A stretch of 64,000 nucleotides of DNA. Origin: Bacteroidota bacterium (GTDB taxonomy: Bacteria > Bacteroidota > Ignavibacteria > UBA10030 > SZUA-254). The notes below the pieces were generated by a model. The model worked only from the letters and a program-made list of their open reading frames with translations, did not search any database and was not told the origin of the DNA. The stretch lies in NCBI GenBank assembly GCA_020056225.1, contig JAGVIE010000017.1, positions 251 through 64,250 on the forward strand, read 5' to 3'. How positions within the stretch are numbered: the first letter of the stretch is position 1; each line of letters begins with the position of its first letter. Position numbers and translations under genes: made by a program. This document shows positions 1-64,000 of the stretch, piece by piece.

Positions 1-1464
1 CGCATATCCAACAGTAGTAATTACGGTATGTACATTGAAAATTCTAATCCGAAAGTACGTTATAATTTAATAACCCAGAATGAAACTGGTATTTACTGCA
101 TAGGTTCTAATCCAACCATTAAATACGATTCGATAAGGGGCAATTCATCGTTCGGAATCTATAATGAAACTACGACAATCACTATTGATGCAATAAATAA
201 TTGGTGGGGGTATTGTAGTGGTCCTTATCATCCAGTTAACAATTCAGGTGGTCTGGGAGATAGAGTAAGTGATTATGTCAATTTTAATCCTTGGATTTCT
301 TCATCACCATCTTCTCCAAACCTAATATCACCCCCAAATGGTGCCTTAAATGTATCTATAAATCCAACATTAAATTGGGCTACATCGATATGTGCCTTAA
401 AATATCATTTAGAAGTTTCGATTGATTCATCTTTCACATCCATAGTATTTCGTGATACTAATCTTACAACAACAAGTATTCAAATAGGTCCGTTATTGTA
501 CAACTCAAAATATTACTGGCGGATACGAGCAAAGAATAATGAAGGCACGAGCAATTGGTCAGATATATGGTTTTTTAAAACTATTATCGCTCCCCCATCC
601 GTACCAATTCTTGTTTTACCGGTAAATGGAGCAATCAATCAACCAATCACACTGACATTGAAATGGAACACCTCTGTTGATGCAAGTTTATACCGACTAC
701 AGGTAGCGACAAACTCAGCATTCACGACAATAGTTTATGATGACTCAACAATAACGGACACATCAAATCAGGTTGGACCGTTATTTAATAACACGTTGTA
801 CTATTGGCGGGTAAATGCTAAAAATGTTGGAGGTACAAGCGCGTATTCTACATATCGCAATTTCACAACCATTGTGCAATTGCCAAGTCAAGTTTTACTT
901 TTGCTGCCGCTAAACGGAGCGACTGTCAATACTGATAGCGTAAACTGTGTTTGGCAAAAAGGAGTTCCCGCCATCACTGCATATTGGTACGAGAGGGCAA
1001 CGGATTCATTATTTACAATTAACCGGATGATTGATTCTTCATTGATAGATTCATCATACATCACTCACAACCTTGTTAACGGTCAGACATACTGGTGGAT
1101 GGTGAAGGCAAAGAATGCCGCAGGTTGGGGACCATTCAGTGAGAAACGCAAGTTTAATGCTATCATTGTTGCGGTTAACGATGAAAAAGGTCTACCGCTG
1201 AAGTTTAGCCTTGAGCAGAATTATCCTAACCCCTTCAATCCATCGTGTGTTATCCAATATGCACTGCCGGAAAGAAGCCAGGTAATTCTCAAGGTATATA
1301 GTCTGCTCGGTCAAGAGATTGCAACCTTGGTGAGCGAAGACCAGCCTGCAGGATATTACGAGAAGCAATTTGATGCGAATGGACTTCCAAGTGGGATATA
1401 CATTTATCGGATTGCAACATCGAGTGGGTTTATCGATATGAGAAAAATGTTGTTGCTGCGCTAA
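1..1464 (+). CDS. Secreted protein with four tandem Fn3-like repeats and a type-A T9SS C-terminal sorting domain; 5' end lies upstream of the window
   Basis: The frame is open from nt 1, so the track's Met at 28 is internal. A ~90-aa repeat (PxNGAxN...TLxW...YxLQV...SxFTxIVxDD...QVGPLxxNTxYYWRVxAKNxxGTS) occurs four times. The C-terminus reads NYPNPFNPS...GIYIYRIAT...KMLLLR, a typical T9SS CTD. Confidence 0.8.
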   Translation, partial: RISNSSNYGMYIENSNPKVRYNLITQNETGIYCIGSNPTIKYDSIRGNSSFGIYNETTTITIDAINNWWGYCSGPYHPVNNSGGLGDRVSDYVNFNPWISSSPSSPNLISPPNGALNVSINPTLNWATSICALKYHLEVSIDSSFTSIVFRDTNLTTTSIQIGPLLYNSKYYWRIRAKNNEGTSNWSDIWFFKTIIAPPSVPILVLPVNGAINQPITLTLKWNTSVDASLYRLQVATNSAFTTIVYDDSTITDTSNQVGPLFNNTLYYWRVNAKNVGGTSAYSTYRNFTTIVQLPSQVLLLLPLNGATVNTDSVNCVWQKGVPAITAYWYERATDSLFTINRMIDSSLIDSSYITHNLVNGQTYWWMVKAKNAAGWGPFSEKRKFNAIIVAVNDEKGLPLKFSLEQNYPNPFNPSCVIQYALPERSQVILKVYSLLGQEIATLVSEDQPAGYYEKQFDANGLPSGIYIYRIATSSGFIDMRKMLLLR

Positions 1465-1489
1465 AATTTATCTTCCCTACTAATTCAAC

Positions 1490-1528
1490 AAAAAGCCGGT
1501 TCTGTTATTACAGGATCGGCTTTTTTAT
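1490..1528. terminator. Bidirectional rho-independent terminator between two convergent genes
   Basis: Imperfect GC hairpin gccggttctg...caggatcggc, with an A-tract on its 5' side and a T-tract on its 3' side. Confidence 0.5.
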
Positions 1529-2497
1529 TTAACTCATATCCATCATACGCTGAATCGGGATGCGCGCTCTTCTGATGAGGTCATCATCCATTATAATCTC
1601 AGGTGTAAGATTTTTCATGCAGAGATATAATTTATCCATCGTATTCAGTTTCATATACGGGCATTGATTGCATGCACAGCTTTCCTCTGGAGGCGCAGGA
1701 ATGAATATTTTATCAGGACAAGATTTTTCCATCTGGTGAATAATTCCGGTCTCAGTTGCAATGATGAATTCTCCTATCGAGGATTGTTGTACATAGCGTA
1801 ATAATGCACTTGTCGATCCGATGAAGTCCGCTTGATCGAGCACCACCTCTTCACATTCAGGATGAGCTATAATCGCGGCTTTCGGATAAAGAGATTTAAG
1901 GTGAATAAGTTTTTTTGCGCTGAATGTTTCGTGGACGATGCAAGTACCCTGCCATATCAGCATGTCTCTTCCGGTTTTCTTCTTCAAATAGTTGCCGAGG
2001 TTTCGATCCGGTGAAAATAGGATGGGTTTATCTTCAGGAATCTGACGAATAATTTTCTCTGCATTACTGGAAGTACAGATGATATCGCTTAATGCTTTTA
2101 CTTCGGCAGAGCAGTTGATATATGTTATTGCCAAATGCTCAGGATGTTGCTCGCGGAATTTCTTAAACAATGGCGCGGGGCACCCTTCAGCAAGCGAACA
2201 ACCGGCGTTCATATCTGGGATGAGTACCTTTTTTTGAGGACTCAATATCTTTGCAGTCTCAGCCATAAAATGTACGCCTGCGAAGACTATAACATTGGCA
2301 TCTGTTGAGGAAGCGCGACGCGACAACTCCAGACTATCTCCGACGAAATCCGCCATATCCTGGATCTCCGATTCTTGATAATAATGTGCAAGAAGGATTG
2401 CGTTTAATTCTTTTTTAAGACGGATTATCTCATCTTCGATATTTAACGGAATCTCCGTCGTTGATGCGTCAGCGATATTATTAAATTTACCTTGCAT
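1529..2497 (-). CDS. nadA: Quinolinate synthase A
   Basis: Full-length product of NadA size (322 aa). It is cysteine-rich (C..C..C cluster ligands) and carries a conserved HYYQ...[11 protein letters not shown] motif. Confidence 0.85.
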
Positions 2498-2589
2498 GTT
2501 ATTTACAAGATACTGAACAGAATCTGAAGAATCAATTTGTAAAATTCATTCATCGGTTCATGAAAGTAAAATAAAAATAGTACAAGAAG

Positions 2590-2787
2590 TTATGGATTCT
2601 TTTCCGGGGCAGATATTTCTGAGTTGTCATTCTTAGGTGTGATATCCTCGAAATCTGCTTCTTCGATGTGAGAAAATCCTTGAATGTCACTTTCTTTATT
2701 CTTGGCGCGCTGTGATATGGTAAGCAATGTTTTGATAACCCTATAAGCAAAATAAATAATTATAAGCCAAAGTATATAACGCAGCAT
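2590..2787 (-). CDS. Small single-pass membrane protein of unknown function
   Basis: 65 aa with an N-terminal hydrophobic helix (ILWLIIIYFAYRVI) and an acidic C-terminus. It overlaps an alternative 66-aa frame, so the call is tentative. Confidence 0.35.
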   Translation of the reverse strand: MLRYILWLIIIYFAYRVIKTLLTISQRAKNKESDIQGFSHIEEADFEDITPKNDNSEISAPEKNP

Positions 2788-2800
2788 TTATATTATCCTA

Positions 2801-3487
2801 TTATTTTAAACTTGCGGGATTATAGTACTCGACAGGCGCCTTGTTGGGTCTGAATATTTCCATCAATAGATCGTCAAATTCCGTTTTGTTGTGTACAAAA
2901 TCGATCTGAGAGGCATTGACTATAAGAAGCGGAGCCGATTTGTAACGGAAGAAGAAATAATTATATGCTTCGTTCAGATCTCGAATGTATTGCTCAGACA
3001 TATTTCTTTCGATCTCTCTTCCACGCTTACGTATATTCTCCATCAGACGATTGACATTGCATTGAAGATATACGACAATATCCGGGGTTGGCACAGAGTG
3101 CTCAATAGTATTGAGAACGCTCTCATAAAGCTTGAGTTCATCGTCTTCGAGGTTCAAGTACGCGAATATTTTATCTTTCTCAAAAATATAATCTGTTACC
3201 AGGAACCTATGAAAGAGATCGGCTTGGATTAAATCTTGTTGTTGTTTGTATCTGTTCAACAAGAAGAATATTTGAGTTTGAAAAGCATACCGGTCAGTAT
3301 CTTCATAAAATTTCGGTAAAAATGGATTTTCTTCGAATTTCTCGAAAACAATTTTTGCCGATAGTTTTTCGCCGAGCAGTTTTGTCAGACTTGTTTTTCC
3401 CGCCCCTATTACGCCTTCGATTGCGATATGACGGAGTTCGGACTGTTCGATTAGAGAGTCAAGTGATTGACGCACAGTATAATCCAT
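2801..3487 (-). CDS. Deoxynucleoside kinase (dAK/dGK/dCK family)
   Basis: P-loop IAIEGVIGAGKTSL, ERS-like and DRY-like motifs, length 228 aa. Confidence 0.8.
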   Translation of the reverse strand: MDYTVRQSLDSLIEQSELRHIAIEGVIGAGKTSLTKLLGEKLSAKIVFEKFEENPFLPKFYEDTDRYAFQTQIFFLLNRYKQQQDLIQADLFHRFLVTDYIFEKDKIFAYLNLEDDELKLYESVLNTIEHSVPTPDIVVYLQCNVNRLMENIRKRGREIERNMSEQYIRDLNEAYNYFFFRYKSAPLLIVNASQIDFVHNKTEFDDLLMEIFRPNKAPVEYYNPASLK

Positions 3488-3993
3488 TAATTAATAGTTG
3501 AATAATTTATCTGATATTCTGTTCGAGTAACCTTGTGAGTATCATGACAGTTTCTTAATAAGGTTGCAATAGTTTTCTCTAAAGTAGGATGAACGGCGGC
3601 CGGCGCGATTTCAGCTAAGGGTTCCAGCACGAATCGTCTGTATTCCATCCTCGGATGCGGCACGCAAACATAACTATCTTCATAGGCAACTCCGCGGTAC
3701 ATCAGTATGTCCAAATCGATTATCCTTGGCTCGCCGTGCGATGGTAATTTTCTTCCCATCTTTTTTTCTATTTTTTTTAACATCGTCAATAGTAATGGAG
3801 CATCATGGGGTGTTTCAATCGCGATGACCATATTAAAATATGTTGTCTCGCTCACCGTATCGACCGATTCAGTTTCATAGACAGATGAAATCGCAGGTAT
3901 GTTTGCTATGGAACGAATCTCATCGACCGCCCGTGAGAGGTTATCCAGTCGATCACCACGATTTGAGCCTATTCCTATAAATACTTGATACAT
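3487..3993 (-). CDS. folK: 2-amino-4-hydroxy-6-hydroxymethyldihydropteridine pyrophosphokinase (HPPK)
   Basis: N-terminal IGIGSNRGDRL and a conserved HPRMxxRxFVLxPL motif, 168 aa. Confidence 0.85.
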   Translation of the reverse strand: MYQVFIGIGSNRGDRLDNLSRAVDEIRSIANIPAISSVYETESVDTVSETTYFNMVIAIETPHDAPLLLTMLKKIEKKMGRKLPSHGEPRIIDLDILMYRGVAYEDSYVCVPHPRMEYRRFVLEPLAEIAPAAVHPTLEKTIATLLRNCHDTHKVTRTEYQINYSTIN

Positions 3994-3996
3994 ACT

Positions 3997-4368
3997 CTAC
4001 CTGCTTGGCTCCGTTATTTCAACTTCTACAAAATCAACTACACCCTTTACCGGTGGATGCGGTTTTCGCACCGTTACAGTAATAATATCGATAGCCGCAA
4101 ACTTGCTTTTTAATTCTTTCGCTATCGTTCTCGCAAGAGTTTCTAACAGATAGTATTTCTTCTGAGTAACCGTTTTCTGAATTATCGTATATACAGCTTC
4201 GTAATCTATAGTATTTTTTAGATTATCAGTCTCGGTAGCAGGAATAAAATCTCCCCGGATTTCGACATCGACCTCGAATTTTCCGCCAAGATTTTGCTCA
4301 TCACTGGCAACGCCGTGATAAGCGTAAAATGATGCATTCTTTATTCTGATTATATCCTGCTGTGACAT
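3997..4368 (-). CDS. folB: Dihydroneopterin aldolase
   Basis: 123 aa with YHGVxxxExxxGQxFxVD-like motifs. It is immediately adjacent to folK. Confidence 0.8.
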   Translation of the reverse strand: MSQQDIIRIKNASFYAYHGVASDEQNLGGKFEVDVEIRGDFIPATETDNLKNTIDYEAVYTIIQKTVTQKKYYLLETLARTIAKELKSKFAAIDIITVTVRKPHPPVKGVVDFVEVEITEPSR

Positions 4369-4454
4369 GTTTTTTCGGAACTTTGCAAAATATATGGCTT
4401 TCTAAGATGATAGTCAAGAGTATTATTATTTAAATTCTCTCTCCTCATCTGGAT

Positions 4455-6158
4455 TTAGGATTTCTCAATTTTCGCCCATGTATCACGAAGTGATACAGTC
4501 CTGTTGAATATAGGTCTCTCAATAGAAGAATCATAGTCGACACAAAAATAACCGAGCCGCTCAAACTGATAGCGATTCTCCGGTTTTGCTCCAGCTAGAT
4601 TTATTTCCAATCGACAGTTGTTTAATATTTCAAGCGAGTTTTTGTTGAGAGAATTTTTCCAGTCATCACCGCCGGGATCTTCAACTGAAAAAAGCCTGTC
4701 GTATAATCTAACTTCAGCGTTAAGAGCTTGATTAACCGATACCCAGTGAATTGTTCCTTTGACTTTTCGCTGACTTTGTGACGAACCGCTCTTCGTTTCA
4801 GGATCGTATGTACAATGAACCTCCACAATTTCGCCTGTCTTGTCATCCTTAACTACCTTCACACATTTAATAATGTATGCGTATCGTAATCTGACTTCAT
4901 TTCCGGGCGAAAGACGGAAATATTTGTTCGGCGGAACTTCACGGAAGTCATCCTGCTCGATATATATTTCTCTTGAGAAAGGAATCTTCCGGGATCCCAT
5001 TGCCGGGTCTTCCGGATTATTAACGGCATCGAGTTCTTCTACGGTATCGGGATAATTATCGATTATTACTTTTAGAGGACGCAATACTGCCATAACACGC
5101 ATGGCTCGTTTGTTCAGGTCGTTACGCAGACTATCTTCAAGAAGAGCAACATCGATCATGTTTTCCCTTTTAGCCACTCCTATCCGATCTGCAAAATGCA
5201 GGAGTGATTCAGGAGTGTAGCCTCTACGTCTCAATCCGGTAATTGTCGGCATGCGGGGATCGTTCCAACCTGTAACATGTCCTTCTTCAACAAGCTGTAA
5301 GAGTCTTCGCTTACTCATCACGGTGTAGCTTAAATTCAATCTGGCAAATTCAATTTGCTGAGGATGATGAATCCCGAGTTGTTCAATGAACCAATCATAA
5401 AGCGGACGGTGATCTTCAAATTCAAGTGTGCATATCGAGTGTGTAATCCCTTCGATAGAATCTGATTGACCATGAGCCCAATCGTACATCGGATAGATGC
5501 ACCAGTTATCGCCTGTACGATGATGAGTTGCACGCAGTATACGATACATGATTGGATCTCGCATGTTAACATTGGGCGATGTCATATCTATCTTAGCCCG
5601 GAGAGTGCGCAAACCGTCGGGGAATTCACCGTTACGCATACGAGTAAATAAATCCAGATTCTCTTCAACTATTCGGTTTCTGTAAGGGCTTTCCTTGCCA
5701 GGTTGTGTAAGTGTACCTCTGTATTCTCTTATCTCCTCACCTGTCAGATCGCAGACGTATGCTTTTCCTTTTTTGATTAATGATATGGCATAATCGTAAA
5801 GTTGCTGAAAATAATCGGATGCATAGTATTCCCGATCCTGCCACTCGAAACCAAGCCACCTTACATCTTCTTTTATCGATTCAACATATTCAAGTTCTTC
5901 TTTGCTCGGATTAGTATCGTCGAATCTTAAATTGCATAATCCGTAGTAGTCACGTGCGATACCGAAATTTAAACATATCGATTTAGCATGACCGATATGC
6001 AGATAACCATTCGGCTCAGGAGGAAATCGCGTATGAACTCTCCCGCTGTTTTTGTTCATCTTTAAATCTTCATCAATAATCTCCCTGATAAAGTTTACCG
6101 GCTTCGGTCCATCGATATTTTTTTCGTCCAACTGTCTATCAGTGCCGTTCGTACTCAT
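4455..6158 (-). CDS. glnS: Glutaminyl-tRNA synthetase
   Basis: Class I HIGH motif ([18 protein letters not shown]), a VMSKR (KMSKS-type) motif, and the GlnRS-specific N-terminal region. Length 567 aa. Confidence 0.85.
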
Positions 6159-7615
6159 TATTTGATTCTTTCAATCGCAGTGTAAATTCTTTTTATGCTT
6201 TCTTCTTTGCCTAATATAAATAAAATATCATATAAACCCGGACCTCCACCCACACCTGAGAGAGCTAGCCTTAGTGAGTGAATAAGTTTACCGTTTCCTA
6301 CTCCACATGTCTCTGCCGCTTTGTGTAATGCTTTCTCATAATCGTCCTTTGAGGGAGTATTCAATCGTGAATATTCTTCAGCCAGAGTTCTCAAATAATT
6401 GGGTGTATCTTCCTCCCATCTTTTCTTGATAACTTCCTGATCGTACGACTCAGGTGGTTCAAAAAAGTATGGACTGTTTTCGATTATGTCTTTCACAAAA
6501 GAGATACGCGGACGCATCGCCTCGATGATTAGAAGTAATGTATCATCCGCAAGCGAATGATTTGAATATTTAGATTTGGTAAGGAGGTCTTTAAGAATAC
6601 GCAGTACTTCCCTATCGTCTTTCTTTCTTAGATGCTCGAAATTGAACGCGTTCAACTTCTCGATGTTGAACACTGCTCCCGCCTTATTAACAGCATCGAT
6701 TGAAAATAGTTCAACTAATTCATCGAGTGAAAATATTTCCTGTTCAATACCAGGATTCCAGCCAAGGAGTGCTACAAAATTCACAAGCGATTCAGACAAG
6801 TATCCTTTTGAACGGTAATCTTCAACGGCAACATCACCTTGCCGCTTGCTCAGTTTAGATTTATCGGGATTAAGGAGTAAGGGCAAATGCGCGAAGACCG
6901 GCTTCTCCCAACCGAATGCATCATAAAGCAAAACATGTTTCGGTGTGGATGGGAGCCATTCTTCACCCCGGATAACATGACTGATTTTCATCAGATGATC
7001 GTCGATGACATTGGCTAAATGATATGTCGGGTAACCGTCGCCTTTTAACAGTACCTGATCATCGAGCAGATTACTGTCGAATTCTACTTTGCCGCGAATG
7101 ATATCTTCGACTATAACTTTCTTGTCGATTTCGATATTCAATCGTACAACATGCGGCAGATTGTTCTTTAGCTTTTCCTCAATCTCGTTTTGCGTAAGAT
7201 GCAGACAAAGCTTATCGTACTTGGTCTGTTGATTGACCTTTTGTTGTGAGTCGCGAAGTTCAGTGATTCTTTCCGGAGTGCAGAAGCAATAGTATGCTTT
7301 TTTCAGCTCAATTAGAATTTGTATATGCTTTTTATAAATCTCCAACCGTTCCGATTGAATGTAAGATCCGTAATTTCCACCCAATTGGGGACCTTCGTCA
7401 TAATCTAACCCGCACCATTTCAACGTGACGATTAGATTTTCAACTGCTCCTTCCACATAGCGGGCGCGGTCGGTATCTTCTATCCGAAGAACAAAAACAC
7501 CACCGTTCTTTCTTGCAAAAAGATAATTGTACAATGCAGTCCGCAAGCCGCCGACATGGAGATAGCCGGTAGGGCTTGGAGCAAAACGAACTCGTATTTG
7601 ATTAAGATAACTCAT
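6158..7615 (-). CDS. gltX: Glutamyl-tRNA synthetase
   Basis: [25 protein letters not shown] motif and KLSKR motif, 485 aa. Its stop codon overlaps the glnS start codon (TAATG). Confidence 0.9.
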
Positions 7616-7618
7616 AGA

Positions 7619-7645
7619 ATAAAAAAAATCCCCGTTTGTGGGGAT
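7619..7645 (-). terminator. Rho-independent terminator downstream of tRNA-Ser
   Basis: Minus-strand hairpin ATCCCCACAAACGGGGAT followed by a T8 run. Confidence 0.6.
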
Positions 7646-7672
7646 GAAGCGAGATGAATAAATTCATTAAAG

Positions 7673-7762
7673 CGGAGAGGGAGAGATTTGAACTCTCGGT
7701 ACAAGTTGACCCCGTACGGCGGTTTAGCAAACCGCTGGTTTAAGCCACTCACCCACCTCTCC
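7673..7762 (-). tRNA. tRNA-Ser (anticodon GCT), type II with a long variable arm
   Basis: The reverse complement folds as GGAGAGG acceptor stem, anticodon stem GCGGT/ACCGC with loop TTGCTAA (anticodon GCT), a long variable arm, and a GTTCAAATC T-loop. The 3' acceptor strand pairs with the 5' strand. Confidence 0.8.
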
Positions 7763-7846
7763 GTGGATGTAACTTATAAAAAATCTTTTTTAATGTACTA
7801 ATTTATCAATTGAGTTGCAAGACTCTTGCTAATTTAGCAATTAATA

Positions 7847-8371
7847 TTAGTCTTCAATTTCTTCTCGAAACTCAAGCTCAGGCGTGAATATCCTGAATTT
7901 ACGTGTCCAGTGTTCTCTTCGATTCGTAGTCAGCGTGATCCGCAGTGAATCGTATTTCCAATCGGTTGCCATTGTGTCTTTTAAGGGATAACCGTATTTT
8001 TGTCTGACATTTTTCTCAAGATTGTTGAATTCGAAATCGAGGAGTTGTGAATAATAGACATGGAATACTTTCAGCTTATCATCCCGAAAAATTAACTTAA
8101 TTCTATCTATGCTGCGTAAATTGCCGGTTCTTTGTTGAGCTGGCAATATCCATAAACAAGTATCGCTGTTACTGTTAACCGGCGAGCATTTTAGAGCTGG
8201 GATGATCGCAAGTGCCTGGTCTTTGCTAAGGTATAGACGGATTCCGTTGAAATTGATTTCATGCGGCGGAATATTCCTGTGACCGGATGAACATCCAGCT
8301 ACAAATAATAAGAATAAACTTCCAGCCACTATAAACAAAATATAACTAACCCGCAATCCTGCCATTATCAA
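7847..8371 (-). CDS. Lipoprotein of unknown function
   Basis: Signal peptide with lipobox (LFLLFVAGCSS), 174 aa. Co-directional with and abutting the upstream gene. Confidence 0.55.
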   Translation of the reverse strand: MIMAGLRVSYILFIVAGSLFLLFVAGCSSGHRNIPPHEINFNGIRLYLSKDQALAIIPALKCSPVNSNSDTCLWILPAQQRTGNLRSIDRIKLIFRDDKLKVFHVYYSQLLDFEFNNLEKNVRQKYGYPLKDTMATDWKYDSLRITLTTNRREHWTRKFRIFTPELEFREEIED

Positions 8372-9466
8372 TTAGTTCCCCGCTTTTTGTTTCGCTTCCT
8401 TGAATCGTTGTAGTTGCTTCCAATATTCATCGTTGGTCGGATCTTTAGTTACAAGCTCCGCCTCTATCGCAACAGCTTCGGTATAATGCTTCAGCCGAAA
8501 AAAACATTCCGCCATTGTATCCAGATAAGATAACTGACCGGGAGCCAGCCTGACTGCGCGTTTGGCAAGTTCCAATGCCCGCTCGTAATCGATTTCATTT
8601 GTGGCGAGGATCCATGCGATGTTGTTCAATAAAGCAGGATCGTCGGGTTTCAGGCGCAATTGAATATTAAGCTCCTCCGTCAATCTTTTTTTCTCTTCAT
8701 CTGCCCGAATGAATTTCTTTTTCCTGTTCAATTCAGCGATCATCCTCAGACGGGCATCGAACAAAAATGTTTCCTTCCATAGGTTGTATATTCTTCGCAG
8801 TTCTACGAGTGGCAAAGAATCGTCATCGACACGGATATCGACCATCTTGTCATTGAATCCTCCATAACCGCCTTTATCCTGCACAACGAGAAGCGCGGCG
8901 GATTGTCTGCCCCGTTTATCTCCGCCTGCTTTTTCTCCTGCATCAAGAGCGTTTAGCAACCGATCGGCAAGATCGCCGGGGGAATTTTCAAATGTTCTTG
9001 CCATTGCTACAATAACTTCTCTTCCGGCAAGAATATTGCCTTGCACTGTGTAAGTGTAGCCGTAAAGATGTCCCGCGTAATTATTACAACCCGGACCTGT
9101 GAAAGCGAAAGAGTTTCCGTGCGCATCGATAACTCCTAATTGTCTGTATTCTGCACTTGTATCCTCTCGTATCAGTTGTTCTACGGTTTGTTGTGCAGTC
9201 TCGCCGCTTTCAAGAAGTTCCAATCCTCTGGGTCCGAATGTAGTATTGGCAAAAGCTTGTGTAGCAATCGCGCCAACGCCTGCTTTTGCATAAGGAACGA
9301 CCGCCCCAACGCCAAGAAATTTGGATTGTACGGCTACACCTAAATCACCCGTGGATGAATCCCATGCTACTATGGAATATGTTGCAACAACCGATGACGT
9401 TTCCTTCGGCTGAGCAATTAGAAGTAGCTGGCAAAAGAATATTAGTGATAAGATTGATTTAATCAT
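8372..9466 (-). CDS. Secreted DUF1028-like (Ntn-hydrolase-fold) protein with a C-terminal TPR-like helical region
   Basis: Signal peptide followed by SIVAWDSSTGDLGVAVQSKFLGVGAVVPYAKAGVGAIATQ, which is a DUF1028-type N-terminus. The C-terminal ~110 aa is helical and TPR-like. Confidence 0.55.
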   Translation of the reverse strand: MIKSILSLIFFCQLLLIAQPKETSSVVATYSIVAWDSSTGDLGVAVQSKFLGVGAVVPYAKAGVGAIATQAFANTTFGPRGLELLESGETAQQTVEQLIREDTSAEYRQLGVIDAHGNSFAFTGPGCNNYAGHLYGYTYTVQGNILAGREVIVAMARTFENSPGDLADRLLNALDAGEKAGGDKRGRQSAALLVVQDKGGYGGFNDKMVDIRVDDDSLPLVELRRIYNLWKETFLFDARLRMIAELNRKKKFIRADEEKKRLTEELNIQLRLKPDDPALLNNIAWILATNEIDYERALELAKRAVRLAPGQLSYLDTMAECFFRLKHYTEAVAIEAELVTKDPTNDEYWKQLQRFKEAKQKAGN

Positions 9467-9576
9467 CGAAGTTCAATCAATATTAATAGAATATTTTCCT
9501 GTTATGGAAAGGAATTATCTTCAATAAAATAAAAAAAGATTTTGATGACTTAGATGAATCTTTACATTTAAGATAA

Positions 9577-10674
9577 TTATTTATCGGTAGAGAGCCGGAA
9601 TCGCCGGATCATATCGTTGCCGCTGTCGGCGATATACAATGTCTTGACTTTGAATGCAACACCTTTCGGATTTTTCAAAGGCGGTCTATCTAATAACTTC
9701 AAGGCAGCCGCTCCGAAAGATTCGGATTTGAAATTCCCTCTCCGATCGAATTTTACCAATGAATCCAGTTTGCTATCTATGATAAATATGTCTGCATACG
9801 ATCCACCAATTACCGGCGCTGACGGTTCGACAAAGCGGTTCGGCTTAATGAAATCGCGATACTTTTCTTCCGGTTTAGTTGGATTGAACTTCGGATTCCA
9901 CCCTTCATCGGGGAGTTTCGTATAGACCATCCACAGCGCACAGTACGGCATAGTACCATTAACTGAGCTTTGAGTTAACACAAAATCGTTGCTGTTCGGG
10001 AACATTGCAATGCCAGTCGGTCTGAGGATATCCGTTATCCCGGATCCGGCACGGGTCGTCAGATCACTTAGGGTCGTGATTTTATTGTCGTTCTTATCGA
10101 ACCAAATCACTTTACTATCCGGATCTATAAAGCTTGAATTATCAGGACCGTCGCACGCTACAAAATATTGGTTCTCAAGCAATACGCCAATACCGGTGAA
10201 TCTCCTGTTAGGTTTTGACGGCTCAATCCATACTGTTTCAATCTGTGCCTGAGCGAGATGATGTGCCGCCTCATAGAGATGTATCCTAAATATAGCGCCT
10301 ATCGTATCGCCTGAAGCGGGATAATATATTTCCCCCGATACTAAAAGATCGAGCCGAAGATCCTGCGCTATAGCTATGGGTTGTAAAATCTCACGAGTTT
10401 CCAGAATGATCCCGGCTTCATTCATCTGGACAAGTCTATTGTTATTCTTATCGGCTATGTAAAGCAGTTGATCGTTGCCTGCGAGAATTGCGGTAGGATT
10501 ATTAAAGCCAGTAAATGAGGGCGTGATTTCAACGTATGAAGTATCGTTTACGCTGTTGTACGAAACACTAACCAATTTATTTATCGGATATTTCTCGTCT
10601 CCGGTACATCCGGTAATCAATAAAAGAAAAATTAGAATTGATATTATCGTTATATATGACTGCTTGATCTTCAT
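9577..10674 (-). CDS. NHL-repeat beta-propeller lipoprotein
   Basis: Lipobox LITGCTGD and repeated LYIAD..NNRLV / LYIADSGNDMIRRF NHL-like motifs. Confidence 0.55.
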   Translation of the reverse strand: MKIKQSYITIISILIFLLLITGCTGDEKYPINKLVSVSYNSVNDTSYVEITPSFTGFNNPTAILAGNDQLLYIADKNNNRLVQMNEAGIILETREILQPIAIAQDLRLDLLVSGEIYYPASGDTIGAIFRIHLYEAAHHLAQAQIETVWIEPSKPNRRFTGIGVLLENQYFVACDGPDNSSFIDPDSKVIWFDKNDNKITTLSDLTTRAGSGITDILRPTGIAMFPNSNDFVLTQSSVNGTMPYCALWMVYTKLPDEGWNPKFNPTKPEEKYRDFIKPNRFVEPSAPVIGGSYADIFIIDSKLDSLVKFDRRGNFKSESFGAAALKLLDRPPLKNPKGVAFKVKTLYIADSGNDMIRRFRLSTDK

Positions 10675-10681
10675 AAATCAT

Positions 10682-11734
10682 TTAGTAAGTGAACAATAAA
10701 GAAATTCTGTGTACGCCGCCCAACCTGTTGAAGTTGGCAAAACTGTAATCGACATTCATCTTTGAAAAACTTACCGGCACTATGACTCCGAAACCGCATG
10801 TAAAATCGTCCTCTGAAGAGCCATCCTTTCCGAGCAATTGCTCTCCGAATGTGCGCTTCAAACCGAGTCTAAGAGATAACATGTCATTCCATGTATATTC
10901 TGTGCCTAATCTTATATTCTCAACATTATCATTAGGGTGATTTAATTGTATAGATGATGTTACTTTGTGCAATTCAGACTGATATGGTTCGAATGCGATA
11001 CCGACCTTGAATAAAGTCGGTGGTGAGAATGATCGGAAATCAGTAACAGTAGAATCTTCGAAAAGGTTCACACTACCCGACGGCGATACGTTACCTCCAA
11101 AATTTGTGACAACAACAGCAAAACGTACAGTTCCCAAACCAGTCCAGTAATATGTTCCTATATCTACCAACACGCTCCGCATTTTTAAAATATCAAGAGT
11201 CTCTTCGATATATTTGATAGTAGTGCCGAAGCTGAATTGATTGGTTAACTGTCTTGCGTATGTTACACCAAAAGCGAGATCGCCGTATTTAAACATCTCC
11301 CCTGTTCCGTGCGGGTTAGTTTCGTTCGTTACAGGCATGTCGTTCATCGATAGAGAAATAATACTGACTCCGACAATATCCGATGGAGTCAATTTATAAG
11401 TTGCTCCGAAGAATTCATGTTTAATATCTGCAACATACTGTGTATGCGATAAGATCACTTGATTTCCATCGGCTTGTAATAATCCTGCGGGATTCCAATA
11501 GAGTGATGATGCATCGTTGCCTATAGCCACAAACGATTCGCCTAATGCAGTTGCGCGCGCGCCGACACCGATTTTAAGAAACTGAAAAGCCGATATGCCA
11601 ACACGCTGTCCGCCTAAATTGGGAATCAATTGAGCGCTGAGTTGCGCGTTAAGCGTTAAAAGTAAAATTATAGGAATGCTATATCTAAACTTCATCAATC
11701 TTTCTATTATCTTTTTTACATTCATAATAATCAT
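10682..11734 (-). CDS. FadL/PorV-PorQ family outer-membrane beta-barrel protein
   Basis: Signal peptide, then GVGARATALGESFVAIGNDASSLYWNPAGL, which is the FadL/Toluene_X N-terminal signature. It ends in an aromatic residue (..LLFTY). Located 12 bp downstream of the TonB receptor. Confidence 0.6.
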   Translation of the reverse strand: MIIMNVKKIIERLMKFRYSIPIILLLTLNAQLSAQLIPNLGGQRVGISAFQFLKIGVGARATALGESFVAIGNDASSLYWNPAGLLQADGNQVILSHTQYVADIKHEFFGATYKLTPSDIVGVSIISLSMNDMPVTNETNPHGTGEMFKYGDLAFGVTYARQLTNQFSFGTTIKYIEETLDILKMRSVLVDIGTYYWTGLGTVRFAVVVTNFGGNVSPSGSVNLFEDSTVTDFRSFSPPTLFKVGIAFEPYQSELHKVTSSIQLNHPNDNVENIRLGTEYTWNDMLSLRLGLKRTFGEQLLGKDGSSEDDFTCGFGVIVPVSFSKMNVDYSFANFNRLGGVHRISLLFTY

Positions 11735-11746
11735 TTTCCTGATGCC

Positions 11747-14650
11747 TTAGAACCTAAGAGATAAACCGAGTTTGAATGTACGGGGATTTAGATAACGAGC
11801 CGGATTATACGGATATGGGTCCAACGGCGCGGTTAAATCAGGATATAACGGATCGTTCCAATCTGTCGGTGTTACTTGACCGTATTCATATGCGGTTCCG
11901 GTTATTGGATTGATTATCTGAGCATTTTTATTGTTGAATACATTCTGGATTTCAAAGCTTAAAACTAATTTTATTAAATCAAACGATAAATATTTTTCAA
12001 AGTTCAAGTCGGTATAGAACCAATTGCTTCCGATTTGTTCATAAAGCTTTGTTCTATCAGACTGATACTCAGGTCTGCCGGTTGTCGGATTATAACGATA
12101 AAATTTCTGCGGCGTATATCTCTTCCCTGATTGAAAGAATAACCTGACATAAACATTATAATCATCGAGAATGCCTCTTCCGAATGCGAACAAAGGTTCA
12201 TTTTTGGGAATGTTAAAATTCAGATTTGCCGACGTCTGCCATGGTCTATCCCAGACAACATAATTCTCTTTCAGATTCTCTTCAACGCCCTGCTGAATGT
12301 TGTAGACGTTCTCGTTTGCGGCAGAACTTTTTCCGGTCGCGATACTGTAAGAACCCGACAATGTCGCCCTGAACATTTTCCCGATTCGCGTTTTATACTC
12401 CAACTCAATACCACGAATTCGGGCATAATCCTGGTTAATATAAATCGTATATAAACCGCGAGTCGTACCTGATATGATAGCTCGAAATTGTTTCGCTGTT
12501 ATATAATCGAAGATATCTTTGTAATATGCAGTTACCGAAAAGACATCATTCTCTGTAAGCTGATTTCTGAGGCCCAGCTCATATGCGACTGTAGTCTCTG
12601 GATTGAGATTTGGATTACCGATTGTCTGGAACGACGAACGGGATTTCGTTCCGCTGAGCTTTGAGTAAACAAATTGCGGTCTTGGCAATTTTGAAAAATG
12701 TCCATACGAGAAAAAGAGCGTTTGGTTATCCGTGATCGGGTGTGAAATCCCAAGTCGCGGACTTATACGCGCTTTCCAATATCTTCCGAACCATTTATAA
12801 CTATCTTTTGTGTATTGATCTTTGATTGCCTGCGGAACAAGAACAGCCGCCCCGGATTCAATCGCATCATCAACATATTTGCCTGGGATCCAATAATCAA
12901 GACGTAATCCAAAATTCAAAATCATCCCGCTCATAGTTATTCCGTCTTGACCATAAAGAGCGCCGTACGCAGGAAATACTTTATATATATCATTATCGAA
13001 CCCGAGCGGCTTCACCCATGGCTGTACAATATCGATCAACTGCATCTCTTGAAACCGGGTTTCTATTCCTGCTTTTATTTTATGCTTTTCGGTCGGTGTG
13101 GTTGAAAAATCAAATTTGAATGTTGATTCTTTCAGATAATGATCTCTCCATGAAGTCGGACTTCCATATTCATAGAATCCATCACCCGGTATAACATTGA
13201 TAGTATCAAGCGAGCCGGGATTCGGGTAATAATATTCCACCGGATAAGAAACAATATCCTTAGGCTCAATATAATCACCGAATGGCTTATCGGGATACGT
13301 AGCTTTTTTATTCGCATCACCTCGTACATGAGCAGTGTACAAACTCATCTTAACTTCATAAAAAGTTTTTGTGTTTAGAGTGTGAGTCCAACTTAGACTA
13401 TGCTGGGTGTTTATCTGAGTATAAGTAGCCGCATTATCGGGAATTTTCTGAAAGAGAAACTGGTACCCGGGATTCGGTTCTACGCGATCCAGTGTTGCCT
13501 GCACGGTTTGTGAATTCTGATCGATCTGGATTGATTTGCTGAACGCGTATGATAATTTCATAGTTGCTTCAGGTTTATAAGTTAATTTCGTCAGACCTGA
13601 ATAACTGTTGCTTCTTCTGGGTGAATATTTTGTGCCGCCGAGTATAGTAGAATATAATCCCTCCGGTGCGAATGCTGCATAACCAACCGGTCTTCCACCG
13701 GCAAGCGTTTCTACCCAGCGTGTATAGCCATCTGAAAAATTAGCTGAAAAATTTGAAAAGAAGCTCAGACTTCCCGGAATTGTCAATCCGATTGCCGGCA
13801 GAGCATATGTCATTATCGGTTCAGGTCCGCTAAGATTAAATTCATATATATCGGTGTTAAAATTCGATCTTGTGTCATTATTGAATCCAAAGTGATCTCT
13901 TTTATGAGCCACGGCACCTGAATAACTCTTTGCTCCCTCTTTTGTTGTTATATTGACAACGCCTGAAGTTGCTTGTCCATATTCCGCGTTATAACCACCG
14001 GTGAGTACTTCTACCTCAGCTATTGCCTGTGGTGCGATCTGCAAACCAAATCCCTGACCTGCAAGAGGATCTTGTACAGAGATGCCATCGATGAGATAAG
14101 CATTTTCGTAACTACGACCGCCGCGTATATGGATCTCATTATCCGATTGTACAACTCCAGTCTGAAGCGATACAACATCTTTCACATCTTTCACACCCGT
14201 TACCTGAATATCTTCGCTTGTAATCGACCGCCGGCTCGATGTTTCTTCGATATTGAAGAGTGGCTTTTCTCCTATAATGATAACCTCTTGTCCTAATGAA
14301 AGTACTGTCCCATCCATCTTGACGTTTAGTGTAGTCGATTCTCCCTCAGTTACTTTTATACCTGTATATTGCATTGTCTTATAGCCAATGAGACTGACTT
14401 CGACAGTATATGACCCTGGATTAATATTAGCGATGGTAAAATTCCCTTCAATGTTGGTTGCGGCGCCGTAGTAAGAGCCTTTTATAACAACATTCACACT
14501 GGGAAGTGGATCATTTGATGCTTTATCTACGACAGTACCCTTTATGGTTCCTTTTGATTGCGGGTAAGCAGGTTGAACGAAGGCAAGCAATATTATAATG
14601 GAAATTAATACTCTCATAAATCTATTCCGATGCGATATCAATTTTTTCAT
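11747..14650 (-). CDS. TonB-dependent outer-membrane receptor with N-terminal CarboxypepD_reg domain (SusC/RagA-like architecture)
   Basis: Signal peptide, then GTIKGTVVD...PLPSVNVVIKGS...GNFTI (CarboxypepD_reg), a plug domain, a 967-aa barrel, and a C-terminal ...LSLRF. Confidence 0.85.
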   Translation of the reverse strand: MKKLISHRNRFMRVLISIIILLAFVQPAYPQSKGTIKGTVVDKASNDPLPSVNVVIKGSYYGAATNIEGNFTIANINPGSYTVEVSLIGYKTMQYTGIKVTEGESTTLNVKMDGTVLSLGQEVIIIGEKPLFNIEETSSRRSITSEDIQVTGVKDVKDVVSLQTGVVQSDNEIHIRGGRSYENAYLIDGISVQDPLAGQGFGLQIAPQAIAEVEVLTGGYNAEYGQATSGVVNITTKEGAKSYSGAVAHKRDHFGFNNDTRSNFNTDIYEFNLSGPEPIMTYALPAIGLTIPGSLSFFSNFSANFSDGYTRWVETLAGGRPVGYAAFAPEGLYSTILGGTKYSPRRSNSYSGLTKLTYKPEATMKLSYAFSKSIQIDQNSQTVQATLDRVEPNPGYQFLFQKIPDNAATYTQINTQHSLSWTHTLNTKTFYEVKMSLYTAHVRGDANKKATYPDKPFGDYIEPKDIVSYPVEYYYPNPGSLDTINVIPGDGFYEYGSPTSWRDHYLKESTFKFDFSTTPTEKHKIKAGIETRFQEMQLIDIVQPWVKPLGFDNDIYKVFPAYGALYGQDGITMSGMILNFGLRLDYWIPGKYVDDAIESGAAVLVPQAIKDQYTKDSYKWFGRYWKARISPRLGISHPITDNQTLFFSYGHFSKLPRPQFVYSKLSGTKSRSSFQTIGNPNLNPETTVAYELGLRNQLTENDVFSVTAYYKDIFDYITAKQFRAIISGTTRGLYTIYINQDYARIRGIELEYKTRIGKMFRATLSGSYSIATGKSSAANENVYNIQQGVEENLKENYVVWDRPWQTSANLNFNIPKNEPLFAFGRGILDDYNVYVRLFFQSGKRYTPQKFYRYNPTTGRPEYQSDRTKLYEQIGSNWFYTDLNFEKYLSFDLIKLVLSFEIQNVFNNKNAQIINPITGTAYEYGQVTPTDWNDPLYPDLTAPLDPYPYNPARYLNPRTFKLGLSLRF

Positions 14651-16422
14651 TATCCGCCGAATTCATCTATGAAAACACGTTTCAGAAAAGCTGGAACACC
14701 AAGTCCATCTCCCGGCGGTTTTGAGGGCCACCTTTGTTCATAACCGTTCATTATGTGAAGGGGTAAGCTCAAGAAGACAAATTGTCTATTCACATCGATA
14801 ACACCTATGTTTATTCGTTTACGCCATTTAAGAGTTGTCCCAGGCATAGTAATGGTAGTGTCGGGAGGTATTGAATAGATGTAATCGGCGCCGGCTTCTT
14901 TAATAAAATCTCTGACGAAAATTGTATAGGCTCCGCCTGAGTTTAACGTCGGGGTGAATCTCAGCCGGGGGAAGGAATCGGCATCTGTAGAAGGATCAAT
15001 GGGCCAATCGTTCGGAACACGGGTGGAATATAGTGTATCTATAATCCTATCGACTGGGGCAAAATCGACTAATGAACCTCGAGGATCACCGAGGTAATAT
15101 CCGAAGCGTGTCGAATATAAAACTTTACCTCCTGCACCCGTGTAAAGATATAAAGGATATTGTGCTATCGAATGTACATGTGCCCAGTTGTCCGGAATAT
15201 AATCTGTGAACCAAAAAACGTATTTATACAGCATGAGCGTTCTCACGAATGCCGGATTGAGATTTGGTGGTACTAACTCACCCACATTTTTATCAGTTGT
15301 ACCTCGGCGTATATCCAGAACATCGAAATTTCCAAGATTTCTCGGATAGGATACACCGGGGAACGCATCTATTGCTGCAAATGCAGATCGATAAAAAGGA
15401 ATGATTGCTGTGTCCGGTACTGGCAGATCATAGTTAACAATAGTAAGTAAACTGCTCTTTGGTTTACGTACATACCAGGTATTATTTCCATCCGGCAAAG
15501 AAACCATAGGACTGTATTCACCAGCCAAATCTTTCGCCTGAAGGTAAATTTTGTTTGTATCATCGAGATGCAACCCCTGTACGGTTCCGAGTTTTTTCAT
15601 TATCGGGAAAGACCCGGAGTAAACATCCGCATCGACTACTCCTGTAGCGCCGTCCGATCTTAATCGAGGAACCTCTAATGTTACCATCGTGTGCGAAGAT
15701 GAGAACTCGAACCATGAAGCTGAATCACCTGGATTATTAAGATTTATCCTGTATGCCTTGAGAGTATTAATACCATCTATGTCGTCTCCTGTCCAAGTGA
15801 ATGTTGCAACTGTATATGTCGTATCCGGCTGCTGAATGGTTTTTGTAGGATCGAAAGGATCTTTGGAAAATTCAACTGTCGGCGGTGAATTTTTAATAGA
15901 GAATATCTGCGTCGCACCGGTTGGGTCGATTGCGTACTTCAAGTTGGGTAACCGTAAATCGTCACCGTCATAAATATTGTTGCGGTTTTTGTCCCAGTAC
16001 GGCTGTGAATTCAATCTTACTATTCCACCGACACTGATGGAATCTTTTAAAGTGTTGTCTACAGCCCGTACGATTACAGTGAAACGCTCTTTCGCAGATA
16101 GCAATGGGAATGAAACGAGACTATCATTCGCAGTCACCCATGTGTAGCCCAAAGTATCGGGGATTTGGTTGCCGGGGACACTATCGGTTTTGTAGAATGC
16201 GAACAAAAATCCCTTTACGATTCCATCAGGATCCTCGCCCCACCATTTTACCGACTGTCTGCTGATTACCGGAGCGAGTTGCTTCGACGTATCAATCTGA
16301 ATCCACAAAAACGTTTTAGGCGGTACGTTCTGTTTGGGACTAACCGGATTATCTTTCTGACAGCTCAGAAAGATCAGAGCTGCCAGAAAGACAAATATTA
16401 CGGATACGAATATTCTTGACAT
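14650..16422 (-). CDS. Lipoprotein of unknown function (590 aa)
   Basis: Signal peptide and lipobox (IFLSCQKD). Its stop overlaps the TonB receptor start (ATGA), and it abuts the upstream gene with 0 bp gap. Confidence 0.6.
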   Translation of the reverse strand: MSRIFVSVIFVFLAALIFLSCQKDNPVSPKQNVPPKTFLWIQIDTSKQLAPVISRQSVKWWGEDPDGIVKGFLFAFYKTDSVPGNQIPDTLGYTWVTANDSLVSFPLLSAKERFTVIVRAVDNTLKDSISVGGIVRLNSQPYWDKNRNNIYDGDDLRLPNLKYAIDPTGATQIFSIKNSPPTVEFSKDPFDPTKTIQQPDTTYTVATFTWTGDDIDGINTLKAYRINLNNPGDSASWFEFSSSHTMVTLEVPRLRSDGATGVVDADVYSGSFPIMKKLGTVQGLHLDDTNKIYLQAKDLAGEYSPMVSLPDGNNTWYVRKPKSSLLTIVNYDLPVPDTAIIPFYRSAFAAIDAFPGVSYPRNLGNFDVLDIRRGTTDKNVGELVPPNLNPAFVRTLMLYKYVFWFTDYIPDNWAHVHSIAQYPLYLYTGAGGKVLYSTRFGYYLGDPRGSLVDFAPVDRIIDTLYSTRVPNDWPIDPSTDADSFPRLRFTPTLNSGGAYTIFVRDFIKEAGADYIYSIPPDTTITMPGTTLKWRKRINIGVIDVNRQFVFLSLPLHIMNGYEQRWPSKPPGDGLGVPAFLKRVFIDEFGG

Positions 16423-18648
16423 TTACTTCACTAACATCATTTTTTTAACTTGATTGAAATTACTTGTTTGTAAACGATAGAAATAAATACCAGAAGAAAG
16501 TTTCGAGCCGTCGAATGTAACATGATACCGACCGGCTTTCTGGATTTCGTTTTTCAGAGTTGCGACTTCCTGTCCTAAAATATTATAAACTTTTAGAGTG
16601 ACGAAATCCGCTCTGGGAAGTCCGTACTCAATAACTGTCTTCGGATTGAACGGGTTCGGGTAGTTATTCGACAATTCGTAAACAGCCGGCAGTGGTTTAA
16701 ATGTTTCTTCCCCAACACTCAACGGCAGATATGTTCCATAGTCTGCGTTTGTTCTTGGAGCAACCTTGTACCGGTTGTAGCTGTAGTGGAGAATTCCTCT
16801 CAATCCTGCAAATTTATCACCGGTCTTAAGGATTGTTGTTCCCGGATAAATTGTATCTCCTTCAACGGTTGAGTATGTATTCTTACCATCTCTCAGAACA
16901 GTGATTTCACCTGTTTTATCATCAACGTTATATTCTGTGAATACCTGATATGTTGGATTCAGATTAGTCACCTCAACAGTATCGAATTCAACCAACATAC
17001 CTTCCCATGGCTCGGCATTAAAATCTCCATTACTCACCAACGAGCCGAATGTTCCGGTCGTAAATTTAACGGGATCGGGAATTGGATTTCCGACAGATAA
17101 TATTTCAACTGCCGAGATGTTATCGAGGCATGTAACATCACTCGTGTAATTATGATATTCGGTTATGGTTCCTGTGATCGCAACACTATCGCCTTTTTGC
17201 AGGCTTGACAATGTATCCATAATTCCATTAAACCACAGACCGCTAAACGGACCATTACCTGATTGCATATGCCATACAGATACACCACGGTTATTTATCG
17301 GGGCAAGTCCATAGTCGCTTGTATCGGAAGTTACGATACCACGAATCGTTGTTACCGCACCAACATATGGACTCCTGCCGTTAGTGAATGTTGTATACTG
17401 AACGTCATGAATAGTCAGAACACCATCAGTGACTTTATAGAAATAAAGTCCCTTAGATGTATCAGTACCGATAGCACCACCGGCGCCGTTTGCGGAAATC
17501 GAATAATATCCGTTAATATCAGTTACTTTTATAAAATATTTAACATCAGTGCCGATGGACTGAGCGGGAATATTTACGCTGTAGAGAGTATCGCTGCTAA
17601 TTGCTAACATAGTGTCGATGTTGTATGGTCCATCATTCACGCTGTAATATATTAATCGAGATGCTATTGTGGAACCAAGAGGTAATTGTTTTATAACTGC
17701 TTCGATTCTCGGCGTGCTATCGGGTGTAACAATCACAGGATAACGATACACTCTCGAAATCGCAGGACGACTCACACCAAGCACCATATCACCCGGGTAT
17801 ACAGGTGCAATGTTATATCCGTAATTATTCTGTTGTCCTGAGACTGGCGTTATCCAACCTCTAAGAGTATCAATTTGTGAAAAATCTGCGGGATGAGCGT
17901 AAGTTGACGTTGGATCTTTATGGACTCGCGTTGTGAACCATTTTGATGCGTCATAGGTGGCGATGTTGTTCCCCTCAGCATCAACTATTAAGACTCCATA
18001 ACCGGTACTTAATCTTGATACAACCGTTAAGTTTGTTAATTCCACATACTTCGCTTCTAGCGGCTCACCTGTTGTATATTTGACGCCATTAGGATATGAG
18101 CTTTGATAAAGACCACGATAAAAATCTCCGACTGCCGAATTTGTTATTGGTGGAAGCTCCTGTTGACCGATAATATCATAGGTCAAACTTCTGTTAGGTA
18201 CTATTTGAGACATGCTATTCATGGAGCTTGAAGGGAATTCTGTAATCGGACCTGTAATCTCAACAATATCACCTGGCTGAACACCAAGCATGCTAGCATA
18301 ATAAACTGAATCAGATGGATTGGTTGTAGAACTTAGATTGGGTCTTACAAATATATGACTAAAAGCACCATTGTATCCTGTATCGGCAAGTACCAAATTA
18401 TAACCGATAGATGTATAAGTAAAAACTTTTGCAGGTATCACACACACACCAACAATTCTTACTGTATCTCCAAAATAATTTGCACCTTGCAAAGTCCATC
18501 TTGTACCGACATTCTGAAGCTGGTCGGCAACTAACAATGAATCATTTGGTCGATACTGAATATCACGTATGTTGCGGTAAGGATACTGTGCGTCGGCGAT
18601 AGTCGCCAAGACAAATATCATTAATAGAACTCTTAACAAAACCTTCAT
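16423..18648 (-). CDS. Secreted protein of unknown function with type-A T9SS C-terminal domain (741 aa)
   Basis: Signal peptide. C-terminus reads NYPNPFNPKTVIEY...GIYFYRLQT...KKMMLVK. Confidence 0.7.
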   Translation of the reverse strand: MKVLLRVLLMIFVLATIADAQYPYRNIRDIQYRPNDSLLVADQLQNVGTRWTLQGANYFGDTVRIVGVCVIPAKVFTYTSIGYNLVLADTGYNGAFSHIFVRPNLSSTTNPSDSVYYASMLGVQPGDIVEITGPITEFPSSSMNSMSQIVPNRSLTYDIIGQQELPPITNSAVGDFYRGLYQSSYPNGVKYTTGEPLEAKYVELTNLTVVSRLSTGYGVLIVDAEGNNIATYDASKWFTTRVHKDPTSTYAHPADFSQIDTLRGWITPVSGQQNNYGYNIAPVYPGDMVLGVSRPAISRVYRYPVIVTPDSTPRIEAVIKQLPLGSTIASRLIYYSVNDGPYNIDTMLAISSDTLYSVNIPAQSIGTDVKYFIKVTDINGYYSISANGAGGAIGTDTSKGLYFYKVTDGVLTIHDVQYTTFTNGRSPYVGAVTTIRGIVTSDTSDYGLAPINNRGVSVWHMQSGNGPFSGLWFNGIMDTLSSLQKGDSVAITGTITEYHNYTSDVTCLDNISAVEILSVGNPIPDPVKFTTGTFGSLVSNGDFNAEPWEGMLVEFDTVEVTNLNPTYQVFTEYNVDDKTGEITVLRDGKNTYSTVEGDTIYPGTTILKTGDKFAGLRGILHYSYNRYKVAPRTNADYGTYLPLSVGEETFKPLPAVYELSNNYPNPFNPKTVIEYGLPRADFVTLKVYNILGQEVATLKNEIQKAGRYHVTFDGSKLSSGIYFYRLQTSNFNQVKKMMLVK

Positions 18649-18706
18649 TGTAAATCTCCTTTTTTATATGATAAAATTAAAAATAATATTTCATCGTGAT
18701 TATAGA

Positions 18707-20854
18707 TCATTTAACTACCAAAAATTTTCCTATTCGAACATCGCCCGTTTCATTATCTTTTACCGAAACGAGATACAAGCCGGTTGCAATGGCTTGATCG
18801 TACCGTGATATCAAATCCCACGCATGTTCACCGCCCGAAAACTGGGGAGGAGCGAGCAGTGTTTCAAATTTAGTGAACCAGTCTATATCTGAGCCATCGT
18901 ATGTCGATGCATCATGATCGATATTTGCAACAATATCTCCAGCCAATGTATATATCCGTATTTCACATCGTGCCGGGAGATTAAAAAAAATAATTTTTCT
19001 GTTTCTCTCGCCGCCGGTACTGCCATCCCAATATGCTTTGGCATAATAAGGATTCGGATAAATACCTATATCGGTCGATTTTTTCGAATTAGGCTTAGTA
19101 CCGGAGATAACCCTCACAATAGATTTAGGACTTTCATTATCCGGCGGAGATCCTGTATCAAAAGCCGCAACTCCATACATATACTGCCAGCCATTTAGGT
19201 GAGTCAGATTCATATCAACCGGCGGGAATCTATACCAATATTTATTGGTATCCTCAGGAAAAGTTTTAGGTTCATCCAATTTAACTCTGGAGAAACCTGT
19301 ATTATATCCAATATTATTCGTATCAATATCATACTCACCTACAAGAGCCATGTCGCTAAGGAAATTTTCCGGCGTAGTTATATCCACCCCTGCATTACTG
19401 CGATATACTCTATACCCTTCGAAATCTTTGGCTTGTGTTACAGGATCTACAGATTCTTCAGATGTAATTTTATCCCAATAAATTATCACACTATTATCTG
19501 CAACTTCAGCGCGCACCTTCGGACGTCGTGGAGGTTGGGATACGCTATAGCGAGTCAATTTTCCATCTCCGTTAAAATCTTCGCCTTCGTCAAGAATACC
19601 ATTACCGTTTAGGTCTTCTCCGTTATAAGTTTTCTGCGCCCATCCAAGATTATTAAACAATGTAGCTCTCTGTTCCGGATAGTCATATCTTGCGTGATCC
19701 TGTCCATATTTTTTAGCAGTAACAATTGCGAATATTACTTTCAGAGAATCGTGAGGATACATGGTTATGAAAGGTCCGGTAGAGAGTAATAACGTCGCAT
19801 TAGTCGGTGCGGTTCTAAGAGTAGCTATTTTCGAAGCTGACATAGAGGTTGTCATTCTTGCATATCGATTCATCCATCGATTTAGGTCTTCATCATCAAG
19901 AGAAGGAGAAAAGAATTCTTGGTCTCCTACTGATGTTCTAAATTTCCAGGCGTTGAAATATGTTTTAGTCGACAAATCACGAAGTGAATCGATTGTTTTT
20001 GGGAAAGGACTCACGCCAAGTAGACTCATAGCGATATAACTGCTCGCAGGTGGACCTTGATTATTTCCATCAAAATCGAATGCGTACGCCATCCTTCTTA
20101 CTGAATCGTATCCCGCGGCTACGTTGAAATATCCCGAACTGCCCGGTCGGACAAAGTTAGTATTCCTAACGACAAAATTGTTCCACAATCCAACGTAAAC
20201 AGAATCCAGAGTATCTATGACAACTTTTTGTGAATAAGGATCTTTATATCCCTCGTTATAGAAAGTGTAACTTAGTATTACAAAAAAATCGGCTGTGGGT
20301 AAATTCCATGCGTAACTTTCTTGTTTGACTTTCAATCCCAACGGTAGATGGTACGGTATGGTATCACCGGTAAGCGGGTCACGCACATATTTATCAGTGT
20401 ATTCACAAATGAAATCCAGATCACTCACAGCGCCATCGGTTGGTAAACCTGAGAATGGATCGATTGACCTTTTGATAATCCCAGACCCTTCCTCCGAAGT
20501 GAACTCATAATGTCTTCCGCTAACTCCGCTAAGGCTCCAATCTGTTGCACCGGTTGACACTGCGGCACGCCCCCTGAGACGAGAATAAGCGCCGAACCAT
20601 ACACCACCCTGATAGAGATGTTCAATACCCGATCCACGGGGATATTCTGCTGAATATTGTTCGGGCCAATATGCATTTCTTGCACCTATGGTTCCGTAAT
20701 TTGTCACAGTAAGCTGTAAATCACCTACATTGACAACCTGACGCTGATCTTTATCGGTTATCTTCGATAACGACCTAATTGATTCATCATCTTGCTGACT
20801 AAAAACAGTAATGGAATAAATGAAAAAATAAAACAAAATAAAGTTATGTTTCAT
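18707..20854 (-). CDS. Large secreted Ca-binding-repeat protein (715 aa), paralog of the 1204-aa protein at 41213-44827
   Basis: Signal peptide and D-x-D/N-G-rich repeats (DLNGNGILDEGEDFNGDGK). It shares an N-terminal block (EYPRGSGIEHLYQGG), a mid block (VIIYWDKI...KDFEGYRVYRS) and a divergent CTD ending GKFLVVK with the 1204-aa protein. Confidence 0.6.
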   Translation of the reverse strand: MKHNFILFYFFIYSITVFSQQDDESIRSLSKITDKDQRQVVNVGDLQLTVTNYGTIGARNAYWPEQYSAEYPRGSGIEHLYQGGVWFGAYSRLRGRAAVSTGATDWSLSGVSGRHYEFTSEEGSGIIKRSIDPFSGLPTDGAVSDLDFICEYTDKYVRDPLTGDTIPYHLPLGLKVKQESYAWNLPTADFFVILSYTFYNEGYKDPYSQKVVIDTLDSVYVGLWNNFVVRNTNFVRPGSSGYFNVAAGYDSVRRMAYAFDFDGNNQGPPASSYIAMSLLGVSPFPKTIDSLRDLSTKTYFNAWKFRTSVGDQEFFSPSLDDEDLNRWMNRYARMTTSMSASKIATLRTAPTNATLLLSTGPFITMYPHDSLKVIFAIVTAKKYGQDHARYDYPEQRATLFNNLGWAQKTYNGEDLNGNGILDEGEDFNGDGKLTRYSVSQPPRRPKVRAEVADNSVIIYWDKITSEESVDPVTQAKDFEGYRVYRSNAGVDITTPENFLSDMALVGEYDIDTNNIGYNTGFSRVKLDEPKTFPEDTNKYWYRFPPVDMNLTHLNGWQYMYGVAAFDTGSPPDNESPKSIVRVISGTKPNSKKSTDIGIYPNPYYAKAYWDGSTGGERNRKIIFFNLPARCEIRIYTLAGDIVANIDHDASTYDGSDIDWFTKFETLLAPPQFSGGEHAWDLISRYDQAIATGLYLVSVKDNETGDVRIGKFLVVK

Positions 20855-21195
20855 TAAGATACTCAGTAATTCCTTAGGAGATTTGTTGGATGGATATTAA
20901 ATGTGCAAAATGTAATTTCACGACCATTATTAAAAATAGATGTTCCGAGAATTTGGAAAATTGTCTTCTTTATACGAGAACTTAATGTTTTATCACCAAA
21001 TCAGGAGAAAACGCTTTCAAGTCTTAACGAATAAGGATTAATTCGATTGGACTAGATTAATGATTATTGCAAATATAAATCATTTTTTGAAGAAATCAAA
21101 ACTATTAGATTAGAAAATATAATGAATATATCACTGTTAATATTTGGTTAGGACACTATTAATTAAATCATTAGATAAATTTAATAAAAGCAATC

Positions 21196-21224
21196 TTGAC
21201 AGTTCAGCAGCAAATTTGTAACAT
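21196..21224 (+). promoter_or_regulatory. Sigma70-like promoter (TTGACA-17 nt-TAACAT)
   Basis: The -35 TTGACA at 21196-21201 and the -10 TAACAT at 21219-21224 are separated by a 17-nt spacer, in an AT-rich intergenic region. Confidence 0.4.
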
Positions 21225-21230
21225 ATTTTT

Positions 21231-21328
21231 AATGAATATCTTTTCACTCTATCGGTATCGTTTTTATGTGCCGATAGAAACCAAACCAAGCGCTCAGGTA
21301 AGCCCCCGACCTGAGCGTTTTGCTTTTT
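21231..21328 (+). ncRNA. Candidate small RNA or tRNA leader with two hairpins and an intrinsic terminator
   Basis: Hairpin 1 is tctatcgg...ccgataga (21248-21278). Hairpin 2 is gcgctcaggt...acctgagcg (21291-21317), followed by TTTTGCTTTTT. It lies directly downstream of the promoter and 38 nt upstream of tRNA-Ser. Confidence 0.3.
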
Positions 21329-21365
21329 AAAGAAATTCCCCTATATTTATTTCACAATAACGAAC

Positions 21366-21453
21366 GGAAAGGTGCAAGAGCGGTTGAATTGGCACGCCTG
21401 GAAAGTGTGTGACCGTCTAAAGCGGTCCGTGGGTTCGAATCCCACCCTTTCCG
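21366..21453 (+). tRNA. tRNA-Ser (anticodon GGA), type II
   Basis: GGAAAGG/CCTTTCC acceptor stem, anticodon stem CACGC/GTGTG with loop CTGGAAA, variable arm GACCG-TCTAAAG-CGGTC, and T-arm GTGGG-TTCGAAT-CCCAC. Confidence 0.8.
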
Positions 21454-21596
21454 CTGTTTAGTGTAATTATACTTTTATTTAATTGTACGTCAATACAGAA
21501 TCCGGTTTCTCCACAAATGCTCGCGCGCCGGATACAATGAAACCGAAAATATTTTTATATACCTAACTACTGAGATCGAATAAAGCTATTATTTAT

Positions 21597-22910
21597 ATGC
21601 TCTTCTTCTCAAAACACATTCAGAAATATTTTCACCTCCCGGTTATTCTTTTTCTTTTTATCGCGCCATCCAATATCATCGCACAGAGTAACAACGTTTA
21701 CGTAATCTCGATAGATGGTGCCATAAATCCTGCTTCATCGGATTTCATTCATGAAAGCATTCAAAAAGCCGAGGAAGCAAACGCACAATGTCTTGTCGTT
21801 TTACTTAATACTCCTGGCGGATTATTGAAATCAACTCGAGTAATCGTATCGGAATTTTTGAATTCTCCCATACCGATCGTTGTATATATCTCACCCGCCG
21901 GCTCGCAAGCGGCATCGGCAGGAGTTTTTATAACACTTGCGGCTCATATAGCAGTGATGTCACCCGGAACAAATATCGGCGCCGCTCATCCGATTACAAT
22001 CGGCGAACAAAAAGATTCTATCATGCTGGAAAAAGCTACAAATGACGCCGCCGCTTTTATTCGTACAATAAGCGAGAAGCGTCATCGTAACATCCGGTGG
22101 GCTGAAGATGCAGTCCGCAAAAGTATATCCATCACAGAAACGGAAGCGCTCAAGGAAAACGTTATCGATACAATCGCGTTAAATTTAAAATCTTTGCTTG
22201 CAATAATAGACAATCGAGAAATTGAAACAGCTTCAGGGAGACGAATTCTTCATACAAAAGATGCGAGTATCACAAACATCGAAAAAACCTTTCAGCAAAA
22301 GATACTTGATATCCTCAGTGATCCGAATATAGCGTATATCCTAATGATGCTTGGCATTTACGGATTATTGTTCGAACTATACAATCCAGGATCTATTCTT
22401 CCCGGTATTGTCGGATTTATCTGTCTCGTATTAGCATTTTATTCAATGCATACCCTCCCGATTAACTATGCCGGCTTGGCTTTAATTCTATTTGCAATTG
22501 TTCTCTTTCTTTTGGAAATTACAATCGTAAGCCATGGACTTTTAACCATAGGCGGTGTTATTTCTTTAGCATTAGGGTCGATTATGCTTATACAAACTGA
22601 TTCGATGTTAGAGTTTGTTTCAATATCATGGGAAGTTATCGCAATAACTATATTGATAACTGTTGCATTCTTCGCATTTGCTATTGGTATGGGAATTAAA
22701 GCGCAAAAACGCAAGCCGACAACAGGTGTGCAAGGAATCATCGGTGAAATCGGTGAGGTTAGTCAAGACCTCCGCCCAGAGGGAACAGTAAAAGTACATG
22801 GAGAAATCTGGAATGCGACAAGTCTTGATGGAAACCTAAAGAAAGGCGTAAAAGTTAAAGTTGAATCGATTGTTAATCTTAAATTAAAAGTCAGAAAATC
22901 AGAATCATAA
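21597..22910 (+). CDS. NfeD-like membrane-bound serine protease (ClpP-class), stomatin operon partner
   Basis: Signal/TM region, then the ClpP-like fold VISIDGAINPASSDFI...LLNTPGG, multiple TM helices, and a C-terminal OB-fold beta domain. Lies 7 bp upstream of an SPFH gene. Confidence 0.8.
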   Translation: MLFFSKHIQKYFHLPVILFLFIAPSNIIAQSNNVYVISIDGAINPASSDFIHESIQKAEEANAQCLVVLLNTPGGLLKSTRVIVSEFLNSPIPIVVYISPAGSQAASAGVFITLAAHIAVMSPGTNIGAAHPITIGEQKDSIMLEKATNDAAAFIRTISEKRHRNIRWAEDAVRKSISITETEALKENVIDTIALNLKSLLAIIDNREIETASGRRILHTKDASITNIEKTFQQKILDILSDPNIAYILMMLGIYGLLFELYNPGSILPGIVGFICLVLAFYSMHTLPINYAGLALILFAIVLFLLEITIVSHGLLTIGGVISLALGSIMLIQTDSMLEFVSISWEVIAITILITVAFFAFAIGMGIKAQKRKPTTGVQGIIGEIGEVSQDLRPEGTVKVHGEIWNATSLDGNLKKGVKVKVESIVNLKLKVRKSES

Positions 22911-22916
22911 ACCAAT

Positions 22917-23690
22917 TTGGAGGAATCCATGGAAGCTGTATCGATATTTTTTACAATGATAATAATATTTGGCATCATCATTCTCTCAAACGCCATCCGA
23001 GTTTTGCGTGAATATGAACGCGGAGTCATATTTCGATTAGGCAGACTTATTGCTACTAAAGGTCCGGGTATCATCTTTCTGATCCCGCTTGTCGATCGTA
23101 TGGTGAAAGTAAGTTTGCGGACTGTTGTTTTAGATGTTCCACCCCAAGACGTTATTACTAAAGATAACGTCTCGATAAAGGTCAATGCAGTATTATATTT
23201 TCGTGTTGTGCAACCGGAAAAAGCCATAGTGGAAGTCGAGAACTTCCTGTTTGCTACCTCTCAGCTATCACAAACGACTCTCAGGAGCATTTTAGGACAA
23301 TCAGAACTTGATGAGCTTCTCGCACAGCGTGATAAAATCAATCGTATGCTTCAGCAAATAATCGATGAACACACCGAACCATGGGGCATCAAAGTATCTA
23401 ATGTTGAAGTGAAGCAAATCGATCTTCCGATCGAAATGCAGCGCGCAATGGCAAAGCAGGCAGAAGCTGAGCGTGAACGCAGGGCAAAAGTTGTTCATGC
23501 TGAAGGCGAATTTCAAGCAAGTCAGAAACTTTCAGACGCTGCGAGAATCATCAGTGAAACGCCGATTGCATTACAATTAAGATATTTGCAGACTCTCACT
23601 GAAATCGGCGCTGATAAAAATTCTACGATCATATTCCCCTTGCCTATGGACATTATTGAGCCGTTCCTAGAGCGTGCAAGAAAAAAGTGA
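22917..23690 (+). CDS. SPFH/band-7 (stomatin-like) protein
   Basis: N-terminal TM helix and the band-7 core [12 protein letters not shown]...[15 protein letters not shown], with a coiled-coil C-terminus. Classic pairing with NfeD. Confidence 0.85.
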
Positions 23691-23699
23691 TATTACAAT

Positions 23700-26075
23700 G
23701 TGATGAACCAACTAATATACGGTGCTAATCAAGAAGAAAAGATTGTAGCCGTACATCCAGCGAGCGAACGCACGGTAAAAATGTTCATCAGAAATCCAGA
23801 GGGAATTATCTCTAATGAAATAGAGTTTTTCCCTTTTTTCTTTCTATCGAATCAAAAGTACCTAAGCGATTACCCAAAGAAGCATTGGATTAAGGAACTT
23901 ACAGGAGAGAACTACTACCGTTATCTATGCGTATTTAACGGTTGGTTGGATATGTGGGATGCAATCCGCCATTGTTTGGAGCGTTATAATGAAAACGCGC
24001 CGCAGAAAATAGATTCATATACCGAGATGCCGGTTCTTCGTGTCCGCACCGACCCGGTTGCCCAGTTCTTGAAGCAAAGCGGCCGTACACTTTTCAAAGG
24101 AATGAAGTTCGATGACCTGCACCGAATTCAGCTTAGCATTAAAACCTATGTAAAGCACGGTTTCAAAATCAGCAATCCAAACCGCGAGGAAGATCGCATT
24201 GTTGCAATTGCATTGTCCGATAATCATGGATGGGAATATCAGATTACTGGAAAGAGAAAATCAGAGAAAGAAATGCTTCTCGATCTGATTAAAGTATTGC
24301 AGGAAAAAGATGCGGACGTTATTGAAGGACATAATAGCATCGATAAACATATTCACTATTTGATGACAAGATGTGAAATCCACGGCTTGGAATTCAATAT
24401 TGGCAGAGACGGATCAATTCCCCACCACTCTGAAGCGCGTTCTTTGTACGGAGAACGAACGGCAAACTACATTCCATATGAGATCGTTGGCAGACACGTA
24501 ATCGATACTGCCACATTATTGCAATCGTACGATTCAACGAAACACGAATTAGACAATTATAATCTAGAACATGCGGCACAACATTTCGGTATTTCAAAAG
24601 TAGATCGTTTATATATATCACCGGATCGTGTAAGCTGGTACAGTGACAACGAACCCGATAATCTTGTCCAATCCAGTATCGATGATGTGCGCGAGATACG
24701 TTTACTCAGTGATTACCTGTCACCGGATTATTTCCACCAAACTCAAATGTTGCCGTTTAATTATGCGACAGTAACACGTTTGAATTCTAACAATAAAATC
24801 GAATCTCTATTACTCCGAGAATATATCCGGCAGAAGCATTCTATTCCCCGCCCGGAAATCGGTTCTCAACCTCAGATTGGGGGTTCAGAAATATTTTACA
24901 GAGGTCTACTTGGACCGATTATCGATCTCGATATAGAATCAATCTACCCATCAATCATATTAGCACATAATATTGTACCGAAGAATGACACACTCGGTGC
25001 ATTCCCGAAAATATTGAACGGCTTAACGGATCATCTCAGTGATCTTAAAAGACAAGTTAAAATAGCAGACAACTCGTATTCTAATGTCACAAGTGAAGCA
25101 ACTGAAATAGGGCTTAAGGTCTTGATAAATTCATTCTATGCATATATTGGGAACAGCCGTGCACTTTTTAACGATTATAAAGCCGCACGGACTATTGGAG
25201 AGGCAAGGCAAGATATGCTTCGTCAACTTATGTCTGCAATAACCTCTTTGAATGGCAAAGTGATCGAGATTGATTCCAACAGTATATGTTTTGTCCCTCC
25301 TGTAGCTGTCAATACTGAAACAAAGGAAAAGGAATTGTTAAAGAATATTGCCAGATGCCTTCCTTCGGGAATAACTTTGCAGATGAATGATAGATATAAA
25401 AGAATGCTGAGTTATAAAAAGAATAACTACGTACTTTTAGGATATGACGGTAAGGTAACAATAAAAGGGTCATCCCTTATACCGAGAAATATCGAGAGAT
25501 TCGGCCGCGAATTCATTACTCAGTGCATCTCAGCCATAATGAATCTAAATTTTACCTCTGTCCACGATTATTACATCGACTGCAATAAAGCAATTGTCGA
25601 GCGCAAACTGAGCATCCAGGATTTTGCCCGCATAGAAATTCTCCGAGATACCTATGATGAGTACACACAATCCGTTAATCGGGGTGACCGGTACCGCTCG
25701 GCAAGCTATGAAGTAGCAATCAACTCGGGAATGAATTGGAAACAAGGAGATAAAATATCGTATTACATTACGGGTGATGATACAAGCATCAAAGGATTTG
25801 ATCAGTATAAAGCCGCTATTGACTGGGATAAGAATTTCAGGGATGAGAATGTCGGTTATTACCTAAAACGATTAGAAGAATTGGCTAAAAGATTTGCATC
25901 ACTATTTTCTGAAAAAGATTATCATGCGTTGTTTTCTGTTGATGACCTTTTCGGATTTTCACCTGAAGGTATACAAATCCAGACAACACAGATAAAAGAG
26001 GAACCAAAAGATCTCGACGAAGAAACTGAACAAATACAAGTCGAGCCAAGAATCTGGCTTGATGAAGAGATTTAA
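23700..26075 (+). CDS. Family-B DNA polymerase (E. coli Pol II-like) homolog with substituted exonuclease and polymerase catalytic residues
   Basis: Collinear with Pol II across its length. The Exo II region DADVIEGHNSIDKH aligns to DPDVIIGWNVVQFD, motif A LDIESIYPSII to LDYKSLYPSII, motif B KVLINSFYAYIG to KIIMNAFYGVLG, and motif C VIEIDSNSI to VIYGDTDST. The Exo I acidic residues are A/S, the Exo II Asp is His, and the motif C second Asp is Asn. The true start is probably the ATG at 23703. It sits 9 bp after the SPFH gene. Confidence 0.7.
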   Translation: MMNQLIYGANQEEKIVAVHPASERTVKMFIRNPEGIISNEIEFFPFFFLSNQKYLSDYPKKHWIKELTGENYYRYLCVFNGWLDMWDAIRHCLERYNENAPQKIDSYTEMPVLRVRTDPVAQFLKQSGRTLFKGMKFDDLHRIQLSIKTYVKHGFKISNPNREEDRIVAIALSDNHGWEYQITGKRKSEKEMLLDLIKVLQEKDADVIEGHNSIDKHIHYLMTRCEIHGLEFNIGRDGSIPHHSEARSLYGERTANYIPYEIVGRHVIDTATLLQSYDSTKHELDNYNLEHAAQHFGISKVDRLYISPDRVSWYSDNEPDNLVQSSIDDVREIRLLSDYLSPDYFHQTQMLPFNYATVTRLNSNNKIESLLLREYIRQKHSIPRPEIGSQPQIGGSEIFYRGLLGPIIDLDIESIYPSIILAHNIVPKNDTLGAFPKILNGLTDHLSDLKRQVKIADNSYSNVTSEATEIGLKVLINSFYAYIGNSRALFNDYKAARTIGEARQDMLRQLMSAITSLNGKVIEIDSNSICFVPPVAVNTETKEKELLKNIARCLPSGITLQMNDRYKRMLSYKKNNYVLLGYDGKVTIKGSSLIPRNIERFGREFITQCISAIMNLNFTSVHDYYIDCNKAIVERKLSIQDFARIEILRDTYDEYTQSVNRGDRYRSASYEVAINSGMNWKQGDKISYYITGDDTSIKGFDQYKAAIDWDKNFRDENVGYYLKRLEELAKRFASLFSEKDYHALFSVDDLFGFSPEGIQIQTTQIKEEPKDLDEETEQIQVEPRIWLDEEI

Positions 26076-26085
26076 GTTCGAAATC

Positions 26086-26493
26086 TTAATACTGAATATT
26101 TACTGTAACCCAATTTTTTACGTAAGCAACTATGTCTATTGTCGATGCGCCAGGTGTGAATAATTCTCCGACCCCCTTTTTCTTTAACACTTGGATATCT
26201 TGATCCGGTATTATTCCTCCTCCGAAGAGTAAGACATCTTTAAGCCCTTTATCTCTCATTAGATCGAGTATACGGGGGAATATCGTCATGTGCGCGCCGC
26301 TTAATATGCTGACACCTATTGCATTAACATCCTCTTGAAGAGCCGCTTCAACTACCATCTCTGGCGTCTTCCGGAGACCTGTGTAAATTACTTCCATACC
26401 GGAATCCCTAAGGGCGGCAGCAATGACTTTTGCGCCACGATCATGACCGTCGAGCCCGACTTTTGCAACTAATACTCTTATTTTTCTGTCCAT
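26086..26493 (-). CDS. Stand-alone cobalamin (B12)-binding domain protein (methylmalonyl-CoA mutase small-subunit-like)
   Basis: DGHDRG (DxHxxG) B12-binding motif within a Rossmann-like sequence, and an SxL...GG motif. Length 135 aa. Confidence 0.8.
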
Positions 26494-26502
26494 AGCAGCT
26501 CC

Positions 26503-27096
26503 TTACAAAATTCCTAATGATTCTTGAAATTGTTGCATAGCAAGATAAAACTTTGCCAATGGAAATCCAACTACATTATAAAAACATCCGTCGATTTTTT
26601 CAACGAAGACTGCCCCGTAATCATCTTGTATTCCATAAGCGCCAGCTTTATCCATGGGTGATCCCGATCGGACGTATTCTTCAATTTCGTCGTTAGTCAA
26701 TAGTCTAAACGTTACATCTGTTACCGCATGATCTGTCAACGCCAAGTTCGAAGGTCTATCCAGTATAGTAAATCCGGTAAATACCCTGTGCGTTCTTCCG
26801 CTTAGTGTACGAAGCATGTTAATGGCATCTTTTTCGTCGGCTGGTTTTCCCAATATATTTCCATCAAGTTCAACAATCGTATCGGCTCCGATAACAAAAC
26901 CATTCTCAATATTTTTCCCGACTTCAACAGCTTTCCGATGAGATAGTATCTTTACATGATCGAGCGGCGCCTGGATGTGCTCGAAATCCTCATCGACTCC
27001 ACTTTCCTGAACGATAAATTCCAACCCGATTTGCCGCAACAAAATTTGTCTGCGTGGGGAACGAGACGCGAGGATTATCTTTTTCTTAACTAACAT
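26503..27096 (-). CDS. maf: Maf-like nucleoside triphosphate pyrophosphatase
   Basis: ILASRSPRRQILL N-terminus and conserved Maf core, 197 aa. Confidence 0.85.
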   Translation of the reverse strand: MLVKKKIILASRSPRRQILLRQIGLEFIVQESGVDEDFEHIQAPLDHVKILSHRKAVEVGKNIENGFVIGADTIVELDGNILGKPADEKDAINMLRTLSGRTHRVFTGFTILDRPSNLALTDHAVTDVTFRLLTNDEIEEYVRSGSPMDKAGAYGIQDDYGAVFVEKIDGCFYNVVGFPLAKFYLAMQQFQESLGIL

Positions 27097-27111
27097 TTAT
27101 TAATAATTGAT

Positions 27112-27145
27112 TGAATAAAAAAAGAGCGATTGAAATTTTCGCTCT
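27112..27145 (-). terminator. Rho-independent terminator after the 139-aa gene
   Basis: Minus-strand hairpin AGAGCGAAAATTTCAATCGCTCT followed by a T9 run. Confidence 0.55.
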
Positions 27146-27176
27146 TCAGATGAAATAAAACTCATGAAATAGATAT

Positions 27177-27596
27177 TTACCGAAACATCGCCTTGATGCT
27201 TCCCCATGTACGACGTACGCCGGATACATTATGATAAACTGTAATAGGTGCTTCGTTCAATGCCGGGAAGTAGCTTTCGCTGTCAGCAAATTTTACTTTT
27301 ATCCGGTAATAATATACAGTCGTCGTTCTTCTGAATGCCCATGTATCTACAAACTCATAACCTGAGGGACCTTTAGGAGTAATCAAATCAGAAATGGCAA
27401 CAAATCCACCTGAGTAACTCGTGCTTCGTAGAACTTCAAAACCGACAACATTCGCCTCGTTCTCAGTTACCCACGTGATGGTAACATTATTACCATCGCT
27501 CGATGCCTGTATCAATCCGGATTTAATGACATCGGCGAGAAGAATTCCCGATAAAAATAGAACAAAAAATATGTAAAGTAATGTCCTCTTAGCCAT
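27177..27596 (-). CDS. Small secreted Fn3-like protein of unknown function
   Basis: Signal peptide, 139 aa, with Fn3-like motifs (VTITWVTENEANVVGFEVLRS...YYYRIKV). Confidence 0.5.
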   Translation of the reverse strand: MAKRTLLYIFFVLFLSGILLADVIKSGLIQASSDGNNVTITWVTENEANVVGFEVLRSTSYSGGFVAISDLITPKGPSGYEFVDTWAFRRTTTVYYYRIKVKFADSESYFPALNEAPITVYHNVSGVRRTWGSIKAMFR

Positions 27597-27657
27597 AATT
27601 ACTAATTGAAGATATGAAGGAAGAAGGAGAAAGTCAAGTGTTTTTTGATATTTTCAG

Positions 27658-27741
27658 TGCGCGAGGCGAGACTTGAACTCGCATGCCCTTCCGGGCGCCA
27701 CCCCCTCAAGATGGTGTGTCTGCCAGTTCCACCACTCGCGC
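27658..27741 (-). tRNA. tRNA-Leu (anticodon GAG), type II
   Basis: The reverse complement has a GCGCGAG acceptor stem, anticodon stem CCATC/GGTGG with loop TTGAGGG, variable arm GCCC-GGAA-GGGC, and T-arm GCGAG-TTCAAGT-CTCGC. The two ORFs called here are spurious. Confidence 0.8.
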
Positions 27742-27810
27742 AAATTATATCAAAATTCAAAAGGATAAAGTAGAAAAAAGCTTGATATTCAAATTGATAC
27801 GGCGTTTTTG

Positions 27811-27883
27811 TGAACCCGGTTGGATTCGAACCAACGGCCCTCGCCTTAAAAGGGCGATGCTCTACCAGCTGAGCTACGGGTTC
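27811..27883 (-). tRNA. tRNA-Lys (anticodon TTT)
   Basis: The reverse complement reads GAACCCG-TA-GCTC-AGCTGGTAGAGC-A-TCGCC-CTTTTAA-GGCGA-GGGCC-GTTGG-TTCGAAT-CCAAC-CGGGTTC-A. Confidence 0.85.
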
Positions 27884-28109
27884 CTCACCAAATAATAGCA
27901 TTAAGCTTTATTTCAGCTTAAAAATATAAGAAAAATATTCGGGAGTAGCAAGAGGATTGTCATCTATTCTATCAATTTATGATGAAACGCCATTAGATTA
28001 ACGCTAACAGTATGCTCGTGGAGATGAAAATCGATGTTATATTTAAGCTCATGTCAATATGCGAATCATTTCCACTGTCGAATCAATCCTGAAAGTGAGT
28101 CGTAAATCG

Positions 28110-28829
28110 TTATCCTGCCGGTTCAATGCATGCCGATGTATCATCACGACTATTGTTTACCGCATACGAAACAATATACGCATCCATCTCATTCTCAGGA
28201 TAGGGATCTAACAAATCGTAGAGTGTTTCGAAATCTTTGACACCAGTTTCAAGCCAGAGCTTTAAATCGTTATCATTTAATATCACCGGCATCCTATTAT
28301 GAATTGGTTTCATTAATTCGTTCGGACTTGTGGTGATGATCCCCGCAGTTACAATCTTTTTCTCCTCTACTTCAATCGAACGCCATAAACCGGCAAGCGC
28401 AAATGGTTGTTTATTTTTCATTGTGATGCGATAAGGTATTTTCTTTACACCTTTTGGTAATTTCTCGCCCCTAACAAGACTCTCGTAACCCTTGGGTTTC
28501 TTCCACTCATAAAATCCATCAGCGACAAAGATACAGCGATTAGTTAATAATCGTTCCCGGAAGAATTTATTTCTCTCGATTGTATCATCCCGAATGTTTG
28601 CCTGAGAAGTGTTTGAATCATTATCTTTCTCACCCCATGGTGTGATGAATCCCCAAAACATATTCGTAAGGTAGCGCTTACCATCTTTTGATACGATAAC
28701 CGGAACCGATTGCCCCGGCGCTGCATTATAACGGGGTTTGAACCCATCAAAACCAGGCGCTACTTCAGCTTTGAATCGTTCAAGTACAAGTTCTACTCTG
28801 TCCGTTGTTATAGTAAATCTGCCGCACAT
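28110..28829 (-). CDS. SOS-response-associated peptidase (SRAP/YedK, abasic-site DNA-protein crosslink family)
   Basis: Invariant N-terminal MCGRF (catalytic Cys2), 239 aa. Confidence 0.8.
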   Translation of the reverse strand: MCGRFTITTDRVELVLERFKAEVAPGFDGFKPRYNAAPGQSVPVIVSKDGKRYLTNMFWGFITPWGEKDNDSNTSQANIRDDTIERNKFFRERLLTNRCIFVADGFYEWKKPKGYESLVRGEKLPKGVKKIPYRITMKNKQPFALAGLWRSIEVEEKKIVTAGIITTSPNELMKPIHNRMPVILNDNDLKLWLETGVKDFETLYDLLDPYPENEMDAYIVSYAVNNSRDDTSACIEPAG

Positions 28830-28886
28830 TTATTTTATGGAATAATGGATTAATGGAATGTTGGACCAATGCAGTGTTGGAGTCTA

Positions 28887-30827
28887 TCATATTAGAATAA
28901 CACTAACTTGTCCTGGGAACATTTTACCGATGAGGACATTATGTTCAATTGTGAATGCTTTTCCTGAGAGCAAATCTTCCAATACTTTCTTATTTGTATC
29001 TACCTTCAAAGCCAAATCTACTTTTTCAAGCATATTCGAATTTGCTATCACCAATAGCTGATGCTTCTCACTCTCCGATTTTCTTTTGAAAGCTATCGTA
29101 TCCTTTGAGTTCGTTTCAATCCACACAAACGACTCAATGGAAGAACCAATAATCAATGAATGATACTTTTTTCTAACGGCTGAAACATTTTGGATCCAAT
29201 CTATGATCTGGTTTTTGTTCTGCCAATCATACGCATACTCACTGAATAGTGGAAGCTTTTCGGACGGTAAATTAATCAGCTCCTCCTTCTTGAAATCAAG
29301 TCCGGTATTGATTGGATACTCCTCACCAAGCTCGAATCCGGAATGAATAAAAGGAACAGCAGGTATGAAATTACTCAACGCCCATGCGTACTTTGAATAC
29401 AAAACTCCACCCTCTCGTGCCGCCGCCCTCGGAGTGTTATGGCTTTCTGCTGTGGCAAAGAACGGAAGCGCAAATCCTTCCGTTGTGAAACGCTTAAGCA
29501 TATTTTTGAATTTCACCGGATGATGCTGATCGCTCCATTGATAACCGATGACAGCATTGTATCCTTCCGTAACGCTTTTCTCGGTTACTGAAAAATTCTC
29601 ATCCCAAAAAGCAAAGTCAGGATCAATACCACGTGCTCGTTTTATCATATCGTGTTTTAGATCCATCGGCAGTGCATGTCCCATATCTATCATGACGCCA
29701 TCAATTCCAAAAGTATGCTGGTAATGAGGTATAATCTCGGCAATCTTTTCCCAAAGTTCTCTGGTAATATTTTCAGGACGCGCAAGTCTGTCATCATACA
29801 TGCGGAGGGTATTATATGCGATGTAATTGAAATCCGGGTGATCGTATATTTTCAAATATGTCACGTCTCCCCATGGCGGCTGTGTATCATGGGGGGGCCA
29901 ATCGGCAAAGGCGCCAGGGATGCGAACTTTCGTACCATCATCCAGTGCACCGACATATCTTCCCTTCTGAATTTTAGTATTTTCTGGTTTCGGAGGTAAT
30001 GTAAACATATCGCGATAAATATTATGCGGAGGTATAAGATTATCATACTTTCCGTTATCAACATCCGCTATGATTTTTTTTAATTCACTCTGCGAGAAAA
30101 TCGGATTACCATACTCTGTCTCGTCGTGATGATGCGGTTTTCTGTCCTTGATGTTTTCACGAATCCAATAATACCAATCGGGATGTTCTTTCACCCAATC
30201 ACCGTCCTTAGATGAAGTACGAAATACGAATTCAACCACTACACGCATACCAAGATAATGCGCTGAGTGCACAAAGAATTTGAATTCTTCTTGAACTCCG
30301 AGTCCGGCGTTAGGTTCATGCAGATTCGGATCAAGCTCATAAGGATTTTTAATCGCATACGGCGATCCGAGCGTTCCTTTATTTCCATCCGAACCGATTG
30401 AGGTAATGGGAAGAAGGTGAATCGTATTAGCGCCTAAAGATTTTATATAAGGCAACATGGCAGTTGCTTTTAGGAAAGTACCTGTTTCTCTCCACCCTTC
30501 AGGATTAACGGGCAAATCCAACCTGCCGTTTTCGTTATGATCGTATGCGCAGGTTGTTCTGACAAACATATTGTAGATAATCGCATTGCGTGTCCACTTC
30601 CCACCGTGAATTTTTGGAATAGGGACATGCTTCTGATTTATGATATAATCAAATGCATTAAGATAAAAACTTGGCGGATTAATCTTTATGAGTTGAACTT
30701 TCGCATTATTCTGTTTCTCTGCAATCCAGATGTTGGGAACAGCATACCGGCTTCTTTTACCTTTGTGCTGTTGAAGGTTTTCCGTTAATTTCTGACGAAT
30801 CTCAATCAAATATTTTTTCATTTCCAT
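28887..30827 (-). CDS. Cytoplasmic alpha-amylase-family (GH13-like) glycoside hydrolase
   Basis: No signal peptide. GH13-like conserved regions are present (GANTIHLLPI...; GIDGVMIDMGHALP; FWDE). The longest ORF (start 30875) overlaps malG by 43 nt, so an internal Met (MEMKKYL / MKKYL) is the preferred start. Confidence 0.55.
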   Translation of the reverse strand: MEMKKYLIEIRQKLTENLQQHKGKRSRYAVPNIWIAEKQNNAKVQLIKINPPSFYLNAFDYIINQKHVPIPKIHGGKWTRNAIIYNMFVRTTCAYDHNENGRLDLPVNPEGWRETGTFLKATAMLPYIKSLGANTIHLLPITSIGSDGNKGTLGSPYAIKNPYELDPNLHEPNAGLGVQEEFKFFVHSAHYLGMRVVVEFVFRTSSKDGDWVKEHPDWYYWIRENIKDRKPHHHDETEYGNPIFSQSELKKIIADVDNGKYDNLIPPHNIYRDMFTLPPKPENTKIQKGRYVGALDDGTKVRIPGAFADWPPHDTQPPWGDVTYLKIYDHPDFNYIAYNTLRMYDDRLARPENITRELWEKIAEIIPHYQHTFGIDGVMIDMGHALPMDLKHDMIKRARGIDPDFAFWDENFSVTEKSVTEGYNAVIGYQWSDQHHPVKFKNMLKRFTTEGFALPFFATAESHNTPRAAAREGGVLYSKYAWALSNFIPAVPFIHSGFELGEEYPINTGLDFKKEELINLPSEKLPLFSEYAYDWQNKNQIIDWIQNVSAVRKKYHSLIIGSSIESFVWIETNSKDTIAFKRKSESEKHQLLVIANSNMLEKVDLALKVDTNKKVLEDLLSGKAFTIEHNVLIGKMFPGQVSVILI

Positions 30828-30832
30828 TTTCT

Positions 30833-31675
30833 TTATCCTTTTACACTTCCCAAAGTCAATCCGGAAACTAACCACTTACTTAATATAATAAACAATGCAA
30901 CGACTGGGATCATAACAATAAGCGATGCCGCACCATATAAGCCCCATTCTGTGGACATGTTCGCTTCGAACGACTTCAAACCAAGCGGTAACGTCCATAA
31001 CTGAGTATCCTGTAATATTTGAGCCGCAACGATATACTCCGACCACGCAGTCATAAAAGAAAATAATCCGGTAATAACAAGCGCCGGTGATGCCAACGGT
31101 AATATCACTTTGTAAAATGCCTGGAACTGATTGCATCCATCGATTCGTGCGGCTTCCTCTAAACTGATCGGAATTGTGTCGTAATATCCTTTCATCGTCC
31201 AGATGCAAAACGGTAATGCAGTCGCTGAGTAAGTTATGATAATTCCTAAATATGAATTTATCAGTCCGAGATATATCAACATAAGATAAAGCGGCAATAA
31301 TAACATGGTTGCCGGGAACATTTGAGTAACAAGCAAGCCAAGCAACCCGACTTTCTTCCCGATGAAATTGAAACGCGAAAATGCGTAGCCGGACATAGCC
31401 GCAAGCGCGACACCTGTCAGTGTAACTGTTAATGAGATAAGCGCACTGTTCCGTACCCAAAGTAAGAATGGTTGATCTGTGAATAATGATACATAAGATT
31501 TCAACGTTGCATTTTGTGGAATTATTTCAAGCGATGTCGATAGCAGTTTGTCTGATGGTCGAAGTGAGATTGTGACAACTTGAAGTACGGGATAAATTGC
31601 TATCAATGTAAAGATCACCAACACTAAGTGAGTTAGAATCCGAAGAATTATTTTTTTATTTTTTGAGGATGTCAT
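30833..31675 (-). CDS. Sugar ABC transporter permease (MalG-like)
   Basis: Six TM helices and an EAA-like loop (EAARIDGCNQFQAF), 280 aa. Confidence 0.8.
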   Translation of the reverse strand: MTSSKNKKIILRILTHLVLVIFTLIAIYPVLQVVTISLRPSDKLLSTSLEIIPQNATLKSYVSLFTDQPFLLWVRNSALISLTVTLTGVALAAMSGYAFSRFNFIGKKVGLLGLLVTQMFPATMLLLPLYLMLIYLGLINSYLGIIITYSATALPFCIWTMKGYYDTIPISLEEAARIDGCNQFQAFYKVILPLASPALVITGLFSFMTAWSEYIVAAQILQDTQLWTLPLGLKSFEANMSTEWGLYGAASLIVMIPVVALFIILSKWLVSGLTLGSVKG

Positions 31676-31754
31676 TTGTAAATTGTCATTAGTTATTTGT
31701 CATTTGTTCCTTGTTTTACCCTATGCTCATATCCCATATCTCAAATCGTATATT

Positions 31755-32648
31755 TCAATACGCCGCCTCAGTTGCTTTTGTTTTTTTCATGAACGACAAA
31801 CTGAATATTAAAAGAATAACGAAAATAACAATTGATAACGCCGCCGCATATCCGTAGCGATACAAGTTAAAAGCCGCTTTATAAACGAATGAAACAAGTA
31901 TATGCGTGTTATCCGATGGCTCGCCGCCGTTGCTCACCAACCATACGATGTTCAGACTGTTGAATGTCCAAACAATTCCGAGAGTAATCGCTGGTATCAT
32001 TACCGGTTTGATAAGTGGAAAAGTGATGTTCTTAAGTTTATGATACCATGAAGCTCCATCGATATCTGCCGCTTCGTATAATTCGTGAGGAATACTCTGT
32101 AGCGCTCCCAATGCAACCACCATCATAAACGGAAAGCCAAGCCAGATATTGGTGAGGATGCAAGCGAGAAACGCTTCAGTAGGATTCTTTAGCCATTCAA
32201 CTGCAGGAAGATGGAGATATTTTGTTAGAACAATATTTATTGAACCATACTCATAATTAAACATGCCGCGCCAGGTTAGCGCAACTATGTATTGCGGAAT
32301 TGCCCATGGAAGTATAAGAAGTGTTCGGTATATTCCTTTGCCTTTTATTTTTTGATTCAAAAGAAGCGCAAGAATAACCCCGAGAACGACATGGAAGAAT
32401 ACGTTTACAAACGTCCAGATGATTGTCTTGAGAAAGATAACGTAAAAATTCGGTTCAGTCGGTTCAGTGAAAACCTTTACATATTGGACAGGACCAACCA
32501 TCTGCCAATCTTGAATATGGCGGAGGTTCATGTTCGAGAATGAAATCACCACATTATATATAAAAGGATAAAACACAACTCCAATGAGCACGAGAAAAGC
32601 CGGCGCAACGAATGTGAAGATGAAGATATTTTTATAAAAGCGATTCAT
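31755..32648 (-). CDS. Sugar ABC transporter permease (MalF/UgpA-like)
   Basis: TM topology and an EAA loop (EAADIDGASWYHKLKNITFP), 297 aa. Confidence 0.8.
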   Translation of the reverse strand: MNRFYKNIFIFTFVAPAFLVLIGVVFYPFIYNVVISFSNMNLRHIQDWQMVGPVQYVKVFTEPTEPNFYVIFLKTIIWTFVNVFFHVVLGVILALLLNQKIKGKGIYRTLLILPWAIPQYIVALTWRGMFNYEYGSINIVLTKYLHLPAVEWLKNPTEAFLACILTNIWLGFPFMMVVALGALQSIPHELYEAADIDGASWYHKLKNITFPLIKPVMIPAITLGIVWTFNSLNIVWLVSNGGEPSDNTHILVSFVYKAAFNLYRYGYAAALSIVIFVILLIFSLSFMKKTKATEAAY

Positions 32649-32750
32649 TATTCATGTTTCAAGATTCAAGTGTCAGGTTCACTATTCACTATGAACGAAT
32701 TATGGTGATAATTCATTATTTTAATTTTGCTTTTTTCATTTTGCATTGTC

Positions 32751-34004
32751 TCACTCATTCATCTCTGCAATTTTTCTGAGAGCTAAGCTTTGCATATTTT
32801 TCGCCGCTTGCTCAGGAGTTTTAACTCCACCTAAAACAGCCTGATAGCTGGGACGCATCGCATCCCAGATTGCACGTAATTCCGGTACAACAGGCATGGG
32901 TCTGCCGCGATCGATCTGGATTTGTGAATTCTTCAGTATCTCATCATTCTTAATAAACGGATCGTCGTACAGCGCTCTCCATGTAGGCATAGTATTTAAT
33001 TGTTTAGCCGTTTCGAGTTGATTCTCGGGGGCAAGCAGATATCTTAAAACGTCAACAACAATCTTTTCTTTTTCTTTGGAAACGTTCACGTTTATTGAAT
33101 ATCCTTTCGGAGAAACCATTGGCGCGCACCACAAACCTGTCTTCACAATCTTTGGTAACGGGGCGATCCCGATATCTATACCCGCCTTCTTATAACCTGC
33201 CCAAGACCAGTCACCGTTGATTATCATTGCCGCTTTTCCATCCTTAAACAACGCATCTGCAATGTTATAATCGGCCTCCCTCGGAATTATCTTGTAGATA
33301 TCGCGCAACTCTTTAATGAAATTCAAGCCATCGACAACACCGCGATTATCAAGTGTTGGCTTTCCATCATCATCCATAACCCAACCTCCGAAGCCTGTCA
33401 TGAACGGAATAAAGAAAAACGGCTCTGTGTAATTCCAAACCAACCCGTATTGTTCGAACCTTCCATCACCGTTTGAATAGACAGTTAAGCGTTTACCGAT
33501 TTCTATTAACTCAATATCGGTCTCCGGTGCTTTCTGCAATAGATTTTTATTAAAGACAAGCGTAAGATGATTTCCTAGCTTATCTGCAATCTGATACAAA
33601 TGTCCTTTGTACCAGGTTACGCCCTTAGGATTAAACGAATCTATCCACGCTTCGCTGAAGATATTTTCCATCGGTTTAATGATATTCATTACCTGAAACG
33701 GACCAATTTGATCCGAAGGACCATAAACCAAATCCGGTCCCTGCCCTGCAATTGCCGCAATGATAAAACCTGAACGCAGTTCCTCTGTTTCCTTATAGAT
33801 AGCTTCGAGATGGATTCCAGGGTGAAGTTCCATGTACTTCTTCATCTGACCTTCGAGTATAACCCGCTCATCAACTCGCATCTGATGCCATATGACTATG
33901 CGATTTAGATCAATCCTCCTTGAACAAGAAAGAAATAGGACAAGAGAAAGTAATATTATACTTGATAGATGGATGATCGATAATAGATGACGGATGATTT
34001 TCAT
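32751..34004 (-). CDS. Extracellular solute-binding lipoprotein (family 1, MalE-like)
   Basis: Signal peptide with lipobox (LFLSCS), 417 aa, SBP_bac_1-like. Lies upstream of the two permeases. Confidence 0.75.
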   Translation of the reverse strand: MKIIRHLLSIIHLSSIILLSLVLFLSCSRRIDLNRIVIWHQMRVDERVILEGQMKKYMELHPGIHLEAIYKETEELRSGFIIAAIAGQGPDLVYGPSDQIGPFQVMNIIKPMENIFSEAWIDSFNPKGVTWYKGHLYQIADKLGNHLTLVFNKNLLQKAPETDIELIEIGKRLTVYSNGDGRFEQYGLVWNYTEPFFFIPFMTGFGGWVMDDDGKPTLDNRGVVDGLNFIKELRDIYKIIPREADYNIADALFKDGKAAMIINGDWSWAGYKKAGIDIGIAPLPKIVKTGLWCAPMVSPKGYSINVNVSKEKEKIVVDVLRYLLAPENQLETAKQLNTMPTWRALYDDPFIKNDEILKNSQIQIDRGRPMPVVPELRAIWDAMRPSYQAVLGGVKTPEQAAKNMQSLALRKIAEMNE

Positions 34005-34091
34005 TTTAAAATTATCATTGCATAATCATTACTTAAGCTTCCATCCAAGTACAATCTGAACCGGAAGTAGGAAATCTCTATGAACTGTTCT

Positions 34092-37000
34092 CTACCTAAT
34101 AAGTATCATCTTGTGTACAGTTGAAAATCTTTCAGTAGTCATACGGTAAAAATAGATTCCACTTGCGACATTACCTGCATTCCAAATGAAATCGTATGAA
34201 CCGGCGGGCTTCTCGCCATTTACTACAGTTTCTACCTCACGACCAAGAAGATCGTAAATAGTGATCTTAACAACTGATTTCGTTGGAATGGAATAGCTGA
34301 TTCTCGTTGTCGGATTAAACGGATTAGGATAATTTTGTAATAGCGCAAACTCCTTCGGAATCTCAATATCCTGAAGCACATCCAATATCGGGTTATCTAT
34401 TACAACCGTATCGCGCGTTAATGAAACCGTATAAAGAGCAGTTCCATATGCTGGCAGTGTAACTGATACTGAATTGAACGTGGATCCTAATATTTGCTCA
34501 GATGTATTTGTATAGAGATTGTTGAGATAGTAATTTGCAGCCGGTTGTATTCCGTCGGAGAATTTCAATCCGTAGTTTATGGTTAAATCGAGTGATGCGG
34601 ATTGTTCATTACCCGAAAAATTCACAACTGTCAAACCGTTTTGATCACTGTAGGGCCTCGAGAATGCATATACAATATTGTTGCTCGATGTAATCCTGAT
34701 GAAATCAGTCGTGTCGGATGAGTTAACTTGAAAATCATGATTTGTATCGCGTTTATGTTGTGTGAATGCCGGAAATTGTCCGCGAATATTTGCCAACTTT
34801 TGGTAATGCGGAATCAAAAGGTTTTTACCCTGAAAATCCCAGTTGATAACGCTGCGGTTTCTGGCGATTTTATCACCCGCAATACCGTATCCCCAACCGA
34901 CTTCCTGACCGTTCCATAACATTGGAAATCCCGGTGCCGTGAATATCACGCTTGCCATCGGCATTGTTTTCTTAAATGCAGTTGCGGGATTGTTGTCGTA
35001 GTATGATGTTGCATAAGGATCATTATAAAATATCCGATCTTCATCCTGTGTTTCCATAAAGCGCATGTAGAGAGAATTCACACCCGGATAGAACCCTACG
35101 TTATCGATCTCGGCATGCAAGTTTGTTATTGCTGTTGAACTAAAACCGAAATTAACAATACTATTTCTGTACAATTTGAAATCATAAGATGCATCGACCC
35201 CGCCGCGAACATCTATGTTTGAATAATCGGCATATATTGTTTCTGTGCCCGATCCTGTTCCGTCATCTTCAGCCAGCAAAAGGATATCCGGTTTTATATG
35301 TTTGAGCGCCTGCCTGACCGGTTGTCCCATATATCTTTCTCCGTACCGTCTATGAGGTCCCCAATAAACATCAAAGCGGTATCCGTCGACGTCGAATTCT
35401 TTAATCCAGTATTTATATACGTTGATCATTTCCGTTCGAAAATCGATATCCAGCCAGTTGAGGTTCAGTAACTGATCCCACCCATCATAATACCAGAAAT
35501 TGTCTGCGTCATACGATGTACCGAGACCGTTTGTATTATGGGGAATATCCTGATGCTGGTACCAATTCCAGTAGAATGAATTGGTTTTGAAAGTATGCGC
35601 ATCAGCCGACCACGGATGAAATCTACTCGAATGGTTGGGCGTGATGTCGAGTATTACTTTGATTCCTTTTATATGTGCCTGAGAAATAAAATTTTTCATA
35701 TCCTGATTAGTGCCGTACTCAGGAGCAACATTATAAAAATCCGTAATATTATATCCCGGTCCGATGCCGTTATCTATAGGGTAAGCGTTTTTCATTACGG
35801 GCATTAACCATATAACATTGAATCCAAGATCTTTTATATACTGAAGTTTTTGCCCGGCGGCGCTAATAGTCCCGGAAGCCGTAAAAGCTTTTGGAAAGAG
35901 AAAATAGATGCGCGCTTTCTGTGCCCAGGATGGATTGCTTGCAATAGTTGGAATTATCAAACTTCCATTATTGATTGTGAAGTAATTTCGTGTAGTATCT
36001 TTATTTCCATTCACATCGGTAACTATGAGTCGGAAATAATACTCACCGTTTGCCGTGGGGCGCGCCGCGTTAATTGTTTTCGATGAGGAGCCGTTAACCC
36101 CCGAAATAACTTGAGGATTTGTAGAATCAGCGGACCAGCTATATACCAATGAAGTTGTTTGACCTGCGTCCGGATCGGAGCTTTGGCTTGCATCTATAAT
36201 AACAATGCCCCCCGGTATTGAAAATGAGATAACTGCATTCGGTGAATGATTAACTTTTCGGTACATGACAATCGGAGAGGATATTTTTGAAATCCCCGAC
36301 GATTCTGCAACCGCAACAAATGAATTTGCACCTTCTATAAGTGGTGCATCATATGCGAATGCTTTATTTGAAACTGAAACGGTAAACGTATCGGTGGTAT
36401 TCCGAATAATTCTTGTTGAACTAACCGTACTATCCCCTACTACTCCATTAAGTGTCCACGAACTCTTCAATGTCGTATACGGAAATTGATTTAATAATTG
36501 GACAAAACCTCCGCGTGTGGTAAAATTCACTGTATCGGCATTCGCACCTGCTGTCAAGATCACTATGTGGTTACCGTTTAACAATGGTAACGATGGCGTA
36601 AATGTAAATTGATTCGTGATGAAATTATAATAATTCCCGATTTCAGAATAATCAATCCCATCTATCTGTAATCGTAATGTCGATGTATCAAGTACGGTTC
36701 CCGCTTTTGGAAATAGGTACGAAGAAATAGTCGGGAATGATGTATAAACGATAGGATCACGCTGATTAGGTAAAAGATGATAGATAGTCGGATCTTTTAC
36801 ATAAAGTATAGAGTTTTGAAACGCATCGGAATTGACGTGATGATTCAAAGGATCATTGGGCCACGAACTAACCCCAGCATAATAAAATTTATATAGATGA
36901 GTACCAACAGCAATACGCGCGTTTCTGGTCCAAAGATCACCGCTAACTTTGGTCATGGGCCAAATCGAATTATTCCATCCGTTGAAGGTCCCTGCGACAT

Positions 37001-37109
37001 AAGGCGTTGCGGTACCGCTATAATTATACCTGAAAACGACATCGACGCTATCGGCAGCCAGTGAAACAGTGATCGAGAAAATAAAGACTAAAAATAATTT
37101 TAGTTTCAT
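34092..37109 (-). CDS. Secreted GH13 alpha-amylase/pullulanase-family enzyme with N-terminal CBM-like domain and type-A T9SS CTD (1005 aa)
   Basis: Signal peptide and GH13 regions (GFNVIWLMPV; DGYRFDVYW; LLAEDDG). C-terminus reads NYPNPFNPTTRISY...GIYFYRMTT...KMILIR. Confidence 0.8.
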   Translation of the reverse strand: MKLKLFLVFIFSITVSLAADSVDVVFRYNYSGTATPYVAGTFNGWNNSIWPMTKVSGDLWTRNARIAVGTHLYKFYYAGVSSWPNDPLNHHVNSDAFQNSILYVKDPTIYHLLPNQRDPIVYTSFPTISSYLFPKAGTVLDTSTLRLQIDGIDYSEIGNYYNFITNQFTFTPSLPLLNGNHIVILTAGANADTVNFTTRGGFVQLLNQFPYTTLKSSWTLNGVVGDSTVSSTRIIRNTTDTFTVSVSNKAFAYDAPLIEGANSFVAVAESSGISKISSPIVMYRKVNHSPNAVISFSIPGGIVIIDASQSSDPDAGQTTSLVYSWSADSTNPQVISGVNGSSSKTINAARPTANGEYYFRLIVTDVNGNKDTTRNYFTINNGSLIIPTIASNPSWAQKARIYFLFPKAFTASGTISAAGQKLQYIKDLGFNVIWLMPVMKNAYPIDNGIGPGYNITDFYNVAPEYGTNQDMKNFISQAHIKGIKVILDITPNHSSRFHPWSADAHTFKTNSFYWNWYQHQDIPHNTNGLGTSYDADNFWYYDGWDQLLNLNWLDIDFRTEMINVYKYWIKEFDVDGYRFDVYWGPHRRYGERYMGQPVRQALKHIKPDILLLAEDDGTGSGTETIYADYSNIDVRGGVDASYDFKLYRNSIVNFGFSSTAITNLHAEIDNVGFYPGVNSLYMRFMETQDEDRIFYNDPYATSYYDNNPATAFKKTMPMASVIFTAPGFPMLWNGQEVGWGYGIAGDKIARNRSVINWDFQGKNLLIPHYQKLANIRGQFPAFTQHKRDTNHDFQVNSSDTTDFIRITSSNNIVYAFSRPYSDQNGLTVVNFSGNEQSASLDLTINYGLKFSDGIQPAANYYLNNLYTNTSEQILGSTFNSVSVTLPAYGTALYTVSLTRDTVVIDNPILDVLQDIEIPKEFALLQNYPNPFNPTTRISYSIPTKSVVKITIYDLLGREVETVVNGEKPAGSYDFIWNAGNVASGIYFYRMTTERFSTVHKMILIR

Positions 37110-38582
37110 CTATTTACTTTCGTTTGAAATTAGAATAATACCTGACCGAGCAGATATCGTTAGCTGTTTATTTTCATCAAGTTCAGTGGTAATTCTAGTA
37201 TTGTTCAAAATATCAAACCAATTTCGCTTGGAATCTAAGGTTTGCTGAATAGAAATATTTTGAGCAACATCATTCATATTCAATATAACAACAGCTTTTG
37301 AATTTTCATATTCACGTTCGAATCCGAACAATTTATTTCCGACATCTGCTATCAAGGATTTAACTGAGCCGCGCTTGAAAACCCTATAATCGTTTCTGAT
37401 CTTTACTAACTTACGCAGCCAGTTCTTAATATCAACATTCCATTTTGTTGAATCCCACACCATAGTTTTACGGCAATCAGGATCTTTTAATCCGGTCATC
37501 CCGATTTCATCGCCGTAATAAACCATTGGAGCGCCCGTAAATGTCATTTGCATCAACATTGCTAACTTCATTTTGTTTATGTCGTTATTACAGAGCGTTA
37601 AAAAGCGTTCAGTATCGTGACTACCGATCAGGTTTTGCAGTGCATCGGCTACTTCAGCAGGGTAATCATTACGGGTTGCCGCCAAAATAGAATCGAACTG
37701 AAAGGCATTTCTATTTTCAAGCGCAATAAATCCTACACAGGCGCCTCGGAATCTATAATTCATCACTGCATCGAATTGGTCTCCCTTGAGCCAAGCCGAC
37801 GCATCGTCCCATATCTCTCCTATAATCAAGGCATCAGGATTCTCTTGCTTGACTAATTTTCTCCACTGGATCCAGAAATCGTGCGACATCTCGTTCGGCA
37901 CGTCAAGCCGCCAGCCATCAAGCCCTAACTTCATCCAATGTCTGGTCGCATCAAAGAGGTATTTGCGTACCTCGGGATTATCTGCCATAAGTTTCGGTAA
38001 TTCGCCTATCCCCCACCATGCTTCATAATTCGGCTTCAAGGGTGGAAGGTTTACCGGAAAACTATGAACATCATACCAAGCCAAATATTTTGAATTATTT
38101 TCGTTCTTCACAATATCTTTAAATGCGAAAAATTCGGTACCAGTATGATTGAATACTGCGTCGATGACAATACGAATATTCCGCTTATGACATTCATCTA
38201 TAAGCTGTTTAAAAATATCGTCGTCACCGAAATGAGGATCAATCCTGAAGTAATCGATCGTGTGATATTTATGATTGGTGTTCGATTCGAAGATTGGGTT
38301 TAGATAAATGGCATTAAATCCCAAATCCTGAATATAATCGAGATGGTCGATAATTCCTTTCAGATCACCGCCAAAATAATTATTCCCTTTCGGTATACCA
38401 TCCCATTTTTCAGTAACCGTAGGATCGTTAGTTGAATCGCCATTGCAGAAACGCTCCGGGAAGATTTGGTAGTATATTGCATCTTTCGCCCATTCAGGAA
38501 CGAAATGCGTTTCCTTATTGATTTGTGAATAACAGAATTGTACCGTAAGAAACGTAATTAGCGAGAGTATATATTTCTTCAT
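37110..38582 (-). CDS. GH13 alpha-amylase-family enzyme (neopullulanase/cyclomaltodextrinase-like), exported
   Basis: Signal peptide and GH13 regions I-IV (GFNAIYLNPIF; DAVFNHTG; GLDGWRLDVPNE; GEIWD; GSHDTER). Length 490 aa. Confidence 0.85.
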   Translation of the reverse strand: MKKYILSLITFLTVQFCYSQINKETHFVPEWAKDAIYYQIFPERFCNGDSTNDPTVTEKWDGIPKGNNYFGGDLKGIIDHLDYIQDLGFNAIYLNPIFESNTNHKYHTIDYFRIDPHFGDDDIFKQLIDECHKRNIRIVIDAVFNHTGTEFFAFKDIVKNENNSKYLAWYDVHSFPVNLPPLKPNYEAWWGIGELPKLMADNPEVRKYLFDATRHWMKLGLDGWRLDVPNEMSHDFWIQWRKLVKQENPDALIIGEIWDDASAWLKGDQFDAVMNYRFRGACVGFIALENRNAFQFDSILAATRNDYPAEVADALQNLIGSHDTERFLTLCNNDINKMKLAMLMQMTFTGAPMVYYGDEIGMTGLKDPDCRKTMVWDSTKWNVDIKNWLRKLVKIRNDYRVFKRGSVKSLIADVGNKLFGFEREYENSKAVVILNMNDVAQNISIQQTLDSKRNWFDILNNTRITTELDENKQLTISARSGIILISNESK

Positions 38583-38591
38583 ATATGGCTT

Positions 38592-38641
38592 TCAAAAAAA
38601 TAAAAAAGGCGCCGCCGTACGAACAGATGACGGCAAGCGCC
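38592..38641 (-). terminator. GC-rich rho-independent terminator after the starch-binding protein gene
   Basis: Minus-strand hairpin GGCGCTTGCCGTCATCTGTTCGTACGGCGGCGCC followed by TTTTTTATTTTTTT. Confidence 0.5.
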
Positions 38642-38659
38642 TGTACCAATATTTAGGTG

Positions 38660-40153
38660 TTACTTAACGAACATCATCTTTTTCATGTCGACAAAATCAC
38701 CGGCGACTATCTTGTAGAAGTACATTCCGGTTGGTAATCTCGATGCATCAAAAGAAACAGTATACATTCCTGCATACTGAGTTTCATTGATCAGCGAGAC
38801 TATTTCCTGTCCGAGCATGTTGTATACCTTCAACGTCACGAACGATTCTTTCGGTATTCCGTATTCAATCAAAGTAGTTGGATTGAACGGATTGGGATAG
38901 TTCTGACGAAGTTGGTATGTAGTTGGTACCGGGGCTTTTTCTTTTACCCCGACCGGATCTTGCAAGGTCGATACGCGCATAACGCCAAATGTATCAACTG
39001 TTGTAGCCGATGACAAATACTTTGTCATTTGCAGTGTATGGTTATTTCCAAAGCCGGCTTCATTATCATTTCCGCCGCCGTTATTGATCGCATCACCCCA
39101 GTTGATGCAATATTTGTAAAGAACATTCAGCGGAGTATAAGCGGCGAACGTGATGATACTAGAGAATATCTTGTCGCCCGATGTTACATCACCATGCGTA
39201 GCATCGTCATAGAGTTGGATGACTCTCGTACTATCGGCATTGGGCCATCCTCCGTTGGGCCACTGCAACGGTAACGCACTTCCTGCGACATGAACGGTGT
39301 TGACGACAGGGAATGGACTTCCGCTTATGGCAGACTGAGCGCCATCGGTGTAAACCGTAAGCTTGATGTTGCATGGTTGATTGATAACGTTATCCAATGA
39401 TCCGTCGTTAAAGGAAGCGCTGAATGATGCGGCAAGATTTGTTATATCATCGGCAGTAAAAGTATAAATTCTGTTAGATACACTTTCCCAGTTATTCTCT
39501 TCGTACCAGAACTTGAATTCTATCTTCTCACCCAATCCGCGTCTGATTACAGTCGTACCTTCGTATACATCGGGATTTAGCGGATTCGATGTCAGTATTG
39601 TCGTCTTCGATGACCAGCCATTGAAATCTCCATTCACAGATACCGTGTCTGTCGATGGATCGAACCGTCCCGACAACCTTTCCAATTCCATGTTGCAAGA
39701 GAATGTTACATCAATATCATATTGCTGTACGAAAATGCTGTCGTTGTTGAACCAGGCGTAATATGAACTCAACCCTTCAGGCAGTACGTACTGTCGGTTC
39801 GATACACCTTCCCATGTCCCCGCTCCGCCATGCTTGAAGTTGTATTTGAATTCGATTGTTGAACCAACGGTGCCGGGTGTTAACGTAATGGTATATATCG
39901 AATCATTATTCGGATCAGTCATAATATCAGTCGGACCCCAACTATTGAATCCTCCGCTCACCATGAGTGTGTCTAACGATGGATCGAATAATCCCTTCTT
40001 AATCTGTACACCCATATTGCATTGGAATTCCACGGTAGCCATGGTATCTTGAGTAAGGCTTACCTGAAATAAGTCCCCAACCTGAACTACCGGACTCGCG
40101 TATCCGACAGTCACGAGAAGCAATATGAGGAAAAATGTGTATTGAAGTTTCAT
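38660..40153 (-). CDS. Secreted protein with two tandem starch-binding-like (CBM20/25/26-type) modules and type-A T9SS CTD (497 aa)
   Basis: Two repeats match the three repeats in the 1041-aa protein (FQCNMGVQIKKGLFDPSLDTLMVSGGFNSWG...; FSCNMELERLSGRFDPSTDTVSVNGDFNGWS...). C-terminus reads NYPNPFNPTTLIEY...GMYFYKIVA...KMMFVK. Confidence 0.65.
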   Translation of the reverse strand: MKLQYTFFLILLLVTVGYASPVVQVGDLFQVSLTQDTMATVEFQCNMGVQIKKGLFDPSLDTLMVSGGFNSWGPTDIMTDPNNDSIYTITLTPGTVGSTIEFKYNFKHGGAGTWEGVSNRQYVLPEGLSSYYAWFNNDSIFVQQYDIDVTFSCNMELERLSGRFDPSTDTVSVNGDFNGWSSKTTILTSNPLNPDVYEGTTVIRRGLGEKIEFKFWYEENNWESVSNRIYTFTADDITNLAASFSASFNDGSLDNVINQPCNIKLTVYTDGAQSAISGSPFPVVNTVHVAGSALPLQWPNGGWPNADSTRVIQLYDDATHGDVTSGDKIFSSIITFAAYTPLNVLYKYCINWGDAINNGGGNDNEAGFGNNHTLQMTKYLSSATTVDTFGVMRVSTLQDPVGVKEKAPVPTTYQLRQNYPNPFNPTTLIEYGIPKESFVTLKVYNMLGQEIVSLINETQYAGMYTVSFDASRLPTGMYFYKIVAGDFVDMKKMMFVK

Positions 40154-40198
40154 AATATATCCCCTTAAATTATTTAATAACGGTTAATTAATTATTGA

Positions 40199-41200
40199 TT
40201 AAAATTTAACTCCTATACCAAAATGTTGCGTGTAACTTAAATTGCCAAATTCTTGATAGGCATAGTCGAGACTTGTGGAAATACCGTGCGATACTTCATA
40301 CTTCAAACCGAATCCGAGGCATAATCCTTCTTCGGAATTATCAGTGAACGCCGATTTATATCCTGCTCGCAAGAACAGATTTTCATTAAATGAATATTCG
40401 CCTCCTACATTAAGGGCTTCTGAATTATCGTTCGGGTGTATCGCATCGATCCCCAATGTAATTCTATGGCGGTCAGTAATTGAAATATCTTTTGCGAGAC
40501 CTACTCTGAATAATAACGGCAAGGGGTAAGAATCGGTTTTCAATTTGGCAAGAATCTGGTTATTATTCCCGTGAATATCCGTATTGACGTCATATAGAAC
40601 ATAAAGGTCTTTGCCATCGAGCTGCATATCGGTACCGAAGTTCGATATTGTGGCTCCTATGCGCAAACCATAGAAATCTGAAATAAACAACGTTCCGATA
40701 TCAACCGCAAATGCGTCTGCGGTTGTATGCCATATTCTTTGATTTATATATTTCACACTCATACCAAGTGAAAAACGGTCAGTAAGATTATACGAATAAG
40801 TTAGGGCAAGTGCAATATCTTTTGCTGTGAAATATTCCCCTGTTCCGTCTTGTTCTTCAAGGGTTGTTACTTCCATTTCACCATAATCGAGGTAAGTAAC
40901 GCTGAGTCCCGCGGCGCCGTATGAACCGAGATTAATGATTGCGCCAGCCCAGTTTAATGTGATATCGGCAAACCAGCTTGTATGCGCAAAAGAAACACCG
41001 TTCGATTCTAGTCTTGAGGCGCCTGCAGGGTTCCAATACAACGCACTGACATCGTTCGCAGTTGAAATAAACGCTCCACCCATTGAAACCGCTTTTGGTC
41101 CTAGACCGATATTTAGAAAAGGCGCGGCAGTAGAGCCTACTTTGGTCTGACTGTATAATGTTGAAAAAGAAAGTATGAACAATATTATAAATTTCTTCAT
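40199..41200 (-). CDS. FadL/PorV-PorQ family outer-membrane beta-barrel protein
   Basis: Signal peptide, then LGPKAVSMGGAFISTANDVSALYWNPAGASRL (FadL-type N-terminal signature). C-terminal Phe. Lies 12 bp downstream of the 1204-aa gene. Confidence 0.6.
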   Translation of the reverse strand: MKKFIILFILSFSTLYSQTKVGSTAAPFLNIGLGPKAVSMGGAFISTANDVSALYWNPAGASRLESNGVSFAHTSWFADITLNWAGAIINLGSYGAAGLSVTYLDYGEMEVTTLEEQDGTGEYFTAKDIALALTYSYNLTDRFSLGMSVKYINQRIWHTTADAFAVDIGTLFISDFYGLRIGATISNFGTDMQLDGKDLYVLYDVNTDIHGNNNQILAKLKTDSYPLPLLFRVGLAKDISITDRHRITLGIDAIHPNDNSEALNVGGEYSFNENLFLRAGYKSAFTDNSEEGLCLGFGLKYEVSHGISTSLDYAYQEFGNLSYTQHFGIGVKF

Positions 41201-41212
41201 AATTAACTTTGC

Positions 41213-44200
41213 CTACTTGATGAGTGCAAATTTACCGGTCTTATTTCCAATTTGTGGAGCATCGAGCACATAAATATAAATCCCGAATGCAGCATCTAGA
41301 TTTTCCTCTGTTCTGAGGTTCCACACAACATCACCCACATAGATATCATCGTGATGCAGAGTTTTTACTAATTCTCCGCGGACAGTATAAATCGATATCT
41401 TTGACCCGGGAGGGATATACGTAAATCTGATGCTTCGTTCACCACGCCCGCTTGTTTGTGTGCTTAACAGTTTCGGTTCAGCTTGATGAGTAACGACATA
41501 CGGATTAGGTACAACTTTAATTTTATCAAGTTCCGATTTCGCTTGTCCGATGTTTATATATGCTCCGTGTGTCGTAAATTCCATTGTATCTGTGCGGCTG
41601 AATGGTTTTAAAGTCGCAATACGCAATATGCCTGCTTGCTCAAGCGGCGCATTTGCAGTGTTGTAGTAGATATTGACTCTCCATGTTCTTGTTAATATAC
41701 CCTCTATCATCTCCTTGAAATAAATACTATGCGTTGTACCTACAGTGCCGGTTTTAAAGTATACAAAACGGATATATTCGTTTGTAGATAAATTTTTAAT
41801 TTTAAAATTAACCGGTTTACTTGTTATTGTATTCGTCGGCGTTCGCGGATAGAGTGTATCAGCAATTGACCATGGAATTCCAGTCGTATCACCATAAAAT
41901 TCTAATTGATAATCATAAGGCATCTTGATGCCGTTGTAAGTTGCACCTATACCTGAACTTGCCCAAAAGAAAGGCGTAAATACATACGTCGGTGGTGTCG
42001 GCGAGGCTATTCCCTGAAAATATGAATTGAGAGTATCCCTAAGAATTGTATTATCGTTCAACATCTGCACTCTGAAGCCATGCTGAATCGGAGTATTGCC
42101 GTAGAATGTAGTATAATATTGGACCAGTGTGTCATAAGTTCCGGTATATATGTTCGTGTCACTTGTAAATGATTTACCGTTAAGTATGATCTCAACACCT
42201 TTGGGTATCGAAACAGTTTCCTCCGGGTCGACAATTATAGTTTCATTCGTAGTCGAGATGAACAGTGTATCAGGTGTTGTCTTATCTATCATTGACCAAT
42301 CTTTAGTATACCCTTGTATGGCGCTGTCGGAAAATACGATCTGATACTTGTTATTATCTCTTACCATTTTGTCATCAATAACTTCAACCCATGTCTCACC
42401 GGTTCCCCTGAACGGTTCTATCTTTGCTACATCCGAGGGTTTAGCATTCGTATACCCTATCGGTCTCTTACCCGGCGTGATATAAGCTGTATTGTCATCG
42501 GTTATGATCTGCCCGGTATTGGTTATGAAAACATATTTAGAATTTTCAGAGGGAAATATATTCAATGATTCAGCACCTGCATCGTATGAACATACAGCAT
42601 AATAATATCGTTGACCTGGGATAACTGTTGTATCAACAAATTTGGTTACAATCCCGCTATCATTTCCTAAGTAGAATGTAGTTCCTCCTACCTTTTCCAA
42701 CAAATCTCCGGAAGGATGGAAAAATCCCTTGACATTATTTGTTAGATCGAATTGCGCTATCGGTTTATCGAATGCAAGAACACCCAATGCGTCTGTTATT
42801 TCACGCGAATCCTGGAAACCTGCGTCTGTAGCACGGTATATTTTGTAACCTTCAAAATCTTTTTTCTTCGTGATAAAATCACGGGAATTTTCAGTCAGCG
42901 CGCCATTCCAATAAATAACTACATTTCCGTTATCTTCGGTGATATTTATTTTTGGCTTTCTTGGTGGTTGAGGAAATTTATACCCTGCATTATAAATTTG
43001 CTGGACAATCTTTTTATTTCGAACGACGTCTTCATATGTTTCTCCGAATAAAAGCGCGACCGAGAACCTCTCTATTTGTTCAGGTCTCATTGGAAAATAT
43101 CCCGATGAATAAATGAAGTCGCCGTCCTGCGGCTGTGACGGTACGATATCAAACCTGCCGGGTGTCATTCGTGACCACAAGAGCGCGTCGTCACTCATGT
43201 CAGGAGAAGCGCTGATATTGAAAAAATTAAAACTCGTCAGACCTATCTGATCAGATTCGTCAGGATCGGTTTTACCGAAATTGGGTTCACCCTGATCGGG
43301 CATTCCGTTTCCTTCTGTTCCGTCAATATCGGGAGAGATATAACCGTCATCATTTGAACCGATTCCGTCGGAACCGACATCATCATATGTCGCATCCCAA
43401 TCACCATCCTCATCGCCTGACCAGTGCATCAAGTATAATACTGTACCTTCTGGTTTTTTTACCCAGCTCGATATCATCGTTCCGGCTTCATTATCTCTCT
43501 TCTCATCAATCAAAGGATCGCTCACGCCGGCGCCAGTCACATAATTTTTATATTTGAGTATCGGAAAACCTCTTCGTTGTCTCGTTTCATAATGAACTGC
43601 CTGGTTTTCATCAATTAATCCATCAAGGTCATTATCTATACCGTCATATGCTGAAGCATGAGGCACTGATACTCCATTAACAATCTGCGCAATATGTCCT
43701 TCTCGAAATTTAGTGACCCCAGCAACGATGATGAATCGAACGCCCAATGAATACACCGTATCGATAGGTCCATGTGTAGTATATATAGATCTATCGTATG
43801 TTACCGGATCTATCAAAACAATTTTTTTACCAACTGGATAAGAAACTGAATCAAAATCGGCTGAAGTAAAAACGGGAGAATTTGGATCGGGTGAGTCTCC
43901 ATCATTATCGATTCCATCATAAGGATTTCCCGGAGATTCAAGAAATGCATAAGCAACATATCCAACCTTCTGACCTTTATTACCTTTGTTGTCGTTATCC
44001 CAGGAATAAGTTATGTTATCGTTTATATCGAAAGTTCCAAGATCATCCCCGCTATCTCCGTCACCGCCTGCCAGTGTTCCGACAACTGTTCCAAAAACAG
44101 ATTTCCTATAAGTCTTTTTTCCTTCGTTCTTGATATCATATAACCAGAAGATGGCATCTTCAGCAAGGAAGCTCGACCACTGTAAGCCTCGTGCAGTCAG

Positions 44201-44827
44201 CGTTAATCCCATTCCGTGACGAGTGCTGTCAGTGCTATCCGGTTTGAAATATCCGTTGAACTCATCGTCCCATTGATCATCGGAAATGAAATAACTTTCT
44301 TGATCTGCGTTAACGATCCCTCTTCCAAAATAACCATTCCATTGTGTATAGCCCTCCTGATCAATCCAATTAGGATGATCAGCCCAGCCATTAAGGGGCC
44401 AGGATGAAGGTAAATGACTCATCGCAATCGAAGAGTAACTCGGATTACGATATCCGGGGCGCGGATTCCAGCCCCAAAAATATCCTGCAGAAGGATGATG
44501 CTCGTTCGCTTGTCCGTTTCTTGGACCGCGAGATATACAAACTGAGTGCCCGGTATCATTCCGGGAATTTATGAATTCAACACCGATCATCGGGATCAAA
44601 TCACCGATATAATTAAAGCCGGAACCAAGGGGCCATTCACCGCGAATATCTGTGCCGGTGTTGAATCCTGCTACCTGACCGTCGTCATAAAATGAAATAC
44701 CAACTCTATTTCCGGTATGGAAACCGATTGTTCGTGGATAGCGTATTGGATCGGATCGTTGTCCCCATGTATCTGTAACGGCAATGAGGAATCCAAGAGC
44801 GAAGAAAATAATTGTAAACCTTTTCAT
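41213..44827 (-). CDS. Large secreted Ca-binding-repeat protein (1204 aa) with a divergent CTD
   Basis: Signal peptide and thrombospondin-type-3-like acidic repeats (GIDNDGDSPDPN; DGIDNDLDGLIDEN; DDGYISPDIDGTEGNGMPDQGE). The C-terminal ~100 aa (VVPNPY...IYTVRGELV...GIYIYVLDA...GKFALIK) matches the C-terminus of the 715-aa protein. Confidence 0.6.
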   Translation of the reverse strand: MKRFTIIFFALGFLIAVTDTWGQRSDPIRYPRTIGFHTGNRVGISFYDDGQVAGFNTGTDIRGEWPLGSGFNYIGDLIPMIGVEFINSRNDTGHSVCISRGPRNGQANEHHPSAGYFWGWNPRPGYRNPSYSSIAMSHLPSSWPLNGWADHPNWIDQEGYTQWNGYFGRGIVNADQESYFISDDQWDDEFNGYFKPDSTDSTRHGMGLTLTARGLQWSSFLAEDAIFWLYDIKNEGKKTYRKSVFGTVVGTLAGGDGDSGDDLGTFDINDNITYSWDNDNKGNKGQKVGYVAYAFLESPGNPYDGIDNDGDSPDPNSPVFTSADFDSVSYPVGKKIVLIDPVTYDRSIYTTHGPIDTVYSLGVRFIIVAGVTKFREGHIAQIVNGVSVPHASAYDGIDNDLDGLIDENQAVHYETRQRRGFPILKYKNYVTGAGVSDPLIDEKRDNEAGTMISSWVKKPEGTVLYLMHWSGDEDGDWDATYDDVGSDGIGSNDDGYISPDIDGTEGNGMPDQGEPNFGKTDPDESDQIGLTSFNFFNISASPDMSDDALLWSRMTPGRFDIVPSQPQDGDFIYSSGYFPMRPEQIERFSVALLFGETYEDVVRNKKIVQQIYNAGYKFPQPPRKPKINITEDNGNVVIYWNGALTENSRDFITKKKDFEGYKIYRATDAGFQDSREITDALGVLAFDKPIAQFDLTNNVKGFFHPSGDLLEKVGGTTFYLGNDSGIVTKFVDTTVIPGQRYYYAVCSYDAGAESLNIFPSENSKYVFITNTGQIITDDNTAYITPGKRPIGYTNAKPSDVAKIEPFRGTGETWVEVIDDKMVRDNNKYQIVFSDSAIQGYTKDWSMIDKTTPDTLFISTTNETIIVDPEETVSIPKGVEIILNGKSFTSDTNIYTGTYDTLVQYYTTFYGNTPIQHGFRVQMLNDNTILRDTLNSYFQGIASPTPPTYVFTPFFWASSGIGATYNGIKMPYDYQLEFYGDTTGIPWSIADTLYPRTPTNTITSKPVNFKIKNLSTNEYIRFVYFKTGTVGTTHSIYFKEMIEGILTRTWRVNIYYNTANAPLEQAGILRIATLKPFSRTDTMEFTTHGAYINIGQAKSELDKIKVVPNPYVVTHQAEPKLLSTQTSGRGERSIRFTYIPPGSKISIYTVRGELVKTLHHDDIYVGDVVWNLRTEENLDAAFGIYIYVLDAPQIGNKTGKFALIK

Positions 44828-44844
44828 TTCAATTTTACCGATAA

Positions 44845-47595
44845 TTAAAAACTAATTGATGTACCTAATTCAATCCTTCTCGGTTCGGAAAAGAAGCCGG
44901 GATTGATATATAGATCATCGAGCGTATTGTAATATAATTTTGGATTGATTTTTTCTGCATCCAATTTATCGAATGTAAATTTCGAGTCGCCGGAATTCGC
45001 ATAAACAGTTCTTGGATTCTCAAGATCAAGTAGATTAAATACTCTTAAGAACAATGAAAGAGTTACGTTTCCGATAGTAATATTTTTATTTGCTTTTAAA
45101 TCGATGTTAAAAATTGACGGACGGAAAGCGCTGTTTCTCGGATATGAATTTTGCTTCACAGCGCTATTCTTGTTGACAGCCGGTGTATATGGTTGACCCG
45201 AATAATAATTGGCTATCATGGAACAGCCATAATCTTTCGACTTCGTGTACGCGAGTACAAGATTGATGGAGTGCCTCTGGTCCCAGTCAAGTGGCGCTAT
45301 GTATGTTTCGGGCGTCGCTCCTCCGAGTACAGCGTTACGTGCATCAGTAGGATTGGAAGCGTTTCCTTGAGTTATAGAGAATGTATAATCAATGCTTGCC
45401 GCCAAACCGCCGGAAAAACGTTTATCTAACTTAAGAACAATTCCTTTCGAGGAACCGAAATCGGAATTTGAATATTGACTGTAACTCTTAGATTTTGTAA
45501 AAACAAGTATATCCTGCGTCTGTGTTCCTGTTAGGTCTCTGAAATCTTCAAAGAACATAGTCACATCGGCTCCAATATCATCGCTGATCTGTTGCTTTAA
45601 ACCGATTTCACCTTTAACAGTTTTCTGAGGTTGTAAGTCTGCGTTACCTACAAGACCTTGATTGCCGGAGCCGTCTCCCAACTTGAAGTTTGGATTCGTG
45701 TACAATAATTCGTAACTCGGCAATTGGAAAAAATGTCCATACGAAAAATGAATAACGCCTGTGGTACTGATCGGGAATGCCAACCCTACCCTTGGACTTA
45801 ACTTACTTTTTATTGATGCTTTTTTATACCAATATGTTTGCCTCACCTCAAGTGTATCCTGATGAAGTGGATTTAAAGGAGTGCGAATGTCAGGATCACT
45901 CGGATCGCGGAGAATTCTACCGTCCGGATTGAATATATCATACCTCAAACCAAAATTGAATATGATATAATCCGATTCAAATTTCGATTGCCAGTAAACA
46001 GACGCCTCGTATGGTTTCCTCAGATATATGTCGTTATCTTGTGATGATAAAGGTGGAATTTCAACGTCATATGGACTTGTTTTTCCCCCCTGGGCATCCA
46101 GTTTCGGAATCAAATTAATATTATGATAAAAAACCCGGTGCTGTTTGAATTCACCGCCGCTTTGAAATGATAATCTTTCAGAAAGCTGCGACGTCCAATC
46201 TAATTTAGCCGCATAGGTTCCTGTACTCCTGGAGAATATATTCGTATTTGTTCCACCTATTGCAAAACTATACGGTGGGTTTTGTGCGAGCGAGTTATCT
46301 ACATAAAATGACGGCTGTGTCGGATCACCGGTATAAATATTCTCTAATAGATAATGATGATACTCTTTAAATAGGTATGAAAAACTCAGATTATAAAAAC
46401 TGTAAGATGAAACGGCATGATTGATACTTAAAATGTTAGAATGTGTTCTTCGAAATCGATGAAGATTATTATCGGGAGTTAACCGCTGACTATGATCATA
46501 ATCCTGATATTTTTGATCGTCTAAGATGTAATTATAAGCGATCTTCAGGTTAGATAATAATCGATAGCTCAGTTTACCTTGTGCAAACATCCTTTCGTTT
46601 GAATTCATAGGAACAAATCCGCTGTCGCCGTTCTGAGTGATTATATAATTTGCTCCTCCTGAACTTGTTTCCTGCCTCGATAAATCAGAAGTTAAAAATA
46701 CACGCCGCCCATATAGATGACCTGTGTTGTAAAAATATCTACCGTTCGCGAAGAACGACAATTTATCCTGAATGATAGGTCCGCTTAAACTTCCTTCAAA
46801 ACTTCTAATTGAGAATGGCTTTACTTTTGAAAGGTTCCAGTAAATATTATCTTTGTTGGCAATATAACTTCCTGAATATGTTGTAAAGTTTCCCGATAGC
46901 GCATTACCTCCGTCTCGCGTAACAATGTTGACAAGACCCGACATAGCCTGCCCATATTCAGCATTGAACGCGCCGCTTACAACTTGCAATTCCTGAATAA
47001 CATTTGCTCCAACATCCACAGTGTTGCTGTTGTCATAAGCATCGGTAACGGAAACTCCATCAATCTGATATGCTATCTGCCCCGCTCGCCCGCCTCTCAG
47101 GTGTAATTGACCATCTGATGATACTGCGATTCCGGCTTGCAATCTTATCAGATCGCGAACTTCAGTCACTGCAAGCTCCGAAATTAATTCTTTACCAACA
47201 ATAGCAGTCGATGCCGTTAGGTCCCGCTGAATCACAGGCCTCTCAGCGGTAATCACAACCTCCTTTTGTTCCACCATTGTTTCTGTTAATACAAAGTCCT
47301 GTCGGGTAGTTAAATCTATTGATACTTTTACTCCGTCTACAATGATTGGATTGTATCCGAGTAAAGATGCTCTTATTGTGTAGTTACCCGGTGATAGATT
47401 CAGGATTGAATATTCACCATCAAGATTTGTTGCCGCTCCTAATGTCGTACCGGGAATGGTAATGTTAACTCCGACTAATGGCTCCTTAGTTATAACATCA
47501 ATAACTTTGCCAGCTATTTTACCGGTATTACCTGCGTAGATAGTTGTTAGAAAGAAAAGAGAAAGAAGAAAGAAAATTAATATCCGTTTATTCAT
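44845..47595 (-). CDS. TonB-dependent outer-membrane receptor with N-terminal CarboxypepD_reg domain (SusC/RagA-like architecture)
   Basis: Signal peptide, then GKIAGKVIDVITKEPLVGVNITIPGT...GEYSI, a plug and a 916-aa barrel. C-terminus ...GTSISF. Confidence 0.85.
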   Translation of the reverse strand: MNKRILIFFLLSLFFLTTIYAGNTGKIAGKVIDVITKEPLVGVNITIPGTTLGAATNLDGEYSILNLSPGNYTIRASLLGYNPIIVDGVKVSIDLTTRQDFVLTETMVEQKEVVITAERPVIQRDLTASTAIVGKELISELAVTEVRDLIRLQAGIAVSSDGQLHLRGGRAGQIAYQIDGVSVTDAYDNSNTVDVGANVIQELQVVSGAFNAEYGQAMSGLVNIVTRDGGNALSGNFTTYSGSYIANKDNIYWNLSKVKPFSIRSFEGSLSGPIIQDKLSFFANGRYFYNTGHLYGRRVFLTSDLSRQETSSGGANYIITQNGDSGFVPMNSNERMFAQGKLSYRLLSNLKIAYNYILDDQKYQDYDHSQRLTPDNNLHRFRRTHSNILSINHAVSSYSFYNLSFSYLFKEYHHYLLENIYTGDPTQPSFYVDNSLAQNPPYSFAIGGTNTNIFSRSTGTYAAKLDWTSQLSERLSFQSGGEFKQHRVFYHNINLIPKLDAQGGKTSPYDVEIPPLSSQDNDIYLRKPYEASVYWQSKFESDYIIFNFGLRYDIFNPDGRILRDPSDPDIRTPLNPLHQDTLEVRQTYWYKKASIKSKLSPRVGLAFPISTTGVIHFSYGHFFQLPSYELLYTNPNFKLGDGSGNQGLVGNADLQPQKTVKGEIGLKQQISDDIGADVTMFFEDFRDLTGTQTQDILVFTKSKSYSQYSNSDFGSSKGIVLKLDKRFSGGLAASIDYTFSITQGNASNPTDARNAVLGGATPETYIAPLDWDQRHSINLVLAYTKSKDYGCSMIANYYSGQPYTPAVNKNSAVKQNSYPRNSAFRPSIFNIDLKANKNITIGNVTLSLFLRVFNLLDLENPRTVYANSGDSKFTFDKLDAEKINPKLYYNTLDDLYINPGFFSEPRRIELGTSISF

Positions 47596-47933
47596 ACCTC
47601 ACACACCTGATATTATTGTGAGAATAAGTCTTTACACCCATAAGTGCCTTCCGGAAATAGTCTTTGGATTTTGAATATTATTCAATTGCAATCGCTCTAT
47701 TTATTAAAAACTCCGATAAATGAAAATATCGCTAATACGATACGGGTTTTAATGATGAATATTAGCCATTTTTTTTAGAAAAGTCAAGAAATTAACATTT
47801 ACTATTTCTATTTATTCTTTATCCAGAATGCTCTTCAGAAGTAACCGAATTTCAAGCATAACTTGAGTTTAGTAATTTGAGTGATTATATTTAGCACACA
47901 ATCTTCAATTACAATTTGGAATAGTGAAAAACA

Positions 47934-49031
47934 ATGGGCAGTGTCCGATTAGAACATGTATTCAAAAAATACGATAGCAATATCGTTGTTAATGATGTGA
48001 ACCTGAATATCAATGATAAGGAGTTCGTGGTACTCGTCGGTCCTTCGGGCTGTGGAAAATCTACGACTCTCCGTATGATTGCAGGACTGGAAGATATTTC
48101 ACAAGGAACGATCTTCATCGATGATTCAGCGGTTAACGATGTACCTCCGAAGGATAGAGATATCGCAATGGTATTTCAAAATTATGCTCTATACCCGCAT
48201 ATGTCTGTCTATGAGAATCTTGCCTTCGGACTGAAGATGAGGAAATATTCGAAAGATGAAATTCAGGAACGCGTTCAGCAGGCATCTGTAATATTAGGGA
48301 TAAAGGAAATGCTTGAGCGAAAACCTAAAGCATTATCCGGGGGACAGCGGCAGCGTGTGGCATTAGGCAGAGCTATTGTCCGCAAGCCGAAAGTTTTCTT
48401 ATTCGATGAACCGTTAAGCAATCTCGACGCAAACCTTCGAGTTCAGATGAGGACGGAAATATCGCGCCTTCATAAACAAATCGAAACTACAATGATATAT
48501 GTTACTCATGATCAGATCGAAGCTATGTCGATGGGTGATCGCATTGTTGTTATGCACAAAGGTATCGTTCAGCAGGTCGATACTCCTCTGACAATCTACA
48601 ATAATCCCGTGAACAAGTTTGTGGCAGGTTTTATCGGCAGTCCAACGATGAATTTCTTCGATGGCAAATTACTTCTGCAAGACAGTTTGGCGTTTGAGGC
48701 ATCCACGAAATATTTTTCGCTTCCTATTCGATCTGAAATTGTCCAGCGCTTTATGCCAATAGTAAATTCTGAAGTCTCTCTTGGAATCAGACCCGAGCAT
48801 ATAAGCGCTAAACCTCAAAATTCACACTCACAAATAGTTAATGTTAATGTCGTTGTAACAGAACCGGTAGGGAATGAAATCTTTATTTATTTCACGATAG
48901 GCCAAGCCGTCGAGCAATATGTCTGCCGCATCCCCTCAGACATGCAACCGCAGACGGGTAGAGCATTCGATTTATATTTTGATGTATCAAAGCTGCATTT
49001 CTTTGATAAGACAACCGGTGCTGCATTGTAA
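47934..49031 (+). CDS. Sugar ABC transporter ATP-binding protein (MalK/MsmK/UgpC family)
   Basis: Walker A GPSGCGKST, signature LSGGQRQRVALGRA, Walker B LFDEPLSNLD, and a C-terminal TOBE/MalK regulatory domain. Length 365 aa. Confidence 0.85.
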   Translation: MGSVRLEHVFKKYDSNIVVNDVNLNINDKEFVVLVGPSGCGKSTTLRMIAGLEDISQGTIFIDDSAVNDVPPKDRDIAMVFQNYALYPHMSVYENLAFGLKMRKYSKDEIQERVQQASVILGIKEMLERKPKALSGGQRQRVALGRAIVRKPKVFLFDEPLSNLDANLRVQMRTEISRLHKQIETTMIYVTHDQIEAMSMGDRIVVMHKGIVQQVDTPLTIYNNPVNKFVAGFIGSPTMNFFDGKLLLQDSLAFEASTKYFSLPIRSEIVQRFMPIVNSEVSLGIRPEHISAKPQNSHSQIVNVNVVVTEPVGNEIFIYFTIGQAVEQYVCRIPSDMQPQTGRAFDLYFDVSKLHFFDKTTGAAL

Positions 49032-49061
49032 TTCTCGATAATAACATAATCAGGGATATCT

Positions 49062-51500
49062 ATGAAATTGAAACCATTTCTTTCCTTTGCTTTCTTATTA
49101 CTAATATTATTTGATGCCTCGATTGCACAATGGAGTTCAATAGGTAATATTGAAGGTTTGAAAAAAAACAATCATGGCATCACTTTATCGGTGAAACCTG
49201 CAATTATTGAGATAAGCATACTTGCACCTGATGTTTTCCGAATAAGGATGTCTAAAGACGGTTACTTCCTCCCCGATTCTTCCTGGGCAGTTATTGAGAA
49301 AACATTAGGCGATCAAACTTTCAATGTGCATGAAACCGCTAAAGCGGTTTTCATTGTTACTGCAAAATTGACGTTGAAAATCAAACGCTCTCCTTGCCGT
49401 TTTGAATTCTACGATATGCAGGGTAGTCTCATCAACCAGGATGACCCCTCAAAGGGAATGGCGTGGTCAGGAAATGAAATCTGTGTTTGGAAAACTATGC
49501 CTGCTGATGAATATTATTTCGGATTGGGCGAGAAAGCGGGTGCGCTTCAAAAAAAAGGTAAATCGTACTCTATGTGGAATACCGATATACCTGCTTACAA
49601 AGCCGATACCGATCCGCTCTATCAAACTATACCCTTCTTTTACGGAATCAATAAGGGAAGAACATACGGAATCTTCTTCGATAATACTTATTACTCTTAT
49701 TTCAACATGGGGAAAGAAAATCCCGGACAGTATTCTTTCGGTGCGCTTGACGGTGAATTGAATTATTATTTCATCTATGGACCAAAGCCGAACGAGGTAC
49801 AGGAGAAATTCTCGAAACTTATCGGAACTATGCCGATTCCTCCAAAATGGGCAATCGGTTATCAGCAATGCCGATGGAGTTATTTTCCGGAATCGAAGAT
49901 ACGGGAGATCGCAACTAATTTTCGCACCAAACAAATTCCCTGTGATGCGATCTATCTTGATATTCATTACATGGATGGATATCGCTGCTTCACATGGGAT
50001 AATGAAAGATTTCCAGATCCAAAAAGAATGGTGAGCGATTTAGCAGAAGATGGATTCAAGATGGTTGTAATCATCGATCCAGGCATAAAGAATGATTCAA
50101 CCTACCGTGTTTATCGTGAAGGGATCGATGGCAATCATTTCGTCAAATATCCTGATGGAAAATATTTTACAGGCACTGTTTGGCCTGGTGAATGTGTCTT
50201 CCCTGATTTCACGGGCAAGGCAACGCGCGAATGGTGGGGATCGCTTTACAAAGACTTAATCGATATTGGAGTTAAGGGATTCTGGAATGATATGAATGAA
50301 CCTTCGGTGTTTAACGGTCCGAACAAAACTTTCATGTTAGATGTTATTCATGATGATAATGGGTTGCGTACAGACCATCGAAAGAATCATAACATCTATG
50401 GAATGCAGATGGCAAGAGGAACGTATGAAGGACTGCATAAACTTCAACCGAATGAACGTCCGTTCGTATTAACACGCGCTAATTATGCCGGCGGTAACCG
50501 TTACGCCGCCGCATGGACCGGCGATAATATCAGTTCATGGGAACATTTAGAAATGGCTGTTCCAATGTGTTTGAATCTGAGTATATCGGGTCAACTGTTT
50601 GTTGGAACTGACATAGGCGGTTTCGTTGGCAGCCCAAGCGGTGAATTATACACACGCTGGCTACAATTCGGGATATTTTCACCGTTAATGCGAACTCATA
50701 CAGAAATCAACAGCAATAATCAGGAACCGTGGTCGTTTGGAGCAGAATACGAAGCAATCAACAAAAAATCTATAGAACTTCGTTACAAGCTACTGCCCTA
50801 TATTTACACGCAATTTTATCAATCATCGAAATCAGGAAACCCGATTATACGTCCGATATTTTTTGATTTCCCAAACGATCAGGAGACTTATTGGAACGAC
50901 AAGGAATTTCTTTTCGGCGACGCTTTTCTTGTAGCGCCTGTTCTTTGGGAAGGTCAGACAAAAAGGGACATCCGATTCCCCGCAGGCGATTGGTACGATT
51001 ACTGGACTGGTGATAAATTTACCGGACCTAATTATCTTCGTTTCGATGCCCCTATCGATCGCGTCCCTCTGTTTGTTAAAGCAGGCTCGATTATTACTAC
51101 TCAACAGGTTGTGCAATACACCGATATGGCGCCGATTGATCCGCTAACTCTTGATATCTATCCATCGGCAGATACAAATGCTTCGGCTATTTTATATGAA
51201 GATGATGGAAAATCTTATGAGTATCTGAATGGAAACTTTTTTTTACGATCAATCAGACTGATGAATACTTCCGCTGGATATAAAATTGTTTTAGAAAAAC
51301 CTGAAGGCAACTACCATCCACCCAACCGGTCAGTGATTGTCAAGTTGCATGATATAACATCTCAACCGTCTTATGTACGAATCGATGAGTTGAATATAAA
51401 TAATGATGATGCAGGATGGATTTATGATCGTATGAATAAAATCCTTGCTGTAAGATTAGATGACAAATTCAGAGAGCAAATTGTAATCGTTGGTAAATAA
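49062..51500 (+). CDS. GH31 alpha-glucosidase, exported
   Basis: Signal peptide. GH31 catalytic nucleophile region GFWNDMNEPS. Length 812 aa. Confidence 0.85.
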   Translation: MKLKPFLSFAFLLLILFDASIAQWSSIGNIEGLKKNNHGITLSVKPAIIEISILAPDVFRIRMSKDGYFLPDSSWAVIEKTLGDQTFNVHETAKAVFIVTAKLTLKIKRSPCRFEFYDMQGSLINQDDPSKGMAWSGNEICVWKTMPADEYYFGLGEKAGALQKKGKSYSMWNTDIPAYKADTDPLYQTIPFFYGINKGRTYGIFFDNTYYSYFNMGKENPGQYSFGALDGELNYYFIYGPKPNEVQEKFSKLIGTMPIPPKWAIGYQQCRWSYFPESKIREIATNFRTKQIPCDAIYLDIHYMDGYRCFTWDNERFPDPKRMVSDLAEDGFKMVVIIDPGIKNDSTYRVYREGIDGNHFVKYPDGKYFTGTVWPGECVFPDFTGKATREWWGSLYKDLIDIGVKGFWNDMNEPSVFNGPNKTFMLDVIHDDNGLRTDHRKNHNIYGMQMARGTYEGLHKLQPNERPFVLTRANYAGGNRYAAAWTGDNISSWEHLEMAVPMCLNLSISGQLFVGTDIGGFVGSPSGELYTRWLQFGIFSPLMRTHTEINSNNQEPWSFGAEYEAINKKSIELRYKLLPYIYTQFYQSSKSGNPIIRPIFFDFPNDQETYWNDKEFLFGDAFLVAPVLWEGQTKRDIRFPAGDWYDYWTGDKFTGPNYLRFDAPIDRVPLFVKAGSIITTQQVVQYTDMAPIDPLTLDIYPSADTNASAILYEDDGKSYEYLNGNFFLRSIRLMNTSAGYKIVLEKPEGNYHPPNRSVIVKLHDITSQPSYVRIDELNINNDDAGWIYDRMNKILAVRLDDKFREQIVIVGK

Positions 51501-51550
51501 AACTTAACAGCGATTTGCACAAATACTAAAACGCAGTACCTCCGATAATA

Positions 51551-53680
51551 TTATTTCTTTGCGTAATAATATTTCGTTGTATATTCTTCAACCATCCTGT
51601 GCGTGTTATAAATGGGAATAATGGATCGCATGGCGTTTCTCATTTTCTCAATCCACTTACGGGGTATTCCATTCTTATCACGCTGATAAAATAATGGAAT
51701 TACATCGTTGCTTAGCACTTGATAGAGTGATTCGGCGTCCCTTCTATCTATTTCTTCGGGAGTCAGTGAATCTTTCACTTTTTCACCGATAGCCCACCCG
51801 TTCTTGCCATTATACGCTTCATTCCACCATCCGTCAAGAATGCTGAGATGCAATCCGCCATTGATGGAAATTTTTTGTCCGCTTGTTCCGCTTGCTTCCA
51901 AAGGACGGCGCGGCGTGTTAAGCCAAACATCGCAGCCTGCAATCAGGTGGCGCGCTACATTCATATCATAATTTTCGATGAAAACAACTTTGCCGAAGAA
52001 TGGATGCTGTCGCGTCATGTTGATTACCTGTTTAAGATAATCCTTCCCTTCATTATCGCGCGGATGAGATTTCCCGGCATATACAATCTGGATCGGTCTA
52101 TGAGGATCATCGAATAATTCCTGTGCTCTTACTATATCGTTGAATAAAAGAAGAGCACGCTTATAAGGCGCGAACCGACGTGCGAATCCTATCGTAAGTG
52201 AATCGAATGAGAGCAGACGATATAGCGCATCTTCACCGGTTGGACCGCCAAAAGTATGCTGCTGCTGGGCGCGTGATCGCAGGAATTCGATGAGTTCCCG
52301 TCTCAATTCATACCGAAGCGCCCAAAGTTCTTCATCCGATACTATTTTGGGGTTCGTGACATGCTGCCAGAATTTCGGATCGCATAGATGAGATTTCCAT
52401 CTATGAGAATTGTGCCTTTCCCAGAATTCCCATGACCGTTGCAGTGTCCAGCTTGGAATATGTACGCCATTAGTAACATGCCCGATCGGTACCTTTTTCG
52501 ATTTCAATCCCGGAAACAAATCTATCCACATCAAACGCGATATGTCCGAATGTTTTTCGCTTACTGCATTTGCTGCTCTTGACAGTTTTAGACCGAGAAC
52601 CGTCATGATAAACTCGGCGGAATCTTCTGTACTTATCGTTTGACCGAATCGCATGAGTTCCTTGATCGAGATTTTCATCCAATCTGCGAAGGGCTTCAGC
52701 GTAAACTCGATCAGATCACCAGGGAATCTATCATGTCCTGCAGGAACAGGTGTATGGGTAGTAAAGATACATTGATCGCGTACTAATTGTTTTGCTTTTG
52801 TTTTCGGGACCCCTTTTGATATTTGCTCCCTTAGAAGTTCTAACGTTAGGAATGCTGCGTGACCTTCGTTCATATGGAATACTGCCGGTTGAATTCCGAG
52901 TGCACGTAAAAACCTGACGCCACCGATTCCGAGAACGATCTCCTGTCGAATACGGGTGTTAATATCGCCTCCGTATGCACCGGCAGTCAAACCCCGGTAA
53001 TGCTCTTCGTTTTCAGGAACATCGGTATCGAGTAAATAAATCTGGCATCGTCCGACATTGATTCTCCATCCTTGAAAGTGTACTGTACTGTTCCCGATCG
53101 TTACCGTACAGATCAATGTTTTCCCCGAGTCATCCGCAACAATTTCTACAGGTATATTGGATGGATCGGTTGTCGGGTAACTTTCTTGTTGATGACCATT
53201 AGGGTCAATGTGTTGTTGGAAATATCCATGCCTGTAAAACAGACCAACCCCGACTAAAGGAAGTCCAAGATCACTTGCCGATTTTACGTGATCTCCTGCG
53301 AGCACGCCAAGACCGCCTGAATAAAACGGCAGACATTCATGAATTCCAAATTCCGCACAGAAGTATGCTATAGGATCGTGTATTCTTTTTCCGCCATTTA
53401 TATTGGGAAAGCGCGGCTTGTAATCCATGTATGCTTCGAAAGAGTCGAGTACGCTCATTAGACGAGCAAGAAAATCTTCATCACCGAGGCGCGCTCGAAG
53501 CTCAGTCTCGGAAAATTGTTTACGTACAGCAATCGGATTATGGTTAGTCGCTTCCCATGTCAGGGGTGAGAATTCCTCAAAGATCGCCTGTGCGCGCGGA
53601 TTCCAGCTCCACCACAAATTATACGCCATCGCATCAAAGCGTTTCAATATTGCTTTTACATCGCGTTCTGTTTTCTTCAA
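51551..53680 (-). CDS. Alpha-glucan phosphorylase (GT35, GlgP/maltodextrin phosphorylase, archaeal-Thermus type)
   Basis: N-terminal LWWSWNP motif and the conserved regions of the alpha-glucan phosphorylase family, 709 aa. Confidence 0.8.
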   Translation of the reverse strand: MKKTERDVKAILKRFDAMAYNLWWSWNPRAQAIFEEFSPLTWEATNHNPIAVRKQFSETELRARLGDEDFLARLMSVLDSFEAYMDYKPRFPNINGGKRIHDPIAYFCAEFGIHECLPFYSGGLGVLAGDHVKSASDLGLPLVGVGLFYRHGYFQQHIDPNGHQQESYPTTDPSNIPVEIVADDSGKTLICTVTIGNSTVHFQGWRINVGRCQIYLLDTDVPENEEHYRGLTAGAYGGDINTRIRQEIVLGIGGVRFLRALGIQPAVFHMNEGHAAFLTLELLREQISKGVPKTKAKQLVRDQCIFTTHTPVPAGHDRFPGDLIEFTLKPFADWMKISIKELMRFGQTISTEDSAEFIMTVLGLKLSRAANAVSEKHSDISRLMWIDLFPGLKSKKVPIGHVTNGVHIPSWTLQRSWEFWERHNSHRWKSHLCDPKFWQHVTNPKIVSDEELWALRYELRRELIEFLRSRAQQQHTFGGPTGEDALYRLLSFDSLTIGFARRFAPYKRALLLFNDIVRAQELFDDPHRPIQIVYAGKSHPRDNEGKDYLKQVINMTRQHPFFGKVVFIENYDMNVARHLIAGCDVWLNTPRRPLEASGTSGQKISINGGLHLSILDGWWNEAYNGKNGWAIGEKVKDSLTPEEIDRRDAESLYQVLSNDVIPLFYQRDKNGIPRKWIEKMRNAMRSIIPIYNTHRMVEEYTTKYYYAKK

Positions 53681-53734
53681 TCTTATTCCTTTCTAACCAT
53701 AAAAGACAAAATAAATTTAAAATATTTCCGATAT

Positions 53735-53778
53735 AAAACAAACTAAATAAAATACCCCGGCATGAATTGCCAGGGTAT
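53735..53778 (-). terminator. Rho-independent terminator after the 1041-aa gene
   Basis: Minus-strand hairpin ATACCCTGGCAATTCATGCCGGGGTAT followed by a T-rich run. Confidence 0.45.
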
Positions 53779-53796
53779 CGTCAATTGAATGGATGT

Positions 53797-56700
53797 CTAT
53801 TTCACTAAGACCATTTTTCCCGAATGTGTGAAGCTCCGATCGATATCACTAATCCCGGCAGCCCTGATTGTATAAAAATAAATTCCGCTTGCTACAGGCA
53901 TATTATTATGATTCAACGAATTCCATTCGACCGTTTTATATCCTGCAGTTTGAACTTCGTTAAGAAGTGTGATAATATCCTGCCCTAATTCATCATAGAT
54001 TTTTATAGATATAAGTGCATCAACAGGTAGTGCGTATTTAATCGATGTAGTCGGATTAAATGGATTCGGATAATTGGGTTCGATGGAAAATTGTTTTGGT
54101 AATTCGATTGCGACTAAACTCTTAATCGATATCTTCGAATCCGAACCTGTAACTTTAACAGCTCCTGAAGCAGTCATCGGAATGTCTTTACCGGCGACTG
54201 TAATTACTAATGGAGATGAAGATGAATTTATCTTCCATTCAATGGTCAGAGGATAGTATTCAGCTTTGACATCAACAGGTATTTCTTCTTGTTGATTTGA
54301 TTCTATCATCTCCATTGATCGGTTAGTTCTGAAGCGAACGTCGAATGCACCGGCAGGTGGAAGAGGCGGCAATTCATATCTAGCTGTAAAAATATTATCG
54401 CTCTTCTGCGCAAGAAATAATTTCTGACTTGTTCCGCGCGCATCTTTAATAATAATCTGATTCAGATTTTCCGACCTTTGCTCTCTTGCCAGGATTTTAT
54501 GTACTACAACCGGTTGTTGAAGTACTATCTTGCCCACTCCTGATTTGATCCAGTAAGCTTTACCCGGTTCAAGTGTATCGGCTGACTGGTAAGAACCTGA
54601 ATAACAGAAGAAATCACTCTTTAGTATATCAAGTGGATCGGTCGTAATTGTTGATACTGGTACCTTCTCGGTAATCGAACCGATAAGGTTCCAGCCGTCG
54701 TTTGTAATATTGATACTATCGACCAAAATATCACGGCCTATGATAGAGAATGTGGTATCCTTTGAGAATTTCAACCAGTAGCCTAAGCTATTTTCCAATT
54801 TAGTTACACTAATATACTGGGTTGTAAATTTGAAAGCATCGGATATTGCAGTTGGAAATAACGTTGTTACTGCGGAATCAGCAACGACACGTGGCAACGA
54901 GATCATATTCCATGTTTCTGTGACAGATACATCTGTCTTATAACTTCCATCGTTGCTGAAATAAACCGGATCGATAATTAGATCGCTCATTGTCAAATCC
55001 GAAGTCCGATTCGTCAGGATGTTTTCATAACCTTTATCGTTATCGATATCTGTTTTCCAATATTTATATTCTATGCTTTGACCGCCCTGAATAGAAATAG
55101 TTTTGGAATATATTTCATCATAATTCGGATCTGTAAGTGTGTCAGGAGTTCCCCACCCGTTGAATGAACCCCGCACCAATACTGCATCGATCGATGGATT
55201 AAACAATCCTTTAATAATCTGAATGCTCATATCGACCTGGAACGTGACATCAACTGAAAGCATCTCATTATTGAAGAAATAAGTCGGCAGAGGCATGTCG
55301 CTTCCGCCTAAATCATATATACGATTCGATGAACTTTCCCAATCCATACTCGCACGCAGCGTCTTCCAGAATTTAAATTCATGACTTCTGTTTGATTCAA
55401 CCGCGAATATTTTAGTATAGATACTATCATTATCGAGATCCGACAAAGTTGTTCCTGTTTGCCAGCCGTTGTGAGTTCCGGGTATACTTACAACATCGCC
55501 TAACTCCGGTAGGAAATTACCTTTCCGTATCTGCACACGCATATCTACGCTATACGTAACATTCACATCAGCATTATTGAAATAAATTACTGCCAATGTT
55601 GAATCACTTGTACCGGTTAAGAGTGTATGATTAGTGGAACTCTCATAATCCAATCCGCTGCGATATGTCTTCCAGAATTTATATTGATAGGATTTATTTT
55701 CTTTGATGGAAATCGTTTTTGTATAGATGCTGTCATTATTCAGATCATCCAACGTATCTGGTTTGCCTGGTGCGTTTCCCCAATTATTAAATTCACCTCT
55801 TACAGTAACCTGATCTCCCGAAGTAATTATAAAATCACTGTTACGCATCATCATCTTCATATCAACCTGAAACGTAAGATTCACATTTTTTGTGAACACT
55901 GCACGTATGCTGTGATTCATTATTACGTTTATAAAGGTATAACTCGAAGCGGTATCTACCGAAACATCGTCGACAATTAGACTGTCAATATAATATCCGG
56001 GATCGGGAGTTATTGTAAAAGTTGTATCGTCTCCATCTGCAACAATCACCGAGCCGGATGGATTGATGGTGCCATTGATGCCGGCGGCGGCAGTAATTGA
56101 ATATGTCGGTGATGATACGATGTATGAATAGTTCAAACCTGAATTATTATCATGACTGATGGTGACCAAATCGTAATTTGAGGTCGGGTTTGTAAGAGTT
56201 GTTGAGAATATATAATATTTCACTGAAGTTCCGCCTGTCTCCGCAGGGATTGTTGCAGTTCCACTCGCGCCGATGAAACTGACCTCAGCTAATGTCGAAC
56301 TCGCCCAATTATCTGTTGTATACCGAACGTAGACGTTTTCTTCGGCAGATTTAGATGTATTTAGAGTAACGGTAACAGCTACCGGTGTTGATGATGTTAC
56401 AGAACCCGGCAGTGGTAATTGAGTTACGGAAGATATCGTTACAGGTTGCGCCGAAGTTTCCATCCAAATCGCATCAGTGTTTGCATAACCATTATCCTTA
56501 AAATTTACATTGTAATATTTGCCATCCGATAGTGTTATAGTATTATTTGCCGGATCTTCCTTTATATAAGTTTGAACGGTGTTCATTACGACTGTCACAC
56601 CCGACCATTTATTATTAGAATATCCTCCGACCGGACCGCTTGTGAAAAGCCATTGATATGTACCTGCCGATGTATCTGCGCCGGAGACATCAATGTGTAT

Positions 56701-56922
56701 AGTAGTGCGATACCGGCGCGTAGCTAAGGAAGCATCAACTAAAAATGTTCCGCCGGTCTTCTGAATACCTGCAAATGAATTAATGTAAGGAGGATTTGTC
56801 CAATTATTGAAATCTCCGGGCATATTCATTCCCTCGGGGGGCCATACTTGACTAAGAGCCAATGGATTCAGCATCAAAAATAACATGACGCTTAGTGAAA
56901 TAAGTAATAATTTATGCTTCAT
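53797..56922 (-). CDS. Secreted protein with three tandem starch-binding-like modules plus Ig-like domains and type-A T9SS CTD (1041 aa)
   Basis: Three ~105-aa repeats: FQVDMKMMMRNSDF...GEFNNWG...YQYKFWKT; YSVDMRVQIRKGNF...GTHNGWQ...HEFKFWKT; FQVDMSIQIIKGLF...GSFNGWG...IEYKYWKT. C-terminus reads NYPNPFNPTTSIKY...GIYFYTIRA...KMVLVK. Confidence 0.7.
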   Translation of the reverse strand: MKHKLLLISLSVMLFLMLNPLALSQVWPPEGMNMPGDFNNWTNPPYINSFAGIQKTGGTFLVDASLATRRYRTTIHIDVSGADTSAGTYQWLFTSGPVGGYSNNKWSGVTVVMNTVQTYIKEDPANNTITLSDGKYYNVNFKDNGYANTDAIWMETSAQPVTISSVTQLPLPGSVTSSTPVAVTVTLNTSKSAEENVYVRYTTDNWASSTLAEVSFIGASGTATIPAETGGTSVKYYIFSTTLTNPTSNYDLVTISHDNNSGLNYSYIVSSPTYSITAAAGINGTINPSGSVIVADGDDTTFTITPDPGYYIDSLIVDDVSVDTASSYTFINVIMNHSIRAVFTKNVNLTFQVDMKMMMRNSDFIITSGDQVTVRGEFNNWGNAPGKPDTLDDLNNDSIYTKTISIKENKSYQYKFWKTYRSGLDYESSTNHTLLTGTSDSTLAVIYFNNADVNVTYSVDMRVQIRKGNFLPELGDVVSIPGTHNGWQTGTTLSDLDNDSIYTKIFAVESNRSHEFKFWKTLRASMDWESSSNRIYDLGGSDMPLPTYFFNNEMLSVDVTFQVDMSIQIIKGLFNPSIDAVLVRGSFNGWGTPDTLTDPNYDEIYSKTISIQGGQSIEYKYWKTDIDNDKGYENILTNRTSDLTMSDLIIDPVYFSNDGSYKTDVSVTETWNMISLPRVVADSAVTTLFPTAISDAFKFTTQYISVTKLENSLGYWLKFSKDTTFSIIGRDILVDSINITNDGWNLIGSITEKVPVSTITTDPLDILKSDFFCYSGSYQSADTLEPGKAYWIKSGVGKIVLQQPVVVHKILAREQRSENLNQIIIKDARGTSQKLFLAQKSDNIFTARYELPPLPPAGAFDVRFRTNRSMEMIESNQQEEIPVDVKAEYYPLTIEWKINSSSSPLVITVAGKDIPMTASGAVKVTGSDSKISIKSLVAIELPKQFSIEPNYPNPFNPTTSIKYALPVDALISIKIYDELGQDIITLLNEVQTAGYKTVEWNSLNHNNMPVASGIYFYTIRAAGISDIDRSFTHSGKMVLVK

Positions 56923-56974
56923 ATATACTCCATTAGTTATTGGATGATTGTGGATAGCAAAATCAGCAACTTTA

Positions 56975-59900
56975 TCATTTCATTAAAATCATTTTTCTTG
57001 TTTCGGTGTAAGCTCCGCTTCGCAACCGGTAGAAATACATACCATTCGGATATTTATTACCGTCCCATTCTACATTATAAACACCCGGTTCTTTCATATC
57101 ATCAACCAATGTCTCCAGTTCTCGCCCTATTAAATCATAGATCTTAATGACAACATGATTTGAGAACGGTAATTCATATTTGATTGATGTTGTTGGGTTT
57201 AACGGATTCGGATAGTTTTGATATAAGGAAAATCTGGTCGGCAACTGTTCTACATCCGAAATCTCAAGTATTACTGAGAATGGCGGTGATGTCAACTCAA
57301 CATCTCCGATGGAACCGATTGGAATCGTTCTGCCATCTATTTTTATATTTACCTTCAATGACTGGACAGGTAATTGACATTGCAATCTAACCGGGTATTC
57401 AACGGAAGATAAATTGATTGGAAAAATGCCAGCTACGCCGTGCGAAATTAATTCGACATTTCTCTGAGATGCATACCGCACATCAAATATTCCGAGAGGA
57501 GGAATCGGCGGCAAACCATATAAATCATCGTTTGAATCCTTATTGGCTCTTGTACCGAAATATAACACTTGTCGATGATGCGCTGCGTCTACAATTACCA
57601 GCTTGCCGTATCCCTCGATGGCGCAGTTTATGTTTTTTCTTGTAATAATATTACCAATGTTCAAATCTTTCATAACAATCTTGCCCGCAGTATCCGTTTT
57701 GACCCAGTAAGCTTTAGCGGGCTTTATTGTATCGGCAAATTGATAGCCGTCTCCATAAGTATAAAATGGGGAAATAATATTTCCTTCAGGTATCTGGAGA
57801 ATAGAAGCGGCAAGAATCTGATTCGATATTGAACCGATCATATTCCAACCGGCTTTTACATCGAGAGTTTCTAGCTCCGTGACGAATCCAGTAAACGGAA
57901 TATCTTCTCCCGAAGCAAACTTCAACCAATAACCAACTCCAACCTCCAGCGAAACTTGAGAGACATAACCAGAATCCTGTGAATATGAAAATGCGTCTGA
58001 AATCGAGGCAGGGAATAAATGCTCCTTGGTATTATCGTACAACCACATCGGCAATGAAACCATATTCCAAGCCGGATCAAAATGATACGAGTTTGTTGTT
58101 TGTGTTACAGTAAATGACCATACAGTTGAATAAGTGCTTATTCCGGCAATATTTTTTGAACGCACTCGCCAATAATATTTTGTATTGTTCGAGAGAGGTC
58201 CAACCTGTTTTGACGATGCTACTATTGTTGAATCATCGAATACCGTTAAGTTAAAAGTAGAATCCTCGGATACCTGAAGCCGATAGGTTTGTGCATTAGA
58301 TACAGTGTTCCAGTTCAAAAATGGTGTGCTCGGCTGATGTTCATTGCTATCGGTAGGCGCTGATAAAGTCGGCACTAAAGGTGGCCCATAAATTCTCATA
58401 TAACCGGATGTGTTATGAATGCTATCCCAAATCCCGCCGCCATTTGTACTATACCCGCCAAATACATACTCACTGCCGGAGAATTGGAATCTACTTGTGA
58501 AATAATAAATCCCGTCGGGTAAGGTTGCGCCAAGGTCTAATTTATATTCGTCGTAACCGTTAATGTCAAGATTATATGTTGCCGGAATCCACGATGTCCA
58601 AGTTGATGGATTACTATTTGAGTTATTGTATCCGAACCATGCCTGCAGACCCGAACCCTGTCCGGATGAATCGGTTATACCCATGCCATACGCCCGTGCA
58701 TATACTGTAACGAAATTGCCTATGGTGAACTGCGCGCTTAAAGGGTATTGCAAATTACAGTTTGTGATCTGCTTCTGACCGTAATACGCGTAATAATTCA
58801 ATCGCGTAATAACGCCGCTCCATGCGGTTGTATTCTGATCGTTTGGACAAGCATCGAAGGTCGCTTGTGAATTTTGATTTCCCGTTAGATACATTTGAAT
58901 TCCAAGCAATGAGGGTGACCCCATTGCTGATTTTAATATCCTGCCTTCGATCCAGCCATCAGAAGAAATATCGCTATTAATATTCTCAGCATATTCGGTT
59001 GAATTTAAACCTGTTCCAACTCCGCTCCATGAAGAACCATTCCATGTATGGAATTGTGCGCCGCCTGAGAATGAGCCGCGAAAAACATAATCCGGTTTGT
59101 TAGTATGATTATAGAGAATACTTCTGCCCCAGCTATCAGCCGATCCGCCACCCAGTTTTGTATTGAGAGCGAAAGCCCAATTCATCCACTGTCGAGTCTT
59201 GACCTTAGCGCCGAGGTAGAAATAGTTTTGATCCTGAGTAACGTAAATCTCTTTCACCGAAGCACTATCCCAACCGGCAAGTGTATCCGCAATAAGGAGC
59301 GCTTGCCCCCAGATGCCGTTTCCCTCGAAAGTACCGTCTAAAAGAGGATGGTTTAATACGTTCATCATAAAAGTTGTGGAAGCAGTATCATCATGCGGAT
59401 CGATAACATTCAGGGTTACATTGAAAACAGCTACATCAGATTCAGCCGGTGTCCCAATTAATTTCCCGGAAGTCGATACCGATAGCCATGCCGGATTTCC
59501 CGACAATGAAAATGCCAACGAGTCGTTATTAGGATCGCCATAGCCAGTTTGATATTCATACGGTGTATTGATAAAAACAGTTTGATCTGCAATATCGACT
59601 ATGTAAGGTGGATGGTTAATATGCAGTGTAGTATCAGGGACGTAAATAACATATCCTCTTGGCGGTGCCCATAGCTCTACCCTTCCATCAACAGCAGATT
59701 GTTTATCTATCGCAACACCTGTAAAATCTCTGAACACCTGATTTGGATAATCAGTGTTAACCCATACACCTCTCCATCCTGATGAATTATCATTGATTAC
59801 CAGATATGTCGCCGGACGACCATCCCCGCCGTTTCTGCGAGCGACGTAAATATCTGCCGCTTGTTCATCTTGCGTTCCTGACCCACCAACATACCATGGA

Positions 59901-61156
59901 TTCAGTCCACTGCGTTTTGTAGTTCCACCCCATAAATAATTCTGTCGTATCCATAACAAGGTATCGATCTTTCCGCGCAATCCGTAAATGTAATAATCTC
60001 TGAACCAAACGCAGGGCCTTCCTTCCGAAAACAATGTGTACGCATACGCCATGTCTTTATTGTAAATTATCGGATTGTGCGCCGCAGGATTATCTATTGA
60101 GCCATCGTATCCGGCGCGGTCAACATCATGATTTTCAACAAATGTAACGACATCATATCCGGATGTGCCGTTGTTAATTAAACCTGCGCCATCCAACCAT
60201 GTCATGTTATATCCGCCGGAAGTATTGTTGCACATCTCCTTAAGGTCAAATCTCAAGGGAAAATCGAACATCGAAACAGTTCCACCATAATATTTACACC
60301 AGTAGAGCCAATTCTGAATTCCGCTAAGTCCATCATAATCCTCAGCGACAGCAAAGCCACCGGCATTTGTTTCCTGAAGCCATGGACCGACAAAGATCGG
60401 ATCAATTGATTTTACTTCATCGATTCGAAAACCATCAAACCCTAAAACCTGTCTGAGATATTTTCCCCATACGATTAAACTATCTTTAACTTTACTTTGA
60501 GCGTGGGCAAGTATTTCTCCGAATTTATAGATCGGGTCGGTGGGACCATGATAAGGCGGATTGACATCGCATGTTTGCTGGTTCGGATAGAAGAACGTCG
60601 CGTCTTTCAGAAATCTGCCGGAACCATACTGGTAATTAAAAACCAACCACCCAGAATCGGGATATGTGGGATATGGTTTACAATCGTAAGATACTTTCTG
60701 ATCAGCGCCATTCATATGTCCCATGACAGCGTCGGCGAAAACCTGCATTCCATTGTTGTGGAAAGTATTGATCATTTGAGTCAATTCCTGACGGCTTCCG
60801 AAACGCGTTTCAATTGATCCTTTCTGGTCGAATTCACCGAAGTCATAATGATCGTAAATATCGTATCCCATTGAGTATGTCCCGGCTGCGCCTTTCGTTG
60901 GCGCCGGTACCCATACTGCACTAAAGCCCGAAGATGCCAATGCAGGCGATAATTTTGCGAGAGAATCCCACCAGATACCACCGGGCGTAGAGTTCCAATA
61001 AAATCCCTGCAAGAAGGCATCTGACTTTGGCGTACTCTGAACTCTGACCGGATTATTATGTGTTTGGCTGAGTAGTCGGCATGTCAACAAAAGGAAAACT
61101 AATAGGATATAAACAATCTTATTCATCGAGAGCCTTGCTGTGGATTCAGTTATCAA
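56975..61156 (-). CDS. Secreted multidomain GH13 alpha-amylase with Fn3-like module and type-A T9SS CTD (1393 aa)
   Basis: Signal peptide and an N-terminal GH13 catalytic domain (GFSAVWVPAPTKG; GFRIDEVKS; ENHD). It carries an internal Fn3-like repeat matching the repeats of the protein at 1-1464. C-terminus reads NYPNPLNPTTSIKY...GMYFYRLRS...KMILMK. Confidence 0.8.
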   Translation of the reverse strand: MITESTARLSMNKIVYILLVFLLLTCRLLSQTHNNPVRVQSTPKSDAFLQGFYWNSTPGGIWWDSLAKLSPALASSGFSAVWVPAPTKGAAGTYSMGYDIYDHYDFGEFDQKGSIETRFGSRQELTQMINTFHNNGMQVFADAVMGHMNGADQKVSYDCKPYPTYPDSGWLVFNYQYGSGRFLKDATFFYPNQQTCDVNPPYHGPTDPIYKFGEILAHAQSKVKDSLIVWGKYLRQVLGFDGFRIDEVKSIDPIFVGPWLQETNAGGFAVAEDYDGLSGIQNWLYWCKYYGGTVSMFDFPLRFDLKEMCNNTSGGYNMTWLDGAGLINNGTSGYDVVTFVENHDVDRAGYDGSIDNPAAHNPIIYNKDMAYAYTLFSEGRPCVWFRDYYIYGLRGKIDTLLWIRQNYLWGGTTKRSGLNPWYVGGSGTQDEQAADIYVARRNGGDGRPATYLVINDNSSGWRGVWVNTDYPNQVFRDFTGVAIDKQSAVDGRVELWAPPRGYVIYVPDTTLHINHPPYIVDIADQTVFINTPYEYQTGYGDPNNDSLAFSLSGNPAWLSVSTSGKLIGTPAESDVAVFNVTLNVIDPHDDTASTTFMMNVLNHPLLDGTFEGNGIWGQALLIADTLAGWDSASVKEIYVTQDQNYFYLGAKVKTRQWMNWAFALNTKLGGGSADSWGRSILYNHTNKPDYVFRGSFSGGAQFHTWNGSSWSGVGTGLNSTEYAENINSDISSDGWIEGRILKSAMGSPSLLGIQMYLTGNQNSQATFDACPNDQNTTAWSGVITRLNYYAYYGQKQITNCNLQYPLSAQFTIGNFVTVYARAYGMGITDSSGQGSGLQAWFGYNNSNSNPSTWTSWIPATYNLDINGYDEYKLDLGATLPDGIYYFTSRFQFSGSEYVFGGYSTNGGGIWDSIHNTSGYMRIYGPPLVPTLSAPTDSNEHQPSTPFLNWNTVSNAQTYRLQVSEDSTFNLTVFDDSTIVASSKQVGPLSNNTKYYWRVRSKNIAGISTYSTVWSFTVTQTTNSYHFDPAWNMVSLPMWLYDNTKEHLFPASISDAFSYSQDSGYVSQVSLEVGVGYWLKFASGEDIPFTGFVTELETLDVKAGWNMIGSISNQILAASILQIPEGNIISPFYTYGDGYQFADTIKPAKAYWVKTDTAGKIVMKDLNIGNIITRKNINCAIEGYGKLVIVDAAHHRQVLYFGTRANKDSNDDLYGLPPIPPLGIFDVRYASQRNVELISHGVAGIFPINLSSVEYPVRLQCQLPVQSLKVNIKIDGRTIPIGSIGDVELTSPPFSVILEISDVEQLPTRFSLYQNYPNPLNPTTSIKYELPFSNHVVIKIYDLIGRELETLVDDMKEPGVYNVEWDGNKYPNGMYFYRLRSGAYTETRKMILMK

Positions 61157-61181
61157 TGTCAGAAAATGATGATGTCTTCAA

Positions 61182-62564
61182 CTATAAATTGAAATACAAC
61201 TTGAATTCAAAGGGATGGGGCATTGTTCCTATCGATTTGATTTCCTGCTGTTTGATTGTGACCCATTGATCTAACAATTCATCTGTAAAGAGATTGCCGC
61301 GTTTTAGGAATTGCCGGTCCAAAGATAAACTGTCCAATGCCTCAGCTAAGTTTCTTGGCAGAAAATGCATGTGGTCTTTGAGCGAATCGTCGTTGATGTT
61401 TTTATCAGAGGGACCGAAACCTTCTTTCACCGGGTCGATTTTATTCACTATACCATCGATTCCTGCCAACAACATAGCAGTTAAACAAAGATATGGATTT
61501 GCTGTAGCGTCCGGTGGCCTATACTCGAAACGAGTTTCCGCAGGATTGTTGACGTATTTGGGAATTCGAATAGCTGAAGCTCTGTTACCACGACCATAAG
61601 TCAACACAACAGGCGCCTCGAAACCTGGGACAAGTCGTTTGTATGAATTGGTGCTCGGATTTGTGAATGCGGAGAGCGCGGGTCCATGTTTCAATAAGCC
61701 GCCGATAAAATATCGTCCTGTCTCGTTAATGTTTCCATACTCCCCTTTTTTATAAAACGCATTCTTTCCATTCTTAGTTAGGAATAAATGAAGATGCAGT
61801 CCATTTCCCGGTTGTTGATACATCGGCTTAGGCATAAACGTAACGAATAGATCACGCTGTCGCGCAAAATTAAAGAGAGCATATTTCGTAGTTATCACGT
61901 TATCTGCGGTTGTCAGAAGATCATAAAAATATGTTTCTATTTCCTGCTGACCTCTCTCACCAGTTTCGTGATGGTGGTATTTAACATCTATGCCGAACCG
62001 TTTCAGCAATTTCGACGCCTCATCCCGGAAATCATCATATACATCGAAAGGATTTGCCGCGTGGTAAGCATTTCTGAAAAACTCTTCAGCATGTTCAATC
62101 TCATAAAATGATAATGCCGTTCTGGTATCGAACCGTACTTTCGAGAATATATAGAATTCAAACTCCGGTCCCCACATAGATTTATCTATTCCAGTGACTT
62201 TCTTCAAAATTGTTTCCGCTTGTCTTGCAAGATGACGACTATCCTGAGAAAATGGCGTCCGCTTTTCATCCGTAAGAAATATATTGGCATAGAAACTTAA
62301 GGTCGGGACAGAACGAAATGGATCTATTACTGCAGTGTTAAGATCGGGTATCAAGATCATATCGCTGTTTTCAACTTTACGGAAACCGAAACTCGAGCCA
62401 TCGAACCCAACACCTTCAGCTAAAAGTTTAGATAGAATATTCTGAGATACGGGCAGTGTAATATGATGCAGATAGCCTGTAAGATCGATGCATTTCAGAT
62501 CTATCATTTCAATGTTATGTTTAGCGATATAATCGTTGCAAGATTTCAAATTGCTGATTTTCAT
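61182..62564 (-). CDS. glnA: Glutamine synthetase (type I-like)
   Basis: The beta-grasp N-domain begins at the internal Met (MKISNLK...IEMIDLKCIDLTGYLHHITLP). The catalytic domain carries GPEFEFYIF and a conserved Glu/His-rich active site. The upstream 44 codons of the long ORF look non-coding. It lies 25 bp upstream of the amylase gene. Confidence 0.75.
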   Translation of the reverse strand: MKISNLKSCNDYIAKHNIEMIDLKCIDLTGYLHHITLPVSQNILSKLLAEGVGFDGSSFGFRKVENSDMILIPDLNTAVIDPFRSVPTLSFYANIFLTDEKRTPFSQDSRHLARQAETILKKVTGIDKSMWGPEFEFYIFSKVRFDTRTALSFYEIEHAEEFFRNAYHAANPFDVYDDFRDEASKLLKRFGIDVKYHHHETGERGQQEIETYFYDLLTTADNVITTKYALFNFARQRDLFVTFMPKPMYQQPGNGLHLHLFLTKNGKNAFYKKGEYGNINETGRYFIGGLLKHGPALSAFTNPSTNSYKRLVPGFEAPVVLTYGRGNRASAIRIPKYVNNPAETRFEYRPPDATANPYLCLTAMLLAGIDGIVNKIDPVKEGFGPSDKNINDDSLKDHMHFLPRNLAEALDSLSLDRQFLKRGNLFTDELLDQWVTIKQQEIKSIGTMPHPFEFKLYFNL

Positions 62565-62986
62565 TTGATGTCGTTTTAATTTGAATACTATATTGATATA
62601 AATAGATGTTGTCAGTTGTTTTTCCACTAACACTTTCCTGCAGACTAGGGCGAAATTGAACCACCGACACACGGCTTTTTCAATCTTGCGTGGCACTATT
62701 CTTCCTTGATAATCAAGAAGAATTCAGGCATTTATCTCGCCAAAATTCTAAATAGTGTTAGACAACTGTTAGCAGATCGGTTGTAAAAAAATATAAAGAT
62801 ATTTTTCCGTTATATCAAATATTCTTACATGCTTGTTACCTGAATTAATAAAGCAATAATCACATTCCGTTGAGTATAATAGTTAGTGATTGTTGTATTT
62901 GAGGTATATATGTAGAGACTTAGCTACTCTAGATTACTGTGGCATCATTCGTACAGCAGGTAAGGCATTCTATCACTATTCATAAA

Positions 62987-64000
62987 TTATTTGAATCCCA
63001 TTCTTTTTATCAGATTTTCAATCTCTTTATTTCCATTTAAGAGATTAGTTTTAAAAGTTCCGAATTCGCGCCTCACCGGATATTCTCCTCTTTGCTTTTC
63101 GAATGTGCCGGGCGATGCACGCAACGCACGATCATCTTCAAGAATAGCGTATGTGTTTTGTATAAGTTTACCAATTATTTCCTGATGATTCAGGTTTGTG
63201 CAATCTATATTGATTGTTCTAACAGGCGGTAACGAGATGCTATTCGGATACCAATCTTTAAGATCAAAACCAAAATGCCTGCAAAATGAATTGACACTCA
63301 TTGCAGTACCGTTTGCTTTTCCGTCGGCTGAATAACCTGCAATATGTGGTGTTCCAATATCTACCAAATCTAATAGATCGAGATCAATATCAGGTTCATT
63401 CTCCCACACATCTAAGATACAACCCCTCACTTTCTTTTTCCTCAGGGCTTCTTTAATCGATTCTGTTTTAACAACCTCCCCTCTTGATGTATTGATTAGA
63501 ATTTGATTCTCATCCAATCCTGACAAAAGATCATTATCAACGAGATGATATGTTTTATCCCGGCCTTCATAATTTAGAGGCACATGAAGCGTAATAATAT
63601 CCGCTTTAGATATTATGGTATCCAACGGTACGAAAGATTTCGAGCCTTCAGCACGCTCGCGCGGCGGATCATTTAATAATACTTTCATTCCTAGTGTATC
63701 ACACAGAGCGGCTGCTTTTTTGCCCGTATTTCCAGCACCGACAACACCAATTGTTAGATTAGTTAATGAAAGGTCAAATTTTTCCGTTATAAATAATAAT
63801 GCCGCCGCCAGATATTGCTGAACTGAAGAAGAATTACACCCCTCAGCATTCGTCCAGGTTATGTTCCTCGAGCCGCAGTACTCCGTATCTATATGATCGA
63901 AACCTATTGTGGCGGTCGCGATAAACTTTACCTTGGTTCCATCCAATAAATTCGCGTTACAGTTTGTGCGTGTTCGGATGATTAGCGCGTCGGCATCTAA
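62987..64000 (-). CDS. D-isomer-specific 2-hydroxyacid dehydrogenase family (possible erythronate-4-phosphate dehydrogenase PdxB); N-terminus beyond window
   Basis: NAD-binding motif GVVGAGNTGKK and the catalytic-region motifs HVPL...NTSRGEVV. The frame remains open upstream of the track's TTG start to the window edge (..DALIIRTRTNCNANLLDGTKVKFIATATIGFDHID). Confidence 0.7.
   Translation of the reverse strand, partial: LDADALIIRTRTNCNANLLDGTKVKFIATATIGFDHIDTEYCGSRNITWTNAEGCNSSSVQQYLAAALLFITEKFDLSLTNLTIGVVGAGNTGKKAAALCDTLGMKVLLNDPPRERAEGSKSFVPLDTIISKADIITLHVPLNYEGRDKTYHLVDNDLLSGLDENQILINTSRGEVVKTESIKEALRKKKVRGCILDVWENEPDIDLDLLDLVDIGTPHIAGYSADGKANGTAMSVNSFCRHFGFDLKDWYPNSISLPPVRTINIDCTNLNHQEIIGKLIQNTYAILEDDRALRASPGTFEKQRGEYPVRREFGTFKTNLLNGNKEIENLIKRMGFK

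Follow-up and report, generated by a model that had tools for sequence, protein, structure and literature searches.

The question raised by this locus is why a TonB-dependent receptor (TBDR), a small outer-membrane barrel and a large secreted protein are encoded together, twice, in one stretch of an Ignavibacteria genome. The window, which is the whole 64,000-nucleotide stretch of DNA analysed, contains both loci as an earlier note had described them. The six ORFs lie at the coordinates given below on the minus strand, as do all other genes discussed here. TBDR_A and TBDR_B are the only TBDRs among the large ORFs of the window, and domain matches bear out their earlier description as CarboxypepD_reg receptors. 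Together the three genes make up an outer-membrane cassette that is central to the glycan-utilisation loci of Ignavibacteria and neighbouring FCB phyla. Relatives of Bacteroidetes carry it widely, and its probable product is a SusD-free sugar-uptake machine. No published description of the cassette was found in the literature.

Cassette B begins with TBDR_B (916 aa; 44845..47595). BIG_B (1204 aa; 41213..44827), from an uncharacterised secreted family, follows after 17 bp, and barrel_B (333 aa; 40199..41200) after a further 12 bp, a spacing reported earlier and reproduced by the coordinates. Downstream lies a CBM20-like starch-binding protein with a canonical type IX secretion system (T9SS) type-A C-terminal domain, or CTD (497 aa; 38660..40153; Por_Secre_tail 1.9e-9, CBM_20 1e-5, TIGR04183 8.7e-13). 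It is followed by a GH13 cyclomaltodextrinase-/maltodextrin-glucosidase-like protein (490 aa; 37110..38582; Alpha-amylase 1.4e-77), which matches NCBIfam Cyc-maltodext_AglB at 8.7e-105, under the equivalog cutoff, and has a signal peptide and no CTD. Next come a GH13 alpha-amylase that carries CBM48-like and PKD-like domains as well as a type-A CTD (1005 aa; 34092..37109; Alpha-amylase 1.5e-37, Por_Secre_tail 2e-9) and a MalE-like ABC solute-binding lipoprotein (417 aa; 32751..34004; SBP_bac_8 7.4e-26, MalE model 8.7e-40, lipobox LSC), the predicted inner-membrane leg of the uptake route. The cassette sits within an alpha-glucan island (GH13, GH31, MalE, MalK) and is the alpha-glucan (starch/maltodextrin) version.

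Locus A is a rearranged paralog. Its first gene encodes BIG_A (715 aa; 18707..20854), a short BIG-family member that lies outside the TBDR-barrel interval, two genes upstream of TBDR_A, with three genes between it and barrel_A. Between BIG_A and TBDR_A are a 741-aa secreted protein that has a canonical type-A CTD and also contains an OB-fold and part of an ExeM/NucH-like segment (16423..18648; Por_Secre_tail 7.4e-12, TIGR04183 7.8e-13, ExeM_NucH 3.7e-10) and a 590-aa lipoprotein (14650..16422; lipobox FLSC) with no family match in Pfam or NCBIfam, whose stop codon shares 1 nt with the start of TBDR_A. TBDR_A (967 aa; 11747..14650; CarboxypepD_reg, Plug and barrel) is followed after 12 bp by barrel_A (350 aa; 10682..11734), an NHL-repeat lipoprotein (365 aa; 9577..10674; NHL 8e-7, lipobox ITGC), a DUF1028 + TPR protein (364 aa; 8372..9466; DUF1028 3.9e-75) and, as last gene, a small lipoprotein (174 aa; 7847..8371; lipobox VAGC), past which there is a terminator-like hairpin at 7645-7628. 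The order TBDR, barrel, NHL is kept in independent metagenome contigs. By synteny, the 590-aa lipoprotein is kept upstream of TBDR_A orthologs and the NHL-repeat lipoprotein directly downstream of barrel_A orthologs; the DUF1028 + TPR gene is the usual next one (L082-L084), and the BIG_A position is kept in L082, L083 and L088-L090.

Compared along their whole length, the two receptors share 26% identity (E 7e-77). In Pfam, TBDR_A matches TonB_dep_Rec_b-barrel (3.9e-26), CarboxypepD_reg (2.3e-19) and Plug (2.8e-13), and TBDR_B matches CarbopepD_reg_2 (1.8e-18), Plug (3.7e-8) and OMP_b-brl_4 (1.4e-9). TonB-box-like segments are present in both (QEVIIIGEKP in TBDR_A, KEVVITAERP in TBDR_B). Both fail the SusC/RagA model TIGR04056, with 100 and 42.7 bits respectively against a cutoff of 368. 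Pfam domain searches of the cassette proteins found no SusD-like gene after the TBDR; TBDR_B orthologs lie upstream of BIG in 63 loci.

The barrels are members of the PorV/PorQ family and are not PorV, PorQ, PorP/SprF or clean FadL proteins. The earlier note had left their class among these four and leaned towards PorP/SprF, for which Pfam and NCBIfam models gave no match to either barrel at E <= 0.01. HMM classification placed both under NCBIfam NF033709 (barrel_A 217 bits, barrel_B 229 bits; cutoff 90). The scores for the specific members are all under the equivalog cutoffs (barrel_B: PorQ 118, PorV 95 and PorV2 77 bits; barrel_A: PorQ 102 and PorV 81 bits). The two barrels are 33% identical (E 1e-54). 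The AF2 model of barrel_B (pLDDT 81) has 14 long strands, a count within the range anticipated earlier. Its closest structural match is F. johnsoniae PorV; Foldseek returned PorV 8gl6_F from the CTD-bound translocon first (TM 0.70), then 6h3i_F. PorV is also the best PDB sequence match (E 1.3e-23, against 0.15 for FadL-type TbuX). The N-terminal signature G..A.A.G.A..A..D.SA.YWNPAG ascribed to both barrels has no literal match in either, with agreement at 8/15 and 10/15 fixed positions; the shared core is ND.S.LYWNPAG plus an upstream G..F.

The paralogy proposed for the 715-aa and 1204-aa proteins held. BLASTP of BIG_A against BIG_B gave patchy likeness only (E 4e-13 and 5e-6), and profile-profile alignment of the BIG_A family with the BIG family by hhalign ran end to end over 617 columns (Prob 100%, E 1.4e-41). 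On this profile evidence the two belong to one family, here called BIG. Its proteins are 700-1,300 aa long and bear ordinary signal peptides. The family has 5,108 cluster representatives, and the 3,493 homologs of BIG_B are, every one, named "hypothetical". BIG_B has a Sec/SPI signal peptide, no lipobox, loops rich in Asp/Gly, a middle part that resembles FN3 and an end that is CTD-like. It has no sequence relative in PDB; its AF2 model, of moderate confidence (pLDDT 76, pTM 0.60), is all-beta, and the full-length fold matches PorZ with very low TM. Of the calcium-binding repeats attributed to these proteins, the sequences show stretches rich in Asp/Gly and, in each large protein, a single strict DxDxDG-like site, but no Pfam Ca-binding domain was found. 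A lipobox-like match occurs in 1/68 members and is spurious, and all members end in [LVI][IV]K.

No other part of BIG is as well conserved as its CTD. In BIG_B this C-terminal domain of about 110 aa (41216..41545) reads VPNPY...IYTVRGELV...WNL...GIYIY...GKFALIK, with an insertion of about 15 aa. The BIG_B tail alone is under the threshold of every CTD model tried; as a family, the BIG CTD aligns to the type-A CTD profile (hhalign Prob 95.8%, E 7e-9). Among 70 tails, 57 matched the C-terminus of the PorZ model, 35 the PorU model and 11 the generic TIGR04183; the PDB matches are the PorZ and PorU CTDs and no others. BIG_A has the same CTD-like end as BIG_B and a weak match to the PorZ C-terminus (2.4e-4). 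No CHU_C or TIGR04131 (type B) match was found in BIG. Judged from these profiles, the tail is a divergent type-A-like CTD, not a type-B one, nearest the retained CTDs of PorZ and PorU. Therefore PorZ-PorQ or PorU-PorV, and not the type-B pairing SprB-SprF, is the better precedent.

Conservation was followed in 78 loci, for whose retrieval similarity to the barrel was the sole criterion. Gene order ran TBDR, BIG, barrel at 66 barrels, where the gaps had medians of 15.5 and 12 bp, and 13 further barrels had BIG and then a contig edge. Since the loci were picked for similarity to barrel_B, this census is biased to starch-type cassettes. They span Ignavibacteria, Calditrichota, KSB1, Marinimicrobia, Kryptonia and Rhodothermales, and in the sampled loci BIG is always present, adjoining the barrel and after the TBDR. 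Tandem cassette copies occur in six loci (L026, L027, L037, L044, L049, L053). The flanks vary, and include T9SS-tailed CBM proteins, glycoside hydrolases, sugar ABC importers and LacI regulators. The three proteins diverge together: identities are 58/60/61% for near loci and 38/33/47% for far ones, and their pairwise-distance correlations are 0.82-0.94. With PorV/PorQ barrels and an adjacency kept across several FCB phyla, the picture differs from the one set against the original idea, namely clean FadL transporters with no conserved neighbours. Of the two roles first offered for the barrel, cargo-shuttle partner or TBDR accessory, the comparative data fit both at once.

A mechanism that accommodates these features, and that we place slightly on the probable side, is that BIG is exported by the T9SS, docks on the barrel encoded with it and joins the TBDR in a SusD-independent glycan-uptake complex. 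BIG would pass the inner membrane by Sec through its SPI signal peptide, without lipidation, and its PorZ/PorU-like CTD would mark it for passage through the T9SS. In PorZ and PorU the CTD is retained, and the two proteins bind PorQ and PorV, respectively; it has been suggested in review that cognate PorV-like barrels shield CTDs from cleavage (PMC10202324). By the same logic the BIG CTD would stay uncleaved and bound to its cognate barrel, the 14-strand protein of the adjacent gene, and this docking would tether BIG at the cell surface with neither a lipid nor an LPS anchor. We infer that barrel, BIG and TBDR interact physically there and that the assembly transports sugar. Tethered beside or over the TBDR, BIG may capture substrate or act as a lid; this role is a guess, because neither a carbohydrate-binding nor a catalytic domain can be recognised in BIG. 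The polymer would be cut by CBM proteins and glycoside hydrolases that the locus encodes and the T9SS secretes, the oligosaccharides would be imported by the TBDR via TonB, and periplasmic GH13 enzymes, together with an ABC importer of the MalE type, would carry out the last steps. Weighing against this mechanism are the three genes that part BIG_A from barrel_A, the failure of the BIG_B tail to pass any CTD threshold by itself, and the co-evolution result given in the next paragraph.

The barrel could instead serve its own locus as a PorV-like carrier or dock, with the canonical type-A CTD proteins (CBM20-CTD, GH13-CTD) as its clients; it would keep these enzymes near the TBDR, and BIG would have a separate role. 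Directly after the barrel, the window and the majority of close orthologous loci have a gene for CBM20 plus CTD. Among distant-cassette neighbours Por_Secre_tail is found in 36/85, and others carry CBM20/48/9/4_9, GH16, GH3, sugar SBP or LacI domains. The partial correlation between barrel and BIG CTD controlling for the TBDR is 0.004, giving no specific signal of coupling beyond shared history; the barrel follows the TBDR better (0.56). However, the CTD-bearing neighbours are variable or absent (e.g. L014, L021, L022) whereas BIG invariably adjoins the barrel, and the BIG tail is of the retained, PorZ/PorU-like kind, whereas canonical type-A CTDs are cleaved in the studied systems and their cargo is LPS-linked or released (PMC10202324). 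We regard this carrier role as unlikely.

BIG might also be an enzyme, from an unrecognised glycoside hydrolase, lyase or protease family, in an otherwise identical cassette. It is large and strongly conserved (~60% identity over 1,200 aa across Ignavibacteria), many residues, acidic ones among them, are invariant, and the N-terminal ~450 aa, which differ between distant cassettes, could follow the substrate. But BIG belongs to no Pfam or NCBIfam family, no catalytic match was found in these or in PDB, and the loci already encode dedicated GH enzymes, which makes an enzymatic BIG quite unlikely.

The Oar transporter of Myxococcus is a precedent for outward-working receptors of the CarboxypepD_reg kind. 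By analogy the TBDR might export or surface-expose BIG, with the barrel as assembly factor and no nutrient import. A BIG that is not a lipoprotein needs a route to the surface, it always follows the TBDR, and the barrel model that TBDR_B hits is the generic OMP_b-brl_4, not the classical one for TBDRs. Export is already accounted for by the T9SS-type CTD, and the periplasmic GH13, sugar-binding proteins and ABC importers are those expected for import; an outward direction seems very improbable. A view of the barrels as ordinary FadL-type channels for hydrophobic compounds, whose nearness to TonB receptors has some unrelated cause, is hardly credible: Pfam Toluene_X comes near threshold (24.3 and 30.2 bits vs 29.7) and FadL, TodX and CymD are significant fold matches to barrel_B at TM ~0.55, but the PorV/PorQ model scores far higher, PorV is top by sequence and by fold, and the adjacency to BIG and TBDR crosses phyla in glycan loci without lipid or aromatic catabolism genes.

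Returning to the docked, TBDR-associated BIG complex, the nearest known systems are PorZ-PorQ and PorU-PorV of the Porphyromonas gingivalis T9SS attachment complex. These likewise join a 14-strand PorV/PorQ barrel to a partner with an Ig-like CTD of the PorZ/PorU kind, retained to hold the partner on the barrel (PMC10202324). The cassette differs in that its barrel and partner genes are adjacent and present in several paralogous copies per genome (two in the window), and that they share an operon with a TonB-dependent transporter gene within glycan loci. In addition, its barrels miss the PorQ and PorV equivalog cutoffs, and BIG matches the PorZ model at the CTD only. SprB-SprF and PG1035-PorP share a FadL-fold barrel gene directly downstream of a large cargo gene, and there the PorP-like barrel anchors the neighbouring type-B cargo at the surface (PMC9143113). 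In contrast, the cassette barrel is of the PorV/PorQ NF033709 family and the BIG CTD is type-A-like, and the known pairs are not TBDR-linked.

Among uptake systems, the cellulose PUL chu_1276-chu_1280 of Cytophaga hutchinsonii (PMC12016534), compared by description only, is likewise a SusD-less cluster of outer-membrane and SGBP-like proteins that a T9SS-bearing FCB bacterium needs to use polysaccharide; its described parts are 375-aa SGBP-B-like proteins, not the BIG family. The non-SusD lids of Bacteroides (BtuG-BtuB; "Many families of lids", bioRxiv 10.1101/2023.03.17.533168; PMC10404256) share the concept of pairing a non-SusC transporter with an adjacent gene for a surface cap or feeder. 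Those are lipoproteins, whereas BIG lacks a lipobox and has a CTD and a dedicated barrel. The SusC-SusD core of PULs (Sus, utilisomes) similarly has a CarboxypepD_reg-type transporter gene followed directly by one for a large extracytoplasmic partner, surrounded by CBM proteins, glycoside hydrolases and regulators, and cassette B is a starch locus like Sus. However, the TBDRs fail the SusC/RagA model, BIG is all-beta with neither a SusD domain nor a lipid anchor, the barrel is an obligatory third gene, and inner-membrane uptake is via ABC importers. In our reading the cassette fills the place held by SusC-SusD in Bacteroidia.

The repeated module read by the earlier note comprises six open reading frames, and all six are present on the (-) strand. 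Locus A encodes a 715-aa secreted protein (BIG_A, 18707-20854), a 967-aa TonB-dependent receptor (TBDR_A, 11747-14650) and a 350-aa barrel (barrel_A, 10682-11734). Locus B encodes a 916-aa receptor (TBDR_B, 44845-47595), a 1204-aa secreted protein (BIG_B, 41213-44827) and a 333-aa barrel (barrel_B, 40199-41200). BIG is the family name given here to the two large secreted proteins. The receptors, each having CarboxypepD_reg, Plug and barrel domains as had been read, are the sole TonB-dependent receptors among the large ORFs of the window. The order of receptor and then barrel also holds: 12 bp separate TBDR_A from barrel_A, and TBDR_B is followed after 17 bp by BIG_B and after another 12 bp by barrel_B. 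The two barrels have 33% identity (E 1e-54) and the two receptors 26% across their full length (E 7e-77). BLASTP of BIG_A against BIG_B found common regions only in the FN3-like middle and the C-terminal ~125 aa; profile-profile comparison aligned the two end-to-end (Prob 100%, E 1.4e-41, 617 columns). The supposed paralogy of the large proteins is borne out by this alignment, but not their Ca-binding repeats, as they have Asp/Gly-rich loops without a recognised Ca-binding domain.

Locus A has a rearranged gene order, BIG, CTD (C-terminal domain) protein, lipoprotein, TBDR, barrel and NHL lipoprotein, and it is kept in independent metagenome contigs with barrel identities of 55-92%. The organism belongs to the class Ignavibacteria, and the closest homologs of the window proteins are in Ignavibacteriales MAGs (57-95% identity). 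Scans of both locus regions found promoter-like sequences at the frequency of shuffled DNA; terminator-like ones matched the shuffled frequency at locus A and exceeded it modestly around locus B. Since the scans stay near shuffle level, the operon structure rests on the short gaps and on one terminator-like hairpin with a T-run (7628-7645, (-)) just 3' of the last locus A gene. At 4455-7615 (-) lie two neighbouring paralogs of the class-I Glu/Gln-type aminoacyl-tRNA synthetases (567 and 485 aa), the anticodon domains being GlnRS-type in one and GluRS-type in the other. Between the two loci an ORF of 791 aa that begins with GTG (23700-26075, (+)) matches family-B DNA polymerase at the domain level (DNA_pol_B 1.3e-15; exonuclease domain 4e-9).

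The set of TBDR, BIG and PorV/PorQ-family barrel genes, in that order, forms a cassette that is not confined to the window. Loci were retrieved by barrel similarity alone, using one genome per GTDB species. At least 576 barrel relatives were confirmed, and the ORFs of the best 78 loci, a sample biased toward relatives of barrel_B, were labelled with the window proteins. Among these best 78 of at least 576, 66 barrels are preceded by a same-strand TBDR and then BIG, 13 further barrels by BIG and then the contig end, and a handful deviate, some in loci with fragmented ORFs. In the same sample the two gaps have medians of 15.5 bp and 12 bp, and the carriers are Ignavibacteria, Melioribacteraceae, Calditrichota, KSB1, Neomarinimicrobiota, Kryptonium, Zhuqueibacterota and Rhodothermales. 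The earlier observation is confirmed and is far more general than was visible from the window alone. Literature searches turned up no description of the cassette, which also goes unmentioned in the genome papers of Melioribacter and Caldithrix.

Some genomes have more than one cassette. Tandem cassettes occur in four loci (L037, L044, L049, L053). In three (L026, L027, L039) a long-BIG cassette is followed by another whose BIG has ~700 aa, one (L019) has a second TBDR and barrel, and in two cases the cassettes lie on separate contigs of one MAG (L020/L073, L015/L077). By analogy with SusCD pairs, these copies point to duplication and diversification. One homologous TBDR-BIG-barrel cassette is in a cultured isolate, Stygiobacter electus 09-Me (L079, NZ_JARGDL010000016.1), and thus offers an experimental handle; Melioribacter roseus and Ignavibacterium album are further cultured carriers. 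Another homologous cassette is in a MAG labelled 'uncultured Alphaproteobacteria' (L063, CAZPKG010000004.1). Cassette and flanks there closely mirror a Calditrichaeota locus (L058), and the bin has probably been mislabelled or contaminated.

The three proteins co-diverge: their median identities to the window fall from 58/60/61% in the near loci to 38/33/47% in the far ones, and the correlations between their matrices of pairwise distances are r = 0.82-0.94. With the TBDR controlled, the partial correlation of barrel and BIG CTD was 0.004, giving no barrel-CTD-specific signal; the barrel tracks the TBDR more closely (0.56), which leaves open a direct barrel-TBDR relationship. The mirror-tree comparison shows one common history only and so is not counted as support.

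We lean towards a mechanism in which a T9SS-exported BIG docks on its own barrel and works with the TBDR in glycan uptake. Judging from homology and synteny, BIG would be exported via Sec and next via T9SS. Its CTD would remain uncleaved and dock on the private barrel encoded adjacent to it, tethering the non-lipidated 700-1,300-aa protein at the surface. Joined in a ternary complex with the co-transcribed TBDR, in which BIG would have a binding or lid role, the BIG-barrel pair would form the outer-membrane stage of glycan uptake. Upstream of this transporter would act T9SS-secreted CBM proteins and GH enzymes, and downstream of it periplasmic GH13 enzymes and ABC importers.

Cassette B lies within an alpha-glucan island of roughly 32 kb (~28.9-61 kb, to about 61200). 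The island encodes a CBM20+CTD protein, several GH13 enzymes with and without CTDs, MalE, MalK, permeases, a GH31 enzyme, a phosphorylase-like protein and CBM53/CBM20 CTD proteins. In other genomes the CBM20+CTD gene stays with the cassette B orthologs and the wider flanks differ. A Pfam scan of 85 proteins beside distant cassettes found a type-A CTD (Por_Secre_tail) in 36, SurA/rotamase-type PPIase (Rotamase_2) in 8, CBM20 in 7 and sugar solute-binding proteins in 6. GH16, CBM48 and LacI-type regulator domains were each found in 5 of the 85, Malectin, CBM9 and CBM4_9 each in 4, and GH3 in 2. From these neighbour families the cassette is a portable core of glycan-utilisation loci, and the PPIases may be periplasmic chaperones for outer-membrane components. 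The target of cassette A may be different. The CTD protein of locus A (16423-18648, (-)) has an OB-fold and a partial ExeM/NucH extracellular-nuclease-like segment, and this combination hints that cassette A may aim at a non-glycan substrate.

The abundance of CTD proteins raises an alternative, in which the barrel docks the canonical CTD enzymes of its locus and not BIG. The organism encodes many canonical T9SS CTD proteins, at least five of type A in the island, among them a GH13 of 1393 aa and a CBM53/CBM20 protein of 1041 aa. The gene that directly precedes the barrel in the conserved cassettes is that of BIG, and docking of the enzymes instead is rather unlikely.

The BIG proteins are named 'hypothetical' by every source. 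They fall in no Pfam or NCBIfam family, a Pfam scan of 36 orthologs gave noise only, and a sequence-profile search of the PDB with full-length BIG found no relative. A BIG profile searched against 1.84 billion cluster representatives collected 5,108 members with E <= 1e-3, of which 763 reach E <= 1e-30; at 50% identity the family numbers ~5,100 clusters. In its AF2 model, of moderate confidence (pLDDT 76), BIG is all-beta. Foldseek of the full-length protein against the PDB gave generic FN3/Ig arrays and a PorZ match of such low TM (0.09-0.13) that a PorZ-like body is not assigned to BIG. That BIG is an unrecognised enzyme is quite improbable, given its lack of a match to any catalytic family and the GH genes around it. 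In distant cassettes, similarity to the window BIG starts only at about residue 435-475. Hence the N-terminal ~450 aa could, as a guess, be the substrate-specificity region.

The part of BIG that supports docking is its tail. The CTD is the most conserved part of the protein (mean p-distance 0.47 versus 0.59 for the remainder), and [LVI][IV]K forms the end of all 68 BIG proteins surveyed. In BIG_B the CTD covers aa ~1075-1204 and finishes with GKFALIK. The profile built from 70 C-termini of the family matched one of 91 canonical type-A CTDs (Prob 95.8%, E 7e-9). The PNP-, G..V- and G.Y-type motifs are retained alongside an insertion of ~15 aa. The BIG_A and BIG_B tails fall below threshold with the type-A models (PF18962 / TIGR04183), and the generic TIGR04183 is matched at E <= 0.01 by 11/70 tails. 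By these comparisons the tail is a homolog of the type-A CTD, yet a divergent one. Among NCBIfam models, the C-terminus of PorZ was matched by 57/70 tails and PorU by 35/70. PorZ consists of two beta-propellers and a CTD, and the 57 tails match just the last ~100 positions of its model (NF052228). As a full-length equivalog with a cutoff of 260 bits, this model gave BIG_A 19.7 bits, from the C-terminus alone. The tail profile found exactly two PDB proteins, PorZ (5m11, residues 694-758, E 8.9e-5) and PorU (6za2, residues 1085-1152, E 0.023). The type-B CTD models (PF13585 / TIGR04131) found no match in the BIG proteins.

The earlier interpretation of the module is partly supported. It had drawn on PorP-like barrels, which anchor type-B cargo encoded beside them (PMC9143113). 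This analogy of a PorP/SprF-like barrel with a type-B CTD is dropped for a PorZ/PorU-type CTD, the precedent now being PorZ and PorU with PorQ and PorV. PorZ and PorU are the two T9SS substrates with uncleaved CTDs that are held on PorQ and PorV, and cognate PorV-like barrels have been proposed to shield such CTDs (PMC10202324).

Both receptors match the Plug domain (TBDR_A 2.8e-13, TBDR_B 3.7e-8) and barrel models. Between CarboxypepD_reg and Plug they have TonB-box-like segments, QEVIIIGEKP in TBDR_A and KEVVITAERP in TBDR_B, recognised by visual comparison with the textbook consensus. The SusC/RagA model (TIGR04056, cutoff 368 bits) gave 100 bits for TBDR_A and 42.7 bits for TBDR_B, covering the N-terminal extension and plug alone. 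No SusD-family lipoprotein gene adjoins either TBDR, the next gene being BIG_B after TBDR_B and barrel_A after TBDR_A, and the SusD domain is absent from the top 25 Pfam families among neighbours of distant cassettes. The Oar transporter of Myxococcus has an export role, and a TBDR could in the same way export the BIG encoded next to it. The T9SS-type tail of BIG already accounts for its export, and such an Oar-like route is very improbable. The signal peptides of the BIG family are of the ordinary SPI kind; a lipobox-like match was found in 1/68 BIG proteins and is spurious, in keeping with the barrel-tethered BIG that we favour.

The barrels were classified by whole-protein HMM score. With the PorV/PorQ family model (NCBIfam NF033709, cutoff 90 bits), barrel_A scored 217.1 and barrel_B 229.3 bits, both covering the model almost full-length, and their orthologs carry the PGAP name 'PorV/PorQ family protein'. 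Both stay below the equivalog cutoffs of PorV (NF033710, 250 bits; 81.1 and 94.7 bits), PorQ (NF033711, 220 bits; 102.4 and 118.4 bits, N-terminal half alone aligned) and PorV2 (NF052325, 325 bits; 88 and 76.8 bits). BamG gave 23 bits against a cutoff of 250, and no PorP/SprF model of Pfam or NCBIfam matched either barrel at E <= 0.01. Of the N-terminal signature ascribed to the barrels, the literal motif matches neither, but the core ND.S.LYWNPAG is common to both. With a profile of 30 barrel orthologs, the closest PDB structure is F. johnsoniae PorV (E 1.3e-23), and the FadL-type TbuX scored just E 0.15 in the same search. The AF2 model of barrel_B (pLDDT 81, pTM 0.77) has 14 long strands and a helical N-terminal segment, a FadL-type fold close to PorV. 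Foldseek ranks PorV chains from T9SS translocon structures highest, 8gl6_F (E 6.6e-15, TM 0.70) and 6h3i_F, the former from a complex in which the RemA CTD is bound to PorV; FadL and TodX rank after PorV, with TM about 0.55. With the FadL/TodX model (PF03349 Toluene_X, cutoff 29.7 bits) barrel_A scored 24.3 bits and barrel_B 30.2 bits, the latter with no single stretch that passes alone. That the barrels are plain FadL channels without conserved adjacency, the outcome which would have told against the earlier note, is contradicted by the family scores and the conserved context and has hardly any probability left.

A broader reading is put forward more tentatively. The cassette might be a third TonB-dependent architecture for glycan capture, replacing SusCD with a T9SS-exported giant whose uncleaved PorZ/PorU-like CTD sits in a private PorQ-like barrel, BIG being the specificity element. 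If so, its surface partner would be neither a lipoprotein (SusD, BtuG) nor covalently LPS-linked. A modular T9SS-assembled 'utilisome' would then stand in place of SusCD in Ignavibacteriota, Calditrichota, KSB1, Marinimicrobia and relatives, with the BIG family (~5,100 clusters, no Pfam model) as its specificity element and a function for clusters now annotated 'hypothetical'. SusC-SusD pairs are the accepted hallmark of a PUL, and PUL prediction depends on finding them. If the cassettes do the job of SusC-SusD, glycan-uptake capacity would have been systematically overlooked in Ignavibacteria, Calditrichota and Marinimicrobia among others, groups that abound in sediments, in wastewater and in the ocean. 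PorV/PorQ-type barrels would gain, beyond their part in the T9SS attachment machinery, a role as private anchors of proteins for nutrient uptake. The cassettes, a natural system present in multiple copies, would also serve to study how cleavage of a CTD is avoided.

Compared with known systems, the cassette belongs to neither the PorZ-PorQ nor the SusC-SusD arrangement. It differs from the first because BIG is like PorZ in the tail only and the barrels are below the PorQ and PorV equivalog cutoffs, and from the second because its TBDRs fail the SusC model and SusD is absent. The non-SusD lids of Bacteroides are lipoproteins, whereas BIG is without a lipobox. The atypical cellulose PUL of Cytophaga hutchinsonii, compared by its description, is another SusD-less precedent (PMC12016534). 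By analogy the cassette may work like a hybrid, combining the anchoring of a CTD on a barrel as in PorZ-PorQ with the pairing of transporter and surface partner as in SusC-SusD.

Follow-up and report, generated by a model that had tools for sequence, protein, structure and literature searches.

An NfeD-stomatin cassette next to a degenerate G3-group DNA polymerase gene in Ignavibacteria probably reflects gene-order history

An NfeD protease gene, a gene for a stomatin-type SPFH protein and a gene for a family B DNA polymerase homologue (polB) with degenerate active sites follow each other closely in the window, i.e. the whole 64,000-nucleotide stretch of DNA analyzed here, and this adjacency is, taken as a whole, probably best explained by gene-order history and not by a shared biochemical function. 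The proposed arrangement would be a gene order specific to an Ignavibacteria lineage, in which a self-contained NfeD-stomatin operon (a protease together with its scaffold substrate) lies between tRNA-Ser(GGA) and a chromosomal G3 polB, this 2.1-kb cassette being part of a longer conserved block whose end is formed by B12-binding, Maf, tRNA-Leu and tRNA-Lys genes. Since only -4 to about 30 bp separate the cassette from polB, read-through transcription of polB from the NfeD (or tRNA-Ser) promoter would be most likely, with possible translational coupling via ATGA overlaps in some genomes. The decayed PolB would most likely act without catalysis, as is typical of dead polymerases that are retained: it could bind DNA, primer ends or the clamp, or contribute structurally to repair.

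In the ORF list of the window, the three genes are co-directional (Table 1). The stomatin most likely starts at ATG 22929 rather than at TTG 22917, because a GGAGGA motif occupies positions 22919-22924, 5 nt before this ATG. PolB starts at ATG 23703 and not at GTG 23700, because its homologues begin with MN.L(L/I)YG and the relatives L081 and L082 share the ..TGATGAAC junction. The corrected starts therefore give gaps of 18 bp (NfeD-stomatin) and 12 bp (stomatin-polB), as compared with 6 and 9 bp for the mechanical ORF starts; the short co-directional spacing described in the first-pass annotation stands, but not its sizes of 7 and 9 bp. The terminator scan found no terminator in either gap, its matches being weak intragenic hairpins at chance rate (7 found for 5.0 +/- 2.1 expected). 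Promoter-like matches also occurred at chance rate (16 found for 18.5 expected); sigma-70 and TAnnTTTG scans are uninformative for this phylum. The same annotation had placed a terminator-like sRNA/tRNA block upstream, and a tRNA-Ser(GGA) preceded by a strong hairpin with a U-run was indeed found there, the stem and U-run being kept in L001, L003 and L006. The region 21225-21345 folds at -36.7 kcal/mol (z = -6.6 against 200 shuffles), and the first hairpin is kept only in the close relative L001.

Table 1. Features of the locus and its flanks, in window coordinates.
Feature	Position	Strand	Basis or remark
First hairpin, possible small RNA upstream of tRNA	21248..21278	+	RNA fold
Intrinsic-terminator-like hairpin, CGCTCAGG..CCTGAGCG then TTTTGCTTTTT	21288..21331	+	RNA fold; adjoins tRNA-Ser, upstream side
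tRNA-Ser(GGA), conserved left anchor of syntenic block	21366..21454	+	ARAGORN and Rfam
NfeD1b-type membrane protease (STOPP), 437 aa	21597..22910	+	PH1510-like; Pfam and PDB matches
Stomatin-type SPFH protein, 253 aa	22929..23690	+	Mechanical ORF start TTG 22917
Family B DNA polymerase homologue, assigned to group G3, 790 aa, degenerate active sites	23703..26075	+	Pfam; 606 homologues
ExoI motif, family DIE to SIK (D145S, E147K)	24135..24143	+	Homologue alignment
ExoII catalytic Asp, D216H (NxxxFD to NSIDKH)	24348..24350	+	
ExoIII Tyr, Y324S	24672..24674	+	
Motif A catalytic Asp, D410 retained (DIESIYPS)	24930..24932	+	
Motif C, family DTD to DSN (D524 kept, D526N)	25272..25280	+	
DDLFGF, candidate beta-clamp-binding motif	25941..25958	+	C-terminal alignment, 80 orthologues
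Convergent conserved block	26086..27596	-	Pfam: the three genes below
B12-binding domain protein	26086-26493	-	
Maf	26503-27096	-	
139-aa protein	27177-27596	-	
tRNA-Leu(GAG) and tRNA-Lys(UUU), right anchor of syntenic block	27657..27883	-	

Other genomes have the linkage as well: gene-neighbourhood comparison recovered the co-directional NfeD-SPFH-PolB order in 23 of 80 GTDB species-level genomes, with PolB identity down to 43%, and in about 11 metagenome contigs, the further loci being L081-83, L085, L086, L136, L164-168 and the P0041 contig, all of them Ignavibacteria-like. In 21/24 loci, SPFH and polB are separated by -4 to 27 bp (-4 in five, 5-27 bp in most), with ATGA start/stop overlaps in some linked loci, a spacing that leaves no room for an independent promoter or terminator between the two genes; larger gaps occur in L026 (72 bp) and L027 (111 bp). 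The operon-like arrangement first proposed is thus real, being on one strand, closely spaced, terminator-free and conserved in order across species, and its spacing makes co-transcription of the three genes likely. Would polB instead be transcribed alone from a promoter lying towards the 3' end of the stomatin gene, making the genes neighbours and not one operon? This is quite improbable given the short or overlapping gaps in most loci and the absence of a terminator after stomatin, although Ignavibacteria promoter types are too poorly known for scanning and two loci have the larger gaps given above. The one TAnnTTTG box located within the stomatin gene, at 23110, belongs to a motif found 71 times in the 64-kb window on both strands, i.e. 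at chance frequency.

Both membrane-module proteins are readily classified. Pfam assigns NfeD1b_N, NfeD_membrane and NfeD domains to the first protein, which matches PDB entries 2DEO/3BPP at 4e-33 and has the PH1510-type organization, with a ClpP-like N-domain, a membrane domain and a C-terminal OB-fold NfeD domain. Its S107 and K146 align to the catalytic Ser97 and Lys138 (2DEO, 6M4B), so that the Ser-Lys dyad is kept. The second ORF is a Band_7 protein (5.8e-37, Pfam) with an N-terminal hydrophobic stretch of 17 residues read from its sequence; by alignment scores it is a stomatin, being nearer to human stomatin (5e-77) and PH1511 (4e-68) than to HflK (5e-11) or prohibitin (2e-06). The NfeD-SPFH module therefore looks ordinary from its sequence.

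NfeD-SPFH forms a 2.1-kb unit that some loci have and others lack in the interval from a conserved tRNA-Ser(GGA) to polB. In 8 linked loci NfeD follows this tRNA at a distance of 12-63 bp; in 9 unlinked ones, which share the downstream B12-binding, Maf, 139-aa, tRNA-Leu and tRNA-Lys genes, polB follows it at 52-416 bp. Sister Ignavibacteria lineages have this same frame around polB without the pair. The B12-binding/Maf/139-aa block adjoins polB in 29-35 of the 80 genomes, some of them devoid of NfeD-SPFH, and the tRNA-Leu/tRNA-Lys genes are found 3.9-5.5 kb past the start of polB whether or not the Ignavibacteria locus is linked. In unlinked loci, polB is preceded by a terminator hairpin and a conserved box and therefore has its own upstream region, and in Chlorobi, Kryptonia and Rhodothermales other housekeeping genes (mnmG, udk, RsmB-like) stand before it. 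About 52 of 75 genomes with a readable upstream side have polB without the cassette; conversely, different genes follow NfeD-SPFH in 62/65 closely related loci. Partners in a functional module are expected to co-occur wherever either is found, and polB and NfeD-SPFH both occur apart. NfeD-SPFH thus looks like a separable, movable two-gene cassette, a behaviour inferred from gene neighbourhoods that argues against functional coupling of the polymerase and the scaffold.

Such a coupling, in which the PolB-like protein would work with the stomatin/NfeD membrane complex in DNA binding, sensing or repair recruitment and so keep the genes together, is accordingly considered unlikely. It would account for the tight spacing and ATGA overlaps, for an order that over 30 distinct loci have kept, at PolB identities as low as 34-45%, and for the fact that degenerate PolBs are nearly all linked. 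It fits poorly with sister lineages that lack the cassette at this very site, with the absence of the pair from every Chlorobi, Kryptonia and Rhodothermales locus, with the more than 40 different genes that follow NfeD-SPFH pairs at 67-83% identity, and with a PolB that carries neither a membrane segment nor an extra domain and whose entire length matches soluble archaeal PolBs. Polymerases are not mentioned in the SPFH operon survey (PMC2636767), and PADLOC defence-system models gave no match for NfeD or SPFH. Nothing was found in support of the membrane tethering, nucleic-acid sensing or repair recruitment suggested at first, and there was no match to a known defence family. The sole PADLOC match of PolB was a homing-endonuclease model, hit via shared PolB sequence. 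The narrower idea that a crippled polymerase is specifically coupled to the membrane module is not supported, on two counts: the pair is separable, and most linked PolBs are intact G3 enzymes. The linked polB is fully motif-intact in 19/23 genomes, as in all Chlorobi, Kryptonia and Rhodothermales copies, and linkage therefore came before inactivation and does not depend on it.

The linkage persists over deep divergence (PolB identity of 43-45%, dS saturated). This persistence exceeds the usual lifetime of a random adjacency, and counts against the gene-order explanation.

The third ORF is recognized by Pfam as DNA_pol_B (1.3e-15) and DNA_pol_B_exo1 (4e-9). Its AlphaFold model is confident over the full length (pLDDT 84) and aligns by Foldseek to full-length archaeal PolBs (KOD, 9N) at TM 0.70-0.73 over about 790 columns, which indicates, at the level of the model, that the family B fold (N-terminal, 3'-5' exonuclease, palm, fingers and thumb) is present. 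Profile E-values are 3e-59 to Thermococcales PolB versus 2.5e-19 to E. coli Pol II. Full-length Chlorobi orthologues (Prosthecochloris, Chlorobium; 38-40% identity) fall in one alignment and tree with it, and G3 is the PolB reported from every Chlorobi species (PMC12926913). The window protein also keeps the Glu two residues before motif C (IEIDSN, for (V/I)EVDTDG in orthologues), a G3 feature common to PolEpsilonN and B10 (PMC7544198). It would thus belong to the known, uncharacterised bacterial group G3, an assignment that rests on the Chlorobi orthologues and the motif C Glu. G3 is said to bear a clamp-binding motif (PMC12926913), and DDLFGF, retained in the window and kept by most of the family (L749, F750 and F752 invariant in a 22-sequence alignment), is a candidate for this beta-clamp-binding role. 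Identity with archaeal PolB2/bacterial G2, defined by an ExoIII missing altogether and nesting in archaeal B2 (PMC7544198), was rejected: the window protein still has an ExoIII region (..IDDVRE) and is nested within intact orthologues of group G3.

Comparison with more than 100 homologues bears out the initial prediction of an inactivated PolB as far as motifs can tell: DIET has become SIKT, NFD DKH, Y S, and DTD DSN. The protein departs from a catalytically competent PolB in its exonuclease motifs (SIK, DKH, S...D) and in the missing second motif C Asp, a prediction to be taken with caution as archaeal PolB2, predicted dead, proved active (PMC8764526). Degeneracy of some kind affects about 1 in 6 of the 120 closest homologue clusters; nine related lineages lost the exonuclease alone and have a perfect polymerase site, L004/L005 lost the motif A Asp, and L136 several motifs. 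The exonuclease residues and the essential second motif C Asp were probably lost in the window sublineage and, independently, in several others.

The fold is nevertheless under constraint. The 790 codons of window polB, and those of over 12 degenerate lineages (34-63% identity), are free of frameshifts and stops, 79% of the columns conserved at >= 95% are kept, and dN/dS is 0.196 between the window and L001 and 0.188 between L004 and L005 (0.04-0.09 in intact pairs), neutrality being rejected in both cases (p = 3e-18 and 6e-37). Window PolB is under purifying selection with its full fold kept. A functionless, pseudogene-like remnant retained for want of time is thus very improbable, even though five catalytic or near-catalytic residues are lost, branches are long, the Pfam score is weak and dN/dS is 2-5-fold above that of intact orthologues: open frames, a dN/dS far below 1 in two independent pairs and a model confident along its full length all speak for retention.

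Could it still work, despite D526N, as a non-proofreading, error-prone translesion polymerase? It retains Asp and Tyr of motif A, Lys/Asn/Tyr of motif B, the first Asp of motif C and KKxNY, and the nine lineages that lost the exonuclease alone took an exonuclease-first path that commonly leads to a translesion function. However, the second Asp of DTD, lost here, is an indispensable metal ligand in characterised B-family enzymes. The motif C loss tolerated in piPolB and B2 is that of the first Asp (PMC7544198). Palm and fingers are the most relaxed domains (0.48 versus 0.70 identity to consensus) and the N-terminal domain the least, and sister degenerate lineages lose other essential residues, as noted above. 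A translesion activity is therefore doubtful, even with the precedent of PolB2 (PMC8764526; PMC7544198), and the non-catalytic role proposed above is preferred.

Why is decay so nearly always found beside the cassette? Among degenerate PolBs with a readable context, 14/15 are linked (the sole exception is L043), in a sample with phylogenetic clustering and an over-representation of the window's relatives. This hints at a connection between linkage and decay, a pattern that a pure gene-order accident does not predict. That G3 PolB has decayed catalytically more than once within Ignavibacteria, and almost always in linked copies, would be the new element here.

Compared with known systems, the window pair resembles the Pyrococcus horikoshii PH1510-PH1511 operon (NfeD/STOPP-stomatin) in its gene order, its three-domain NfeD with a Ser-Lys dyad and its stomatin, close to PH1511, and falls in the same module class as the SPFH1 type of Hinderhofer et al. 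2009 (PMC2636767). It differs from the described module by a polymerase gene within 12 bp, absent in 62 of 65 related loci. The polymerase shares with bacterial group G3 (the EpsilonN-like clade of Kazlauskas et al.) the canonical N-terminal/exonuclease/polymerase architecture, the motif C Glu, the Chlorobium/Prosthecochloris orthologues and a conserved C-terminal LF-type motif; G3 is described with conserved active sites, whereas ExoI, ExoII, ExoIII and the second motif C Asp are lost in the window. E. coli Pol II (group G1), likewise a chromosomal accessory bacterial B-family polymerase with an exonuclease domain and a clamp motif, is a distant relative, and no SOS box could be identified at the present locus. 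Archaeal PolB2/G2 and the C-terminal half of eukaryotic Pol epsilon offer the parallel of a full PolB fold selected for after canonical catalytic loss. Unlike that of B2/G2, the decay seen here would have arisen inside G3, with the ExoIII region still in place, and PolB2 has since proved active, in contrast to the state predicted for window PolB. The loss in PolB2/G2 is a trait of a whole ancient group, whereas that of the window type appears recent, patchy and repeated.

The family B DNA polymerase homologue of the window follows two co-directional genes, encoding a membrane protease of the NfeD type and a stomatin. The NfeD aligns with Pyrococcus PH1510 (4e-33) and keeps the catalytic Ser and Lys (S107, K146), and the second gene encodes a true stomatin, its matches to HflK/C and prohibitin being far weaker than those to stomatin and PH1511. 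With corrected starts, the intergenic gaps are 18 bp (NfeD-stomatin) and 12 bp (stomatin-polB); neither contains a terminator nor is long enough for a promoter. Across the region, consensus scans for sigma-70 promoters and terminators stayed at chance level, and the Bacteroidetes-type TAnnTTTG box occurs once in the stomatin gene and once in polB, a chance frequency. Downstream, polB converges on a B12-binding-domain gene, followed by maf, a gene for a 139-aa protein, tRNA-Leu and tRNA-Lys. No second PolB copy was found within the window, and a database look-up has on record no contig encoding the window PolB itself (P0001).

To what extent is this order shared? A scan of species-representative genomes provided 80 polB loci, spanning Ignavibacteria-like MAGs, Kryptonia, Chlorobi (Chlorobium, Prosthecochloris, Chloroherpetonaceae) and Rhodothermales/Salinibacter. 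The order is conserved in one part of the tree: NfeD and stomatin directly precede polB, in the same orientation, in 23 of these loci (hereafter linked), with PolB identities down to about 43%, and the same order is found on metagenome contigs (L081-83, L085, L086, L136, L164-168 and the contig of PolB cluster P0041), so that the linkage extends beyond the source genome, against one of the outcomes that the first-pass annotation had named as refuting its idea. The stomatin-polB gap measures 5-27 bp at most loci, -4 bp (ATGA overlap) at five, and 72 and 111 bp at two. The first-pass annotation had described an apparent operon, and the order, the tight gaps and the lack of a terminator agree with this; co-transcription, as read from spacing and conservation, is the most economical reading of so tight and conserved an order. 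Transcription of polB would proceed by read-through from the NfeD (or tRNA-Ser) promoter, and since the membrane module and the DNA enzyme probably share one promoter, this gene order offers a simple experimental handle.

Features of the window and of homologous loci (L numbers, from other genomes or metagenome contigs); (-), reverse strand
Feature	Location	Description
Secreted protein gene	window 18707-20854 (-)	715 aa, T9SS-like C-terminus; no Pfam match
Promoter-like site	window 21196-21224	TTGACA-17-TAACAT
Hairpin pair	window 21230-21331	both stable (z = -6.6), in 500 bp of non-coding DNA before tRNA-Ser; may be a ~100-nt sRNA
Terminator	window 21288-21331	strong hairpin with U-run, second of the pair; kept in L001, L003, L006
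CTATATT(T/G) box	window 21336-21365	~20 nt upstream of the 5' end of tRNA-Ser, conserved in L001, L002, L003, L006; resembles the Bacteroidetes -7 element TAnnTTTG (exact in L001, L002)
tRNA-Ser(GGA)	window 21366-21454	upstream of NfeD
Empty site for GIY-YIG insertion	window 21454/21455	
Three ORFs, same direction	window 21597-26075	
First ORF, NfeD		three-domain NfeD1b-type membrane protease; Pfam NfeD1b_N, NfeD_membrane, NfeD
Second ORF, stomatin	start most likely ATG 22929	preceded by GGAGGA; Band_7 5.8e-37, human stomatin 5e-77, PH1511 4e-68
Third ORF, PolB	start ATG 23703, as in homologues	790 aa
Ends of polB and B12-binding-domain gene	window 26075-26086	stop codons 10 bp apart; no terminator structure between
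139-aa protein gene	window 27177-27596 (-)	conserved; no Pfam match
SRAP/YedK-type gene	window 28110-28829 (-)	abasic-site processing, 2 kb from polB; also in L081 (Pfam SRAP); common to close relatives only
GIY-YIG ORF	L001:4453-4895	~100 aa (Pfam 2.9e-13), immediately after tRNA-Ser(GGA)
GIY-YIG ORF	L002:781-1106; L012:1854-2264; L015:1444-1860; L019:4476-4894	after tRNA-Ser
Pseudo-tRNA-Ser 3' fragments	L021:4597-4868	two in tandem, same hairpin-interrupted T-arm, GIY-YIG ORF absent
Perfect palindrome	L026:4764-4809	CAATTGTCAAT..ATTGACAATTG, between tRNA-Ser and NfeD; may be an operator
Box before polB	L008:6851-7001; L009; L013; L047; L043	GATTGAATTGATTTTCTC ... CTTTTCTACTTTT, in the tRNA-Ser-polB spacer, just before polB, shared by these genomes, cassette absent; may be the ancestral polB promoter or operator
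Split NfeD	L164:1922-3215	ORFs of 253 + 181 aa that overlap (1.4-Mb contig), from a frameshift or an error in long-read assembly
Distant NfeD-SPFH pair	L059:151-2207	one Chloroherpetonaceae genome; mnmG separates it from polB, ~5 kb downstream; no other locus outside Ignavibacteria has the pair nearby

It had also been suggested that the inactivated polymerase may be functionally coupled to the membrane module. All motifs of polB are intact in 19 of the 23 linked genomes, which makes the arrangement older than, and independent of, inactivation. The tRNA-Ser(GGA) gene lies 12-63 bp before NfeD in linked loci (n = 8) and 52-416 bp before polB in Ignavibacteria-type loci without the pair (unlinked, n = 9), and both types share the downstream B12-binding, Maf, 139-aa, tRNA-Leu and tRNA-Lys genes, which accompany polB in 29-35 genomes, more than NfeD-SPFH does. 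The NfeD-SPFH pair is thus a discrete insertion or deletion within a conserved frame, showing cassette-like presence or absence at a tRNA-anchored site. Unlinked polBs possess their own upstream region: a terminator hairpin follows the tRNA, and a box conserved in the clade precedes polB. This box is shared in the unlinked clade only, and the spacers between tRNA-Ser and the next gene hold no regulatory motif common to linked and unlinked loci. In other phyla, housekeeping genes of unrelated kinds precede polB, mnmG in Chlorobi and, in Kryptonia, either citrate synthase-udk or an RsmB-like gene.

The same picture emerges from the stomatin side. For the 80 metagenomic relatives closest to the stomatin (67-83% identity), NfeD lies upstream nearly whenever there is sequence room, and polB comes next in only 3 of the 65 loci that extend downstream, the others having more than 40 different downstream neighbours, about half of them on the opposite strand. 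PADLOC assigned no defence-system model, and literature searches found no link between a polymerase and a stomatin/SPFH operon. Taken together, a linkage that mostly involves intact polBs, a separable cassette and varied neighbours argue against functional coupling; the adjacency would be historical rather than functional, and the evidence cautions against taking it as a partnership.

The tRNA-Ser region also harbors a distinct kind of insertion. After the GIY-YIG ORF comes a duplicate of the tRNA 3' part, with two GC-rich hairpins interrupting its T-loop, and as the window and L001 are otherwise colinear, this unit looks like a tiny tRNA-targeting mobile element, of which the tandem fragments in L021 may be a footprint. 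The tRNA-Ser 3' duplications belong to this separate insertion; on the flanks of the cassette, a search for a duplicated tRNA-Ser 3' end, as an integrase-type target would leave, found none. With a permissive threshold, Rfam returned three tRNAs only over 20500-28200, the hairpins upstream of tRNA-Ser matching no family.

A database search returned 606 PolB homologues, 770-820 aa long and carrying Ignavibacteria or Bacteroidota labels. The family consensus has complete exonuclease (ExoI DIET, ExoII NxxxFD, ExoIII YxxxD) and polymerase motifs (motif A DxxSLYPS, motif B KxxxNSxYG, motif C EVDTDG). Among solved structures, archaeal B3-type enzymes come closest (profile 3e-59), with E. coli Pol II much more distant (2.5e-19). 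The Glu before DTD, and the presence of the gene in all Chlorobi, assign it to bacterial group G3, the second commonest B-family polymerase of bacteria. Most of the aligned family, including the window copy, carries DDLFGF at the C-terminus, a candidate for the clamp-binding motif reported for G3 (PMC12926913). Described in 2020, the group remains uncharacterised (PMC7544198, PMC12926913).

The window PolB has lost exonuclease residues in ExoI (D145S, E147K), ExoII (D216H) and ExoIII (Y324S), as well as the second Asp of motif C (D526N), and keeps D410 of motif A and D524 of motif C. At the sequence level, these losses bear out its predicted inactivation; an archaeal PolB2 predicted to be dead later proved active (PMC8764526). 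Could the gene be a pseudogene? This was rejected, given an intact ORF, a confident AlphaFold model (pLDDT 84, pTM 0.74; TM 0.70-0.73 when superposed on full-length KOD and 9N polymerases) and purifying selection. Compared with the 94% identical L001 PolB, dN/dS is 0.196, with 58.5 non-synonymous differences against 103.6 expected under neutrality (p = 3e-18), and it is 0.188 for a second degenerate pair, L004/L005 (p = 6e-37). Intact pairs range from 0.04 to 0.09, so that constraint is relaxed two- to five-fold in degenerate copies but plainly still purifying. The palm and fingers are the most relaxed (identity to the intact consensus 0.48, vs 0.70 in intact members), and the N-terminal domain the least (0.56 vs 0.62). 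The retained protein probably has a non-catalytic role, in DNA, primer-end or clamp binding, or a structural one.

As judged from motif residues, catalytic decay of G3 PolB is frequent in Ignavibacteria. The 127 sequences compared were the window copy, 119 homologue clusters and a few further loci; residues of both active sites are lost in 12 of them, and those of the exonuclease alone in nine. In a neighbour-joining tree, the window falls inside one large degenerate clade (window+P0002, P0006, P0041/56 and P0011/18/35), exonuclease-only forms being at its base; further independent cases are P0073/106, L043, L136, P0017/21/27, P0022, P0029/38 and P0114. The essential residues lost vary by branch, from the motif A Asp in L004/L005 to nearly all motifs in L136, and all 37 copies from Chlorobi, Kryptonia and Rhodothermales are intact.

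Degenerate PolBs with readable context are linked in 14 of 15 cases (sole exception, L043), a proportion that may reflect either biology or sampling, because lists were ranked by similarity to the window, the 120-protein list favours its relatives, and the cases are phylogenetically clustered. This is the sole observation keeping a functional or regulatory connection alive. Placed behind the cassette, polB could have changed in expression or use and repeatedly lost catalysis, the dead protein gaining a non-catalytic, membrane-linked job (such as anchoring the clamp or DNA to the membrane, or acting as a stress-linked regulator). Decay driven or permitted by the cassette would explain the 14 linked cases; we nevertheless regard this scenario as improbable, and favor a historical adjacency.

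In Ignavibacteria, G3 polymerases have thus repeatedly lost proofreading residues, then polymerase residues, with selection persisting, and this natural series (intact, exonuclease-dead, fully dead) provides a probe of the role of G3 besides DNA synthesis. Compared with known systems, the gene order represents a lineage-specific arrangement of two known modules, and the degenerate polymerases are a new form of a known kind, as G3 active sites have been described as conserved (PMC12926913).

Follow-up and report, generated by a model that had tools for sequence, protein, structure and literature searches.

A G3-group family-B DNA polymerase homolog with replaced exonuclease and polymerase catalytic residues at a conserved bacterial locus

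[quoted passage not shown] The glutamate of its motif C (E-x-D-T-D-G) is a synapomorphy of G3, B10 and Pol-epsilon-N (PMC7544198), and the second survey places the single PolB found in all Chlorobi in G3 and reports a beta-clamp-binding motif for the group (PMC12926913). Degenerate active sites have been described elsewhere in the family. Archaeal PolB2 was predicted to be inactive and proved to be a robust polymerase (PMC8764526); the G2/PolB2 group has no exonuclease motifs and was at one time regarded as inactivated, but it works as a TLS polymerase (PMC7544198; PMC8764526). In the C-terminal half of eukaryotic Pol epsilon, the PolB fold has been kept and the catalytic residues have been lost, and the module has a structural, replisome-binding role (PMC2669801; PMC7544198).

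Here, we analyse a PolB gene at positions 23700..26075 (+) of a stretch of 64,000 nucleotides (the window). The encoded protein shares with the G3 group its architecture, the motif C Glu (E523), orthologs across phyla and the syntenic slot of intact G3 genes, but departs from the catalytic signature described for the group, as it is without Exo I (D146S, E148K), the Exo II Asp (D217H), the Exo III Tyr (Y325S), the Arg and Gln of the fingers (R446L, Q469E), the metal-binding Asp of motif C (D527N) and the Lys of the KxY motif (K575N). We put a probability of about 0.6 on the reading that it is a folded and selected protein that is exonuclease-dead and very probably polymerase-dead, and that would act by binding.

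Family membership and locus

The 791-aa open reading frame (ORF) starts with a GTG at 23700, with an ATG one codon on at 23703, and its product matches Pfam DNA_pol_B (1.3e-15) and DNA_pol_B_exo1 (4e-9) and has more than 3900 homologs by sequence search. Its N-terminal, DnaQ-like exonuclease and polymerase domains follow the G3 layout of about 730-800 aa. An earlier note on this DNA had described a full-length family-B polymerase homolog of 791 aa and had called for structure prediction and superposition; the AlphaFold2 model is confident (pLDDT 85, pTM 0.74) and, in Foldseek, superposes over its full length on the KOD and 9N PolBs (TM 0.70-0.73), in agreement with that description.

The same note had called the protein Pol II-like, an assignment that has to be replaced. 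E. coli Pol II (G1) is likewise a bacterial PolB, an accessory and non-essential one, of similar length (783 against 791 aa) and collinear domain order, and there is weak similarity between the two (E=1e-4), but that similarity is remote: Thermococcales PolBs match at 1e-29 (1e-63 with a profile, against 1e-20 for Pol II), so that archaeal PolB3-type structures are far closer, and PDB searches place both archaeal PolB and Pol delta ahead of Pol II. For the NCBIfam Pol II equivalogs, which have cut-offs of 570, 1103 and 1435 bits, the scores are 65.5, 39.5 and 26.5. Whereas Pol II has intact active sites and a YGDTDS-type motif C without the G3 Glu, the window PolB retains this Glu at position 523, as do 104/121 close relatives and 160/173 intact members. 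Full-length relatives come from Prosthecochloris vibrioformis DSM 260, Chlorobaculum, Chlorobium, Chlorobia, Rhodothermales, Ignavibacteria, NC10 and other phyla, and because the orthologs of the window PolB are the single Chlorobi PolB that the literature assigns to G3, we assign it to that group. It is thus, by orthology and synteny, a member by descent of the uncharacterised bacterial G3 (Pol-epsilon-N-like) group, and that it could instead be an inactivated member of the Pol II family is hardly credible.

Membership of PolB2/G2 is ruled out as well. Like the window PolB, proteins of that group are full-length and selected, and in them too the exonuclease site is disrupted and motif C departs from the canonical form; they were long predicted to be inactive (PMC2527604; PMC7544198). 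However, they belong to the B1-3-like clade and the window PolB to the Epsilon-N-like clade, and they are without Exo III and the first motif C Asp and bear a conserved motif C His and a compensating D(K/R) motif (PMC7544198), whereas the window PolB has a recognisable Exo III (SSIDD), keeps D525 as the first motif C Asp and has instead lost the second one, the metal ligand. Moreover, PolB2/G2 is degenerate as a whole group, and degeneration in G3, which is otherwise intact, turns up in scattered orthologs. Two further origins were considered and rejected: for a defence system, the only PADLOC match ('HEase') arises artefactually from a PolB profile that contains an intein, and for a phage, PHROGs gave generic DNA polymerase families and the surrounding 64 kb is chromosomal, devoted to glycan metabolism and even in GC content.

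Pfam matches identify an NfeD gene (21597-22910, +) and an SPFH/Band_7 gene (22917-23690, +) upstream of PolB, with a gap of 9-12 nt from these upstream genes to its start, and a B12-binding domain gene (26086-26493, -) and a Maf gene (26503-27096, -) downstream. Synteny with NfeD and SPFH is kept in at least 13 loci, and that with the B12-binding and Maf genes in 22-24. The complete NfeD-Band_7-PolB-<B12-<Maf slot holds PolBs of every catalytic state: degenerate in the window, L001 and L081, heavily degenerate in P0054, exonuclease-dead in L017/L021/L027/L029, and intact in L082/P0003, L003, L006, L008, L009, L014 and L049. The window PolB is the resident copy, that is, the positional ortholog, of the G3 PolB in an Ignavibacteria-like FCB-group bacterium. 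The synteny is independent of catalytic state and therefore serves as a marker of orthology only, not as a sign of a functional link between NfeD-SPFH and PolB. No polymerase or repair partner gene was seen flanking PolB among the Pfam-identified genes of the window, and a promoter and terminator scan around it found no more sites than in shuffled sequence.

Replaced residues in the two active sites

Motif positions were set by gap-free alignments to 9N and KOD, by the family profile and by an alignment of 200 relatives. Exo I lies at 24135..24143 (+), where the family D-I-E (KOD D141/E143) has become S146-I-K148 and both carboxylates are gone; the family sequence LQLDIETY reads IQLSIKTY (D146S, E148K), and the D and E are there in 173/173 intact relatives. 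The earlier note had recognised that Exo I was lost but had placed it at IALS (residues 170-173), a location that we rule out: IALSD (residues 170-174; 24207..24221, +) is a structural strand found family-wide, profile-aligned to KOD ISYAD and equally conserved in relatives whose catalytic sites are intact, 121/121 of which have D174. In Exo II, GHNSIDKH (24327..24350, +; family GHNIFNFD), N212 is kept, F216 has become Lys (F216K) and the catalytic Asp has become His (D217H), the last change having been noticed before and being borne out by the gap-free alignments, the family profile and the relatives. Exo III, previously held to be unrecognisable, is seen as S325-S-I-D-D329 (24672..24686, +; family YALDD), in which Tyr is replaced by Ser (Y325S) and Asp329 is kept. 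Since only one of the four DEDD carboxylates remains and the Exo III Tyr is gone, the best reading of the sequence is that the lineage of the window PolB has lost 3'-5' exonuclease catalysis.

The polymerase site is altered at more residues than had been described. Motif A, LDIESIYPS (24927..24953, +), retains the metal ligand D411 (KOD D404), as already reported, and the steric-gate residue Y416 (KOD Y409). The fingers and motif B (residues 446-484; 25035..25151, +) keep K450, K473, N477 and Y480 and carry R446L (KOD R460), Q469E (KOD Q483) and G481A. Motif C, E523-I-D-S-N527-S (25266..25283, +; family E-V-D-T-D-G), keeps E523 and the first Asp (D525), and its second Asp is replaced by Asn (D527N; KOD D542), so the alignment agrees with the earlier reading of EIDSNS. 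In ternary complexes of KOD and 9N, the ligands of metals A and B are D404 and D542, and the dNTP gamma-phosphate is held by R460 and Q483 (PMC5718519). The KxY region, K-K-N575-N-Y577 (25416..25430, +; family K-K-K-N-Y), had been taken to contain an insertion (KKNNY); the alignment is gap-free, and what has happened is a replacement of the KxY Lys by Asn (K575N; KOD K592). This Lys contacts the primer. The changes that come in addition to those in the earlier note are R446L, Q469E, G481A, T526S, G528S and G564D.

Because the Asp shared by metals A and B has become Asn, the finger Arg and Gln have become Leu and Glu, and the KxY Lys has become Asn, nucleotidyl transfer has very probably been lost, or nearly so, in the window PolB. 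An Asn can still coordinate metal, weakly. There are no acidic residues within one position of 146, 148 or 527, and D564 is the sole new carboxylate nearby; it lies beside the position equivalent to KOD E580 and is absent in the related P0002, and its place on the strand suggests that its side chain points away from the active site. As PolB2 was also called inactivated and is an active TLS polymerase, the loss of polymerase activity is to be taken as a strong prediction, not a demonstration.

Recurrence of the losses and selection on the gene

The family norm was measured on 17 motif positions, all of which are unchanged in about 71/80 species-level genomes from many phyla and in 173/201 sequences overall. 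Of 109 columns whose conservation among intact relatives reaches 97% or more, the window PolB mismatches 22, where the mean for intact members is 0.78. The earlier note had asked for a search for orthologs with conserved substitutions: an independent metagenome-assembled genome (MAG), L001, whose PolB is 93% identical, has the identical substitution set, and P0002/L081, at 63% identity, has S146, K148, L446, N527 and N575 in common with the window PolB. The same replaced residues also occur in a JGI metagenome contig. Given that L001 carries the full set and P0002/L081 shares these five residues, the substitutions are not sequencing or assembly errors. A profile alignment with inspection of the catalytic columns, another check that had been proposed, likewise upholds the losses, and the family profile-to-KOD alignment agrees. 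The objection that the substitutions are an artefact, either of misaligned motifs with shifted acids or of errors in MAG assembly, draws on the fact that the first Exo I assignment was truly a misalignment; it is effectively refuted by motif columns that are gap-free with invariant flanks at 44-63% identity to more than 100 relatives, by the concordance with KOD, by the recurrence of the residues in independent assemblies and by the scarcity of nearby acids described above.

In the window, L001 and L081 alike, the ORF runs undisrupted for 790-792 aa. In sister lineages at the same slot, the motif A Asp is gone (V, F or S) while full-length ORFs and the C-terminal LF motif are kept, so the PolB family persists there without polymerase chemistry. 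More widely, 30/86 well-aligned 50%-identity cluster representatives (G3-like, from metagenomes) are without some of the exonuclease and/or polymerase residues, and exonuclease-dead, polymerase-intact G3 proteins account for 19/86 of the representatives, in addition to L017, L021, L027 and L029. Degenerate G3 copies are thus frequent in metagenomes; a published description of them was not found in the literature.

The window PolB is still under purifying selection after these losses, with a dN/dS of 0.196 (72.5 synonymous against 58.5 non-synonymous differences; p=3e-18 in a binomial test of neutrality). Since intact G3 pairs span 0.04-0.30, a range that includes its 0.20, the strength of selection alone cannot separate dead from active copies, and we used domain-resolved divergence with the flanking genes as a clock as the discriminator in place of dN/dS. 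The median dN/dS of the neighbouring genes is about 0.06, roughly 3 times lower than that of PolB, and relative to flanking genes the degenerate PolBs have diverged 2.1-2.6x, compared to 1.6x for intact orthologs. Amino-acid differences avoid family-conserved columns, both in the comparison with L001 (2.4% against 8.7%; p=6e-4) and in that with P0002 (24% against 43%; p=7e-8), from which the distance is already such that synonymous sites are saturated. By domain, the ratio of degenerate to intact divergence is highest in the fingers (1.63x), intermediate in the palm (1.24-1.34x) and exonuclease domain (1.26x), and lowest in the N-terminal domain (0.99x) and the C-terminal motif (0.81x); in lineages in which only the exonuclease is dead, the acceleration is confined to the exonuclease domain.

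Competing readings and a possible binding role

The window PolB might be a working, TLS-like polymerase, specialised and tolerant of errors, that has lost proofreading alone, with D411, D525 and perhaps N527 or D564 binding the metals. Several observations fit such an enzyme: D411, D525, Y416 and the Lys, Asn and Tyr residues of the motif B region are kept, purifying selection goes on, and PolB2/Dpo2 and piPolB are active despite a degenerate motif C (PMC7544198; PMC8764526). The frequency of exonuclease-dead, polymerase-intact copies also means that loss of proofreading with synthesis kept is a real evolutionary state in G3. However, PolB2 and piPolB miss the other motif C Asp, and the one lost here corresponds to KOD D542, which ligates both metals; three further residues that do not vary among the 173 intact relatives, the equivalents of R460 and Q483 and the KxY Lys, have been lost too; relaxation is strongest in the fingers, the dNTP-binding module, in polymerase-degenerate lineages and not in exonuclease-only-dead ones; and the motif A Asp has gone altogether in the sister lineages. 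We therefore regard retained polymerase activity as unlikely, although it would, if present, amount to a new kind of PolB active site, non-canonical in having Asn in place of the ligand of metals A and B.

Decay of a dispensable accessory polymerase, caught while its ORF is still undisrupted, would account for the faster evolution of PolB relative to its neighbours and to intact orthologs, and bacterial PolBs are non-essential accessory enzymes (PMC12926913). Incipient pseudogenization would, however, be hard to reconcile with a dN/dS so far under 1, with full-length ORFs in all three degenerate copies, with key substitutions that predate a split at 63% PolB identity, with the avoidance of conserved columns, or with an N-terminal domain and C-terminal motifs as constrained as in intact orthologs, which leaves this explanation very improbable.

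The preferred reading, an inactive PolB retained for binding, agrees with the earlier note in its central idea of an inactivated enzyme kept for a non-catalytic role, which is supported by the replaced sites, the selection and the recurrence; the family and several of the motifs had been given wrongly. The further remark that this was not an established feature of bacterial Pol II-family proteins needs qualification, as G2/PolB2 has degenerate sites, its exonuclease motifs being absent, and is an active TLS polymerase. Two traits of pseudo-enzymes are found in the window PolB: its metal ligands are replaced with the fold kept, and purifying selection has continued after the loss. Its role would then resemble that of ImuB, an inactive Y-family protein, or of the C-terminal half of Pol epsilon, likewise inactive. 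The latter differs in being eukaryotic, fused to an active module, more degenerate and partnered with CMG, whereas the window PolB stands alone. ImuB, a Y-family polymerase homolog that is catalytically dead and belongs to the ImuA-ImuB-DnaE2 mutasome, is the closest functional parallel to a dead G3 PolB with C-terminal LF-type motifs, although it belongs to the Y and not the B family and is encoded with imuA and dnaE2, a kind of partner gene that does not flank the window PolB.

The positional orthologs of this one G3 gene range from intact through exonuclease-dead to copies without polymerase metal ligands, all under purifying selection. More tentatively, and at somewhat less than even odds, the G3 PolBs of the FCB group may have become pseudo-polymerases repeatedly at one locus, remaining folded and selected without catalysis and keeping N-terminal constraint and LF-type docking motifs. 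If so, the conserved role of G3 would be at least partly non-catalytic, for example clamp or replisome occupancy or an ImuB-like adaptor function, and these proteins would be the first B-family pseudo-polymerase class in bacteria. Should the dead copies be functional, they would form a natural separation-of-function series for the role of G3, in which the selected function sits in the N-terminal domain and C-terminal motifs.

Under the binding reading, chemistry would have given way to docking, with the unchanged N-terminal domain, the thumb and the C-terminal peptides DDLFGF and IWLDE making the contacts to DNA, to a replisome partner or to both. The N-terminal domain (residues 1-130; 23700..24089, +) is the most constrained part of the protein, with a dN/dS of 0.05 against L001 and a pLDDT above 90. 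Two peptides are conserved towards the C-terminus of the window PolB, FSxDDLFGF (745-753) and RIWLDEE (784-790). The first belongs to a motif, FSVDDLFGFSPEGI (residues 745-758; 25932..25973, +), that is conserved in FCB-type G3 and in nearly all polymerase-degenerate relatives, and is a candidate partner- or beta-clamp-binding peptide; the pLDDT of the DDLFGF segment, about 82-84, is unusual for a free linear motif. The second (26049..26069, +) ends a disordered acidic tail, with a pLDDT of about 34, and is kept across the Ignavibacteria-type clade, degenerate members included.

A complete family-B polymerase of group G3

The open reading frame at 23700-26075 (+) is genuine, starts with GTG directly followed by ATG, and encodes a 791-aa protein that matches both Pfam DNA_pol_B and DNA_pol_B_exo1. 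Its AlphaFold2 model (34 relatives in the alignment) has a mean pLDDT of 85.1 and a pTM of 0.74, is disordered only in the loop 246-256 and the tail 768-791, and superposes on the Thermococcales family-B polymerases (PolBs) KOD, 9N and Tgo over roughly 790 columns with TM 0.70-0.73. The protein as modelled is a whole family-B polymerase fold and no fragment. The 64-kb window holds no second PolB. A PADLOC scan of 23700-26075 gave a sole match, PDLC03707 'HEase' (7e-19), over the PolB exonuclease region in a 1671-position profile; its source is most likely an intein-bearing PolB in that profile, so it does not speak for a defence role.

The earlier note had described the protein as Pol II-like, a placement contradicted by PDB scores, NCBIfam equivalog models and the group definitions in the literature. 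Searching PDB with the window protein retrieves Thermococcales PolBs with E ~1e-29 and E. coli Pol II with 1e-4 (1e-63 and 1e-20 with the family profile), and the protein reaches 26-65 bits with the NCBIfam equivalog models for Pol II, whose cut-offs are 570-1435. The literature divides the canonical bacterial PolBs into three groups: G1 (Pol II), G2, which is derived from archaeal PolB2 and exonuclease dead, and G3. The last is uncharacterised and akin to the N-terminal, active half of Pol epsilon; it has the widest distribution of the three groups and occurs in all Chlorobi (PMC7544198; PMC12926913). A conserved motif C Glu is given as the synapomorphy that unites G3, B10 and Pol-epsilon-N (PMC7544198). 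Motif C of the family reads E-V-D-T-D-G, the window protein keeps this Glu as E523, and its full-length relatives include the PolBs of Prosthecochloris, Chlorobaculum, Chlorobium, Rhodothermales, Kryptonia, Ignavibacteria, NC10 and others. Judged by the motif C Glu and by full-length relatives in G3-bearing phyla, the protein belongs to G3 by descent.

There are two C-terminal architectures inside G3: the delta-proteobacterial, NC10, Planctomycete and Verrucomicrobial members (loci L054-L080) are shorter, at about 730-745 aa, with a KFxPFF-type C-terminus, and lack the roughly 50-residue extension (FSxDDLFGF plus an acidic tail) of the FCB-group G3.

Substitutions at the catalytic positions

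Our alignment combined the window protein, 120 relatives from the databases at 44-63% identity, and the PolBs of 80 species-level genomes; KOD numbering was assigned through gap-free pairwise and profile alignments, and residue roles were taken from KOD/9N ternary complexes (PMC5718519). All 15 catalytic or substrate positions are canonical in 173 of the 201 aligned sequences, and about 71 of the 80 species-level genomes are unchanged at 17 motif positions (those 15 together with Gly481 of motif B and Glu523 of motif C). The catalytic and substrate positions that follow, numbered as in the window protein, do not vary among the 173 intact relatives.

In the exonuclease domain, the Exo I D-I-E (KOD D141/E143) is S146-I-K148, Exo II NxxxFD (KOD N210/D215) keeps N212 with F216K and D217H, and Exo III YxxxD (KOD Y311/D315), thought unrecognisable in the earlier note, keeps D329 with Y325S. 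On the polymerase side, motif A retains both D411 (KOD D404) and the steric-gate Y416 (KOD Y409), and K450, K473, N477 and Y480 of the fingers and motif B (KOD K464, K487, N491, Y494) are kept, but the fingers carry R446L and Q469E (KOD R460, Q483) and motif B carries G481A (KOD G495). Motif C, D-T-D-G in the family (KOD D540/D542), keeps D525 with T526S, D527N and G528S. The K-x-Y motif (KOD K592/Y594) has K575N with Y577 kept, so that KKNNY is not the insertion it had been taken for. Over the 109 columns conserved at 97% or more, the window protein has 22 mismatches, against a mean of 0.78 and a maximum of 5 in intact members. The sequence-only reading was right that the Exo II Asp is replaced by His (in a gap-free alignment), the second motif C Asp by Asn, and the motif A Asp retained; it was also right that Exo I is lost, but its site, IALS (170-173), is a strand that active relatives also conserve and that aligns to KOD ISYAD.

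Recurrence and spread of degenerate copies

The substitutions are no artefact, and the ortholog comparison that had been proposed finds them again: a PolB 93% identical on the contig of a different MAG (L001) has exactly the same residues at the catalytic positions, and a protein 63% identical on a JGI contig (P0002, on L081) shares S146, K148, L446, S526, N527 and N575, although its Exo II Asp is intact. NfeD, SPFH/Band_7 and PolB, followed on the opposite strand by B12-binding, Maf and small-protein genes, keep this order in at least 13 genomes and on the contigs of the relatives P0002, P0003 and P0054. In this slot PolB occurs in three catalytic states: fully intact (L003, L006, L008, L009, L014, L049 and P0003 on L082), dead in the exonuclease only (L017, L021, L027, L029), and degenerate in both exonuclease and polymerase (window, L001, L081, L002, P0054). 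As it shares the slot with intact G3 PolBs, the window gene is positionally orthologous to an active G3 polymerase.

The NfeD-SPFH/Band_7 pair (21597-23690, +) lies directly upstream of PolB, 9-12 nt away in the window, and does so throughout a whole clade whatever the catalytic state (L001-L003, L006, L008, L009, L014, L017, L021, L027, L029, L049, L081, L082). The three genes may form an operon, an odd pairing of a membrane-scaffold pair with a DNA polymerase.

Other degenerate lineages lie in the same tree neighbourhood with losses at different residues. Among the 120 top relatives, a list biased to the window protein's own kin, the motif A Asp is Val or Phe in P0008, P0013 (on L002), P0020 and P0046, and Ser, with motif B Lys to Asp, in P0054 and P0073, while in P0105 Glu replaces Asp in both motif A and motif C. 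When 1.84 billion cluster representatives were searched exhaustively, 409 clusters matched at E<=1e-30; 86 well-aligned representatives of the best 150 comprise 56 exo+pol+, 19 exo-pol+, 9 exo-pol- and 2 exo+pol-, counts in which 50% clustering over-represents fast-evolving lineages. The patterns used in the genome scan, for their part, are biased to intact motif B. About 20 further representatives, of high coverage but gapped at motif positions, appear heavily degenerate. Nearly all polymerase-degenerate representatives keep xxLFxF at the DDLFGF position. Many G3-like representatives are 1000-1750 aa long with two separate matches (P0136, P0140, P0160, P0190, P0216, P0250 and others), and are probably intein-containing or fused PolBs.

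Selection and possible function

Between the window and L001 PolBs there are 72.5 synonymous and 58.5 non-synonymous differences, a dN/dS of 0.196 (Nei-Gojobori; binomial p=3e-18 against neutrality), which makes it very unlikely that the gene is simply decaying. The 12 real neighbour genes have dN/dS 0.014-0.118 (an antisense ORF at 22763-23227 overlapping NfeD/SPFH, at 0.224, was excluded as probably spurious), so PolB is about threefold more relaxed. Intact G3 pairs span 0.04-0.30 (0.147 at equal dS, L068/L078), and overall dN/dS thus does not discriminate dead from active copies. PolB dS between 23700-26075 and L001 8001-10376 is 0.163, with most flanking genes higher (0.24-0.64, up to 1.3); local recombination or codon constraints could be behind this low value, which somewhat inflates dN/dS. 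Amino-acid differences avoid family-conserved columns, both against L001 (2.4% versus 8.7%, p=6e-4) and against P0002 (24% versus 43%, p=7e-8).

SPFH, B12 and Maf served as an internal clock: the ratio of PolB to neighbour divergence is 1.58 in intact/intact pairs, 2.09 in degenerate/intact pairs and 2.59 in degenerate/degenerate pairs. Relative to intact orthologs, polymerase-degenerate lineages diverge most in the fingers (1.63x), followed by the N-terminal palm (1.34x), exonuclease domain (1.26x), C-terminal palm (1.24x), thumb (1.19x), N-terminal domain (0.99x) and C-terminal FSxDDLFGF motif (0.81x); as an internal control, exonuclease-dead-only lineages are faster only in the exonuclease domain. 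This pattern is expected if nucleotide binding and catalysis are unselected while the fold and some interaction surfaces are selected.

To judge from its residues, the protein's exonuclease activity is certainly gone, because substitutions have removed the Tyr and three of the four DEDD carboxylates, and its polymerase activity is very probably abolished or lowered by orders of magnitude, because the Asp ligand of metals A/B, two gamma-phosphate contacts and the primer-contacting Lys are lost together. We favour, with a probability of about 0.6, a pseudo-enzyme with a non-catalytic role. A residual or atypical polymerase without proofreading is a distinctly weaker candidate: PolB2/Dpo2 was predicted inactive yet is active (PMC8764526), but PolB2 and piPolB lack the first motif C Asp and have compensating features (PMC7544198), while here the second is lost, so this precedent is not directly transferable. 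The function selected in the putative pseudo-enzyme would be binding, to DNA and/or a partner, through the N-terminal domain and C-terminal peptides; a beta-clamp-binding motif is described for G3 (PMC12926913). Its nearest parallels in function would be ImuB and the Pol epsilon C-terminal half.

Inactivated PolBs (the latter, and PolB2 as originally interpreted) and bacterial pseudo-polymerases (ImuB, some PolX) are already known, and degeneration in G3 will not astonish specialists; its sporadic, repeated occurrence among positional orthologs with purifying selection retained appears undescribed in the literature searched, and such copies offer a tangible starting point for working out what this widespread polymerase group does. 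According to a 2026 survey, Chlorobi invariably carry one G3 PolB, lack a canonical DnaQ and have a DnaE1 whose PHP domain is inactive (PMC12926913). If proofreading in FCB bacteria came from G3 in trans, frequent exonuclease-site loss in Ignavibacteria-type genomes (L017, L021, L027, L029, window) would be surprising.

Two kilobases downstream of the degenerate PolB lies an SRAP/YedK-like gene (28110-28829, -), syntenic in L001 and L081 and not in more distant loci; SRAP/YedK is an SOS-response-associated peptidase that crosslinks abasic sites. A mechanically listed 99-aa ORF at 27602-27901 (-) is spurious, overlapping tRNA-Leu(gag) (27657-27741) and tRNA-Lys(ttt) (27810-27883). The rest of the window holds starch and glycan utilisation genes, with a large region at 28887-62696 that encodes several alpha-amylases with T9SS (Por_Secre_tail) sorting domains, TonB-dependent receptors, GH31, glucan phosphorylase and a MalK-type ABC ATPase, and fits a chromosomal FCB-group setting.

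Follow-up and report, generated by a model that had tools for sequence, protein, structure and literature searches.

Gene content of the alpha-glucan locus

We analyzed a 64-kb stretch of Ignavibacteria DNA, referred to here as the window, in which positions 28887-61156 (32.3 kb) hold, judging from the family assignments and signal sequences that give gene content and localisation, the genes by which an Ignavibacteriales bacterium uses alpha-glucans (Table 1). An earlier sequence-only reading had assigned about 33 kb to alpha-glucan use, and its view of a dedicated locus is supported; every gene that it named was recovered in place using the ORF list, Pfam and NCBIfam. A TonB-dependent receptor is the first gene of a long minus-strand operon, and the intergenic region that separates it from the divergent msmK-GH31 operon is the presumed control region, with a promoter scan of this region scoring no higher than shuffled background. 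Further along, an intrinsic-terminator-like hairpin closes the transcription unit of the 1393-residue amylase and the 1041-residue CBM protein. Neither a regulator gene nor T9SS core genes were found in the window. In a 95%-identical relative, the whole pathway likewise lies adjacent to the three genes for receptor, Big and barrel (the triad, see below).

Table 1. Features of the alpha-glucan locus (positions in the window; scores in bits).
Feature	Position	Strand	Basis
Divergent GH13-like enzyme, cytoplasmic	28887..30827	-	hDGE_amylase 41.3, Alpha-amylase 38.1; no signal peptide
MalG-like permease	30833..31675	-	BPD_transp_1; NF008231 178.9
MalF-like permease, 297 aa	31755..32648	-	BPD_transp_1; NF008232 182.5
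MalE-like solute-binding lipoprotein	32751..34004	-	Lipobox LFLSC; SBP_bac_8 92
Surface GH13 enzyme, 1005 aa	34092..37109	-	CBM48-like module (AMPK1_CBM 26.9), PKD domain (K319L-like_PKD 31.5), GH13 domain (Alpha-amylase 130), T9SS type-A CTD (TIGR04183 40.5)
Periplasmic GH13, 490 aa	37110..38582	-	Signal peptide; Alpha-amylase 262
Surface protein, 497 aa	38660..40153	-	CBM20/CBM48-like modules (CBM_20 25.7 over the whole protein), T9SS type-A CTD (TIGR04183 48.1)
PorV/PorQ-family (FadL-like) outer-membrane beta-barrel, 333 aa	40199..41200	-	NF033709
Big, 1204 aa, secreted	41213..44827	-	SPI-type signal peptide; no Pfam or NCBIfam family
TonB-dependent receptor, 916 aa	44845..47595	-	Signal peptide, N-terminal CarboxypepD_reg, Plug, beta-barrel
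Divergent intergenic region	47596..47933	.	Between receptor operon and msmK-GH31 operon
MsmK/UgpC/MalK-type ABC ATPase	47934..49031	+	ABC_tran 121, OB_MalK 40; MalK OB/TOBE regulatory domain
GH31 alpha-glucosidase	49062..51500	+	Glyco_hydro_31_2nd 433.7, MalA 532; signal peptide
GT35 alpha-glucan/maltodextrin phosphorylase, cytoplasmic	51551..53680	-	TIGR02094 805.7; no signal peptide
Intrinsic-terminator-like hairpin	53751..53779	-	12-bp stem and T-run
Surface protein, 1041 aa	53797..56922	-	Tandem CBM20/CBM48/CBM53-like modules (CBM53 33.3, CBM_20 31.8, AMPK1_CBM 29.9), T9SS type-A CTD (TIGR04183 27.7)
Surface alpha-amylase, 1393 aa by ORF	56975..61156	-	Likely start ATG at 61126; PRK09441-type GH13 domain (NF006970 358.8), TIGR04183 37.0

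Two amylases and two CBM proteins are predicted T9SS substrates that end up on display at the cell surface; there they would bind starch and cleave it. All four exceed the 23-bit cutoff of TIGR04183, the model for the T9SS type-A CTD (27.7-48.1 bits), and combine this domain with signal peptides that are not of the lipoprotein kind, in agreement with the earlier claim that the surface proteins are not lipoproteins. The 1393-residue amylase, which also contains Ig-like domains and matches Pfam Alpha-amy_C_pro and He_PIG, may be regarded as an analogue of SusG. Repeats in its tail are common to the 1041- and 497-residue proteins; the tandem starch-binding-like modules previously described in these two proteins are present, yet as summed weak CBM_20 and CBM53 matches, of which no single stretch passes alone.

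The four inner enzymes of the earlier reading (a periplasmic GH13, GH31, GT35 and a cytoplasmic GH13-like protein) are all present. The 490-residue GH13 scores 351 bits on AglB and 340 bits on MalZ, both under the equivalog cutoffs; it resembles cyclomaltodextrinase, neopullulanase or MalZ and would be the SusA analogue. GH31 has a signal peptide and is therefore placed in the periplasm, as a putative analogue of SusB. The GH13-like enzyme, a weak GH13 match, occupies an ORF (662 aa) that extends to 30875 from a GTG, its likely start being the ATG at 30827, 5 nt past the malG stop. For transport across the inner membrane, the three ABC genes have MalE, MalF and MalG as their best NCBIfam matches (136.7 bits for MalE, under the equivalog cutoff), with MalF being a short form that matches profile positions 265-517 of NF008232 alone. 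The ATPase passes NF008653, the model of the UgpC/MalK subfamily (480.9 bits versus a cutoff of 432), and scores 439 bits on the MalK model, whose cutoff is 568. All components of the ABC uptake route proposed earlier were thus found, with the ATPase gene transcribed from the divergent operon. The label "Gram-positive-style" is loose, as MalEFGK is classically Gram-negative and the ATPase gene lies inside the locus.

A conserved unit of receptor, Big and barrel

The receptor (CarbopepD_reg_2 66.8 bits, Plug 34.3 bits, OMP_b-brl_4 37.4 bits) had been called SusC-like, a likeness that stops at the N-terminal CarboxypepD_reg domain: it fails the SusC/RagA model TIGR04056, scoring 42.7 bits where 368 are required. 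As had been claimed, SusD is missing; an HMM search found no SusD/RagB family match in ORFs of at least 150 aa in the locus or at least 120 aa in the rest of the window. Elsewhere in the same class, a canonical SusCDE operon has been reported in Melioribacter roseus (PMC3534657). Tandem susCD pairs are reported by PULDB for certain Ignavibacteriae and Balneolaeota (PMC5753385). Back to back with the receptor gene, with gaps of 12-17 nt, lie the genes for a 1204-residue protein, here called Big, and a barrel that clearly belongs to the PorV/PorQ family (229.3 bits on NF033709, cutoff 90). Among the more specific models, PorQ scores best (118 bits, cutoff 220) and outscores PorV (94.7 bits, cutoff 250), both below the level expected of an orthologue; BamG, at 23 bits against a cutoff of 250, was rejected as well.

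This triad is syntenic in 80 of the 80 best-matching Ignavibacteria species loci (GTDB) wherever the contig allows, with Big and the barrel each about 55-70% identical to the window copies, and all fetched loci that extend far enough have a receptor orthologue directly before Big. In Balneolales (Natronogracilivirga, Balneola), the genes after an orthologous triad encode a CTD protein, a regulator of the LacI type and an amylase that combines GH13 with a CTD. The triad also occurs in Marinimicrobia, in two tandem copies in KSB1 and on another metagenome contig, and as a second, paralogous set within our own window (10682-20854). In a metagenome sample of 80 diverse loci, the receptor was upstream of Big in 65 of 67 and the barrel directly downstream in 68 of 70; of the 58 with room on both sides, 56 had the two neighbours together. 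Receptor, Big and barrel are therefore a nearly invariant three-gene unit across several phyla, and the conserved core of the locus. We found no description of this module in the literature searched. A glycoside hydrolase lies within 10 kb of the triad in 7 of 60 Ignavibacteria loci, most having none; considering that so few are nearby, the assignment of the orthologous group to starch relies on the neighbouring CBM gene and the loci of Balneolales.

These frequencies bear on the earlier proposal that the CTD-displayed CBM proteins replace both SusD and SusE/F. Its second half stands, the CBM/CTD proteins being better analogues of SusE/F than of SusD. Comparative data speak against its first half: the triad is nearly invariant, while a CBM20-like CTD protein comes directly after it in no more than 57% of the Ignavibacteria species loci (34 of 60), and Big together with the barrel is the better candidate for the SusD role. 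One could still hold that the CBM proteins do the work of both SusD and SusE/F by themselves, with a partnerless receptor and with Big and the barrel accessory or unrelated. Indeed, the CBM/CTD proteins do exist and have modules in common with the surface amylase, Big has no family match that would prove glycan binding, and SusD-less TonB-dependent sugar uptake is known in Proteobacteria, where maltodextrins are taken up with no surface partner (Caulobacter MalA). We nevertheless consider this unlikely, given the constant gene order in the metagenome sample and in all fetched Ignavibacteria and Balneolales loci, the conservation of both Big and the barrel in the 80 best-matching loci, and the much less regular presence of the CBM protein.

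Domain structure of Big

Big had zero family matches in Pfam and NCBIfam, and its own family comprises 2786 clusters. Its domains run from an N-terminal beta-supersandwich through an FN3-like domain and a variable beta-rich region to a divergent PorZ/PorU-like C-terminal domain (AF2 models, pLDDT 79.5 and 82.0). For the model of the N-terminal domain (pLDDT 82, pTM 0.83), the nearest folds found by Foldseek are galactose-mutarotase-like supersandwich domains of glucan-active enzymes; these matches are borderline (E about 1e-3, TMq 0.2-0.3), and the domain may be said to weakly resemble carbohydrate-binding domains. The supersandwich fold is also found in non-glycan proteins, e.g., YidC. The gene for the 1204-residue protein that the earlier reading called calcium-binding is present; calcium binding is predicted only from the conserved acidic DGIDNDxDG-type loops of the supersandwich.

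For the full-length model, the top PDB match is PorZ (5m11, E 1e-6), with TM-scores of only 0.10-0.15. The C-terminus retains PNPY, GxYxY and K-terminal motifs and aligns with the bona fide CTDs of the window (hhalign, E 1.2e-4); the Big of the window itself gave zero matches to the TIGR04183, Por_Secre_tail and PorZ models. Across the family, the C-terminal end of the PorZ model is matched in 4 members from three lineages (P0327, P0395, Big715 and P0461), that of the PorU model in 3 (P0327, P0236 and P0461) and TIGR04183 in 2 (P0327 and P0395), all of these CTD-type matches being below the curated cutoffs. NCBI or UniRef label some homologues as "T9SS type A sorting domain-containing protein". 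Taken together, the C-terminal domain of Big looks like a retained CTD as in PorZ and PorU, which it weakly resembles.

Proposed route of uptake

From the gene order conserved across phyla, we infer that receptor, Big and barrel together form a three-protein module responsible for uptake across the outer membrane. We consider it rather probable that, in this alpha-glucan system, Big is exported by the T9SS, docked on the PorQ-like barrel and a SusD-like partner of the receptor, a mechanism that gene order and weak similarities suggest. Starch would be bound and cut at the surface by the CTD amylases and CBM proteins, the latter in a SusE/F-like role. Big, which has no lipid anchor, would reach the surface through the T9SS by its divergent C-terminal domain, keep this domain, and stay attached to its cognate PorQ-like barrel by non-covalent contacts, much like PorZ on PorQ. 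Precedents for such docking are the cognate PorV-like barrels proposed as anchors of specific cargo (PMC10202324) and BamG on BamA (PMC12578637). The supersandwich of Big, together with its variable beta-rich domains, might then catch maltooligosaccharides and deliver them to the adjacent receptor, as SusD does for SusC. Imported oligosaccharides would be trimmed by the periplasmic GH13 and GH31, after which maltodextrins would pass into the cytoplasm via the lipoprotein MalE, MalFG and the MsmK-type ATPase, for final breakdown by the GT35 phosphorylase and the GH13-like enzyme.

The same features of Big and the barrel could instead describe a locus-specific T9SS sorting or attachment pair, a private PorZ/PorQ that would process or anchor the neighbouring CTD cargo (amylases and CBM proteins) and have no part in import. 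The PorZ-like or PorU-like C-terminus of Big and the PorQ-leaning barrel would fit this, as would the CTD cargo genes found after the triad in 43 of 60 Ignavibacteria loci and the proposal, made in a review, that cognate PorV-like barrels anchor specific cargo (PMC10202324). We regard such a pair as quite improbable, since it leaves unexplained both the receptor directly before Big in 65 of 67 loci and the triads lacking CTD cargo in their vicinity (17 of 60, and the tandem triads of KSB1), and since the conserved N-terminal domain of Big is a supersandwich and not the beta-propellers of PorZ. That the receptor is an Oar-like exporter of Big or another substrate, with the barrel as anchor of a self-contained secretion device, would suit its CarboxypepD_reg N-terminal architecture (shared with Myxococcus Oar, which is required for PopC secretion), its match to OMP_b-brl_4 and not SusC, and the strict receptor-Big adjacency, but is very improbable, as the CTD-like domain of Big points to the T9SS, the N-terminal domain is also found on SusC transporters, which import, and oligosaccharides would otherwise have no outer-membrane route to the periplasm that holds GH13, GH31 and MalE.

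Comparison with known systems

With Big as the putative T9SS-exported partner of the receptor, the system can be set beside the Sus of B. thetaiotaomicron (SusCDEFG and SusAB). Both unite surface starch binding, an endo-amylase and TonB-dependent maltooligosaccharide import in a single locus, both trim in the periplasm with a neopullulanase-like GH13 and an alpha-glucosidase, and both receptors carry an N-terminal CarboxypepD_reg domain. Unlike Sus, however, the locus has no SusD, and its receptor fails the SusC/RagA model; T9SS CTDs replace the lipoprotein signals on surface proteins, the receptor has as conserved neighbours a PorV/PorQ-family barrel and a non-lipoprotein of 1204 residues, the glucosidase of the periplasm belongs to GH31 and not to GH97, and ABC inner-membrane uptake is combined with an in-locus phosphorylase. 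Glycan import by a TonB-dependent receptor without SusD is shared with Caulobacter MalA and the Xanthomonas CUT loci, which join such uptake to periplasmic enzymes and an inner-membrane transporter, whereas those systems are not known to have a T9SS, a Big-family protein or a receptor-adjacent PorV/PorQ-type barrel.

T9SS-linked glycan degradation is known from Flavobacterium ChiA, which works with a SusCD PUL. T9SS cellulases are reported for 'Ca. Paraporphyromonas polyenzymogenes' (PMC5831590). These Bacteroidota degraders resemble the present system in having multi-modular CTD CAZymes that are displayed or released and feed TonB-dependent uptake; their uptake partner is still SusC/SusD, whereas here T9SS dependence is predicted for the binding proteins as well as for the presumed partner of the receptor.

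The triad itself recalls BamG-BamH of the Bacteroidota BAM complex, in which BamG, a FadL-like barrel, is docked to BamA and bears surface proteins (PMC12578637). It offers a precedent for a FadL-like barrel beside a larger one, with extracellular proteins held above; the function there is a different one, OMP assembly, and the barrel here falls far below the BamG cutoff. In PorQ-PorZ, PorV-PorU and PorP/SprF with type-B CTD cargo, as here, a FadL-like 14-strand-type barrel is encoded beside a large secreted protein. PorZ retains its CTD, which binds PorQ (PMC10202324), and the C-terminal beta-sandwich of Big resembles such CTDs retained for non-covalent anchoring. The present case differs in that all similarities stay below the curated cutoffs, that the N-terminal domain of Big is unrelated to the PorZ propellers, and that the Big-barrel pair always goes with a TonB-dependent receptor and has several paralogous copies, an arrangement that suggests a role in nutrient uptake and not in core secretion.

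Organization of the starch locus

By combining an ORF map with Pfam and NCBIfam scans, we recovered every gene that an earlier, sequence-only reading had listed for this 32-kb region (see the table). Ten of them form a block on the minus strand with intergenic gaps of 0-102 nt, headed by three back-to-back genes that we refer to as the triad: a TonB-dependent receptor, a large secreted protein (here called Big), and a PorV/PorQ-family barrel. The locus brings together CAZymes for a single glycan, namely four GH13 enzymes, one GH31, one GT35, and CBM20/48/53-like proteins. Read from their N-termini, the GH31 enzyme and the 490-aa GH13 carry signal peptides and are therefore periplasmic, MalE has a lipobox, and signal sequences are absent from the phosphorylase, the ATPase and the 662-aa protein. 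No regulator gene was found within the window (G+C about 40%), and a sigma-70 promoter scan did not rise above the shuffled background (62 found, 52.9 expected) and gave no operator candidates.

Features of the window (T9SS, type IX secretion system; CTD, its C-terminal sorting domain)
Position (nt)	Strand	Feature	Length (aa)	Remarks
28-1464	+	T9SS type-A CTD protein	478	FN3 and Ig-like domains
8372-20854	-	Second, rearranged module copy		Core set 10682-20854
10682-11734	-	PorV/PorQ-family barrel, second module	350	
11747-14650	-	CarboxypepD_reg receptor, second module	967	
14650-16422	-	Lipoprotein, second module	590	
16423-18648	-	T9SS-CTD protein, second module	741	
18707-20854	-	Big paralogue, second module	715	
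23700-26075	+	Family-B DNA polymerase	791	Exonuclease and polymerase domains; housekeeping-gene neighbours; unrelated to starch locus
28887-61156		Starch locus		
47595-28887	-	Ten-gene block		Genes 1-10 below
	-	1, TonB-dependent receptor	916	
41213-44827	-	2, Big	1204	
	-	3, PorV/PorQ-family barrel	333	
38660-40153	-	4, CBM20-like + CTD	497	
	-	5, GH13	490	
	-	6, CBM48-like/PKD/GH13/CTD enzyme	1005	
	-	7, MalE		
	-	8, MalF		
	-	9, MalG		
	-	10, weakly GH13-like protein	662	
30876-31460	-	ORF in malG		Almost certainly not a gene
49467-49967	-	ORF in GH31 gene		Almost certainly not a gene
	+	MsmK/UgpC-type ATPase, GH31		Divergent unit
	-	GT35 phosphorylase		Beyond divergent unit
	-	GH13+CTD amylase; CBM+CTD protein	1393; 1041	Two-gene unit
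53779-53751		Strong terminator-like hairpin		Closes the two-gene unit
61182-62696		Glutamine-synthetase gene		Abuts large amylase; gap only 25-55 nt

The inner-membrane transporter belongs to the CUT1 sugar ABC family (Pfam SBP_bac_1/8 and BPD_transp_1), and its ATPase passed the cutoff of the UgpC subfamily model (481 versus 432 bits). The maltose-specific equivalog models were still the best matches, although their cutoffs were not reached by MalE (137 versus 291 bits), MalF (182 versus 392), MalG (179 versus 261) or MalK (439 versus 568). From the genomic context, we infer that the transporter is specific for maltodextrins.

All four proteins claimed to carry type-A CTDs exceeded the TIGR04183 cutoff of 23 bits, with 40.5 bits for the 1005-aa enzyme, 48.1 for the 497-aa protein, 27.7 for the 1041-aa protein and 37.0 for the 1393-aa amylase. 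Their N-terminal Sec signal peptides were called from the hydrophobic character of the N-terminal sequences themselves, without a predictor. At least six CTD proteins are encoded in the 64-kb window, which does not contain the T9SS core genes porK/L/M/N or sov; for Ignavibacteriota, the literature goes no further than stating that the system "may also be present" (PMC11285876). The assignment of carbohydrate-binding modules is the softest part of the sequence-only reading: the CBM calls are summed weak repeats with whole-protein scores barely above cutoff, and no single stretch passes. Offset repeats that the 497-aa and 1041-aa proteins share with each other and with the end of the large amylase support the assignment. 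A sequence search of the PDB matched neither of these two proteins. In L004, a locus whose Big is 95% identical, the orthologue of the 497-aa protein (14675-17266) has 863 aa and aligns with it at two places (84% and 87%), so that even very close relatives differ in how many tandem binding modules they have.

The receptor, Big and the barrel

The receptor had been described as SusC-like, a label that did not hold: it scored 42.7 bits on TIGR04056 (SusC/RagA) against a cutoff of 368.25, and the resemblance is limited to its N-terminal 130 residues, which are a CarboxypepD_reg domain. Pfam nevertheless gives it the plug domain and 22-strand barrel of a TonB-dependent receptor, since Plug (34.3 bits) and OMP_b-brl_4 (37.4 bits) each pass their cutoff. 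The absence of SusD was borne out, as no SusD/RagB-type Pfam match turned up in any ORF, within the locus or elsewhere in the window; Big, whose gene comes right after that of the receptor, lacks the lipobox of SusD/RagB lipoproteins.

Big has an SPI-type signal peptide and matches no Pfam or NCBIfam family, nor any sequence in the PDB. An exact look-up returned no identical protein record; the nearest relative, 95% identical, is encoded in the same locus of the MAG GCA_964520905.1, and homologues carry the names Ignavibacteriales, Ignavibacteriaceae or Ignavibacterium. Judged by sequence alone, its invariant acidic DGIDNDxDG...DE loops resemble motifs that bind calcium. AlphaFold models were almost entirely beta, both for the full mature protein (pLDDT 79.5, pTM 0.65) and for the N-terminal 600 residues (pLDDT 82, pTM 0.83). 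Foldseek matches of this N-terminal domain to the PDB were marginal (E about 1e-3 to 1e-1, TMq 0.2-0.3) and consistently fell on galactose-mutarotase-like supersandwich domains: those of cyclic glucan synthase, dextran dextrinase, aldose epimerases and the YidC P1 domain, and the N-domains of GH94, GH149 and GH116 enzymes. The predicted fold would fit, and does not prove, a carbohydrate-binding role. That Big is an unrecognized glycoside hydrolase is unlikely, considering that the models are almost all-beta and have no TIM-barrel or (alpha/alpha)6 catalytic domain.

The last ~100 residues of Big retain the T9SS-CTD motifs PNPY, GxYxY and a terminal K, and hhalign aligned this C-terminus with the bona fide CTDs of the window (probability 55%, E 1.2e-4). 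The top PDB match of the full model was PorZ (Foldseek E 1e-6, with a TM of only 0.10-0.15). Big homologues from several lineages gave sub-threshold matches to TIGR04183 and, specifically at their C-terminal ends, to the models of PorZ and PorU, whereas the window's own Big matched none of the three. With Pfam, Big C-termini gave only scattered sub-threshold matches to CHU_C, Por_Secre_tail and FlgD_ig, and homologues from four lineages gave a single sub-threshold FlgD_ig match. Some homologues are labelled "T9SS type A sorting domain-containing protein" in the source databases.

The barrel scored well above the cutoff of NF033709, the PorV/PorQ subfamily model (229.3 versus 90 bits), and below those of both equivalogs, scoring higher on PorQ (NF033711, 118.4 versus 220 bits) than on PorV (NF033710, 94.7 versus 250 bits). 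An identity as BamG was ruled out (23 bits, cutoff 250). Its paralogue in the second module scored 217 bits on NF033709. In that module, which contains no CAZymes, the barrel gene is followed by genes for an NHL-repeat lipoprotein and a DUF1028/TPR protein.

Conservation and distribution of the triad

A scan of a genome collection with a Big alignment gave 473 species-level matches, of which we examined the best 80, all from Ignavibacteria. Wherever the contig allows, the order receptor-Big-barrel is kept in these best 80 of the 473 species loci. The neighbouring genes are far less constant. Among the 60 Ignavibacteria loci with enough downstream sequence, a CBM20-like CTD protein directly follows the triad in only 34, any GH13, GH31 or GT35 gene lies within 10 kb in only seven, and MalEFG is nearby in only one. 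The consolidated 32-kb locus therefore characterizes this lineage and its closest relatives, and the triad is the ancient unit. In six Ignavibacteria loci, the first triad is closely followed downstream by another. GlnA-like genes, as at the edge of the starch locus, also adjoin the triad in the Ignavibacteria loci L012, L015 and L080 and in the Marinimicrobia locus L088 (1411-2781).

The link between triad and starch is seen independently in a second order, Balneolales. In the genomes of Natronogracilivirga saccharolytica, whose distant Big-family member is 34% identical to that of the window, and of a Balneola sp., the genes after the triad encode a CTD protein, a LacI-family regulator, and a GH13 amylase that itself carries a T9SS CTD. 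Both genomes have a gene for a SurA-like PpiC/rotamase (563-605 aa) immediately upstream of the triad (L086 5342-7069; L087 5345-7036), and Ignavibacterium has one too, a few kb on the downstream side (L001 18189-20006); it could encode a dedicated chaperone, or its position could be a coincidence.

We searched 1.84 billion representatives with HMMER and found 2786 clusters (50% identity) of the Big family at E<=1e-3, and 445 at E<=1e-30. Members range from ~700 to 1600 aa, with a conserved core (query residues about 10-840), a conserved C-terminus and a variable region in between, and include proteins named from Marinimicrobia, Fidelibacterota, KSB1, Calditrichota and the "FCB group". Single-locus context showed the triad in a marine Marinimicrobia contig as well, and two complete head-to-tail triads each in a KSB1 genome (L089 1-12450) and a JGI metagenome contig (L090 1-13831). 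The latter encodes a 1589-aa Big with a Reg_prop/PorZ-like propeller region; the KSB1 tandem adjoins peptidoglycan-recycling genes (Amidase_2, NamZ, SLT/LysM), which hints at substrates other than starch. A metagenome scan seeded on a KSB1 member yielded 80 loci with Big proteins 32-61% identical to the seed, which we searched with receptor and barrel profile HMMs built from the earlier loci. Counting loci with room for the gene in question, a receptor lies immediately upstream of Big in 65 of 67, a PorV-like barrel immediately downstream in 68 of 70, and both flank it in 56 of 58.

A model for the triad

Several precedents bear on how the triad might work. In the T9SS, PorZ and PorU retain their CTDs and sit by them on the PorQ and PorV barrels, and the PorP/SprF proteins are cognate PorV-like barrels beside type-B cargo, which they are proposed to anchor (PMC10202324). 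BamG, a FadL-like barrel, docks beside BamA and bears surface proteins (PMC12578637). Together with the model scores of the barrel, these precedents make Big seated on its barrel and working with the receptor the simplest model. Big would be exported by the T9SS with its C-terminal domain kept in place, would be held by a private PorQ-like barrel, and would work with the adjacent receptor much as SusD works with SusC, but without being a lipoprotein. In this model, the CBM proteins displayed through their CTDs would be SusE/F-like binders, and the 1393-aa amylase a SusG-like enzyme. For the triad mechanism, we rely on synteny and weak similarity.

In principle, the receptor could be Oar-like, exporting rather than importing. 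Against this stand the CTD-like domain of Big and the fact that the periplasmic enzymes and MalE would then be left without an outer-membrane entry route in the locus. If the triad were instead a private PorZ/PorQ-like attachment module for neighbouring cargo, both the invariant receptor and the triads without cargo would be unaccounted for. The sequence-only reading, in which CTD-displayed CBM proteins replace SusD and SusE/F and neither Big nor the barrel has a role, is disfavoured because the synteny of the triad is far stricter than that of the CBM neighbourhood; part of that interpretation stands, with its centre shifted to the triad.

Beyond this locus, we tentatively propose, at somewhat less than even chances, that the triad is a general, formerly unrecognized alternative to SusC/SusD, in which a CTD-retaining, T9SS-exported partner on a private PorQ-like barrel captures substrate for a TonB-dependent transporter. 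Its many paralogous copies, which differ in their variable domains, would be spread across FCB lineages largely without susCD (Ignavibacteria, Balneolales, Marinimicrobia/SAR406, KSB1, Calditrichota and Fidelibacterota), with the window holding its starch-dedicated member. Such a reading would tie the machinery of T9SS anchoring to the import of nutrients, and would offer a function that can be tested for a large family of "hypothetical proteins" of 1000-1600 aa. Abundant uncultured groups, among them marine Marinimicrobia, carry the triad. The starch locus is a natural entry point, since its substrate is obvious and it is cheap to test.

Comparison with Sus-type systems

Knowledge of how members of the FCB superphylum take up polysaccharides comes almost entirely from SusC/SusD. 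A SusCDE operon was reported in Melioribacter (PMC3534657), and susCD tandems are on record for some Ignavibacteriae and Balneolaeota (PMC5753385). PUL prediction tools need a susC/susD pair, and CAZyme clusters of Ignavibacteriales have therefore been reported largely without susCD and called "distinct", with no alternative named (PMC10576277); a conserved triad would supply a recognizable hallmark for such clusters. In the full-text literature, with most subscription journals outside its coverage, we found no description of a module of receptor, large protein and PorV-like barrel. The starch locus is a TonB-dependent glycan utilization locus, a known type, with the triad as its probably undescribed element. 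While it has neither hallmark of a PUL, the SusC-family transporter and SusD, it works like Sus-type systems.
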